Source: a virus. From it: a DNA stretch of 14,011 nucleotides. The stretch lies in the UHGV virus genome UHGV-0131161; one strand, 5' to 3'. Positions 1 to 14,011 of the stretch are shown piece after piece. A program made the translations under genes and the position numbers. Each line of letters starts with the position of its first letter. Positions within the stretch are counted from its first letter, which is position 1. Under the pieces are notes generated by a model. That model was not told the origin of the DNA, made no database searches, and saw only the letters and a list, made by a program, of their open reading frames with translations.

Positions 1-934
1 GGTCACGCTCAATATCACGCTGGCATGACTGACATAGCGGAATCGCGTAAATGTCATGCGCGCATAATCGACTATGACGAACGATATAGGGCGTAATGTG
101 AGCACCATCCCCCGCAGCTCCACAAGCACAACATGGACGAGAAGCAACAAAGTCCATGTATTCGGGCAATTTTAGCGATTGCAGTTTTGGTATTTTGAAA
201 TGCGCCATACCTGGATCGGGGTCAACATCCACAGGACATACTTTTGCACGCATCGGCGCGGCGCGTTCTTCCATCATCTGAACATATGCTGTAGCTCGAT
301 CGTCATACGGGCGAATATCCGCCTCTTTCAGAGGTCCGCTATCCTGCGGTGCAGCCTTCATCTTATTTATTGATATGCGGCAGACTTCTTCCGGCATCAG
401 GTGCATCATGTTGCGCATGAAAGCCCACCAGCACAGCTCCTGAATACTTAAATCATGCCCATCTGAAAGGCCCATTTCCTGACGGGCTACATCCAGTATC
501 CAGTTAACGCGATTATTATGCAGCGTTTCTGTCAGCTCATTAAAACCACGCATCCGGTAATGGTTATCGTGATGCCAGCACAACAACACCGCGCTATTGT
601 CTCGTTCAGCGTGGACAATATGGTTGTCACACCAACTACGATCTGCGGCCTGGCATTGCCCCTCTTTCCTACGCAACCACGCCACCAGCGCGTCAATTCC
701 ACCAAGACGACGAAACAGTTCATCGCTGTTAAAAAACGGCTGCAATGCTTCGTTTGTTGCCATGGATTGCTCGGTAACAACGAGGCCATCTTCCATGTGC
801 TCGATTAACTCGCGCGGCACCGGCTCCATAATAAATTTACGGCCAGCCTCCACCAGCTTTCTGACCTCCTGATCCACTTTGAACGTGGCGAGGCCAAGCT
901 CTTTCTGAACAAAGGGAGTAATTACGGCTTTCAC
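1..934 (-). CDS. Hypothetical protein, partial (3' end beyond window start); Cys/His-rich segment near the window edge
   Basis: Open minus-strand frame with no stop from 934 to position 1 (about 311 codons); absent from the ORF track because no stop lies in the window. First in-frame candidate start is GTG at 934-932, preceded by AAGGTG; the upstream in-frame stop is TAA at 962-964. Translation begins [24 protein letters not shown] and ends ...[47 protein letters not shown]. Confidence 0.5.
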
Positions 935-961
935 ATCACACCTTTCATCACTGATTGGGCT

Positions 962-1141
962 TTATCTGCTGCCCGGCATTCTCTGTTTAAGCACAACCAT
1001 TTCCTGACGGCATAACACAGCAATAGCAGTCCTGGCTCCAATTTGCTTACCAACCAGGTATTGCTTTACCTTGCGGCGACTCACGCCATCAAGAAGCATC
1101 TTTAACGCTTTACGGGACAATTTGTTGTATTTGCGTGCCAT
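962..1141 (-). CDS. Small basic hypothetical protein (59 aa), downstream of doc
   Basis: Track ORF 962..1162 trimmed to the ATG at 1141, which has GGAG about 9 nt upstream and sits 2 nt after the stop of the preceding gene. Lys/Arg-rich (MARKYNKLSRKALKMLLDGVSRRKVKQYLVGKQ...). Confidence 0.5.
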   Translation of the reverse strand: MARKYNKLSRKALKMLLDGVSRRKVKQYLVGKQIGARTAIAVLCRQEMVVLKQRMPGSR

Positions 1142-1145
1142 TAAT

Positions 1146-1421
1146 CTACTCCGCAGAACCATACAATCTACGTAACGTCATAGCAGTAGATGCAGATATC
1201 GCCCTTATAACTTCCTCCTTACTTACATCACTGCGGGAGAGGATTTCAGAAGGCGATATTTCCTTTAATGACTTCTGCTTCTCTTTGCAGCTCTCGACCA
1301 GTTCCGCAGGAATAACAAACCTGCTATCAATCGGCACAAGTTCATCAAGCGTTTGTTTGGGTACGTTAAACGTAGGAACCTTAAACGCCGCAGATTCAGT
1401 TCTTAAGTTAATTCTCGTCAT
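1146..1421 (-). CDS. Hypothetical protein (91 aa), immediately downstream of doc
   Basis: ATG at 1421 with GGAG about 10 nt upstream. C-terminus TLRRLYGSAE resembles the Doc C-terminus in this window ([10 protein letters not shown]). Confidence 0.55.
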   Translation of the reverse strand: MTRINLRTESAAFKVPTFNVPKQTLDELVPIDSRFVIPAELVESCKEKQKSLKEISPSEILSRSDVSKEEVIRAISASTAMTLRRLYGSAE

Positions 1422-1440
1422 AGTTTCGTTACTCCACTAC

Positions 1441-1821
1441 TCAAGTATTGGAACCATATAGTTCACGTAGCTTTTCTGCGACGGAAGATACGGCGATTTC
1501 ACCAGTCGCAGCCCCTACAGTAAGGTCTGCCAGTTCAGGTGAATCAAATACCTGCACCCCGTTACGGCGTAGAAATAGCAGCGCACTGTTTAGCGCGGTA
1601 CGCTTATTGGCATCATTGAATATATGCCCTCTCGCAGTAGCCACCAGGTAGGTGGCGGAGACTTCGAAAAGGTCGGTGATCTCTTCGTAGGCAACTCTGG
1701 CCTGAACTCTCCCGATAATGGCCTCTGCCCTACCCGGATCTGACATTCCCGGCAGGCCGCCGTAGCGGTTTATATTCGCATCATGAAGCGCAATAAGTTC
1801 TTCCGGTGATATATGCCTCAT
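1441..1821 (-). CDS. doc: Doc toxin (Fic-fold, death-on-curing) of the phd-doc toxin-antitoxin pair
   Basis: 126-aa product [95 protein letters not shown]... matches my recollection of P1 Doc nearly residue for residue. Start ATG shares one nucleotide with the phd stop (TAATG). Confidence 0.93.
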
Positions 1822-2042
1822 TATCGGTTAACCAGTTCCTTGTTGGTGGAGTCCAGGGTGTCAAACAGGGATGCAAATTCAGCATCCAGCGCCGCTTTTT
1901 TGTAGGCTTCGAAAGTAGCCTTGCTGACAATTACTGCTGGCTCACGGCCTCTGCGGGTGATTTCAACCTCTTCCCCGGCTTCAACATTGTTGAGCACTTC
2001 AGAAAGGTTGCCGCGCGCGGTACGGAAGTTAATGGATTGCAT
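1821..2042 (-). CDS. phd: Phd antitoxin (Phd/YefM family)
   Basis: 73-aa product [73 protein letters not shown] from the ATG at 2042 (GAGGTG 5 nt upstream). The track start at 2048 is an upstream GTG; the shorter form matches P1 Phd as I recall it. Confidence 0.93.
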
Positions 2043-2048
2043 AAACAC

Positions 2049-2080
2049 CTCGTGTACTCGTTATGTGTACACAATTATAA
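2049..2080 (-). promoter_or_regulatory. phd-doc promoter/operator region: -10 TATAAT plus two GTGTAC core motifs
   Basis: On the minus strand, TATAAT (complement of 2074-2079) is followed by the perfect 10-bp palindrome TGTGTACACA (2064-2073) and a second GTGTAC core (2052-2057), all just upstream of the phd RBS. Layout fits autoregulation by Phd/Doc binding palindromic operators. Confidence 0.55.
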
Positions 2081-2114
2081 ACCTCACAGGCATAAAGCAC
2101 CAGCCCTTTGCAGC

Positions 2115-2504
2115 TTAAATAACCGGACAATCATCAAACTCCCCACTTCGGGCATCATTGATGACATGAGTGATCACACCAAAAACAGCATTACTGCCCG
2201 TGCATCCATCGTCATCTACTGGTAACGCCTCTTTCTTCCCGGTGCTTAAATCCTCCAGGTGCTGGCGCGGATACTTCCTGTATCTCTTTATGCGATATTC
2301 ACCCTCCATAGCGCATATAAGCAGTGAACCATCAACCGGAGTAAGTGAGGAATCAACCACCAGCAAAGCACCTTGCAATATTCCCTCACGGTGATGGCTG
2401 TCTGCCGCCCGCATGAAGTAGGTCGCGGAAGGATGTCTGATTAGTTGCTGATCAAGAGAAATGCGGCTCTCTGCATAATCCGCCGCAGGAGAAGGGAAGC
2501 CCAT
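2115..2504 (-). CDS. humD: UmuD'-like protein (S24 LexA/UmuD family), naturally lacking the N-terminal arm upstream of the UmuD cleavage site
   Basis: Product begins [30 protein letters not shown], aligning with E. coli UmuD from Gly25 ([29 protein letters not shown]). The catalytic Ser (DSH for GDSM) and Lys (EYRIKRY for EFTVKKL) are retained. RBS AAGGT upstream of the ATG at 2504. The arrangement LexA box, humD, phd, doc matches P1. Confidence 0.9.
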   Translation of the reverse strand: [129 protein letters not shown]

Positions 2505-2522
2505 AGCGTTTTACCTTAATGA

Positions 2523-2542
2523 TACTGTTTATTCATACAGTA
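2523..2542 (-). promoter_or_regulatory. LexA box (SOS operator) in the humD promoter
   Basis: TACTGTTTATTCATACAGTA is a perfect CTGT-N8-ACAG match, 19 nt upstream of the humD start. On the minus strand it is immediately preceded by TATACT (-10-like), with TTCACA about 18 nt further upstream (-35-like). Confidence 0.85.
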
Positions 2543-2627
2543 TACATTGAAAAGGCATAGTTTGTGAAAGCGGGGTTTGTAGGCGCGCCACGCTGGGGGC
2601 TAATCACATTTCTCCCCCATCTTGCCG

Positions 2628-2879
2628 TTATTTTTTTGGTGCATCCTCGTTCTGATACACCGGATCGCTCCCTTTTGGCAACTGGAGGCTTAACTGCCGG
2701 TAGTGCCGTAGCCGTTCCATGAAATAGGCGCGCAGGTTTTCCGGTTGCTCACGGGCCACCTGCTCTGCAATCACAGGTATATTCAGCCGTTCTTTGTAAG
2801 CAACGCCGCTGGCGGCAAGGTCTACGTTCACCTTGTCTCGCTCTTCCTGGCTTTTAGCTGCTATATTTCGATCTGACAT
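2628..2879 (-). CDS. hot: Homolog of DNA polymerase III theta subunit (HolE-like)
   Basis: Core [43 protein letters not shown] aligns with E. coli HolE ([43 protein letters not shown]). GGGAGG sits 6 nt upstream of the ATG at 2879. Position just upstream of humD fits P1 hot. Confidence 0.8.
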
Positions 2880-2910
2880 AAGAACCTCCCGGAGTTAGTG
2901 GATCAGGCAC

Positions 2911-3267
2911 ATGCACAATAACGTTCTCAATGTTAGCCGTTCAATTCAGACAATCAGAGACTGCACCAGTGTGGTGGCATCAATCCCATTGCGAAATAGC
3001 ATAGACGAACTGCAAATTCGTGTATTGAACCTGAATCATGCCAATGCAATTAAGCAATTGCGCTTTATTTTGACGCTTAAAAGTGAAGCAGAGGGGGTAA
3101 AGCACAGCGTAAAAGTGTTTTCTGAGGCCATTCTGCTTAATGGGAAGCTCCGGCATCTGGTAAGGCCAGAACGTCAATATCCTGACGTCCTGGCTCGTGA
3201 AAAATACCTTCTTTCCGAAGTTCAAGATAAGGTGATCGATTTCGTTAAATCTCATCCCCTGCATTGA
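2911..3267 (+). CDS. Hypothetical protein (118 aa); the only plausible plus-strand gene, strand assignment uncertain
   Basis: AT-rich segment; the plus-frame product has ordinary composition with several rare codons (AGA, ATA, CGA, AGG, CGG). A competing antisense ORF (2980..3264, minus) cannot be excluded. Only 31 bp separate its ATG from the hot start and there is no clear RBS. Confidence 0.3.
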   Translation: MHNNVLNVSRSIQTIRDCTSVVASIPLRNSIDELQIRVLNLNHANAIKQLRFILTLKSEAEGVKHSVKVFSEAILLNGKLRHLVRPERQYPDVLAREKYLLSEVQDKVIDFVKSHPLH

Positions 3268-3306
3268 GAGCAGGTGTTCCTCTTTGTAACAAAGATGCCA
3301 CCAGCA

Positions 3307-3573
3307 TTATGGTTCGCATTTCCAAATGGTGTTCTGAACGCCCGTGCCGGGCGCGAGATGTGGATTAGCGTTCGCGCTATGCTGATATACGGCTTTAGAC
3401 TTTCCATATTGCTGACAGGCTTTATCTGCGGTTTTTTGCAGACTATCCAGCCCATACCAGCCATCTGACTGGATGCTTACCTTTTCACCGTCGTTGTATT
3501 GCACCATTGCACACCCAGACATAGCCAAGATCGCGCCGACAATAACGCTTTTCCATAAAACTCTATGCAACAT
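3307..3573 (-). CDS. Small secreted protein or lipoprotein candidate (88 aa)
   Basis: From the ATG at 3573 (GAGGGG upstream): MLHRVLWKSVIVGAILAMSGC..., a basic N-region, hydrophobic core and a Cys in lipobox-like context (AMSGC; Met at -3 is atypical). The track start at 3579 is an upstream TTG. Confidence 0.5.
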   Translation of the reverse strand: MLHRVLWKSVIVGAILAMSGCAMVQYNDGEKVSIQSDGWYGLDSLQKTADKACQQYGKSKAVYQHSANANPHLAPGTGVQNTIWKCEP

Positions 3574-3578
3574 ATACA

Positions 3579-3608
3579 AAAATCCCCTCTGTGAATTGAG
3601 GGGATTTT
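3579..3608 (-). terminator. Perfect 11-bp-stem hairpin ending the long minus-strand operon, overlapping the RBS of the following gene
   Basis: AAAATCCCCTC (3579-3589), 8-nt loop, GAGGGGATTTT (3598-3608). On the minus strand the stem is followed by a T-run (ATTTTTGTAT). The GAGGGG arm doubles as the RBS of the 3307..3573 gene. Confidence 0.5.
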
Positions 3609-3682
3609 AGCATGGTGATCAGATATCAGCTTTATTCAGAATTTTACCCACCAGCTATGTGATTTTTTCTGACAGGTCATCT

Positions 3683-4489
3683 TTAATACTTGCACTTATG
3701 ACATGCGAATCTCCACTGTTCATGGTCAAAGCACCAGAATACTTCCCTGGGCAGATTGTGTTTTTTCATTTGCGCCAGCACGTGCGTTGGCGTATTTGCG
3801 GGGATTTCTGGTAGCAAAGCCTTAGCCATTTCATGAATTAACATAGCATCTATTACCCCAAGCGTATGCCCAGCCTTAATCTTTAATGCGGTTTCAAGAT
3901 GGCCCCTTTCCAGAGTTGTACTCACTCTTGGCTTCGGCGCTTGTGGATGGGTATCCAGACGGTTGCCAGATTCATAGGCTACCCGCAGCCAGTGCATGAA
4001 TGTTTCCGTAGACACACAACCGCAGTCCTGGTCGATTTTTTCGTGTTGCTGCCCCAGCCACTGCTCAAAATTTAACTTGTTGGATGCTTCTAGAGCCTCT
4101 TCGTATTGTTTGCGCGAAATTATTTCCGTGTATTCCTCACGATCAAGGTTACTTATCGGGAGTCTGACCTCAAGGCAAAAATGGCGTCCTCGCAGGCTTT
4201 TTGCCGGGTCAGAGCCAAAAGCAAAGAGGCCATATGATGGTTCATACTCGTCCTCTCTAACCATGCGACAATCGAGCACATCATCAGGCCACCCTCCACG
4301 CTTTGGCAGCTCCTGCACCAATAAGTCAATCAGCTTTATTGTTTCACCATCCTTGCAGGTTGCTAACGCTATTTTGGCAAGCTCCAACACCTCATCTGCC
4401 GTATATCCAGCACCGTGACCATACATTTCTATTCGTGCGATAATGTCCAATAAACGAGTTTTAGTTATCCTCATATCGCTCACCATCAT
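3683..4489 (-). CDS. Hypothetical protein (268 aa), last gene of the five-gene coupled block
   Basis: Start reassigned to the ATG at 4489, which overlaps the stop of the upstream membrane-protein gene (ATGA); the track's 4588 start would overlap that gene by about 100 nt. No motif recognised. Confidence 0.6.
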   Translation of the reverse strand: MMVSDMRITKTRLLDIIARIEMYGHGAGYTADEVLELAKIALATCKDGETIKLIDLLVQELPKRGGWPDDVLDCRMVREDEYEPSYGLFAFGSDPAKSLRGRHFCLEVRLPISNLDREEYTEIISRKQYEEALEASNKLNFEQWLGQQHEKIDQDCGCVSTETFMHWLRVAYESGNRLDTHPQAPKPRVSTTLERGHLETALKIKAGHTLGVIDAMLIHEMAKALLPEIPANTPTHVLAQMKKHNLPREVFWCFDHEQWRFACHKCKY

Positions 4490-4794
4490 AGATACACAAA
4501 AACCAAAACCCAAAGGCAGGCGACAGTAGGGACGGTAAAATCCTGCAAGCTCGCCATATCCCATACGCGTGGATCGAAACCGCCCCACCAGGGCATATTG
4601 CTGCGCTTACCGTTCCCGAACTTGTTTATCCATCGGTATTCAGCCTGGGTGTGTTCACGCGCAATAAAGAACGTGATCCCTGCTATCGCTCCATAAATCC
4701 AGTTGCCAGTTAATGTGCCCATAAGCACCTGAGCTAAAACGGCACAAGCCGCATGTAATAATGGGGTAATATCAAAGGACTTATTATTTTTCAT
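4486..4794 (-). CDS. Small membrane protein (102 aa), predicted transmembrane segments
   Basis: Hydrophobic stretches LLHAACAVLAQVLMGTLTGNWIYGAIAGITFFIA and VPTVACLWVLVFVYL. Stop overlaps the start of the 268-aa gene (ATGA). Confidence 0.6.
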   Translation of the reverse strand: MKNNKSFDITPLLHAACAVLAQVLMGTLTGNWIYGAIAGITFFIAREHTQAEYRWINKFGNGKRSNMPWWGGFDPRVWDMASLQDFTVPTVACLWVLVFVYL

Positions 4795-5170
4795 TGCGTG
4801 ACATCCTCTTCCATTTCTTTTCGCATTCCTTAGTCCAATTTTTAATGTTCATTTTGGCAATGTCAGTCATTCCATCGCCTAAGAAATACTTTTTCCGGTA
4901 TGTCTTACACTTAAACCACACTACAATAGCCACCAACCAGAAAATAAAAGGCCATACAGCAATGCCAACGACAGCCGCGATAAAGCCCAATAGCCATAAA
5001 TGAAGCTCTCCTACTTCTGTTTCAGGCAATATCTTTAAAGAGTTAAACAGCAGACTGAACGAATGGTCGTATGCAGTGGCGGTATAAGACATGCAATCCA
5101 TATAATTAAAATCATAGCCTGCGGCTGCCGCCCATAATGGGCGGTCAAGAAAATGTTTGAATGTCATCAT
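4784..5170 (-). CDS. Membrane protein (128 aa) with a long hydrophobic segment and Lys-rich C-terminus
   Basis: Segment LWLLGFIAAVVGIAVWPFIFWLVAIVVWF followed by a KK-rich tail. Its start is 7 nt after the upstream stop and its 3' end overlaps the next gene by 11 nt. Confidence 0.6.
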   Translation of the reverse strand: MMTFKHFLDRPLWAAAAGYDFNYMDCMSYTATAYDHSFSLLFNSLKILPETEVGELHLWLLGFIAAVVGIAVWPFIFWLVAIVVWFKCKTYRKKYFLGDGMTDIAKMNIKNWTKECEKKWKRMSRNEK

Positions 5171-5176
5171 ATGAAT

Positions 5177-5470
5177 TTAAGGTTCAGACCAGTTATCTTC
5201 AATAACAATACTTAATCTCTGTAGCCATTCTGCTAATTTCAGCATTGCTTCTCTTTCGCTTAACCCGCGCGGGAAATCATCAAGCGATATTGTTGGCTTG
5301 AAGTTCCCGAAATTATCCATTTCAACGGTCAGATTTTGCTCCAGCACGGTATTCCTTGCGCGACTATTGTGCCGAAGCAAATATACTGAATGTGATTCAT
5401 TGGTTTTGTGGTCGAACGTATATTCGGTAAGTATCATCTGGCTTTTGCCATGACTATTACCTCTCCACAT
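5177..5470 (-). CDS. Hypothetical soluble protein (97 aa)
   Basis: Start reassigned to the ATG at 5470 (GAGGT 5 nt upstream), immediately after the stop of the 40-aa peptide ORF. The track's longer form from 5566 would overlap that ORF. Confidence 0.55.
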   Translation of the reverse strand: MWRGNSHGKSQMILTEYTFDHKTNESHSVYLLRHNSRARNTVLEQNLTVEMDNFGNFKPTISLDDFPRGLSEREAMLKLAEWLQRLSIVIEDNWSEP

Positions 5471-5477
5471 ACTTACC

Positions 5478-5600
5478 TCACTTAATAAAACAACTCCATG
5501 CGTAGTTGATGATTTTTTCCCACGCAATATAAATCTGCACTCCGGCAGTAAAACCAAAGCCAACAATTGCTGAAAAAATCAAAATATTTACTTTTGACAT
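5478..5600 (-). CDS. Small hydrophobic peptide (40 aa), not in the ORF track
   Basis: ATG at 5600 to TGA at 5478-5480 gives MSKVNILIFSAIVGFGFTAGVQIYIAWEKIINYAWSCFIK, with a single predicted transmembrane helix. Its stop lies 8 nt before the next start. Found by manual translation. Confidence 0.4.
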   Translation of the reverse strand: MSKVNILIFSAIVGFGFTAGVQIYIAWEKIINYAWSCFIK

Positions 5601-5648
5601 TATAAAATTTCTCTCGGTGCAGTAGGTGATAGCACCATAATTGATAAT

Positions 5649-5882
5649 TTAGTGAGTTAGCAGTTCCATTTTTTTGATGATTTCCGCATGAGCATCATCG
5701 TTATCAACACTTAGCTCGTTTAATGCTTCTCGCACTACATCAACCTCTTCAGGCTGAAGGAAGTCGTCGCGGTAATCACCAAATAGAACCGAAACCAGCC
5801 TGCCACCAGCAACATCAAGATTGGCGCTAACAGGTGGCTCTTTGCCATCCTCAAATTCGACTACAAAAGTTAATTTTCCCAT
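5649..5882 (-). CDS. Hypothetical acidic protein (77 aa)
   Basis: ATG at 5882 with a strong RBS (AGGGGG) that overlaps the stop of the 27-aa peptide ORF. The track start at 5900 is a TTG. Product MGKLTFVVEFEDGKEPPV.... Confidence 0.6.
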   Translation of the reverse strand: MGKLTFVVEFEDGKEPPVSANLDVAGGRLVSVLFGDYRDDFLQPEEVDVVREALNELSVDNDDAHAEIIKKMELLTH

Positions 5883-5884
5883 CG

Positions 5885-5968
5885 TTACCCCCTGCGACAA
5901 ATTGAATACACAACCAGTGCTACCGCCATTGCAATTCCGACCGTGGTGAATGCCTCAGGCCAGCTCAT
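5885..5968 (-). CDS. Small hydrophobic peptide (27 aa), not in the ORF track
   Basis: ATG at 5968 overlaps the DUF551 gene stop (ATGA), with GGAGG 6 nt upstream. Product MSWPEAFTTVGIAMAVALVVYSICRRG. Its TAA lies inside the RBS of the next gene. Confidence 0.4.
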   Translation of the reverse strand: MSWPEAFTTVGIAMAVALVVYSICRRG

Positions 5969-6669
5969 TGATCGACCTCCTGCGGCGGTTCTGGTAGCGA
6001 CATCCAGTCGGTTACATTGCGACTCTGTGTTTCGAAAAATTCATCACCATTGCGGACAATATCGAAAAACTCTCCGTCTCGATATTGCGCATAAAGAACG
6101 AATGCGCCATCACATAAAATAATTACGTGCTGACCATCCTCTGGCATTCGCTCACTACAGCTTATCCAACCATCCGGAGTTACCGGATAGTTGCCATTCA
6201 CAAGGTCAGCTCGAACATATAGCGTGTCATCATGGTGCTGATTGTGGCTGCACCACGTTAATTCGCTTAACTCGCCATCTTCTGGCCATACTCCAGCTGT
6301 TTGCAGCCAGATATGGGCTGGCGCATCTTGGCAAGGTGTATTAACTGGCAACTTGTAAGTTTGGCTTACAGGTTGGCTACCCTGAAGCATGGCAGCGTGG
6401 CAGGCATCCTCTACGCCCTTTACTGCATCTGCGCAGTAGTTATAGCGATTGCATTCCACTAATTTCCGTTTGAGTTTTTCAATTGCTTGCGCGACATCAG
6501 CCTGTATTTCCGGAACTGGCGGTTCTGCCCGGCCTTTCCAGCCTTCCCACATGGCAGCCATCATCACGAACCAAGCGTTTCCACAGCCATCTTTTTTGTT
6601 ATCAAAGAACCAGTCAGCGAACTCTAGGCTCATGCCATTTTGTTCTGCTATTTCATATCGATTATCCAT
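5965..6669 (-). CDS. DUF551-domain phage protein (234 aa)
   Basis: C-terminal GWISCSERMPEDGQHVIIL...DGEFFDI...VTDWMSLPEPPQ matches the DUF551 signature as I recall it (W-I-S-x-E-R-L-P-E ... T-H-W-M-P-L-P-E-P-P). Confidence 0.7.
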   Translation of the reverse strand: MDNRYEIAEQNGMSLEFADWFFDNKKDGCGNAWFVMMAAMWEGWKGRAEPPVPEIQADVAQAIEKLKRKLVECNRYNYCADAVKGVEDACHAAMLQGSQPVSQTYKLPVNTPCQDAPAHIWLQTAGVWPEDGELSELTWCSHNQHHDDTLYVRADLVNGNYPVTPDGWISCSERMPEDGQHVIILCDGAFVLYAQYRDGEFFDIVRNGDEFFETQSRNVTDWMSLPEPPQEVDQ

Positions 6670-7033
6670 TGTTCTTCTCCTTGTTTAGCATGGCAGCACG
6701 GCAGGCATTCCAGCCTCTCACCTCTGCAATAGCGGCAACAGCATCGACCGCGTACATTTTAAGAGGGTTGGGCATTGGTTTTTCTTCAGGTACTACTGGC
6801 ACTGGAGTGGCGGCATAAACAGGAATAACGTCCGCTTGCTCTTTATTGCTTTCATCCGTTAAAGCCCAGAATAATTTCCCGGCAGGATGTTTGAAAATAT
6901 AAGCAACTGGATCTGCTTCCAGCGATGCCAGTGCAATTTCATAAGCACGGCGCTCAATATTGTCTCGAACGTCCAAGCTGCCTATGCGCTCTTTGATTTC
7001 TTTAATCAGTTCTTTGTCGGTAAAAGTGGTCAT
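6662..7033 (-). CDS. Hypothetical phage protein (123 aa) sharing a short motif with the adjacent DUF551 gene
   Basis: C-terminal GWNACRAAML parallels ACHAAML in the DUF551 protein, with a 20-nt DNA match. ATG at 7033 lies 1 nt after the Ea22-like gene stop. Confidence 0.6.
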   Translation of the reverse strand: MTTFTDKELIKEIKERIGSLDVRDNIERRAYEIALASLEADPVAYIFKHPAGKLFWALTDESNKEQADVIPVYAATPVPVVPEEKPMPNPLKMYAVDAVAAIAEVRGWNACRAAMLNKEKNNG

Positions 7034-7034
7034 G

Positions 7035-7787
7035 TCACTCTCCTTTGATGCGAATGCCAGCGTCAGACATCATATGCAGATACTCAACTGCATCCTGAAC
7101 CCATTGACCGCCAATCCCGTAATAGCGATGCGTAATGATGTCGATAGTTACTAACGGGTCTTGTTCGATTAACTTCCGCAGAAACTCTTCCAGGTCACCA
7201 GTGCAGTGCTTGATGACAGGAGTTTTCCCAGGATGGCGAACAACAAGAAACTGATTTCCGACTTCACGGACTTCGTTGCTTTCCAGTTCTGCAATGCGCT
7301 TCTCTGAGGCTTCCAGCTTCTCGCGCATATCGTCAACGTACTCGACCAGAGAACCGCCAGCAGGAATTTCGCACTCCTCGACCAGTTGGAAGTAGATATC
7401 AGCTGCGGCCCGTGTGTTGCTATGCCTAGCGTCGCCCATCTCACCTTCACGAAGAGCATCGCGTTCGGCGGTAAGATTGGCTATTTTGCTGTCTTTGCCT
7501 TCCAGCTCAACGCGCAGCCTCCCAACCGTAAGCGCAATATCCTCGTTCTCCTGGTCGCGTGATTTGATGTATTGCTGGTTTCTTTCCCGTTCATCCAGTA
7601 GTGCCAGCACGGTTTCTGGTCCGGCCAGAAATTTGAAGGCGTTGAGCGCATCAATATCCACACCGTAATCTTTAAGTTCCTGTTCACTTAACAAATCATC
7701 ATCAACTGGCAACATTAACAGGCGTTCCATTGCCGGAATTGCACGTTCTGCCGCCTCACGCAGTGCCTGATAGTCAATCTTGCTCAT
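7035..7787 (-). CDS. Ead/Ea22-like family protein (250 aa), paralog 2
   Basis: N-terminus MSKIDYQALREAAERA..., which I associate with lambdoid Ea22-like early accessory proteins; central coiled-coil-like region. Family assignment from memory. Confidence 0.6.
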   Translation of the reverse strand: MSKIDYQALREAAERAIPAMERLLMLPVDDDLLSEQELKDYGVDIDALNAFKFLAGPETVLALLDERERNQQYIKSRDQENEDIALTVGRLRVELEGKDSKIANLTAERDALREGEMGDARHSNTRAAADIYFQLVEECEIPAGGSLVEYVDDMREKLEASEKRIAELESNEVREVGNQFLVVRHPGKTPVIKHCTGDLEEFLRKLIEQDPLVTIDIITHRYYGIGGQWVQDAVEYLHMMSDAGIRIKGE

Positions 7788-7788
7788 G

Positions 7789-8088
7789 TCACATCACCCT
7801 GAATCCGTTGCATTTACGTAAGAAATCGCAGATATAGCCCTTCATTTTTTCATGCCAATCTCGATCATTCCCATTGCACCAACCATCAGGTGGAGTCCAG
7901 TTTTCTATCAGAGCAGCCATTTTCTTTGCTTTCGCCGGAGTAGCTGTTGCGGTATCGCAGTAATGACGAGTGTCAACCAACGCATCCATACCATCGATAT
8001 CAAGTACGCAAAACCATGTGTGATTCGGCATTTCAACAGATGGTATTTGTTGCCCACGTCGACGTTTATCAATAAGACATACAGTCAC
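7789..8088 (-). CDS. Hypothetical protein (99 aa) between the two Ea22-like genes
   Basis: GTG start at 8088 with a strong RBS (AAGGAGG 7 nt upstream), overlapping the upstream stop (GTGA). Its stop lies 1 nt before the next ATG. Confidence 0.55.
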   Translation of the reverse strand: MTVCLIDKRRRGQQIPSVEMPNHTWFCVLDIDGMDALVDTRHYCDTATATPAKAKKMAALIENWTPPDGWCNGNDRDWHEKMKGYICDFLRKCNGFRVM

Positions 8089-8723
8089 TGGTTGCCTCCT
8101 TTGCGAAGCTGTTCAGCAATACTTACGCATATCTCTGCGCCTCTAATCAGCCCCGGAACGTTCTTGTTTGGCCCAACTTCACCATCAACAAAATCAATCA
8201 TCGCGTTACGAGCCATATCCACGCCCTGCGCCCGTACTTCAGCCAGGAAAGCATCGGTGGCTGGAATGGGCTTTTGTGGTGATATAGCAATGCGAATTGT
8301 CTCAAGGTCTGGATCTGTTTCCGCTGCTGGCACCTTGATATAACCCATCTGCACCCCATTCATGATGAACCTGCGACGGTCATCACATATCGCCTTTAGC
8401 CCCGCATTCTCGGCCACCAGCGCCGCGAGATTAGTCTCAAGCTCTGCAATTCGACACATAGCATCAATATTTGTGTCCTCCAGGCACTTAATTTCACCAA
8501 GCAGCTCCAGTGCAACCTTTGGGTTGAACGCGGCAACATGACGAGCGTTGTTCTCTGCATTTTTCTGTCCATCAAAGCCGGTCCATTTGATAACGTCTTC
8601 ACATCGTTCATCACCGGGCGTGTGCACCGCATAAGTACCAGTATCCGTCGAAATAAATGCGACCCATTCGTCTGGTGTTGCCTTTTCTGCCGCCTCACGC
8701 AGTACCTGATAGTCAATTGTCAT
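8085..8723 (-). CDS. Ead/Ea22-like family protein (212 aa), paralog 1
   Basis: Start reassigned to the ATG at 8723 (MTIDYQVLREAAEKATPDEW...), which overlaps the upstream stop (ATGA) and has GAAGGA upstream. Shares a 33-nt near-identical 5' segment with paralog 2. Confidence 0.6.
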   Translation of the reverse strand: MTIDYQVLREAAEKATPDEWVAFISTDTGTYAVHTPGDERCEDVIKWTGFDGQKNAENNARHVAAFNPKVALELLGEIKCLEDTNIDAMCRIAELETNLAALVAENAGLKAICDDRRRFIMNGVQMGYIKVPAAETDPDLETIRIAISPQKPIPATDAFLAEVRAQGVDMARNAMIDFVDGEVGPNKNVPGLIRGAEICVSIAEQLRKGGNQ

Positions 8724-9364
8724 TCTCGCCATCCTTCACAGTTGTAATCACTACAGCCTTCAAAATCATATGGGCTGTACTGCCAGGTTATTTTTCCGCA
8801 ATGCGGACAATTCCAACGCACCTTCCCGCTTCGCGACTTCTTTCTTCTGTTCTGCTCTTTCAACCAGTCAGGCATGACCAAACCTGCGCCCTGAACCATT
8901 GTTCTGCGGTTAAAGTTATTGATATTGAACGTCCGACGCTTTGCTGAATCAGCAATGGAAAATGGCAACCAAACTATTCCTGGTTCGTTTTTGTTGGCGA
9001 CGCTAAAGATGGTCGCTTTACTGAAGTCATCTGTTGGCAATCCACCGTGTTGAAGCCAGTAAACATCGTTGCCGTTCCAGCTACCTTTTTTGTAGGCCAC
9101 ATACGCAGTGCAATCTGACTCAATCAGGCTTTCTGTAGGGATGTACTGGCAATCAACGTGCCACACAGCCATTGCATCCACACTATCGGCACAAACAGGC
9201 TGATCGATATCTCGCCCACAATTCCAGGCTTTTTGGGCTTCTTCCAGCGTGTAAACATGAGCGCGATCGATATCAGAACTGTAACCATTGCCGTTATGGC
9301 AATGGAATGAAGCGTTATTACCCACAGTTTCACGCAAGCACATCATGTAAAAGCGGTTATTCAC
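8720..9364 (-). CDS. Hypothetical protein (214 aa) with a C-terminal Cys cluster
   Basis: C-terminal NCPHCGK...CSDYNC (CxxC-N15-CxxxxC), a possible zinc ribbon. Coupled to flanking genes by overlaps. Confidence 0.55.
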   Translation of the reverse strand: MNNRFYMMCLRETVGNNASFHCHNGNGYSSDIDRAHVYTLEEAQKAWNCGRDIDQPVCADSVDAMAVWHVDCQYIPTESLIESDCTAYVAYKKGSWNGNDVYWLQHGGLPTDDFSKATIFSVANKNEPGIVWLPFSIADSAKRRTFNINNFNRRTMVQGAGLVMPDWLKEQNRRKKSRSGKVRWNCPHCGKITWQYSPYDFEGCSDYNCEGWRE

Positions 9365-9572
9365 TGGTCGCCTCCCAGCAAATTTGTCTTATATAAGAAC
9401 TGTTAACGCGCTTTACTTTCCCGTCGAACTCCAGTTTCTTTAGACGACGCAAAACGTATGCCGTTTTGAGTGTGCGATATTTATCCCTAAGCCAGTTGGT
9501 CACGACGTAAGTCATACAGCGCCCGTGTTCTTCCAACACCCGAACTATTTCTTCGTCGGTTGGCTTGCTCAT
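9357..9572 (-). CDS. Small basic hypothetical protein (71 aa), possible DNA-binding fold
   Basis: Basic product (…LRRLKKLEFDGKVKRV…); ATGA overlap with the upstream gene. Fold assignment is speculative. Confidence 0.5.
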   Translation of the reverse strand: MSKPTDEEIVRVLEEHGRCMTYVVTNWLRDKYRTLKTAYVLRRLKKLEFDGKVKRVNSSYIRQICWEATSE

Positions 9573-9790
9573 TTTGTCGCTCCTTCAGCTTTCTCTACTT
9601 TCGCTGCCATGATTTCCAGCTTTTGTGCTGCCGATACCGCTAACCTGTGAAATTCTTCATCTGTTTCAACTGGAATTGGTACAAACCTGACACCAATTTG
9701 AGCAAGGCTATGCGCCATTTCGAGACTTGCTCTTAACTCTGCTGGGGATGCTTTATTCAGGCCGACTTCCTCACAAATAACTGATTGCAT
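9569..9790 (-). CDS. Small hypothetical phage protein (73 aa)
   Basis: ORF in the coupled gene train; no motif recognised. Confidence 0.5.
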   Translation of the reverse strand: MQSVICEEVGLNKASPAELRASLEMAHSLAQIGVRFVPIPVETDEEFHRLAVSAAQKLEIMAAKVEKAEGATK

Positions 9791-9799
9791 ACGCTCGCC

Positions 9800-10525
9800 C
9801 TACTGAATACGCTCAAACTCGATTACCCAAACCCAGGGATTAGCACTCCAGCTTTCTTCGCCGTAGATGGACTCCCACAGACGCTGGAACGCAACCTTTG
9901 CCATTGCGAAGTCCCCATTGGGAGTAAGGAATGTTCCCGGGTAATCAGGAAGCAAACTTCCAGCAGGCGGAACGCCCTCAGCCCCTGCATCGCATTCGCT
10001 GATATCGTTCAACCGCTCAACGCGCACGTTGGTAATTTCCAACAGAATGCGTGATGCCCATCGCGGCATGTGAATTGATGGACGCCACCCACCATCAAAC
10101 TTTTCATTCACAGTGTGAGGTTTCCAGTCGGCATCATCGGGTATCGACCATAAGCCGTAATCACCAGGCTTTTGCTCACAACTGGCCCGATAAATCCTTG
10201 CTGCGCTCTTCTCATCGCCACGACAAAGGTTGTCGTTCCAGTCCACACTGCAACCATCCTCATTGCCTAATATCGCCCATGTTTCACGAACCCAAATTCG
10301 ATCGCCGACGATACCAAAGGGGCAATTGAAAACACTGCTTACACCATCAGCCCCGTACCACTGAAAACCTGCACCAATTTTTCTAACCATCACTGGTGCT
10401 TCTGGACCAACTTCCGCAGGCTGATTTTTCATTATCCGCCGCGTCTGCGTTTTCCTTCCTTCGAGGATGGCCCGGACCATCTCATCGTTGAAAATCATGC
10501 CGCGCTCTTTCACTTCGCCTTTCAT
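9800..10525 (-). CDS. Putative ASCH/PUA-like domain phage protein (241 aa)
   Basis: N-terminal MIFNDEMVRAILEGRKTQTRR resembles the conserved start of phage ASCH-domain proteins as I recall it. ATG at 10525 lies 7 nt after the stop of the 28-aa peptide ORF. Confidence 0.55.
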   Translation of the reverse strand: MKGEVKERGMIFNDEMVRAILEGRKTQTRRIMKNQPAEVGPEAPVMVRKIGAGFQWYGADGVSSVFNCPFGIVGDRIWVRETWAILGNEDGCSVDWNDNLCRGDEKSAARIYRASCEQKPGDYGLWSIPDDADWKPHTVNEKFDGGWRPSIHMPRWASRILLEITNVRVERLNDISECDAGAEGVPPAGSLLPDYPGTFLTPNGDFAMAKVAFQRLWESIYGEESWSANPWVWVIEFERIQ

Positions 10526-10534
10526 GCATCCCCC

Positions 10535-10621
10535 TTACCCATGCGCGACGATGCCGCCAAAAGTGATAGAGAACAGCCAGAAATAGATCGCGGCCATAAT
10601 GATTTTGAATGCCGTGTTCAT
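10535..10621 (-). CDS. Small hydrophobic peptide (28 aa), first ORF of the long operon; not in the ORF track
   Basis: ATG at 10621 with AGGAG 8 nt upstream; product MNTAFKIIMAAIYFWLFSITFGGIVAHG; TAA at 10535-10537. Confidence 0.4.
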   Translation of the reverse strand: MNTAFKIIMAAIYFWLFSITFGGIVAHG

Positions 10622-10648
10622 ATTTTCAGCTCCTGTGATTGATTAGAT

Positions 10649-10680
10649 ACATGCCGCGCCTTGCGGCATGTTTTTATTTT
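10649..10680 (+). terminator. Rho-independent terminator-like hairpin, U-tract on the plus strand
   Basis: ACATGCCGC (10649-10657), loop GCCTT, GCGGCATGT (10663-10671), then TTTTATTTT (10672-10680). The U-tract is on the plus side even though the flanking genes are on the minus strand. Confidence 0.5.
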
Positions 10681-10703
10681 CACTTTCCCTGCTTTAAAAA
10701 TCA

Positions 10704-10720
10704 AGATTTATTAGAGCAAT
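10704..10720 (-). promoter_or_regulatory. P1 C1-repressor operator-like site (16/17 to consensus)
   Basis: Minus-strand ATTGCTCTAATAAATCT against the recalled consensus ATTGCTCTAATAAATTT. Overlaps the stop of the HAD phosphatase gene and lies about 85 nt upstream of the first ORF of the long operon. Confidence 0.5.
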
Positions 10721-11226
10721 TACTGCTGATGAAGAAGCGCATTTTCATACTCCCTGACCATTAACGTAAGCACGCCGTGTCTCCTGAAAACACGCGCCAC
10801 TTCAATCTTATCTTCCAGCGCGAACGCAATTTTACTTAGACCAATTTTCTTAAGGAGATCAATCTTTGCTGGGCCGTCATTTCTGTCATCGGTGGCAGGG
10901 CGCATAGATAGCAAAGGCTCAGCCCCGTTTGTTACGTACTTCCGCAGCCAAGCTCGTGTTTTATCCCTTGCGATCTCACAGCGCCCGGTTACAAACCAGA
11001 CCGTGTAAACGTTAAATAACTGGCGCACAATATCAATAACTGGAGTTATGGGAGTATCAGTGTCACAGGCGAGATTAAACTCGTTCCAGTCCTTTGTTAA
11101 TGCACCTTTACCTGGTGGCGGAAGCAAATGCAGTCTGTCTTCCGTTGCCTCCGATATTGTTCCATCAATATCGACTATGACGATATACGGACGTTCCTGG
11201 TGTGCGTGTTTATTGAAAATACTCAA
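10720..11226 (-). CDS. HAD-superfamily phosphatase (P1 pap-like acid phosphatase candidate)
   Basis: HAD motif I VDIDGT near the N-terminus (…PYIVIVDIDGTISE…). TTG start at 11226 with a strong RBS (GAGGAGGG); the upstream in-frame stop leaves no ATG option. Confidence 0.65.
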   Translation of the reverse strand: MSIFNKHAHQERPYIVIVDIDGTISEATEDRLHLLPPPGKGALTKDWNEFNLACDTDTPITPVIDIVRQLFNVYTVWFVTGRCEIARDKTRAWLRKYVTNGAEPLLSMRPATDDRNDGPAKIDLLKKIGLSKIAFALEDKIEVARVFRRHGVLTLMVREYENALLHQQ

Positions 11227-11243
11227 ATGCCCTCCTCATTGGA

Positions 11244-11279
11244 CGAAAAAAATGCTGGTGGGACGCACTCCACCAGCAT
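11244..11279 (-). terminator. Rho-independent terminator after the coiled-coil protein gene; stem formed by a Chi octamer and its complement
   Basis: ATGCTGGTGG (11252-11261), loop GACGCACT, CCACCAGCAT (11270-11279). On the minus strand it is followed by TTTTTTT (complement of 11244-11250). Confidence 0.6.
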
Positions 11280-11299
11280 TAAAAGTGACACTGTAACTA

Positions 11300-12562
11300 T
11301 CAGCGAACGTAAATAGTGCCGCCGTTCTCTTTTTCCCATGCGTCGCTACGTGCATAGCAAACATCGAGAAGTCTTCTTGCCGCTGTTTCCTCTAAACCCA
11401 ATTCGACAACCAACTGTTCATGACGGCGGGTAACCACATCAAACAACGTATGCAGCCCTTTAGTTGCCAGTTCATCAATGAATTCCGGTTCGAACGGTAG
11501 CTCTGCATCTGCCAACATAACCTCTTGCGCCCACTCGACACGGCGGACCAGTTCCGGGCGGCGGCTTTCCATCTCTTTACAGATCAATTCATGGAAGAAC
11601 TCTACCCAACCTTCCGGCTGGAACTCGCGGAAAATGGCCAGCGGCTGGAAGTTTGGCATCAACCATTCGTTGATTCGGATATCAATGGCATAGCCCATGT
11701 CACAGCAGAACTGATAAGCAAAGTCCAGCTTAGAAACGATATAAGGGCGCTCGTTATTGAACTCTTTAGGCGATGAGATCCCATAAGCCAGGAGGCGCGG
11801 GAAGAAGGATATTTGCCCTAACGTCGGATGGAGTTTACTTGCAGGGAAACGGCGCTCAGTAATGCCATACATTTCCTTCTTGAGTGTCGCAAATTTGGCA
11901 TTTTCATTAACCAGCTCGGTAACCTCTGCTTTTTTATTAGCAAATGCCACGCGCGCCTCACTTGCATCTTTAATGGCCTTTTTGAGCTGTTGGTTAAGGT
12001 CGGCGACCTGCTTACGCAGTTCCTGGCGCTCGCTTTTGGCTTTGTTATAGCGTTTCTCAAGGTTAAAAGGATCAAGTTTCATGATCTCTTTATATTGAGA
12101 TTTTAGCGTTGAAATCTGTGAGTTCCGCAGCTCAACCATCGCAGTCATTTCATTGAGTTTTGTTTCCAACTCAATGCTTATACGTTCGGCATTATCAGCA
12201 CGCTGGTTGGCGTCATGCGTCGCATCGTCGATGGCGTCCTGTTGCTGGCGTTTCAAATGCTCAATTTGCAGCTGAAGCTCTTCAATTTCTTTCCCCTTCA
12301 GACCGAGATCCAGCTGCATATTTTCAGCTGCATCTACCAGGTCGTTATGGCTATCAGCTTCTGCGTTATAAACATCAATAAGCTGTGCGTGAAGCATCTC
12401 AGCTGACTGAACCGCATTATCAAAAAAACGTGCTGTGAGGTCATCACAACTAACGCGGCGTTGCGCGGCTCGGATGTTCTGAATAATGGCCGGGATACCG
12501 GCATTCAGGACGTCAGGGATAGATACATTTTCGATTGATTGGTTTTGTGCTGAAGTGCTCAT
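11300..12562 (-). CDS. Coiled-coil protein (420 aa) with a C-terminal globular region (P1 pmgS-position gene)
   Basis: Residues about 70-230 are heptad-like and rich in E/K/Q/L (…EIEELQLQIEHLKRQQQDAIDDATHDANQRADNAERISIELETKLNEM…). Its start is 1 nt after the stop of the upstream small gene. Confidence 0.65.
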   Translation of the reverse strand: MSTSAQNQSIENVSIPDVLNAGIPAIIQNIRAAQRRVSCDDLTARFFDNAVQSAEMLHAQLIDVYNAEADSHNDLVDAAENMQLDLGLKGKEIEELQLQIEHLKRQQQDAIDDATHDANQRADNAERISIELETKLNEMTAMVELRNSQISTLKSQYKEIMKLDPFNLEKRYNKAKSERQELRKQVADLNQQLKKAIKDASEARVAFANKKAEVTELVNENAKFATLKKEMYGITERRFPASKLHPTLGQISFFPRLLAYGISSPKEFNNERPYIVSKLDFAYQFCCDMGYAIDIRINEWLMPNFQPLAIFREFQPEGWVEFFHELICKEMESRRPELVRRVEWAQEVMLADAELPFEPEFIDELATKGLHTLFDVVTRRHEQLVVELGLEETAARRLLDVCYARSDAWEKENGGTIYVR

Positions 12563-12563
12563 T

Positions 12564-12782
12564 TCAAAGTTCCGTATTAGCTTGTGCTTCGGTCATTTTT
12601 CCTAAGTATGAAGGTGGAAGGACTACGCAATTTGTATCCAGTCCCTCACCAATGGCAGCCTGTAAAATTCTGGCTAAGGTGAGTCTCTTGTTGCGATACC
12701 GGGTGATGACATGCCTGATATCGCCGGACGGTGTAACAAAGGCGATCAGCCAGTAGTGATATTTCCGTCGGAATGGCCACAT
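12564..12782 (-). CDS. Small hypothetical protein (72 aa)
   Basis: ATG at 12782 with AAGGTG 6 nt upstream, directly downstream of the operator/terminator complex. Confidence 0.5.
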   Translation of the reverse strand: MWPFRRKYHYWLIAFVTPSGDIRHVITRYRNKRLTLARILQAAIGEGLDTNCVVLPPSYLGKMTEAQANTEL

Positions 12783-12796
12783 AGTGCACCTTATGG

Positions 12797-12862
12797 ATTG
12801 CTCTAATAAAAAACGTGATGAGTGTACATCACGTTTTAAAAATATGGAATTATTAGAGCAAT
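12797..12862 (-). promoter_or_regulatory. Pair of inverted P1 C1 operator-like sites flanking a 10-bp-stem terminator hairpin
   Basis: Plus-strand ATTGCTCTAATAAAAAA (12797-12813; 14/17) and minus-strand ATTGCTCTAATAATTCC (complement of 12846-12862; 14/17) flank the hairpin AAACGTGATG (12811-12820) / CATCACGTTT (12827-12836). A T-run follows the hairpin on the minus strand. Confidence 0.5.
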
Positions 12863-12863
12863 A

Positions 12864-13565
12864 TTATTCTGATTCTTGCTCAAAAAACGCGCTAATGAGG
12901 GGAAGCCAATCCTCTGACACTTCGCGAGGTCGCGGTTTGCCGTGGAAAAAGATTATTCGGCAGTCCTTTGGTAATGCCCCATTCCCCCTGGAGTAACGCG
13001 CGCTTGCATATTTAGAACCAGGTTCCACAACATCGGCCTTGTAACTTACAAACCATCCCGGATACAGATCCTGAAATGCTGGTGTGTCATCGCCCATAAC
13101 CTTCCGCAAGAACCCCTGATCACCCCAGCACTCAGTAGTAACACAACGAGCAATCCAACCTTCCGGATCTTGCCAGAATGCACTCCAGATGTGCGCTTTT
13201 ACACTATTTGGTATCCACAGAGCACCGCTGCCACGATATTGTGGATGGTAAAAATCCCTAAGCATGGTGAAGCTGGTTGGTGGATTCTCAAGAATTGGGC
13301 GTATATCACCGGCAATAACCGTGTCCAAATCCAGGTAGAAGAGATCATCGGTTATATCCGGTCGAAACAACTCGATTTTCGCCCACCAGCCACGGCACTT
13401 TTGCCACTGGTTGATTAATGGGACAACCTTAACGCCTGGCACATGTAAACTCTTCAGGTCTGTCAGGCAAATAATTTCATAGCCTTTTGGCAGCTGATTA
13501 ACCAGCCACTGCACATCGGAAGCGTTATAGTCGCCACCAGAGCGAAGAACTAAAGCAATCTTCAT
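12864..13565 (-). CDS. Putative DxD-motif nucleotide-sugar transferase-like protein (233 aa; P1 pmgQ-position gene)
   Basis: N-terminal strand MKIALVL and an acidic DLD triad in YLDLDTV near residue 80, reminiscent of GT-A glycosyltransferases; low-confidence fold guess. ATGA overlap with the phosphatase gene stop. Confidence 0.55.
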
Positions 13566-14011
13566 GCTGCACCATCACCTTTCACTTTCATCAATGTCAG
13601 GTTTCCGCAAAATACGGCTCCAGTGTCGATATAATGCTGATTCCAGAATGTCTTCGGGCTTTTCACCGGGGTATGACCAAAGATAAAACGATCTGCTCCC
13701 GAAATTTCGCCACCAATATCATCCATCGAATCACTGATACGCTCGCGCGCCCAGACAACATTGAAAAGCGGTACCTCCTTACCGAATTGATATTCATTAT
13801 CCGGATAGTCGGCATGGGCTATAACAATAGTTTCTCGCCCGGTGTTCAGCTCAATGATATAGGGCAGACGTCTTACCAGCTCCACCAGCGCCCTGGCTAA
13901 TATTTCCTGATCAGTGTCGAGCATGAAGAACCATTGTCCGCCATTCATTAGCCAGTTATTCACGTTGCCATCGGGGCTTAACGCATCAATCATCAGCCGC
14001 TCATGGTTGCC
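13562..14011 (-). CDS. Lambda-type Ser/Thr protein phosphatase (calcineurin-like metallophosphatase), partial; N-terminus beyond window end (P1 ppp-like)
   Basis: Frame stays open to the window edge. Contains GNHE at the edge (revcomp of 13994-14011 gives GNHERL), plus GHTP and IDTGA motifs typical of PPP-family metallophosphatases. Confidence 0.85.

Follow-up and report, generated by a model that had tools for sequence, protein, structure and literature searches.

The 14,011-nt stretch of DNA analysed here (the window) is a segment of a mosaic P1-like phage-plasmid, extending from pdcB to ppp, and it carries an array of genuine, selected Chi sites that is part of the known Chi over-representation in P1-like phage-plasmids. 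Nearly all of these sites face the neighbouring pac site, and in six diverged lineages Chi orientation likewise faces pac, whichever genes are present and on whichever strand they lie. We give a probability of about 0.6 to the reading that the array was selected as such and is read by RecBCD, which would enter at the free end produced when pac is cleaved. The Chi excess itself is already known for P1, and the pac-anchored asymmetry is a modest extension of it.

Where alignable, the window was ~96% identical to P1 and corresponded to the reverse complement of P1 81003–89792. It is homologous and syntenic with the P1 pdcB-doc-phd-humD...pap-pmgS-pmgQ-ppp block, which adjoins lpa/pacA. Position 1 of the window matches P1 position 89792, while the pac cut lies at 90806 and lox at 94800/1, which puts the start of the window 1.0 kb away from pac, on the lpa side. 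Related records came from Escherichia, Salmonella, Shigella and Klebsiella, and enteric bacteria recognise the Chi octamer GCTGGTGG via RecBCD (PMC12315714). The preliminary description had suggested that RecBCD entering from the low-coordinate side would read the minus-strand sites and that their orientation should be compared with pac. RecBCD does recognise Chi from the 3′ side (PMC12315714), and the low-coordinate side proved to be the pac side. No record in the three collections searched covered at least 80% of the window, so whole-replicon counts were made on P1, D6 and JK004 as whole-genome stand-ins.

Exact matching revealed 12 Chi sites in the window, 11 on the minus strand and one on the plus strand. 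These are the totals originally reported, and the positions listed with them were also correct, apart from 5804, which was wrong by one base (correct 5803). Dinucleotide-preserving shuffles (n = 200) gave a mean of 0.47 sites on both strands together, in agreement with the previously quoted random expectation of about 0.2 per strand; the maximum was 3, and 0 of 200 shuffles reached 12. Chi is the rank-1 octamer of the window's minus strand, and its density in the window is one per 1.17 kb.

Such an excess could be a by-product of codon and amino-acid usage (Leu-Val as CTG-GTG) in co-oriented genes, without selection on Chi. The minus strand of the window is G-rich, and all eight coding sites lie in the sense orientation in minus-strand genes (three in pdcB and one each in humD, a small hypothetical gene, an Ead/Ea22-like gene, pmgQ and ppp), which bears out the claimed co-orientation with transcription. 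Five of the eight are in the frame ..G-CTG-GTG-G, as are 18 of the 28 sense sites of P1. However, codon-preserving shuffles, named beforehand as the test that could refute the enrichment, reached 11 minus-strand sites in 0 of 3000 trials. Compared with the 11 observed, synonymous-codon shuffles, performed both per gene and pooled, gave 4.5 minus-strand sites (three of which are the fixed intergenic copies), and codon-order shuffles gave 3.4. The 24 one-mismatch neighbours of Chi, synonymous variants included, had a mean of 0.42 copies, making Chi 26 times commoner, and four of the 12 sites are intergenic. The shuffles and the one-mismatch neighbours ruled out a codon-usage artefact as the source of the enrichment.

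The first site from the pac side (425–432, minus strand) lies ~1.44 kb from the pac cut, sense to pdcB in the frame.GC-TGG-TGG, and is kept in P1, pESBL3231 and JK004, the last being locally only ~70% identical. Two more minus-strand sites, at 682–689 and 850–857, are sense to pdcB in the frame ..G-CTG-GTG-G. Both occur in P1, and in JK004 the former is mutated and the latter absent; JK004 pdcB carries three Chi of its own, mostly at offsets unlike those of the window. The minus-strand sense sites in humD (2357–2364) and ppp (13882–13889) are kept in P1 and D6, and that in pmgQ (13383–13390) is kept in P1 and JK004. Two others, also on the minus strand and sense, are missing from the P1 reference: one in a 77-aa hypothetical gene (site 5803–5810, gene 5649–5882, frame GCT-GGT-GG), present in six related plasmids, and one in the Ead/Ea22-like gene (site 8414–8421, gene 8085–8723), present in four. 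In total, eight of the 12 window sites are shared with the P1 reference, where they fall at 81125–89361.

Two intergenic minus-strand sites border a lipoprotein-like cassette. The site at 3298–3305 lies just downstream (3′) of the stop codon that closes a small lipoprotein-like ORF (3307–3579), within a 22-nt junction separating two mosaic modules, and among the sampled relatives it was found in this window only. The site at 3648–3655 marks the upstream edge of the cassette, and this junction copy also occurs in three other plasmids with differing upstream context. When 51 unique homology breakpoints relative to 14 relatives were examined, mosaic recombination junctions showed no significant excess near Chi (p = 0.21 at 15 nt, 0.09 at 25 nt and 0.46 at 100 nt). 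A link between junctions and Chi is accordingly retained as an anecdote at the 3307–3655 cassette only.

The remaining two sites occupy a hairpin resembling an intrinsic terminator (11251–11280, minus strand) between pmgS and pap, composed of AATGCTGGTGG, an 8-nt loop and CCACCAGCATT, followed by TTTTT. Its stem of 11 pairs, six of them G-C, contains Chi in both orientations. The minus-strand copy (11270–11277) lies in the 5′ arm and is present in P1 and mutated in JK004, and the 3′ arm holds the sole plus-strand copy (11254–11261). Since both copies are in the arms of the pmgS terminator stem, the plus-strand Chi is a forced mirror image of its partner. The 11-bp stem and the T-run agree with the initial placement of this lone site inside a palindromic terminator.

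At the level of whole genomes, P1 is reported to contain 50 Chi in 94.8 kb, with Chi as its most frequent octamer (PMC12315714; PMC10028697). Our recount also gave 50, or one per 1.9 kb, in line with the preliminary description of P1 as Chi-rich; the totals for the other two complete genomes were 53 in D6 and 103 in JK004. In their abstract, Lobocka et al. (2004, J Bacteriol 186:7032) reportedly call P1 'particularly rich in Chi recombinogenic sites'. Chi was also the rank-1 octamer in P1, D6, JK004 and three of the divergent loci introduced below (L072, L087 and L088). Synonymous-codon and codon-order shuffles of P1 gave 11.5 and 8.3 sites, respectively, against the 50 observed, a number reached in 0 of 1000 trials. 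The 17 antisense Chi of P1, compared with ~1 expected, also argue against codon usage as the cause.

The window and P1 belong to the same replicon family and share both the octamer and its first rank. They differ in that the window is mosaic, with four extra Chi in accessory modules missing from P1, and in that its Chi density exceeds that of P1 as a whole. Enrichment over the codon-order null was 17–18 fold on both pac flanks and 4–8 fold elsewhere. Region-resolved synonymous shuffles gave a deceptively uniform enrichment of ~5 fold, because the preserved amino-acid context regenerates existing sites, and codon-order shuffles were used instead. Individual sites appear to turn over: JK004 keeps two of the six alignable window sites, a number too small for a test of positional conservation, yet it has 21 Chi in the equivalent block.

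The window alone cannot separate strand bias from transcription, because all of its coding Chi are sense in co-oriented genes. In the P1-type block, unique sites showed a strand ratio of 32:9, which is not significantly different from the sense baseline of codon-order shuffles (0.69–0.74; p = 0.14–0.35), as codon usage would predict. From this ratio we first concluded that co-oriented genes explain the bias; the conclusion was revised after lineages with genes transcribed away from pac in the region upstream of it had been considered.

The comparison set comprised six diverged P1-like lineages with 65–74% nucleotide identity where alignable. PacA-based scans of viral contigs provided the divergent loci L072, L078 and L079, although nearly all their other returns were relatives at ≥95% identity, and genome contigs provided L087 and L088. 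The P1 pac sequence had no blastn match in D6 or JK004, and pac was positioned in these two genomes by its offset inside pacA. On the lpa side, within 10 kb of pac, 51 Chi faced pac and six did not in the six lineages. On the pacB side, the sites were split 24:32, or 37:28 with P1 added, the latter differing from the 51:6 of the lpa side at p = 9e-5 (Fisher's test). One-mismatch neighbour octamers on the lpa side were distributed 53:39, compared with 51:6 for Chi (p = 4e-5).

Orientation also followed pac where transcription did not. In genes transcribed toward pac, Chi was sense in a ratio of 39:4, whereas in genes transcribed away from pac it was antisense in a ratio of 7:1 (Fisher's test, p = 2e-5), the latter sample, which carries the pac-facing claim, being small (eight Chi, from other lineages, one of them in a predicted ORF at L087 4406–4786). 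The away-facing genes are, in the Pantoea and Serratia elements, parM/StbA with its partner (Pfam E = 6e-18 and 1e-13) and, in L072, an Lxr homolog. One Chi in JK004 is a counter-example: its gene is transcribed away from pac, but the site is sense and does not face pac. Given the antisense sites, together with the shuffles, a mere by-product of codon usage is improbable as an account of the array.

Non-random Chi orientation is also known from the E. coli chromosome, where the same octamer and enzyme show a leading-strand bias associated with broken-fork repair. If the bias in P1-like elements likewise followed replication from the plasmid origin, Chi should lie on the leading strand; the P1 block is indeed located rightward of oriR, its Chi falling on the would-be leading strand, and the cumulative GC-skew minimum of P1 is near oriR. 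However, the leading strand held only 60% of the Chi in P1, 55% in D6 and 50% in JK004, and the best origin/terminus bipartition did not exceed 62%. JK004 carries its pac block in inverted orientation with respect to rep/par, and Chi still faces pac there. At these 50–60% values a chromosome-type leading-strand skew was not supported, and replication direction is a most improbable source of the bias. The window also differs from the chromosome in density, which is ~4 times that of the host; E. coli has ~1 Chi per 4.5 kb.

A directional need might instead act on the whole genome rather than at pac, with the orientation guarding the tail of rolling-circle replication intermediates. According to Dabert, Ehrlich and Gruss (1992), Chi reportedly protects rolling-circle plasmids from RecBCD. 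The resemblance would be that a correctly oriented Chi halts degradation of a linear double-stranded end, although their plasmid is said to have carried one engineered site, whereas here a natural array is anchored on pac by its orientation. A mild genome-wide excess in the packaging-normalised orientation (P1 31:19, D6 33:20, JK004 62:41) fits such a need. Most of the asymmetry nevertheless arises within ~16 kb of pac on its lpa side, with only ~55–57% outside this region, and the pacB side is balanced, which makes protection of rolling-circle tails an improbable origin of the orientation.

A role has already been proposed for Chi in P1, namely that Chi-stimulated RecBCD/RecA recombination of the terminal repeats circularises injected virion DNA (PMC12315714), and with this role alone the orientation of the block would be incidental. 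On the packaged side of pac, the zone of the headful ends, Chi is dense and balanced in orientation, as this model requires, and the antisense fraction is highest there (Fisher's test, upstream versus downstream regions, p = 0.013). The window, however, spans 1–15 kb upstream of pac, while headful ends would reach ~45 kb downstream, given ~12% redundancy and ~4 genomes per concatemer. Because these ends fall downstream of pac, the block would not be part of the terminal repeat; it is still as strongly enriched as the repeat zone (17–18 fold), and it is one-sided where the repeat zone is balanced. It is thus unlikely that circularisation of injected DNA is the only function served by these sites.

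Entry of RecBCD at the pac cut, our preferred reading, accommodates both the position and the orientation of the array. Phages of the P1 type rely on RecA and RecBCD of the host (PMC12315714), so their linear DNA ends are exposed to RecBCD. The block adjoins pac on the lpa/pdcB side, which is probably the side not threaded into the capsid. Packaging away from the lpa/pdcB side, toward pacB, is suggested by the location of lox on the pacB side, 4 kb from pac, by terminal repeats of ~5–12 kb and by the cyclisation of injected DNA through Cre-lox; an explicit statement of the P1 packaging direction was not found in the literature searched. RecBCD entering the free end left by the pacase would meet Chi from the 3′ side, with the first site ~1.4 kb in from the pac cut and eleven more within 15 kb. 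Chi recognition would then switch the enzyme from degradation to RecA loading, so that the upstream concatemer would be spared and recombination fed. Such protection and recombination, like RecBCD entry at the pac cut itself, are what the arrangement of the sites leads us to infer. Sternberg and Coulby reportedly observed instability in vivo of the pac end that is not packaged; this would count against efficient protection.

The same logic underlies the cos-Chi orientation rule of phage lambda (Kobayashi et al. 1982). Terminase occludes the packaged end in lambda and LLS phages and the Chi cluster faces the free end, and in LLS-class lambdoid phages Chi is clustered near the free right end (PMC12315714). 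As in these phages, many co-oriented Chi adjoin the packaging cut of the window on what would be the terminase-free side, facing the entering RecBCD, and P1 also uses host RecBCD instead of inhibiting it (PMC12315714). Unlike them, the window derives from a headful pac phage-plasmid and not from a cos lambdoid phage, and the other side of pac is Chi-dense as well, in both orientations. In P1, a functional dependence on Chi orientation is a prediction.

Since the Chi excess of P1 is already documented, the main finding counts chiefly as a validated call. What the extension adds is the suggestion that the lambda rule, with Chi facing the unprotected side of the packaging cut, also holds for headful pac phage-plasmids. 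Chi strand asymmetry could then predict the position of pac and the direction of packaging in many unannotated P1-like plasmids. Chi content and orientation near pac may also affect the yield of P1 phagemids and transducing vectors, a point of relevance to their design. More tentatively, the co-oriented array on the non-packaged side of pac may constitute an element of its own under positional selection in P1-like phage-plasmids, serving as a guard-and-recombine zone for the unprotected concatemer end. Turnover of individual sites would maintain it in lineages ranging from Escherichia to Pantoea and Serratia, whatever genes or gene strands occupy the zone. If this is true, Chi asymmetry by itself could show where pac lies and which way packaging runs in headful phages yet to be characterised.

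A pattern search of both strands detected 12 copies of the Chi octamer GCTGGTGG, the signal that switches host RecBCD from DNA destruction to repair, in the 14,011-base window. Eleven lie on the minus strand (425, 682, 850, 2357, 3298, 3648, 5803, 8414, 11270, 13383 and 13882) and one on the plus strand (11254). This is the split given in the preliminary description, whose coordinates also hold except for one, placed at 5804 instead of 5803. In 200 dinucleotide-preserving shuffles, the count for both strands together averaged 0.47 and never exceeded 3. Chi is the commonest minus-strand octamer (11 copies); the runners-up reach 6, and some of them share seven bases with Chi by overlap (CTGGTGGC, six copies; TGCTGGTG, five copies). 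All eight coding sites are in the sense orientation, five of them in the frame ..G-CTG-GTG-G. The plus-strand copy at 11254 is the complement of the 3' arm of a hairpin stem between pmgS and pap (11251-11280; 11-bp stem AATGCTGGTGG, 8-nt loop, CCACCAGCATT, then a T run), and this pairing forces it to mirror the minus-strand copy at 11270. At this pmgS terminator (P1 83737/83752) Chi itself is the stem, so that both orientations are presented; further close inverted Chi pairs are found in P1 at 77742/77756 and 19386/19441.

Phage P1 and many Escherichia and Salmonella plasmids of ~95 kb are ~96% identical to the window, which corresponds, as reverse complement, to P1 81003-89792. In the phage, plasmid and E. 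coli collections, 80% coverage of the window was not reached by any record. Judged by its sequence, the window is a mosaic P1-like phage-plasmid segment. Genes were modelled by tblastn with proteins of P1 and of the related plasmid pESBL3231. Their order is pdcB (truncated by the window start), pdcA, doc, phd, humD and hot, followed by an accessory stretch with Ead/Ea22-like, DUF551 and DUF7739 genes (3.3-9.4 kb) and then by pmgT, pap, pmgS, pmgR, pmgQ and ppp; all genes but one are on the minus strand. The P1 record places the packaging cut site pac at 90804-90813, within pacA, and lox at 94800/1. According to these coordinates and the alignment, the distance between pac and window position 1 is ~1.0 kb, the window lying on the lpa/pdcB side. 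Eight of the 12 window Chi sites are P1 reference sites, and the remaining four (3298, 3648, 5803 and 8414) are in accessory modules absent from P1.

The mosaic accessory region (~3300-9400) carries lambdoid-type genes (two Ead/Ea22-like and one each of DUF551, DUF7739 and DUF1382), parts of it being matched at ~96% by Stx-converting prophages. Its gene content is different in almost every sampled relative, with conserved flanks. A 272-bp insertion between pdcA and doc (1179-1450), where homology is lost exactly at 1178/1451 in 14 of 14 sampled relatives, is present at ~94.5% identity in ~10 other P1-like plasmids of E. albertii and E. coli. The 91-aa minus-strand ORF at this position (1146-1421) belongs to phrog_31462 (function unknown) and gave no match in a Pfam search; its stop and the start of pdcA overlap, an arrangement seen in P1 between the doc stop and pdcA.

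The Chi excess is a known property of P1 and its novelty is low. Published counts give 50 copies in 94.8 kb, with Chi the most frequent octamer and TGCTGGTG second at 32, in a phage that needs host RecA and RecBCD (PMC12315714). Our recount (27 + 23 = 50, divided 31:19 between top and bottom strands; runner-up octamer 32) agrees with the earlier characterisation of P1 as unusually Chi-rich. Chi is likewise the top octamer in D6 (53 copies) and in Cronobacter phage JK004 (103 copies). JK004 (MZ188976.1, 93.8 kb) has one Chi per 0.9 kb, twice the P1 density, and ~57 of its 103 sites occupy a 31-kb stretch on pac's packaged side.

If the enrichment were a by-product of codon bias, codon-preserving shuffles should yield similar counts, as the preliminary description recognised. 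Three shuffles were performed with intergenic bases fixed: synonymous codons per gene, synonymous codons pooled across genes, and codon order. Shuffled windows averaged 4.5, 4.5 and 3.4 minus-strand sites (3 of them fixed intergenic sites) versus 11 observed, a count attained in 0 of 3000 shuffles, and shuffled whole P1 gave 11.5, 10.7 and 8.3 versus 50, attained in 0 of 1000. Thus, codon or amino-acid usage does not account for the enrichment, and this explanation is rejected; it is also contradicted by the scarcity of the 24 one-mismatch neighbours of Chi, which average 0.42 copies in the window. Within P1 genes, 17 antisense Chi sites were counted versus about one expected under the codon-order null. 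Region-resolved synonymous shuffles, which gave a uniform five-fold enrichment, were discarded because that null regenerates existing sites.

Within the P1-type block, strand bias cannot be told from co-oriented transcription. In codon-order shuffles, sense Chi is ~2-3 times as likely as antisense. Unique Chi contexts in 13 related blocks (32 minus, 9 plus) depart from 1:1 (p = 0.0002) but do not differ from the sense baseline of 0.69-0.74 (p = 0.14-0.35). Additional PacA-anchored loci were taken from viral and genome collections: L072, L087 (Candidatus Pantoea alvi) and L088 (a Serratia species). Where alignable, they are 65-74% identical in nucleotide sequence to each other and to P1, D6 and JK004, and the top octamer in each is Chi. 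In L087 and L088, transcription of the two genes adjoining pacA runs away from pac, on the opposite strand. The larger of the two encodes a ParM/StbA-type ATPase (Pfam PF06406, E = 6e-18 and 1e-13; the two copies are 38% identical). These genes contain two Chi sites in L087 and three in L088, all antisense, all facing pac and at non-homologous offsets. In L072, a single Chi, antisense and facing pac, lies in an opposite-strand gene for a homolog of P1 Lxr (69% identity). The partition ATPase and its small partner gene (L087 8281-9842, L088 8210-9828) hold the position in these Pantoea and Serratia P1-like elements that lpa and pdcB hold in P1.

Chi sites were then tallied over 10 kb on either side of pac in six lineages, with the window standing for the P1 group. 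On the lpa side, 51 sites face pac and 6 do not; the corresponding numbers on the pacB side are 24 and 32. With P1 included on the pacB side (37:28), the difference from 51:6 is significant (p = 9e-5). Sites in genes transcribed toward pac are predominantly sense (39:4), and those in genes transcribed away from it antisense (7:1). This dependence on gene direction is significant (Fisher's test, p = 2e-5), and the sites in away-transcribed genes differ from a sense baseline of 0.72 (p = 8e-4). Consequently, orientation goes with pac rather than with transcription, and this is specific to the exact octamer: the 24 one-mismatch neighbours split 53:39 on the lpa side, different from Chi (p = 4e-5).

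Density was compared between flanks of 16 kb (lpa side) and 35 kb (pacB side), pooling P1, D6 and JK004 under the codon-order null. Sense enrichment was ~17-18 fold on both sides of pac, antisense enrichment near pac was 12-27 fold, and the rest of the genome reached 4-8 fold; the antisense fraction peaked on the pacB side (Fisher's test, p = 0.013). The Chi pattern tracks pac in spite of the rearrangements that separate D6 and JK004 from P1. An orientation set by replication is not supported, the leading-strand Chi fraction being only 60% in P1, 55% in D6 and 50% in JK004. A genome-wide requirement of rolling-circle tails predicts asymmetry everywhere, but beyond the lpa-side zone the ratio is only ~55-57%.

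The rearrangements of D6 and JK004 are large. The doc-phd-humD...ppp block of D6 is found 8-15 kb downstream of pac, on its packaged side. JK004 has its c1-pacBA-pdcB...ppp block in inverted orientation with respect to the block of rep, par and capsid genes. In both genomes, Chi density and orientation track pac. Two further P1-like contigs, L078 and L079, carry four minus-strand ORFs inserted upstream of pac (1786-8210), provisionally a type I restriction-modification (hsd) insertion. These 6.4 kb lack Chi on both strands, as would fit a recent acquisition not yet enriched in it, and the flanking P1 DNA retains its sites.

Two mosaic junctions versus pESBL3231 fall within ~20 nt of Chi. However, 51 unique homology breakpoints against 14 relatives showed no significant concentration near Chi (p = 0.09-0.46), and an association with mosaic recombination junctions was dropped on this ground. 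Chi coincides exactly with the upstream edge of a 349-bp lipoprotein-like cassette (3307-3655), both here and in three other plasmids that differ in the sequence upstream; in the window, a further Chi marks the downstream edge, directly after the stop codon. We regard this as an anecdote. The 90-aa product of the cassette (phrog_7757, function unknown) has a lipoprotein-like signal peptide (…LAMSGC…), and a hairpin resembling an intrinsic terminator (3579-3608) lies just upstream of the start codon.

No statement of the P1 packaging direction was found in the literature searched. Injected linear P1 DNA is cyclised by Cre-lox (PMC4330346), so lox is needed in the terminal repeat, described as ~5-10 kb (PMC12315714) or ~12% of the genome (PMC10999674). 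In the P1 record, the distance between pac and lox is 4.0 kb by way of pacB and c1 and 90.8 kb the other way; we therefore infer that packaging starts at pac and passes pacB, c1 and then lox, heading away from the window. Sternberg's work reportedly agrees with this direction. RecBCD reads Chi from its 3' side (PMC12315714), which means that the minus-strand sites are recognised by an enzyme travelling toward higher coordinates, as the preliminary description had proposed. The interpretation given there is supported. RecBCD would start at the pac cut and travel through unpackaged DNA, meeting the window sites correctly oriented. On the packaged side, Chi is dense in both orientations, in the region where the two ends of successive headfuls would fall and would both have to be processed for circularisation by recombination. 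The window is outside the terminal repeats of the first ~four headfuls; thus, the published cyclisation role alone does not explain its enrichment.

In lambda and LLS-class lambdoid phages, the packaged end is occluded by terminase and the other is open to RecBCD, with a Chi cluster facing it (PMC12315714). The P1-type pattern fits the same logic, with a one-sided Chi array on the free side of pac, where RecBCD would enter at the cut, perhaps with a protective or recombinogenic benefit. The pac-anchored asymmetry of Chi orientation, overriding gene strand in six diverged lineages, is a modest extension of the known P1 property.

Follow-up and report, generated by a model that had tools for sequence, protein, structure and literature searches.

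The interval 3579-10720 of UHGV virus genome UHGV-0131161 is best read as the pmgT operon ('hea' in P7) of a P1-like phage-plasmid, an early unit in which a conserved backbone head is followed by a body of shuffled gene cassettes. We put the probability of this reading at about 80%. The kind of locus is already known, and what is new is the combination of genes: of the records in the phage, plasmid and E. coli collections, none covered at least 80% of positions 3000-11300 of the window, by which we mean the whole 14,011-nucleotide stretch analysed. The features are collected in Table 1.

Table 1. Features of the gene train and its neighbours, in the order of the minus strand.
Feature	Position	Strand	Evidence or remark
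C1 repressor operator Op88/OpmgT, ATTGCTCTAATAAATCT	10704-10720	-	identity to annotated P1 operator, homologous position
Predicted sigma-70 promoter P2pmgT	-35 10719-10714, -10 10696-10691	-	P1 annotation moved by +3720
Predicted sigma-70 promoter P1pmgT	-35 10704-10699, -10 10681-10676	-	P1 annotation moved by +3720
Stable hairpin, 5' end of presumed transcript	10649-10671	-	MFE -18.3 kcal/mol, z -5.7
28-aa hydrophobic ORF, first of train	10535-10621	-	AGGAG Shine-Dalgarno
PmgT-type protein, 241 aa, last backbone gene	9800-10525	-	predicted ASCH fold
Lambda Orf63 homolog (DUF1382), 73 aa	9569-9790	-	Pfam PF07131, E 3.6e-28
71-aa protein	9357-9572	-	phrog_9799
214-aa protein, equivalent of P7 Upf87.6	8720-9364	-	phrog_2457; C-terminal Cys-rich segment
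Ead/Ea22-family protein, 215 aa	8085-8732	-	Pfam PF13935, E 3.4e-20; phrog_368
DUF7739 protein, 99 aa	7789-8088	-	Pfam PF24881, E 5.5e-21; phrog_1239
Lambda Ea22 ortholog, 250 aa	7035-7787	-	Pfam PF13935, E 3.9e-29
123-aa protein	6662-7033	-	phrog_5117
DUF551-domain protein, 234 aa	5965-6669	-	Pfam PF04448, E 1.2e-19
27-aa hydrophobic ORF	5885-5968	-	GGAGG Shine-Dalgarno, ATGA overlap
77-aa protein	5649-5882	-	phrog_3876; profile aligned from residue 7 of TTG-started ORF
40-aa membrane peptide	5478-5600	-	phrog_5525; GC 0.33; 48-nt gap directly before
97-aa protein	5177-5470	-	phrog_1258
128-aa predicted membrane protein	4784-5170	-	phrog_2638
102-aa predicted membrane protein	4486-4794	-	phrog_1443
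268-aa mosaic protein	3683-4489	-	patchy matches to eight PHROGs
Predicted intrinsic-terminator hairpin, train end	3579-3608	-	stem-loop and T-run, MFE
Lipoprotein-like gene	3307-3573	-	between hot and hairpin
Plus-strand ORF	2911-3267	+	between hot and hairpin
hot	2628-2879		

Blastn and annotation together set the locus in P1 backbone synteny, from pap to hot/humD and on the same strand as pap. P1 (NC_005856) aligns with positions 9830-14011 at 96.4% and with the hot region (2625-2880) at 84%, which bears out the original prediction that both flanks are P1-type. Because the only alignment between 2880 and 9830 is a 98-bp patch, 6.95 kb here stand in place of 1.4 kb in P1, namely upfO, upfN, upfM, pmgV, pmgU and the 3' end of pmgT; the blastn comparison thus shows that reference P1 does not carry the same gene content between pap and hot. 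The list of P1 genes first given for this interval was right for pmgT, pmgU and pmgV but wrong for upl, which is absent there, the actual others being upfM, upfN and upfO. The hairpin does not adjoin hot, as had been implied, since a lipoprotein-like gene and a plus-strand ORF lie in between; 3307-3579, considered as a candidate for hot, was rejected, the gene there being the lipoprotein-like one.

The locus is expanded relative to P1, as predicted, but expansion is the rule among P1-like elements. The pdcB-to-ppp interval measures 8.8 kb in P1 vs 11.5-14.9 kb in P7, RCS47, SJ46, JL22, 813R1 and MH422554; P1 is the short outlier, and most P1-like elements are expanded at this locus. Published comparisons describe a variable region, RD-5, between pap and lxr of P1-like phage-plasmids (Venturini 2019, PMC6906374) and another, region 8, from pmgT to humD (PMC9603915). 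In JL22, pmgT is replaced and lysogeny is retained (PMC9603915), and about 30% of genes in P1-like phage-plasmids are recombining (PMC10879196).

The P1-backbone part of the train is its head only: the operator, the promoter, the 5' hairpin, the 28-aa ORF and PmgT residues 1-232, at a coordinate offset of window = P1 locus + 3720. The site proposed as C1-operator-like proved genuine, all 17 bases (minus strand, 10720 to 10704) being identical to P1 Op88/OpmgT. It abuts the pap stop at the position homologous to P1, and the versions in P1, P7, RCS47, MH422554 and p172a differ by no more than one base. A scan with the C1 consensus (up to 3 mismatches) found three sites in the window, where shuffled sequences predict 0.09. 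Besides Op88 these are Op86a and Op86b; no C1 operator was found within the train. Op88 overlaps the -35 hexamers of both predicted promoters (region 10676-10719), whose hexamer pairs are weak and were both missed by a consensus scan, while the sequence of the promoter region is near-identical across six P1-like loci. The hairpin that follows, with a T-run on its plus-strand side, is kept in all six, and the succession of operator, promoter, hairpin, leader and pmgT start is constant in the same number irrespective of cargo. The P7 GenBank record annotates a C1 operator here as 'Op(hea); predicted to regulate expression of hea operon'. Sequence identity with P1 suggests that C1 gates the train, where lambda uses CI at OL, and homology likewise points to expression as a single transcript. 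Neither a P1vir transcriptome paper nor a P1 mutagenesis paper mentions pmgT, pmgU or pmgV.

The first long gene of the train is pmgT, with 98% identity to PmgT across residues 1-232; operator, promoter region, leader and first gene are as in the P1 pmgT operon. Among the P1-like loci compared only PmgT is common, at just 49% identity in P7 and RCS47, and a presence/absence matrix gives the first two genes as the only ones common to all. The 28-aa ORF is 100% conserved in five P1-like loci, yet unannotated in them, and matched no Pfam or PHROG family. The earlier description of ASCH-like cargo holds at the level of predicted structure, PmgT being modelled as an ASCH/PUA-like beta-barrel, but not at that of sequence profiles: Pfam gave no family at E <= 0.01, the ASCH HMM did not match even at E <= 10, and against PDB sequences there was only an ASC-1 match at E 0.91. 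Unlike the ASCH proteins E. coli YqfB, an ac4C amidohydrolase, and L. crispatus 3S9X, the 241-aa protein escapes the Pfam ASCH HMM and carries a C-terminal helical extension and a poorly modelled, low-confidence insertion of about 75 residues (82-157).

The train, head included, runs from 10621 to 3683 and comprises 17 ORFs on the minus strand, fewer than the roughly 21 first counted; the interval is 98.8% coding. PHROG or Pfam families were assigned to 15 of the 17, and the six longest plus-strand ORFs, tested as antisense genes, had no PHROG. The tight packing described from the start is confirmed: spacing is -13 to +9 nt at 15 of 16 junctions, start and stop codons overlap at 8, and Shine-Dalgarno-like motifs precede most starts. 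The exception is a 48-nt gap (5601-5648). At the far end, the hairpin is a good candidate for an intrinsic terminator (3608 to 3579), with an 11-bp stem containing 5 GC pairs, an 8-nt loop, a TTTTTG tail on the transcribed strand and an RNA MFE of -20.3 kcal/mol (z = -4.1), and it is the one strong minus-strand terminator predicted from 10650 to 3579.

This architecture bears directly on the possibility that the train is instead a series of morons, each transcribed on its own and some expressed in the lysogen, where they would serve lysogenic conversion or superinfection exclusion; Op88 would then control the first few genes only. In the AT-rich distal block GC is 0.33-0.41, and the products include small membrane proteins of a kind common among morons. 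The 48-nt gap holds a perfect TATAAT (5604 to 5599, without a -35), and three weak promoter-like sites of the minus strand (4968, 4866 and 4146) match at 9 of 12 positions; internal C1-independent starts are therefore possible. The lipoprotein-like gene just past the terminator has an apparent extended -10 promoter of its own (TGcTAAAAT, 3612-3604), and moron-style units therefore do seem to occur at this locus. Within the train, however, internal minus-strand terminators are lacking apart from a weak site of 6 pairs (6923 to 6906), promoter-like sites fall below the number expected from shuffles (6 vs 13.6), and all junctions but one are too tight to accommodate regulatory DNA. A search of the train for the P1 late-promoter -22 motif yielded only 9-mers with 1 mismatch that lie on the wrong strand or have no usable -10. 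We consider a moron chain improbable.

The body of the train falls into two blocks. Positions 5900-9830 have matches in 541 phage records, the majority from Stx, lambdoid or P22-like phages, and show 92-98% nucleotide identity, in patches, to hundreds of such phages; in E. coli genomes the locus was found at 7976 chromosomal vs 1480 plasmid places. The lambdoid style attributed to the cargo thus fits this middle part of about 4 kb, with its Orf63, Ea22 and DUF551 genes, but not the distal 2.3 kb, which are nearly exclusive to P1-like plasmids. Identity to lambda Orf63 is 73% for the 73-aa protein. The 250-aa protein aligns with lambda Ea22 along its whole length at 56% identity, its C-terminal domain (residues 170-250) matching PDB 8DSX at E 5.6e-48. 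The two Ea22-family proteins, taken at first for paralogs, are not close ones because they have only an N-terminal motif of about 15 aa in common, encoded by the only notable internal repeat (40 nt, 7739-7778 and 8678-8717). At the protein level the 214-aa product is 99% identical to its P7 counterpart and 96% identical to one from an Stx2c phage; zinc-ribbon-like matches for it were sub-threshold noise, and winged-helix matches for the 71-aa protein were likewise weak and sub-threshold (Pfam E <= 10 in both cases). The DUF7739 protein is missing from all seven comparison loci, as is the 102-aa membrane protein of the distal block.

High identity to Stx and lambdoid phages would also be expected of an assembly chimera, or of a prophage fragment brought in by a single recent mobile-element insertion. 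The homology, however, comes in patches of 33 to 1,000 bp and not as a single block, and searches for an integrase, transposase, IS end or flanking direct repeat found none. Moreover, more than 1,400 P1-like plasmid records, as well as P7, RCS47, SJ46 and JL22, have the same kinds of genes in this slot, in other combinations. We regard such an artefact or single insertion as extremely unlikely. A GC profile, proposed as a check, does not set the lambdoid block (0.44-0.51) apart from the backbone (0.46-0.52); the only part that stands out is 4750-5750 (0.38-0.41).

In its small, tightly packed genes and fine-scale mosaicism the train resembles the lambda exo-xis region and the 'ea'/'hka' early-left region of P22 and HK620, and its orf63 and ea22 homologs keep their order relative to a repressor-controlled early promoter. 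In lambda, pL drives early transcription of the exo-xis genes, Orf63 being pro-lytic and Ea22 pro-lysogenic (PMC8614690, PMC7093339, PMC10869804). Unlike lambda exo-xis, the train lies on a plasmid prophage and lacks N/nut antitermination. The conserved lambda block orf60a-orf63-orf61-orf73-ea22 is not present as such: in tblastn of the window proteins against the lambda region only Orf63 and Ea22 matched, and orf60a, orf61 and ea8.5 were not detected. Recombinase, excisionase and integrase families were likewise absent among the train proteins (Pfam, PHROG). An exo-xis region runs from exo or erf/abc to xis/int under pL/N control, whereas the flanks here are PmgT/pap and P1-family genes; the cargo is therefore of exo-xis type, yet this is not an exo-xis region. 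The slot itself, downstream of pap and upstream of hot/humD, is that of the P1 pmgT and P7 hea operons, with equal strand and polarity. P7, RCS47, MH422554 and p172a also carry Ea22-type, DUF551 and ASCH genes in it, and an Ead-like gene, Upf88.3, is annotated in the P7 hea operon. The gene set after PmgT differs from that of P1: pmgV, upfM, upfN and upfO are missing, and pmgU is reduced to a 45%-identical segment (residues 153-232, blastp) of the 268-aa mosaic protein.

The distal AT-rich block (3600-5900) scarcely occurs outside P1-like plasmids, with 373 plasmid vs 18 chromosomal places and phage matches to P1-like phages only. The 27-aa ORF at its upstream edge has no Pfam or PHROG family. 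An array of this kind might be an island of defence or counter-defence genes lodged in an early operon, a reading to which we give little credence: the ten longest train proteins had 0 matches among the known defence models of PADLOC-DB and none in NCBIfam, and no nuclease, ATPase, methyltransferase or toxin domain appeared in the Pfam search. These results weigh against the defence version, not against the counter-defence one.

A model of the pmgT operon consistent with these data is that, in the plasmid prophage, C1 bound to Op88 would keep the unit silent. Once C1 is inactivated, host sigma-70 RNA polymerase would make a single transcript of about 7.1 kb, along which translation may be coupled by the overlapping stop and start codons. 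Recombination probably built the body out of two pools of genes. The middle block, with Orf63, Ea22, Ead-type, DUF7739 and DUF551 members, would derive from the accessory genes that lambdoid and P22-like prophages carry in their repressor-controlled early-left region, and the distal block of small and membrane proteins from a pool almost confined to P1-like plasmids. In the comparison with P1, P7, RCS47, MH422554 and p172a, many of the breakpoints coincide with gene boundaries or with the conserved motif that encodes the Ea22 N-terminus. By analogy with lambda Orf63 and Ea22, the cargo may serve dispensable early accessory functions, such as modulation of lysis-lysogeny and host physiology, rather than virion morphogenesis.

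The value of these results lies mainly in annotation and housekeeping, and no new principle emerges. The 'putative morphogenetic' labels of pmgT, pmgU and pmgV are probably misleading. As a speculation that we hold unlikely, the Op88-gated slot could be a docking site at which P1-like plasmids sample lysis-lysogeny modulators (Orf63, Ea22 and their neighbours) of co-resident lambdoid prophages, Stx prophages among them, so that derepression of the plasmid prophage would cross-modulate the induction or lysogenization of chromosomal lambdoid prophages in that cell, or the reverse; if true, P1-like plasmids would thereby be tied to how Stx phages behave in pathogenic E. coli. The Op88 slot behaves as lambdoid early accessory regions do and swaps genes with them, which makes the locus a concrete, well-delimited case of genes passing between phage-plasmids and integrated prophages, and the slot a natural place to search for early-expressed accessory or counter-defence genes.

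The 14-kb window derives from a P1-like phage-plasmid. P1, P7, RCS47, SJ46, JL22 and related records match it at 95–96% identity by megablast, each covering at most 63% of its length. Both flanks are P1-type, as the original prediction held: four blocks align to reference P1, NC_005856 (Table), and their genes lie on the minus strand, lxr-type genes excepted. Between them, 2880-9830 gave no alignment to NC_005856 beyond one 98-bp patch, so that 6.95 kb in the window stands for 1.4 kb of P1. Reference P1 thus lacks this gene content, which bears out an expanded variable locus, with two corrections: the displaced P1 genes are upfO, upfN, upfM, pmgV, pmgU and the 3' end of pmgT, and hot lies at 2628-2879.

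Table. Features of the window and the basis of their assignment
Feature	Coordinates	Strand	Details
P1-aligned block: pdcB, pdcA	1-1200	minus	alignment to NC_005856
Extra 91-aa ORF, phrog_31462	1146-1421	minus	between doc (1441-1821) and pdcA (962-1162)
P1-aligned block: doc, phd, humD, LexA box	1451-2557	minus (genes)	alignment to NC_005856
P1-aligned block: hot, 84%	2625-2880	minus	alignment to NC_005856
88-aa lipoprotein-like gene, phrog_7757	3307-3573	minus	signal peptide ending …AILAMSGC
Closing hairpin, 11-bp stem, 8-nt loop, T-run	3608->3579	minus	-20.3 kcal/mol, z = -4.1
DUF551 protein	5965-6669	minus	Pfam
Ead_Ea22 protein, 250 aa	7035-7787	minus	Pfam
DUF7739 protein	7789-8088	minus	Pfam
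Ead_Ea22 protein	8085-8732	minus	Pfam
DUF1382 protein	9569-9790	minus	Pfam
P1-aligned block, 96.4%: pmgT 5' part, Op88, pap, pmgS, pmgR, pmgQ, ppp	9830-14011	minus
28-aa hydrophobic ORF, strong Shine-Dalgarno	10535-10621	minus	kept in P1, P7, RCS47, MH422554, p172a
Stable 5' hairpin of presumed pmgT transcript	10671-10649	minus	-18.3 kcal/mol, z = -5.7

The left flank has its own departures from P1. The LexA-regulated lxr of P1 is missing from 2557-3280; hot (92% amino acid identity to P1 Hot) comes straight after the humD/LexA-box region, with a 118-aa plus-strand ORF (2911-3267, phrog_2594) beyond it, and RCS47 has the same layout at 96% identity. P1, P7, RCS47 and MH422554 all lack the extra 91-aa ORF. 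The final 18 residues of its product (AISASTAMTLRRLYGSAE) repeat the C-terminal end of P1 Doc, and the window's own Doc has a variant tail, which together look like the footprint of recombination within the 3'-terminal part of doc, the toxin gene. The full insert occurs in 10 of 956 matching plasmid records, at ~95% identity.

At the head of the variable locus, the predicted C1-operator-like site (minus strand, 10720->10704, ATTGCTCTAATAAATCT) matches OpmgT (formerly Op88), an operator annotated in P1, at 17/17 positions and is placed homologously, abutting the pap stop codon. Allowing up to three mismatches, the C1 consensus occurs at three sites in the window versus 0.09 expected; besides Op88 these are Op86a and Op86b, which precede pmgR, and none of the three falls within the gene train that follows Op88. 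The operator, two P1-annotated promoters, the 5' hairpin, the 28-aa ORF and the start of pmgT form a head module that hardly differs between the window, P1, P7, RCS47, MH422554 and plasmid p172a, regardless of the genes behind it. The hairpin and the 28-aa ORF are unannotated in the records of these five relatives, and since the loci are nearly identical around them, their conservation says little about selection. The hairpin has a T-run on its plus-strand side and could also halt antisense transcription. Upstream, pap is a short unit bounded by Op88 and a strong terminator-like hairpin between pmgS and pap (11 pairs, T-run; 11251-11280, minus); a consensus scan picked up no promoter for pap.

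The train was put at about 21 ORFs; we count 17 on the minus strand, from 10621 to 3683, filling 98.8% of the interval. The close packing that had been noted is confirmed, with 15/16 junctions between -13 and +9 nt, eight of them overlapping start/stop codons, and a Shine-Dalgarno-like motif ahead of most starts. A PHROG or Pfam family was matched by 15 of the 17 ORFs and by none of the six longest plus-strand ORFs. The anticipated hairpin at 3579-3608 is present, and no convincing minus-strand terminator was found inside the train. Promoter-like sites are rarer than in shuffles (6 versus 13.6), and the three scoring 9/12 all lie in the distal block (3600-5900). The sole real intergenic gap (48 nt, 5601-5648) is the setting of a perfect TATAAT (5604->5599, minus) that overlaps the ATG of a 40-aa gene and lacks an evident -35; no other candidate internal start in the train falls in non-coding DNA. 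The lack of a further C1 operator or convincing terminator and the scarcity of promoter-like sites support a single message, though the TATAAT hexamer and the three distal 9/12 sites keep this short of proof; identity with P1 makes C1 gating and single-transcript expression the most likely arrangement. In the plasmid prophage, C1 bound to Op88 would cover the promoters; its inactivation would allow early transcription of a single ~7.1-kb message ending at 3579-3608, along which translation would be coupled.

The lipoprotein-like gene begins 5 nt past the T-run of this terminator. A putative extended -10 (TGcTAAAAT, 3612->3604) lies across the hairpin's 5' arm; RNA initiated from it would be missing this arm and so avoid termination, and promoter and gene may thus form a moron-like arrangement. 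The module was found in ~130-160 plasmid records.

Only the first two ORFs of the train occur in all five P1-like loci in a protein presence/absence matrix, the remaining genes being patchy. The middle block, 5900-9830, is matched by 541 phage records, mainly Stx-converting, lambdoid and P22/HK620-like, with annotations such as Ea22, EaA, EaD, EaE and hkaG/H; the matches are patches of 33 to ~1,000 bp at 92-98% identity. In complete E. coli genomes, the locus including this block occupies 7976 chromosomal and 1480 plasmid places. The distal block is rich in AT, with three genes at GC 0.33-0.41, and several of its products are small or membrane proteins. Within E. coli genomes it occupies 373 plasmid versus 18 chromosomal places, and its phage matches are all P1-like (12 records for 2880-5900). 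In many cases homology breakpoints fall on gene boundaries (7786/7787, 8085, 5476, 4811, 5969, 9375) or on the N-terminal Ea22 motif (8619, 8687), in keeping with the classical picture of lambdoid mosaicism.

The proposed Ea22-like and DUF551 cargo was confirmed by family, but the Ea22 pair cannot be called close paralogs, having in common only an N-terminal motif of ~15 residues. This motif, IDYQ.LREAAE, is encoded by the only notable direct repeat of the train (40 nt, 90% identical, 7739-7778 / 8678-8717). Other phages keep the same patch in Ea22-type genes that are otherwise unrelated, and it coincides with breakpoints; it is likely a recombination "linker", and recombination between the copies could delete the intervening 939 bp. 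PADLOC and NCBIfam matched none of the ten longest train proteins, and no protein of the train is an integrase or transposase.

The kind of locus is already known and unsurprising to a specialist. Published work describes it as a recombination hot spot, named RD-5 and placed "between pap and lxr" (PMC6906374), and as variable region 8, from pmgT to humD (PMC9603915); about 30% of P1-like phage-plasmid genes have been classed as recombining, and their gene flow with phages quantified (PMC10879196). In the GenBank entry for P7 this operator bears the label "Op(hea); predicted to regulate expression of hea operon", and an Ead-like gene is reported within that operon. The pdcB-to-ppp interval measures 8.8 kb in P1 versus 11.5-14.9 kb in other P1-like phages, and plasmid equivalents of 3000-11300 span ~7.5-9.9 kb; expansion at the pmgT locus is the norm among P1-like elements. 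What is new is the gene combination: no record in three collections covers at least 80% of 3000-11300, and the genes for the DUF7739 protein and a 102-aa membrane protein are in none of the seven compared loci.

The first long gene product (241 aa; 9800-10525, minus) is 98% identical to P1 PmgT residues 1-232. An ASCH-like member of the cargo had been predicted; the AlphaFold model has an ASCH (PUA-like) fold, broken by a ~75-residue segment that cannot be modelled, but the Pfam ASCH profile does not match. Homologs at 61-74% identity, some still called "morphogenetic protein", occur widely across records from Klebsiella, Citrobacter, Raoultella and Pantoea, on contigs of up to ~5.6 Mb. PmgT alone is common to the five P1-like loci, with the P7 and RCS47 versions only 49% identical, and JL22 retains lysogeny with its pmgT region replaced (PMC9603915). 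This sharing pattern and the JL22 replacement suggest that the "putative morphogenetic" labels of pmgT, pmgU and pmgV in P1 are doubtful.

Lambda Orf63 shares 73% identity with the DUF1382 protein, and lambda Ea22 shares 56% with the 250-aa protein across the latter's whole length; the C-terminal 80 residues of the 250-aa protein match the solved Ea22 C-terminal domain (PDB 8DSX, E 5.6e-48). In lambda, the homologous genes are among the first transcribed from pL, Orf63 being pro-lytic and Ea22 pro-lysogenic (PMC8614690, PMC7093339, PMC10869804). These counterparts shift the lysis-lysogeny balance, and the cargo would thus have an equivalent functional setting here, an early accessory operon under repressor control.

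Follow-up and report, generated by a model that had tools for sequence, protein, structure and literature searches.

The five small genes g1 to g5 of the virus genome UHGV-0131161 are real genes, each belonging to a widespread phage family of its own and assorting independently of the others. The block that they form is very probably a mosaic of independently swapped phage accessory genes in variable region 8 of a P1-like phage-plasmid, with no dedicated five-gene defence system. The following features were identified in the window, the whole 14,011 nt stretch of DNA that was analysed.

5601..13993, minus strand: genes of this leftward operon that precede the block (from Pfam, synteny and junctions)
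5649-5882: g0, 77-aa gene upstream of g1
5478..5600, minus strand: g1, 40-aa peptide with one hydrophobic helix at residues 3-26 (phrog_5525)
5177..5470, minus strand: g2, 97-aa soluble protein (phrog_1258)
4784..5170, minus strand: g3, 128-aa membrane-anchored protein (phrog_2638)
4486..4794, minus strand: g4, 102-aa three-helix membrane protein (phrog_1443)
3683..4489, minus strand: g5, 268-aa soluble protein, chimeric by its piecewise PHROG matches
3579..3608, minus strand: perfect 11-bp hairpin followed by a T-run (dG -20.3 kcal/mol, z -4.1 against shuffles)
3307..3573, minus strand: g6, predicted 88-aa lipoprotein with a signal peptide ending LAMSG/C (phrog_7757)

Position of the block in a P1-like operon

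The window is from a P1-like (IncY-type) phage-plasmid and is syntenic with SJ46, P1 MH422554, pCFSAN058545_02 and IncY plasmids. The P1 pmg/upf gene order was taken from the SJ46, P1 and P7 annotations and from PMC9603915, in which variable region 8 (pmgT-humD) of P1-like phage-plasmids is defined. The block g1-g5 lies inside this region, which is hypervariable between pmgS/phosphatase and hot-humD. Its flanks, assigned by Pfam and synteny, are those of region 8, with pmgS/phosphatase on one side and hot-humD-phd-doc on the other, and the gene content here differs between otherwise conserved P1-like elements. That the block is variable cargo of P1-like phage-plasmids, an idea raised in the original prediction, is thus borne out by the plasmid and phage comparison together with PMC9603915.

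Region 8 of P1 itself occupies the identical position between pmgS/phosphatase and hot-humD-phd-doc and is likewise a leftward operon of small genes annotated without functions. However, its gene content is almost wholly unlike that of the block. No counterparts of g1-g4 were found at the tblastn level in reference P1 (AF234172), and a single g5 module is common to both; P1 PmgT/PmgU and P7 Upf89.5/90.5 have a segment in common with g5.

Upstream of the block, the operon encodes a PmgS-like 420-aa protein, a PNKP-type phosphatase, a DUF1382 protein, two Ead/Ea22-like proteins, a DUF7739 protein, a DUF551 protein and g0, with the Pfam thresholds for Ead_Ea22, DUF1382 and DUF551 reached by these upstream neighbours. 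From 13993 to 3683, most junctions fall between -13 and +9 nt. The five open reading frames of 40, 97, 128, 102 and 268 aa that had been predicted are all present on the minus strand (5600-3683), and the predicted stop/start overlaps or gaps of a few nucleotides are found at all four junctions, g1/g2, g2/g3, g3/g4 and g4/g5 being +7, +6, -11 and -4 nt (ATGA), respectively. This tight packing had been taken as a hallmark of the block, but the same spacing runs along the whole ~10-kb operon, and the gap at the upstream edge of the block is just 48 nt. The block had also been described as AT-rich relative to its flanks; this is so for g1-g3 (33%, 41% and 40% GC), but not for g4 and g5 (47%), the window being 47.4%. 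A promoter scan of the block found 6 sigma-70-like sites, fewer than the 8.6 that shuffled sequences would give, thus internal promoters in the block are unsupported.

The perfect 11-bp hairpin is present past g5, at 3608-3579, as had been reported. It does not, however, mark the block's own end. An exact copy is found in 32 related loci, which are precisely the 32 with g6, and in all 32 it is 5-6 nt before the g6 ATG, whichever g5 variant is upstream. The 3' arm, GAGGGG, is 10 nt ahead of that ATG. The hairpin looks like an operon terminator, yet it is genetically linked to g6, which is a separate cassette just downstream and outside the block as first described. The block is therefore not bounded in the way that had been supposed, with coupling being operon-wide and the hairpin tied to g6.

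Co-occurrence and exchange of the five genes

Conservation as a unit had been named beforehand as a test of whether the five genes are one system, and the block does not show it. At least 80% of the block is covered by 2 of 72,556 plasmids (2 of the 378 with any match), whereas none of 10 phage records and none of 367 matching E. coli genomes reach this coverage. A five-gene unit conserved across unrelated genomes, as is generally asked of a defence system, was not found. All 80 of the viral g4 loci are without g1, g2, g3 and g5, and all 80 of the g3 loci are without g4. Most of the related loci are close relatives, with 85-95% identity, so genes counted together in them owe this partly to common descent, and the loci are not independent observations. 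It is in only a handful of P1-like plasmids that g4 joins the other four; just 7 P1-like plasmids have g4, and two have the combination of g3 and g4.

The slot between g2 and g5 is differently filled across elements. It can hold g3, g3 with g4, g4 alone (one P1-like contig has g2-g4-g5 and no g3), or a 58-aa two-TM peptide with a ~70-aa exported protein. In the window, g4 is a ~310-nt insertion between g3 and g5, the breakpoints of which were mapped against SJ46, and at the sequence level this comparison shows g4 to be a recent single-gene insertion.

For g5, the piecewise PHROG matches are to 3126, 7798, 924, 21459 and 3797. Pieces of it are found by tblastn in 226 phage records, of which only 3 cover at least 80%. 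These alignments show g5 to be chimeric, assembled from PmgT/PmgU, Upf89.5 and EaA/Ea22/DUF551-type modules; there is no Pfam match to an Ead_Ea22 or DUF551 domain in g5, which has only short modules in common with these. Since homologues align from residue 6-7, the true start of g5 may be the ATG at 4474 (263 aa) and not the ATGA overlap.

At the upstream end, g0 and g1 are jointly present or jointly absent in nearly all related loci. Small two-gene modules such as g0-g1, or g2-g3, may exist within P1-like elements, and the products of g1-g5 may cooperate where they are co-resident, which is compatible with independent assortment.

The segment is very probably the 3'-terminal part of the long leftward operon of accessory genes in this P1-like phage-plasmid, and consists of an array of cassettes of the lambdoid ea/nin/moron type, each a single gene exchanged independently by recombination. 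Its genes would share a transcript with the Ead/Ea22/DUF551 genes upstream, and their translation would depend on coupling or re-initiation, as in the rest of the operon. Every product would act singly, and the slot between g2 and g5 would be a swap site for small envelope proteins. The early-left ea and nin-region genes of lambdoid and P22 phages are similarly small, tightly packed, modular and freely recombining, and g5 carries an EaA/DUF551-type N-terminal module. The differences are that the ea genes are in the PL or PR operon, whereas those of the window are in a phage-plasmid operon, and that g1-g5 fall below every Pfam threshold.

The g4 family and receptor-binding genes

The family to which g4 belongs has about 440 clusters at 50% identity, with members of 90-120 aa that have three helices and an invariant loop, RE..QAEYRW...W. 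The AF2 model (pLDDT 92) has three helices; hydrophobicity is moderate, and residues 82-100 alone pass the Kyte-Doolittle TM cut-off. The loop between the membrane helices is polar and extremely conserved, with R46 and E47 invariant, and H14, Q50, A51 and E52 are at least 90% conserved, down to ~30% identity; W55 is invariant in the nearer homologues only. The invariant loop of g4 reads AREHTQAEYRWI..G.GKR.NMPWWGGFD. A g4 profile search of 1.84 billion representatives, with 56 distant members compared to Pfam, gave scattered chance matches only. A DUF5658 label for g4, from one tblastn row (Ideonella), was not reproduced by Pfam.

In 77 of 80 viral loci, the g4 homologue comes after tail-fibre genes, and a receptor-binding gene precedes it in phage 21, a Comamonas GpJ prophage, an Aeromonas P2-like prophage and a Leclercia phage-plasmid. 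It is possible, although tentative, that g4 alone is a superinfection-exclusion or envelope-modifying factor that normally accompanies receptor-binding genes and has been picked up by this operon. Consistent with this are its location behind tail-fibre or GpJ genes in tails of four unrelated architectures, the extreme conservation of the polar loop, a dN/dS of 0.09, and the sphingomonad homologues, which are beside LPS, polysaccharide and outer-membrane genes. Such a reading is compatible with the mosaic explanation, of which it is a more specific form.

The exclusion genes cor, llp and HK97 gp15 sit in comparable tail-region moron positions, HK97 gp15 being annotated as a moron product. Like the g4 family in other phages, HK97 gp15, phi80/N15 Cor and T5 Llp are small membrane proteins encoded right after receptor-binding genes. 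They differ in that tail genes are not adjacent to g4 in the window, where none is nearby, and HK97 gp15 has no sequence or profile similarity to g4; homology of the two was rejected (hhalign probability 0.2%). The Tai/Ati tail-assembly-interference systems (PMC11364771) were considered as a counterpart of tail-linked morons, but the phi80 genes are upstream of the packaging module.

Based on its usual position elsewhere, co-transcribed with receptor-binding tail-fibre genes, g4 might perhaps be an inner-membrane factor that works at the cell envelope when phage enter or are released, either excluding incoming phage or protecting progeny. A superinfection-exclusion role is possible for single genes only, chiefly for the candidate g4. 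Slightly more speculative is the suggestion that the g4 family is an unrecognised, widespread group of single-gene envelope factors beside receptor-binding genes, which block competitors or modify the receptor or envelope, and that the g2-X-g5 slot is dedicated to such cassettes.

The g2-g3 pair and the block as a whole

The AF2 model of g2 has a four-strand antiparallel sheet and a C-terminal helix. Members of its family include N15 gp44/45-region, phiKO2 Gp43 and P22-like ea-region proteins, and in a P22-like phage EaD adjoins the g2-family gene. In g3, the N-terminal domain (FKHF.D.P.WAAAAGYDFNYMDC) is conserved, residues 52-89 make up a hydrophobic hairpin, and the C-terminal tail is basic and bears the conserved motif W..EC.KKW.

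It is unlikely that g2 and g3 make up a two-gene module of a soluble partner and a membrane-anchored effector, such as a CptB/CptA-like (SdhE/YgfX) antitoxin and membrane toxin. The arrangement is suggestive, in that CptB/CptA is also a ~90-aa soluble protein encoded just upstream of a ~130-aa two-TM protein, and g3 follows immediately on g2 after a gap of 6 nt. Within P1-like elements the two are together in 80 of 80 g3 loci and 68 of 75 g2 loci (~90%), and g3 has a sub-threshold Pfam match to Cpta_toxin (E 0.077). However, g3 is replaced while g2 is kept in the other 7 of the 75 loci, where different small membrane or exported ORFs are found, and outside P1-like elements the two are no longer conserved as a pair. 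Distant g3 homologues in Yersinia, Klebsiella and Proteus phages lie in early or replication regions and have no adjoining g2, and the g2 family is present without g3 in N15, phiKO2 and P22-like phages. The case for g2 and g3 being independent comes from a handful of distant homologues. The Proteus phages have homologues of both, ~5 kb apart and on opposite strands. The profile comparisons with CptA/CptB also failed. For g3, the Pfam PF07254 score is 13.6 bits against a cut-off of 27.3, and the hhalign match to E. coli YgfX has a 12% probability and covers the hydrophobic hairpin only. For g2, the hhalign probability for SdhE is 0.5%. SdhE is a helical bundle, unlike the beta-sheet and one helix of the g2 model.

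That all five genes are one uncharacterised multi-component superinfection-exclusion or abortive-infection system, with membrane components and a cytoplasmic partner, is highly improbable. The stop/start coupling is tight, three membrane and two soluble proteins are encoded, the prediction of membrane proteins in the block having been upheld for three small ones (g1, g3 and g4), and the genes sit in the accessory cargo of a prophage-plasmid. Against this, the coupling is common to the whole operon, the co-occurrence data contradict a conserved unit, g4 came in late, as a single gene from a family linked to tail fibres, g5 is chimeric, and PADLOC has no match. The PADLOC defence HMMs gave 0 matches at E<=1 for the five proteins and their neighbours. 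It had been said that the products are of no recognised family, and this stands for characterised families: none of the five proteins scored above threshold in Pfam, NCBIfam or PADLOC, and PDB sequence searches with g2 and g5 found nothing.

All five ORFs are coding. Every one of them has a PHROG match (E 3.5e-24 to 3.3e-62, piecewise for g5), g1-g4 each to a separate PHROG of uncharacterised function and g5 spread over several, and the median dN/dS values for g1-g5 (0.49, 0.19, 0.16, 0.09 and 0.21) indicate purifying selection on all five. That some are chance ORFs, chiefly the very short 40-aa g1, with its dN/dS of 0.49 on just 7 informative comparisons, can be dismissed almost entirely, since the phrog_5525 match runs the full length of g1 (E 3.5e-24) and g1 is retained in 62 of 80 related loci, while the other four genes have dN/dS values of 0.09-0.21 and hundreds of homologues.

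A five-gene system, if true, would be a new defence module, but the evidence speaks against it. The block is a caution that translational coupling and a nearby hairpin are no proof of a functional unit in phage accessory operons. What can be seen here at single-gene resolution is the assembly of variable region 8 from lambdoid-type cassettes, with the insertion of one gene mapped and a slot that is repeatedly refilled with what would be small envelope proteins. The most interesting lead is g4, a member of a conserved, uncharacterised membrane family that is strongly linked to the genes for receptor-binding proteins in siphovirus, myovirus and phage-plasmid tails alike, and this linkage makes exclusion or envelope modification a hypothesis that can be tested cheaply and directly.

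The 3' end of the accessory operon

The window comes from a phage-plasmid that is P1-like (Punavirus, IncY-type). The placement of the segment is confirmed by synteny with Salmonella phage SJ46, with a P1 isolate and with plasmid pCFSAN058545_02. In a survey of 77 P1-like phage-plasmids, the stretch from pmgT to hot, lxr and humD counts among the eight regions listed as highly variable (PMC9603915).

Features of the operon and its 3' flank (window coordinates; dN/dS is the median against distinct homologues)
~13993 to 3683, minus strand: long operon, with g1-g5 at its 3' end
5' of g1-g5 in the operon: PmgS-like 420-aa gene, PNKP-type phosphatase, DUF1382, two Ead/Ea22-like genes, DUF7739, DUF551 protein, 77-aa gene
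5600-5478, minus strand: g1, 40 aa, PHROG 5525, dN/dS 0.49
5470-5177, minus strand: g2, 97 aa, PHROG 1258, dN/dS 0.19
5170-4784, minus strand: g3, 128 aa, PHROG 2638, dN/dS 0.16
4794-4486, minus strand: g4, 102 aa, PHROG 1443, dN/dS 0.09
4489-3683, minus strand: g5, 268 aa, several PHROGs, dN/dS 0.21
3307-3608, minus strand: g6 cassette, an 88-aa predicted lipoprotein (phrog_7757) with a hairpin as fixed leader, separate from g1-g5
3' of g1-g5: the 88-aa lipoprotein gene, hot (DNA polymerase III theta homologue), humD (S24 peptidase), phd-doc

The five ORFs have the sizes and junctions (+7, +6, -11 and -4 nt) of the original prediction and, judged by a PHROG match for each and by dN/dS, all are genuine genes. 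Their products had not been recognised, and none of the five reaches threshold in Pfam, NCBIfam or PADLOC scans, but each belongs with a PHROG. A PDB sequence search found no relative of g2 or g5. The tight coupling thought to mark out the block does not set its limits, since genes usually overlap or abut throughout the operon. The AT-richness relative to the flanks is seen in g1-g3 (33-41% GC) but not in g4 and g5, which at 47% GC equal the window. The ATGA overlap of 4 nt before g5 is present, but g5 may instead start at ATG 4474, because its homologues align only from residue 6-7.

The perfect 11-bp hairpin (3608-3579; dG -20.3 kcal/mol, z -4.1) exists, but it is not the block's own signal: it goes with the next gene, g6. 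Its exact sequence was found in 32 fetched loci, precisely the 32 that have g6, and the distance to the g6 ATG is always 5-6 nt irrespective of the 5' genes (32/32). As the 3' arm GAGGGG lies 10 nt 5' of this ATG, the hairpin may act as terminator of the upstream operon and at the same time block the ribosome-binding site of g6. Its 5' arm is overlapped by a possible extended -10 (TGCTAAAAT).

Further 3', the stretch 2628-3267 has hot on the minus strand but no lxr. A plus-strand Upf93.6-like ORF of 118 aa (2911-3267), convergent with the operon, has a small terminator-like hairpin (3258-3274) at its end. Within 2525-2540 and 2539-2568, a perfect LexA-box consensus (CTGTATGAATAAACAG, minus strand) coincides in part with the -10 of the strongest promoter-like site 5' of humD, which fits SOS control of humD. 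The pattern also arose in 25 of 200 shuffles, so the argument is the position of the box and not its count.

Distribution of the five genes

The original prediction was of a single system, laid out like superinfection-exclusion or abortive-infection modules. The genes g1-g5 are not conserved as a unit, and the prediction thereby fails on a standard that it set itself. In a megablast of 3600-5700, at least 80% of the query was covered in only two of 72,556 plasmids (378 match in part), in no phage record and in no E. coli genome, though 367 of the latter match in part.

Up to 80 viral loci per gene were fetched around homologues of g4, g3 and g2, and all were searched again with every protein. 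The g4 loci lack g1, g2, g3 and g5 in 80 of 80 cases. The g3 loci are all P1-like and carry g2 in 80/80 and g4 in 0/80, while g3 is absent from 7 of 75 g2 loci, its place being taken by a 58-aa two-TM peptide and a ~70-aa signal-peptide protein. In one P1-like contig, g2-g4-g5 occur and g3 is missing. Alignment of the window, SJ46, pCFSAN058545_02 and two lambdoid loci shows g4 to be a single-gene insertion of ~310 nt: SJ46 and the window run in parallel as far as about codon 122 of g3, collinearity resumes at the g5 motif IARIEMYGHGAGYTADE, and the likeness to the lambdoid g4 genes is limited to the coding sequence. Only seven P1-like plasmids with g4 are present in PLSDB.

On the pattern of its matches, g5 is a chimera. 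Short segments separately match different PHROGs, P1 PmgT/PmgU, P7 Upf89.5/90.5 and EaA/Ea22/DUF551 proteins of Stx and other phages, and at least 80% of its length is covered in only 3 of 226 phage records. Both g5 (3686-4489) and the upstream DUF551 protein (5968-6669) match phrog_60 and phrog_924. Residues 138-176 of g5, a ~40-aa EaA/DUF551-type module, are the segment that most often recurs in Stx-phage EaA proteins and in Klebsiella jumbo-phage proteins, and look like a recombination-prone linker.

The segment is thus very probably ordinary mosaic cargo: single-gene cassettes, each exchanged independently, that form the accessory operon's 3' end within a region already known to be hypervariable. 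The contig with g2-g4-g5 (L246, 3091-8773), from Logan, is a P1-like relative of different organisation: in place of phd-doc, humD is followed by a Tad2-like gene, a dUTPase gene and a phage integrase gene, and beyond these by a P7/P1 C1-type repressor.

The g4 family and its neighbours

Clustered at 50% identity, the g4 family numbers 441 representatives, each of ~90-120 aa. The model has three helices (pLDDT 92). The polar loop AREHTQAEYRWI..G.GKR.NMPWWGGFD is almost invariant among closer homologues, and R46 and E47 are invariant down to ~30% identity.

Phage homologues of g4 lie directly 3' of receptor-binding genes. In 77 of the 80 viral loci, a side-tail-fibre N-domain gene (PF08400), its 92-99-aa partner and/or an S74-chaperone fibre is immediately upstream on the same strand. 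The order in phage 21 is stf, orf92 and a g4 homologue annotated 'putative membrane protein'. The homologue is 3' of GpJ in a Comamonas prophage, overlaps the end of the tail-fibre gene in an Aeromonas P2-like prophage and follows pyocin-knob fibres in a Leclercia phage-plasmid. Stand-alone, non-phage homologues on sphingomonad megaplasmids adjoin LPS, polysaccharide and outer-membrane genes. The window itself has none of the tail genes.

The known exclusion morons Cor, Llp and HK97 gp15 have a similar position to these phage genes; the likeness to gp15 is one of position, as g4 is not homologous to it. It is possible, though on balance doubtful, that g4 is an exclusion or envelope factor. Translational coupling of its homologues to late tail genes argues that they are expressed late. 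Morons in general also tend to land at the end of a tail operon, and for these reasons the role is offered as a hypothesis and not a finding.

In lambdoid prophages (L018 3645-5312; L239 3722-4306; L025 4722-5294), a conserved acidic protein of 92-99 aa (MKDLTLKF...) that lacks a Pfam match nearly always comes before the g4 homologue. Its place is either from the side tail fibre to g4 or from the fibre to another fibre that has an S74 chaperone domain. The protein could be a fibre accessory protein. In the Sphingobium and Novosphingobium megaplasmids (L249 3992-4276; L250 3986-4288), the neighbours are glycosyl hydrolase and trehalose genes, or LPS glycosyltransferase, outer-membrane beta-barrel and CsgG/HfaB genes.

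g2, g3 and the slot before g5

In the g3 protein, the N-terminal domain is strongly conserved and is followed by a hydrophobic hairpin (residues 52-89) and a basic tail; the positive-inside rule would place both soluble ends in the cytoplasm. That g2 and g3 form a two-gene module, as their constant association in the g3 loci might suggest, is improbable. In phages of Yersinia, Klebsiella and Proteus, distant homologues of g3 lie amid early or replication genes without g2, and the g2 family occurs without g3 in N15, phiKO2, P22-like and HK-type phages. Proteus phages carry the two on opposite strands, several kilobases apart. A CptB/CptA-like toxin-antitoxin pair was considered because g3 resembles the membrane toxin CptA, though below threshold, and g2 lies upstream; profile comparison rejects it (g3 against E. 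coli YgfX 12%, hairpin only; g2 against SdhE 0.5%).

In the P1-like loci with g2 and a g5 variant (L220 5291-5762, also L195, L229 and L232), the two proteins in place of g3 begin MKNRKKFWITFLFVCLCG... (58 aa) and MKHFLRLAFVLALFAPPAAMA... (~70 aa). The slot between g2 and g5 appears to gather small envelope proteins.

The five genes are therefore best seen as a rare combination of cassettes in a known variable region, drawn from phage protein families that are known but uncharacterised. Two leads can be tested: the g4 family, and the slot between g2 and g5 as an apparent swap site for envelope proteins.

Follow-up and report, generated by a model that had tools for sequence, protein, structure and literature searches.

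The hairpin and the small hydrophobic ORF at this locus are best read, with a probability of roughly 0.55, as parts of an early or accessory operon under C1 repression, namely its control region and its first cistron; the hairpin would form the 5'-terminal stem-loop of the sense mRNA. The analysed DNA (the window), a stretch of 14,011 nucleotides presented as virus genome UHGV-0131161, is a P1-like (IncY) phage-plasmid, and the locus is an ordinary, previously unannotated regulatory leader with a gene for a small, predicted membrane protein in a well-known phage, not a new kind of system. The locus matters because P1 is a workhorse phage and phage-plasmids of its type spread resistance genes. 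The module characterized here, made up of operator, promoter, leader hairpin and short first cistron, forms the fixed 'front end' of a major cargo-swapping region of these elements. What is gained is a small membrane-protein gene that is missing from the P1 reference and can join its annotation, and an account of what appeared to be an orphan terminator. The features and their coordinates are collected in Table 1.

Table 1 Features of the leader, the small gene and the flanking cistrons, with positions in the window.
Feature	Position	Strand	Remarks
pmgS	11300-12562	minus	
pap	10720-11226	minus	HAD/PNKP phosphatase domain
C1 repressor operator Op88/OpmgT, ATTGCTCTAATAAATCT	10704..10720	minus	P1 annotation; sequence identical to P1
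Predicted sigma-70 promoter: -35 TTGATT (10704-10699), 17-nt spacer, -10 GAAAAT (10681-10676)	10676..10704	minus	
T-run, TTTTATTTT	10672..10680	plus	Complement of part of the -10 box and of the A-rich stretch before the predicted start
GC-rich hairpin: stem 10671-10663 / 10657-10649, loop 10662-10658	10649..10671	minus	Folding, terminator scan
Single-stranded leader from hairpin to Shine-Dalgarno, AUCUAAUCAAUCAC	10635..10648	minus	Unpaired in predicted folds
Shine-Dalgarno, AGGAG	10630..10634	minus	8 nt before ATG
28-codon gene, predicted single-pass membrane peptide, MNTAFKIIMAAIYFWLFSITFGGIVAHG	10535..10621	minus	First cistron of operon
9-nt junction TAA-GGGGGATGC-ATG and 241-aa PmgT-like cistron	9800..10534	minus	Start of variable accessory operon

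The whole window matched P1-like phages as a mosaic. Phage P1 was 97% identical to it over positions 10300-11300, and the IncY E. coli plasmid pE16EC0930-2 carried a 100% identical stretch. All genes of this part (ppp, pmgQ, pmgR, pmgS, pap, the small ORF, the PmgT-like gene and the accessory run) were found on the minus strand, which agreed with the initial annotation that no plus-strand gene lies around the hairpin. The proposal that the small ORF opens a long minus-strand operon was likewise borne out: the next start codon followed 9 nt on and belonged to the gene for the PmgT-like protein (9800-10525, phrog_874), beyond which came closely packed minus-strand accessory genes of lambdoid type (DUF1382, Ead/Ea22, DUF7739 and DUF551) and, farther along the run, hot, humD and phd/doc. 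The segment from pmgT to humD has been published as one of eight hypervariable regions in P1-like phage-plasmids (variable region 8; PMC9603915), so the small ORF and the hairpin sit exactly where conserved DNA meets variable DNA. The pmgT region of P1 is the same locus, with an identical operator and the same two predicted promoters, P1pmgT and P2pmgT, as in the window; it differs in the cargo beyond the PmgT-like N-terminus because that cargo belongs to variable region 8. Neither the 28-codon ORF nor the hairpin is annotated in the P1 record (NC_005856.1 / AF234172). The same record notes two further occurrences of the stretch equivalent to the small ORF, one in plasmid R124/3, where it lies downstream of hsdR, and one next to the hsd locus of EcoDXXI. 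Literature searches on Op88/pmgT and on P1 small proteins and ribosome profiling, together with the P1vir RNA-seq papers, yielded no start-site or antisense data for the locus.

The operator is labelled 'monovalent C1-controlled operator OpmgT; former Op88' in NC_005856.1, and the binding of C1 is stated according to that record. In this asymmetric 17-bp site the first base also ends the pap stop codon, and one base is shared with the -35 box; an operator-like ATTG[CT]TCTAATAAAT[AC]T was kept in all divergent clades. The promoter TTGATT-17-GAAAAT was the best minus-strand match in a position-weight scan, with a score of 9.1 that placed it among the top 11 of 28,022 positions. It equals P1pmgT of the P1 record, where this promoter, like P2pmgT, is a prediction only, and the same geometry was present in the divergent relatives L124, L125 and L136. 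Transcription is predicted to start at about 10669-10671, at the very beginning of the stem's 5' arm, so that the mRNA would begin with the stem-loop. The alternative predicted promoter, P2pmgT, would put about 13-15 unpaired nt before the hairpin and would thus weaken the protection of the 5' end. On the plus strand, a promoter scan of the window found no promoter. The best position-weight score on that strand, 5.8, was at chance level, being reached about once per 118 nt in the window, and the remark of the initial annotation that no convincing plus-strand promoter could be found therefore stands. A candidate plus-strand -10 box, CATAAT (10595-10600), had no usable -35 and was lost in L136.

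Folding analysis confirmed a strong hairpin with a plus-strand U-tract in the 5' leader of the ORF, as had been noticed from the sequence at the outset. The element reads ACATGCCGC/GCCTT/GCGGCATGT, followed on the plus strand by TTTTATTTTC, and was detected by the terminator scan; its stem comprises 9-10 bp with 6 GC pairs. The plus-strand fold had an energy of -18.3 kcal/mol (z = -6.0, with 0 of 200 shuffles as good) and the minus-strand fold one of -16.3 kcal/mol (z = -3.9). Viewed from the plus-strand side, a GC-rich stem-loop directly followed by a U-run has the form of a canonical intrinsic terminator. This 'terminator' arises because the A-rich -10/start region (GAAAAT plus AAAAA) abuts the hairpin. 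In both the minimum-energy and the centroid folds the Shine-Dalgarno sequence and the ATG were unpaired or weakly paired, and the leader core AAUCA(AUCA)C between hairpin and Shine-Dalgarno was conserved across clades as invariant alignment columns. Within the P1 clade, the hairpin stem was nearly invariant in about 100 loci, in which the non-coding flanks varied. A similar hairpin also follows the -10 box of PpmgR, a neighbouring C1-controlled promoter.

Comparison with the sister clades separated what is conserved in this leader from what is peculiar to P1. L124/127-129, L130, L131-133, L125 and L136 all shared the order of operator, TTGATT-like -35, -10, hairpin, 12-23 nt, GGAG and a small ORF with a transmembrane segment. 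The stems of the clades were all different in sequence (ACAUGCCGC, UGGCGGUCGC, UGGCAGUCAC, GGGCAC, GGCCGC and AAGGCCAC). In the L124 group, RNAalifold recovered nine base pairs, four of which had changed on both sides, one of the pairs being GC in four sequences and AU in four. Substitutions compatible with G.U pairing left the sense hairpin the more stable one in six variants and the antisense hairpin in three. The opposite-strand T-run was restricted to the P1 clade, with 7/8 T there versus 1-4/8 in the other clades. An exception to the shared arrangement was L126, whose hairpin encloses the -10 box and has a sense-strand T-run, and which has no small ORF. The module was retained where pap is absent (L131-133 and L136), and thus belongs to the downstream operon and not to pap. 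As judged from these alignments and predicted folds, what the clades conserve is a stable stem-loop with which the leader opens.

The alternative that survives best makes the hairpin and T-run mainly a plus-strand intrinsic terminator, which would shield pmgR-pmgS-pap from the hypervariable cargo and serve as the hsdR terminator in relatives that carry hsd genes. The element has the textbook form on the plus strand and borders the published variable region 8 (PMC9603915), and its T-run shows good conservation within the P1 clade. Furthermore, in 21 of 98 relatives the type I restriction genes hsdS-hsdR occupy the plus strand and converge on the small ORF, the cargo breakpoint lying 4 nt past its stop codon, and in phi456 the hairpin is the sole canonical terminator after the hsdR stop. 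The window, however, contains no plus-strand gene or promoter whose transcript could be terminated, and the sister clades have the hairpin without the T-run. The T-run overlaps the -10 box, which explains its conservation without a terminator role, and it is equally conserved in pmgT-type and hsd-type relatives; given this equality and the overlap, selection for a terminator role cannot be shown. We therefore consider termination as the main function a tentative possibility. Where convergent transcription exists, the hairpin very plausibly terminates it. Such termination would put the hairpin to a second use and is compatible with its proposed place at the 5' end of the sense mRNA.

The small hydrophobic-peptide ORF pointed out in the initial annotation was upheld by its exact translation, its AGGAG, a coding signature and 97 intact copies. 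Its frame ends with the TAA at 10537-10535 and translates exactly to the peptide given in Table 1. A set of 97 P1-clade loci was gathered by using pap as the anchor, a procedure that introduces no bias from the small ORF itself. No locus of the set departed from the ATG, the GGAG or the frame, and there were zero indels and zero stop codons; the GGAG was also invariant in all divergent clades. Two additional loci had a recombinant C-terminus, giving an intact total of 97/99. In these two relatives the part after codon 19 has been swapped out, once by an intimin-like cargo gene, so the peptide is dispensable. Polymorphism among the 97 loci amounted to 7 synonymous versus 11 non-synonymous events (event-based dN/dS 0.44, one-sided p = 0.077); synonymous variants reached up to 45/97 and 8/97 loci, each non-synonymous variant at most 6/97, and codons 1-11 showed no synonymous polymorphism across the clade. 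Taken alone, the polymorphism within the P1 clade was only suggestive of coding.

The 28-residue peptide had a best 19-residue Kyte-Doolittle mean of 2.1. A 44-codon version that begins at an ATG inside the hairpin (10669) is annotated in SJ46 and phi456. This extended ORF was rejected, since a TAA at 10645-10643 closes its frame in the window and the 28-codon frame and its Shine-Dalgarno sequence are untouched, which identifies the 28-codon form as the gene. A protein homology search with the 44-aa extended form from P1 returned only relatives at 93% identity or more. The small peptide had no match in Pfam, NCBIfam or PADLOC (E <= 1-10), and among PHROGs it hit phrog_27041 alone (E = 0.16), with no fitting family.

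The decisive evidence came from divergent homologues of the peptide. Divergent P1-like contigs were reached via Pap homologues and an exhaustive profile search; a Pap scan of genome contigs gave two near-identical loci only. At the same position as the small ORF, the divergent contigs encode a 53-residue family (MQVLIKLAVTAFFVWLF...) and a 48-residue protein (MNTAFKLAMAAFYFWIFCIAFNGLVK...), the N-terminal helix of which is in register with the 28-mer, with M1, K6, A11 and W15 invariant. The similarity of the 28-mer to these homologues was significant in a fixed-register shuffle (p = 1e-5). Between the window and L136 (25 codons), pS was 0.80 and pN 0.19 (Fisher p ~2e-5), so that the transmembrane segment is strongly conserved although synonymous sites are saturated, and L124 versus L125 (53 codons) gave a dN/dS of 0.31. 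An AlphaFold model of the 53-mer predicted residues 2-23 to be a confident helix (pLDDT about 90). The homologues bear hydrophilic tails of 20-25 residues, which the P1-clade form does not have. In the P1-like elements examined, the peptide gene was always the first ORF past the operator and hairpin, and a search of 1.84 billion representative proteins found no relatives of the peptide beyond P1-like elements. On this comparative evidence, the 28-codon ORF is a genuine gene, predicted to encode a small membrane protein, that is absent from the P1 reference annotation.

The gene might nevertheless be the decayed remnant of a 48-53-residue gene, its product being a functionless peptide that is translated only to feed ribosomes to the next gene, or one that is not under selection at all. 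This would fit the missing tail of the P1-clade form, a dN/dS that is not significantly below 1 inside the P1 clade, the breaking of the ORF after codon 19 in two relatives, and recombination breakpoints 4 nt past the ORF stop. About 280 further plasmid records gave a partial match only, and all 19 of those sampled, most of them IncF-type and the rest similar, keep no more of the ORF than an 84-bp remnant; in one such record that was opened, the remnant lies between hsdR and an IS1. Against decay, the start codon, GGAG and reading frame are intact in 97/99 loci, non-synonymous variants are as rare as described above in comparison with synonymous ones, and the transmembrane segment is strongly conserved relative to L136 even though synonymous sites are saturated. 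Decay of the gene is thus unlikely.

The favoured reading, in which a C1-repressed promoter feeds a leader that opens with a stem-loop, can be laid out as a sequence of steps. In the lysogen, C1 on Op88 would block TTGATT-17-GAAAAT. Upon derepression, transcription from the predicted start would yield an mRNA that opens with a GC-rich stem-loop of 7-9 bp, which should slow RppH- and RNase E-dependent decay from the 5' end and so stabilise the long operon mRNA, as in ompA and papA. The unpaired AGGAG 15 nt downstream would take up ribosomes, which would produce the 28-residue peptide, probably inserted as a single-pass protein in the inner membrane. Translation would then stop 9 nt before the next ATG and adjoining the next Shine-Dalgarno sequence, GGGGGA, a position that makes translational coupling to the PmgT-like gene, and to the variable cargo behind it, probable. 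In relatives, the stop codon of the small ORF overlaps the next start, as ATGA or TGATG. It is established that E. coli mRNAs with a 5'-terminal stem-loop are shielded from 5'-end-dependent decay. The effect is reported to have been described by Emory in 1992, by Bouvet and Belasco in 1992, by Arnold in 1998, and by Bricker and Belasco in 1999, and PMC3997798 lists all four papers among its references.

A more elaborate proposal concerns the roughly one fifth of P1-like phage-plasmids with a convergent type I restriction operon, in which a bidirectional hairpin might tie restriction activity to the lysis-lysogeny switch. There, the transcription units of hsdR and of the C1-repressed Op88 promoter would meet tail to tail, overlapping in the peptide gene. 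In the lysogen, transcripts that run past the end of hsdR would keep the peptide gene silent; once induction lifts the repression, antisense transcription would enter hsdR. In a second form of the proposal, the peptide would be a membrane-active toxin that is held in check by C1 and not by an RNA. We regard the proposal, in either form, as improbable.

The initial annotation had suggested a type I toxin-antitoxin-like arrangement, in which the peptide would be a membrane toxin and a short plus-strand RNA, ending at the hairpin and complementary to the ribosome-binding site and start codon, the antitoxin. Its description of the peptide as Hok/Ldr/TisB-type in character was correct as to size (28 aa) and hydropathy, which resemble those of TisB, Ibs and Ldr-type toxins; no toxin family in Pfam, NCBIfam or PADLOC matched. 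Any plus-strand RNA ending at 10680 would indeed span the Shine-Dalgarno sequence and ATG, and the first 11 codons are free of synonymous polymorphism in the P1 clade. A GcvB-like Rfam match on the plus strand (10594-10677) scored 20.7 bits against a gathering score of 42, no family reaching threshold in the Rfam scan; it consists of the complement of the Shine-Dalgarno region plus the terminator and was treated as chance. The arrangement is nevertheless highly improbable. The plus strand offers no above-chance promoter, its candidate -10 box is lost in L136, and sister clades with both hairpin and peptide gene lack the T-run. Moreover, the Shine-Dalgarno sequence is free and not sequestered in the predicted folds, the ORF opens a longer operon that is repressed by a protein, C1, and its homologues carry hydrophilic tails.

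Finally, the hairpin might be the terminator or 3'-end stabiliser of the pap transcript, the upstream phosphatase gene, or form a leader-peptide attenuator together with the small ORF; it does lie 49 nt past the pap stop, and comparable hairpins with a sense-strand T-run occur at the pmgQ/pmgR junction and in L126, yet both roles are very unlikely, because the hairpin stands downstream of the operator and promoter, has no sense-strand U-run after it in any clade with the module (2-3/8 U; window 3/8) and is retained where pap is missing, and because an attenuator hairpin should lie between the ORF and the next gene, where the 9 nt available fit none, and not upstream of the ORF as here, which leaves the attenuator suggested initially unsupported.

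Among known systems, the peptide resembles the type I toxins TisB, Ldr, Ibs, ShoB and Hok in having fewer than 60 residues, one hydrophobic helix and few charges. It is unlike them in that no antisense RNA gene was found, its ribosome-binding site is unsequestered, it is a member of an operon repressed by a protein, and it matches no toxin family. The non-toxic small membrane proteins MgtS, AcrZ, KdpF and MgtR of enterobacteria and those of temperate phages likewise consist of one transmembrane helix of about 20 residues encoded by a short operon cistron. The peptide has no sequence relationship to them, and its family is limited to P1-like elements. With short coupling cistrons, both natural ones and those of the synthetic 'bicistronic design', the small ORF shares a stop codon 9 nt before or overlapping the next start and a next Shine-Dalgarno sequence at the end of the ORF. 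Like such cistrons, the module precedes interchangeable cargo, to which it would be coupled; it differs from them in hsd-type relatives, where no gene on the same strand follows the small ORF. A close parallel for the leader is provided by those of ompA and papA, with which it would have in common a stable hairpin at or within a few nucleotides of the 5' end (a predicted end here), a single-stranded segment and a strong ribosome-binding site. This likeness is one of mechanism and not of sequence family. As in ompA and papA, the structure of the leader is kept while its sequence changes.

The leader of the small ORF, a 28-codon membrane-peptide gene on the minus strand, contains a single-stranded AAUCA(AUCA)C motif (window 10635-10648) directly upstream of the GGAG of the Shine-Dalgarno sequence. 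Comparison of the leaders of the window and of four divergent P1-like contigs (L124, L125, L126 and L136) showed that this motif was better conserved across clades than the peptide coding sequence, and it could serve either to enhance translation or as a site for binding. On the plus strand, window 10594-10677 matched the Rfam GcvB family at 20.7 bits, below the gathering score of 42. The alignment placed UAUUUUCAGCUCCUGU against the conserved UAUUUUCACUUCCUGU of GcvB and included the terminator, a likeness that arises because the complement of the Shine-Dalgarno region adjoins the leader hairpin. A C-to-T change at window 10643-10645 (CTAATC versus CCAATC), also present in three of the other loci compared, generates a TAA that closes a 44-codon extended ORF; this ORF is an annotated gene in SJ46 and phi456 ('membrane protein' / Orf75).

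Some divergent P1-like elements (L131-L133 and L136) lacked pap entirely, with pmgS followed directly by the operator-hairpin-small ORF module. The most divergent Pap-bearing clade (L126, 59% identity) had no small ORF at L126 2990-3095; its hairpin there encloses a -10-like motif, GTGAAAAT, and has a T-run on the sense strand, and the first gene downstream encodes a 156-aa protein with faint HTH/MarR-like matches. The P1-like contig L116 carried as cargo a gene for a 1211-aa intimin/invasin-like adhesin, whose insertion broke the small ORF behind codon 19 and so produced a 98-codon fused frame.

Coordinates of the genes, hairpins and small-ORF derivatives
Feature	Location	Strand	Position or context
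humD	window 2115-2504		
hot	window 2628-2879		
Terminator-like hairpin, 11 pairs then TTTTTCGTCC	window 11251-11280	minus (sense)	between pmgS and pap
11-bp hairpin, AAAACGUGAUG/CAUCACGUUUU	window 12800-12850	minus	at neighbouring C1-controlled promoter PpmgR
Small-ORF remnant	L002 4001-4084		plasmid pU14A_A
Second hairpin, 10-bp, CTTGCGGGTT/AACCCGCAAG	L004 4942-4969		phi456, immediately after hsdR stop
Adhesin cargo	L116 1359-4994		
98-codon fused frame	L116 5330-5626		

The PpmgR hairpin begins near the -10 box and start site, as the leader hairpin does at OpmgT. It is flanked on either side by the inverted operators Op86a/b, has T-runs on both strands and gave a z of -6.8. P1 may use hairpins set within its C1-controlled promoters as a general design. 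The terminator-like hairpin between pmgS and pap may shield pap in part from transcription coming from pmgR-pmgS.

Partial matches to the small ORF were found in approximately 280 plasmid records. All 19 records sampled, mostly of IncF type, contained only an 84-bp remnant, made up of codons 3-28 and a further 4 nt. In pU14A_A, the one record of these examined in detail, the remnant lay directly downstream of a type I hsdR and was cut by an IS1 end, which suggests that the hsd module moved out of P1-like surroundings, bringing the remnant with it. The second hairpin of the hsd-carrying relative phi456 was identical in sequence in pU14A_A. In phi456 a T-run precedes this hairpin and none follows; the hairpin therefore has the form of a canonical terminator on neither strand.

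The window genes, as far as examined, lay on the minus strand throughout. P1 carries the plus-strand gene lxr between humD and hot, whereas in the window (2115-2879) these two genes are adjacent and lxr is absent.

Follow-up and report, generated by a model that had tools for sequence, protein, structure and literature searches.

The window analyzed here is a 14,011-nucleotide stretch of the virus genome UHGV-0131161, and all large open reading frames near the module described below (positions 12797 to 12862) lie on its minus strand. Upstream is pmgQ (12864 to 13565, minus strand; 233 amino acids, named "glycosyltransferase" in RefSeq), which closes the pmgN-ppp-pmgQ operon; the phosphatase gene ppp lies upstream of it. 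Downstream, the controlled operon opens with pmgR (12564 to 12782, minus strand; 72 amino acids), followed by pmgS (11300 to 12562, minus strand; 420 amino acids) as its second gene and then by pap. The sequence-only reading had placed the module between a phosphatase/transferase pair and the next operon, which is where it lies: the pmgQ stop codon occupies 12864 to 12866 and the pmgR ATG is at 12782, both on the minus strand, and the module stands at the head of the pmgR-pmgS-pap operon. According to the P1 annotation, the upstream genes pmgN-pmgO-pmgP-ppp-pmgQ have a C1 operator of their own, Oppp (Op83).

A 1-kb query around the module is 95.6 to 97% identical to P1, P7, SJ46, RCS47, and other P1-type phages, and it also matched 687 plasmid records, mostly from Escherichia. 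These matches to both P1-type phages and plasmids indicate that the window is part of a P1-like phage-plasmid. The window as a whole is 95 to 97% identical to P1-type phages and phage-plasmids over 55 to 75% of its length, and it is a mosaic, of which any one phage or plasmid record covers at most 75% (at about 96% identity). Records that match positions 1 to 10700 annotate ead/Ea22-like, DUF968, and S24 peptidase genes there. A consensus search of the window found no match to the P1 operators Olpa (Op94) and Op99, indicating that beyond pmgT the content of the window is not that of reference P1.

Two inverted C1 operators and a hairpin

The 13-mer ATTGCTCTAATAA lies at 12797 to 12809 on the plus strand, and again, in exact inverted form, at 12850 to 12862 on the minus strand, as confirmed both by reading the sequence and with a repeat finder. 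The two arms are 40 nt apart. The window has three exact copies of ATTGCTCTAATAA, including one at 10708 to 10720 on the minus strand, against an expectation of 0.00 from 200 dinucleotide-preserving shuffles of the window. A search with the 17-mer consensus ATTGCTCTAATAAATTT, allowing up to three mismatches, returned the same three sites, with 0.09 expected. The P1 annotation identifies the two copies that flank the hairpin as Op86a and Op86b and the third as Op88 (OpmgT).

Op86a (OpmgRa; ATTGCTCTAATAATTCC) occupies 12846 to 12862 on the minus strand and begins 1 nt past the pmgQ stop codon. It is identical to the P1 protein_bind feature at 82152 to 82168 and to P7 Op(sht[a]). Op86b (OpmgRb; ATTGCTCTAATAAAAAA) occupies 12797 to 12813 on the plus strand and is identical to the P1 protein_bind feature at 82201 to 82217 and to P7 Op(sht[b]); it is inverted relative to Op86a and reads TTTTTTATTAGAGCAAT on the gene strand. 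The centers of these operators are separated by 49 bp, with 32 bp between the 17-mers. The third operator, Op88 (ATTGCTCTAATAAATCT; 10704 to 10720, minus strand), is a consensus match that is likewise annotated in P1. It heads the operon that follows downstream and adjoins the pap stop codon, and it is thus another operator set right at an operon junction.

Between the two 13-mers lies a hairpin with a perfect stem, as first described, although the stem is 11 bp long (12827 to 12837 pairing with 12810 to 12820) rather than the 10 bp reported for 12811 to 12836, which is nested within it. The hairpin (12810 to 12837, minus strand) has a 6-nt loop at 12821 to 12826 and a predicted folding energy of -13.4 kcal/mol on each strand, with z scores of about -5.3 to -5.4. 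The G+C-containing part of the stem, CGTGATG/CATCACG, is followed by the T-run TTTTTTATT (12805 to 12813, minus strand), a candidate U-tract that lies inside Op86b; the final four T residues of the right arm of the hairpin overlap this operator. Read along the gene strand, the order is the pmgQ stop codon, 1 nt, Op86a, an 8-nt spacer, the hairpin, Op86b, a 14-nt spacer with a Shine-Dalgarno sequence, and the pmgR ATG.

The equivalent site is present in the P1 reference, where, as in P7, the 66-bp module is 100% identical to that of the window; the three sequences agree at every base from upstream of Op86a through the end of Op86b. The motifs had been called C1-operator-like, and their base-for-base identity with the annotated OpmgRa and OpmgRb of P1 and Op(sht[a]) and Op(sht[b]) of P7 bears this out. 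The consensus used for that call is also correct: ATTGCTCTAATAAATTT is quoted in PMC8546580, which gives 22 operators for P1. Op86a and Op86b each agree with 14 of 17 consensus positions and with all 13 core positions, and the other annotated 17-bp P1 operators agree with 12 to 17 of the 17.

The P1 record AF234172 describes OpmgRa as a "monovalent C1-controlled operator," formerly Op86a, that "controls expression of pmgR and pmgS." OpmgRb is given as the former Op86b and is also labeled monovalent, and the record further carries a predicted sigma-70 promoter, PpmgR. The GenBank notes cite an experimental reference for Op88 and none for Op86, and our literature search found no paper that uses "Op86" in the phage sense. 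Judged by sequence identity, the inverted motifs are the C1 operators Op86a and Op86b, a known and ordinary feature that is already annotated in P1 (AF234172) and P7 (AF503408) and is unchanged in hundreds of P1-like phage-plasmids. As an already known operator pair, the Op86 module carries little weight for discovery.

Conservation of the module and pairing of the hairpin

Useful diversity came from contigs encoding PmgS relatives and from Cronobacter phage JK004. Since relatives were collected through the PmgS protein together with this phage, no selection was placed on the operators. A PmgS profile recovered only three loci from a genome-collection scan, and viral and metagenome scans returned almost only relatives at 97 to 99% identity. 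The PmgS relatives that we compared are 27 to 71% identical. Every relative found has the same gene order, with a phosphatase gene and a pmgQ-like gene followed by a gap, a gene of 72 to 75 amino acids, and the PmgS gene. Eight lineages at 51 to 71% PmgS identity (L128, L130, L133, L267, JK004, L124, L126, and L138) all fit a hairpin flanked by two C1-type sites, the second of them inverted, into the same 66 nt. We rejected a mobile element or recombination site as the source of the inverted repeats because the gene neighbors are the same in every relative and the repeats match a dispersed operator family.

Within the P1 clade, we compared 125 PmgS-anchored loci representing 69 unique sequences. 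None of the 17 positions of Op86b and none of the 6 positions of the hairpin loop varies among these 69 sequences, and the core of Op86a is nearly invariant. By comparison, 7 of the 14 positions of the ribosome-binding-site spacer that follows Op86b are variable, with high minor-allele counts. An invariant Op86b next to 14 polymorphic nucleotides indicates that the constraint stops exactly at the operator edge.

Some relatives depart from the usual module. In Salmonella enterica GCA_018041245.1 (L130, 2175 to 2305; 71% PmgS identity), position 5 is changed from C to T in both operator cores, which read TTTGTTCTAATAA and ATTGTTCTAATAA; this concerted change could reflect a slight shift of repressor specificity in that lineage. 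In a contig of Logan ERR12361609 (L132, 2704 to 2750; 27% PmgS identity), a different, perfect 15-bp inverted pair, AAGATACTAATTTAT and ATAAATTAGTATCTT, takes the corresponding position, downstream of the pmgQ-like gene and upstream of the small gene that precedes the PmgS homolog. Its arms are 17 bp apart around a -10-like GATATT, with TTTACA 17 bp upstream. This pair presumably serves a repressor of other specificity, and the layout of inverted sites around a promoter seems to be older than the C1 operator sequence. Two close relatives, the metagenome contigs L256 and L269, carry sequence ahead of pmgR-pmgS that bears no relation to the usual module, pointing to a rearrangement or an insertion at the junction.

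The pairing of the hairpin was counted in 24 distinct variants, with one batch of variant sequences having been selected for intact operator cores. We used gap-free 28-nt segments because a MAFFT alignment of the 66-nt modules had misplaced a gap in the clade at 51 to 54% identity. Across the 24 variants, 95.5% of cells form standard pairs when read on the gene (minus) strand versus 88.3% on the opposite strand, and 12 versus 31 cells are left unpaired. One-sided changes that still pair as G·U account for 24 cells on the gene strand versus 5 on the opposite strand, and the deep lineages each show two or three G·U pairs when read on the gene strand and lack them altogether on the other. In the gene-strand stem, changes on both sides are seen at 5 of the 11 pairs (for example, pair 6 from G-C to A-U and pair 9 from A-U to G-C), and the covariation score was reached by 0 of 500 shuffles. 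By our own tally, about 13 independent changes fit gene-strand pairing versus 4 that fit only the opposite strand, all 4 of them singletons (one-sided binomial, about 0.025).

Predicted folding energies follow the same asymmetry. The gene-strand hairpin has a free energy of -13 to -16.5 kcal/mol in every lineage, compared with -5.8 to -11 kcal/mol on the opposite strand in diverged relatives, where the plus-strand hairpin is decayed and is followed by A-rich tails. The strongest hairpin (-16.5 kcal/mol) is that of L133, whose stem differs in sequence, is displaced in register, and is again followed by TTTTTTATT. With G·U wobbles found almost only on the gene strand, the hairpin would act as RNA in one direction, and the overall pattern fits selection for pairing in RNA but neither a protein site on double-stranded DNA nor a terminator that works both ways.

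This pattern bears directly on two other explanations of the hairpin. The inner repeat might be the palindromic DNA site of a second, dimeric regulator lying over the -10 element, with the arm changes tracking a co-evolving protein specificity. Symmetric double changes in both arms would also be expected of a palindromic protein site, and the repeat is centered exactly on the candidate -10 discussed below. However, the single-arm changes are biased toward gene-strand G·U pairing, which a double-stranded DNA site would not favor, and the L133 stem remains a strong hairpin despite its altered sequence and register. No candidate protein is known, and we consider such a regulator quite improbable.

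The other explanation is that of the sequence-only reading, in which a bidirectional terminator is bracketed by two C1 sites and one repressor complex, possibly looped, would set both termination or read-through and the downstream promoter. In P1 and in the window, the stem is indeed perfectly palindromic, is flanked on each side by A-runs and T-runs, and folds equally well on each strand, and Heinzel et al. reportedly described C1-mediated looping at the c1 region in 1994. Nevertheless, no gene converges on the module, as all its neighbors lie on the minus strand, and the stem on the plus strand is weakened or lost in diverged relatives, with A-rich tails and a wobble asymmetry that favors the gene strand; the terminator thus does not appear to be bidirectional. 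The looped complex fares no better. A protein-mediated loop would have to form over a very short spacing, each site is labeled monovalent in GenBank, and C1 also represses the upstream operon at Oppp, which would leave little transcription to terminate in a lysogen. We found no support for looping or for control of termination by C1, and we regard joint control by looping as highly improbable.

The one-directional RNA element that we favor instead begins 26 nt past the stop codon of pmgQ, the last stop of its operon, and a U-run comes next in most lineages. Its position and pairing make it most likely a one-directional Rho-independent terminator, or a 3'-end stabilizer, of transcripts that read through from ppp-pmgQ. 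The T-run is kept in relatives at 64 to 71% PmgS identity; it is degraded to CTTGATT in the clade at 51 to 54%, where the hairpin is retained, and termination may thus not be its sole role. The stem is A+T-rich, with only four G-C pairs, and a consensus promoter and terminator scan of 12500 to 13100 returned no match. We think that the putative terminator was missed by the scanner because the stem extends through A/T pairs and consumes the T-run. Rfam 15 covariance models likewise gave no match in 12600 to 13000 at E values up to 1. Among the GenBank P1 features that we examined, no terminator of any kind is annotated, so the silence of the record on this hairpin is uninformative. The literature search yielded no P1 start-site or Term-seq data set, and an RNA-seq paper on P1vir maps C1 sites and terminators in a figure.

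The pmgR promoter and its control

The sigma-70 promoter PpmgR predicted in GenBank (P1 82153 to 82181) corresponds to 12833 to 12861 on the minus strand of the window, with the -35 TTGCTC at 12856 to 12861, within Op86a, and the -10 TAAAAC at 12833 to 12838. Taken at face value, this annotation implies that Op86a alone represses pmgR, through occlusion of the -35, that Op86b is an auxiliary roadblock, and that the hairpin either has no role or serves solely as a terminator. Apart from the P1 annotation itself, the same layout, with the -35 in the operator, recurs at P1ban, which is there labeled a sigma-70 promoter and not a predicted one. PpmgR, however, carries the label "predicted" in the record, its -10 hexamer has no T at the key position 6, and that hexamer is TGAAGC or TGCGGC in relatives that otherwise keep everything. 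This arrangement appears rather unlikely to us.

The hairpin loop offers a different -10. The sequence TACACT at 12821 to 12826 (minus strand) is TATCAT or TATTAT elsewhere, and the pattern TAnnnT, which comprises the three positions that are best conserved in sigma-70 -10 elements, is invariant in all 24 hairpin variants from all lineages. In a hexamer search of 10 lineages, the loop -10, joined to a -35 across a 16-bp spacer, was the top sigma-70 candidate each time, and a purine is predicted at +1 in every lineage. Seven distant lineages have TTTACT or TTGATT as the corresponding -35 (promoter score, 9/12), and L128 has TTTAAT (8/12). The Pantoea alvi plasmid L138, in the clade at 51 to 54%, combines a strong candidate promoter (TTGATT-16-TATTAT) with a degraded U-tract. 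In the window and P1 the -35 is TCCATA (12843 to 12848, minus strand), a weak candidate that gives a score of 7/12; it lies just 3' of the Op86a core and overlaps the final 3 bp of this operator. The true -10 of PpmgR is thus probably in the hairpin loop rather than at the TAAAAC predicted in GenBank, and its annotated place in the P1 reference is probably off by 12 bp. With either predicted promoter, both operators fall within the polymerase footprint.

A P1 late (Lpa-dependent) promoter was also considered and rejected. The late layout places the -22 box AAGTGACTT 4 bp upstream of the -10 hexamer, and AAGTKACT is common to the six annotated P1 late promoters; the box is absent from 12783 to 12863, and nothing similar occurs there.

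The gene pmgR is among five newly identified essential P1 genes, and its deletion is lethal, leaving heads and tails unjoined (PMC9024508). CRISPRi knockdown of ppp, pmgO, pmgP, and pmgQ left plating intact (PMC10695390). This result and the essentiality of pmgR are weakly consistent with a separate pmgR promoter; the CRISPRi evidence is weak because the same screen did not score pmgR itself as essential (PMC10695390).

The account that we favor, with a probability of roughly 0.6, is that the Op86a/Op86b pair closes a pmgR promoter whose -10 lies in the hairpin loop and that the hairpin is a one-directional RNA element of read-through transcripts. C1 binds asymmetric 17-mers as a monomer, and in a lysogen, one C1 monomer would sit on each 17-mer. 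The two sites would converge on the pmgR core promoter, with Op86a at about -48 to -32, abutting the -35, and Op86b at about +2 to +18; the predicted start is near 12814 to 12816, inside the right arm of the hairpin. Either bound C1 would exclude RNA polymerase, and two would give tighter repression, which would be relieved and the pmgR promoter fired once C1 is inactivated. Since double occlusion of a single promoter would suffice, the geometry can be explained without looping.

On the RNA side of this account, the stem-loop followed by UUUUUUAUU would terminate or stabilize transcripts arriving from ppp-pmgQ. Transcripts from PpmgR would begin in the right arm, which would give a pmgR mRNA without the hairpin and confine the hairpin to read-through RNA. 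Terminator, promoter, and two operators would accordingly be nested within the 81 bp between pmgQ and pmgR. The anatomy taken alone, that is, a nested terminator, promoter, and operator with the -10 of PpmgR in the terminator loop and a U-tract that is also Op86b, is in our view an even bet.

A further elaboration is that C1 on Op86b, where polymerase would pause to terminate, modulates read-through from ppp-pmgQ into pmgR-pmgS in addition to blocking initiation. If true, C1-modulated termination would be a modest form of the earlier idea that needs no looping, but we hold it to be distinctly unlikely.

Comparison with known systems

The closest counterparts of the module are OpmgRa/OpmgRb of P1 and Op(sht[a])/Op(sht[b]) of P7, which are identical to it in sequence and orientation. 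The flanking genes are also shared, with pmgQ (hdmD in P7) upstream and pmgR-pmgS (shtA-shtB in P7) downstream. The flanks in the window are 96 to 97% identical to those of P1, and the few base differences fall in the 3' end of pmgQ and in the ribosome-binding-site spacer.

Two convergent, inverted C1 17-mers at a single promoter, the upstream one on the -35, are likewise found at P1 Obanab (formerly Op72ab), the operator of the ban promoter. The 17-mers of Obanab, however, overlap by 6 bp as an incomplete palindrome and are labeled "divalent," whereas those of Op86 are 32 bp apart, on either side of the predicted core promoter and the hairpin, and each "monovalent." We thus rejected a divalent operator of the Op72ab type, as the Op86 17-mers at 12797 to 12813 and 12846 to 12862 do not overlap. 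Two strong C1-consensus sites also occur near the c1/coi end of P1 (AF234172, 94641 on the minus strand and 94724 on the plus strand); they are divergent and 83 bp apart, an orientation opposite to that of the convergent Op86 pair.

The gal operators OE and OI, and lac O1 with its auxiliary operators, likewise place two repressor sites around one core promoter. Their repressors are dimers or tetramers that bind symmetric sites, with loops of about 90 to 115 bp or more, unlike the asymmetric 17-mers of Op86 with their 49-bp spacing.

Like the Rho-independent terminators of enterobacteria and their phages, the module has a stem-loop and a candidate U-run shortly past the last stop codon of an operon, and its stem is kept by compensatory changes. 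It differs from them in its A+T-rich stem, in the conserved -10-like hexamer in its loop, and in a U-tract that doubles as a repressor site and is lost in the most distant clade. The comparison yields two testable corrections to the P1 map: the -10 of PpmgR is probably in the hairpin loop, and the hairpin would work as RNA on one strand only, probably as the terminator of ppp-pmgQ, and not in both directions. Because pmgR is among the few essential P1 morphogenesis genes of unknown function, its true promoter and its shut-off by C1 would be useful to P1 engineering. Set beside these known systems, the comparison gives small corrections to a well-mapped phage and not a new kind of element.
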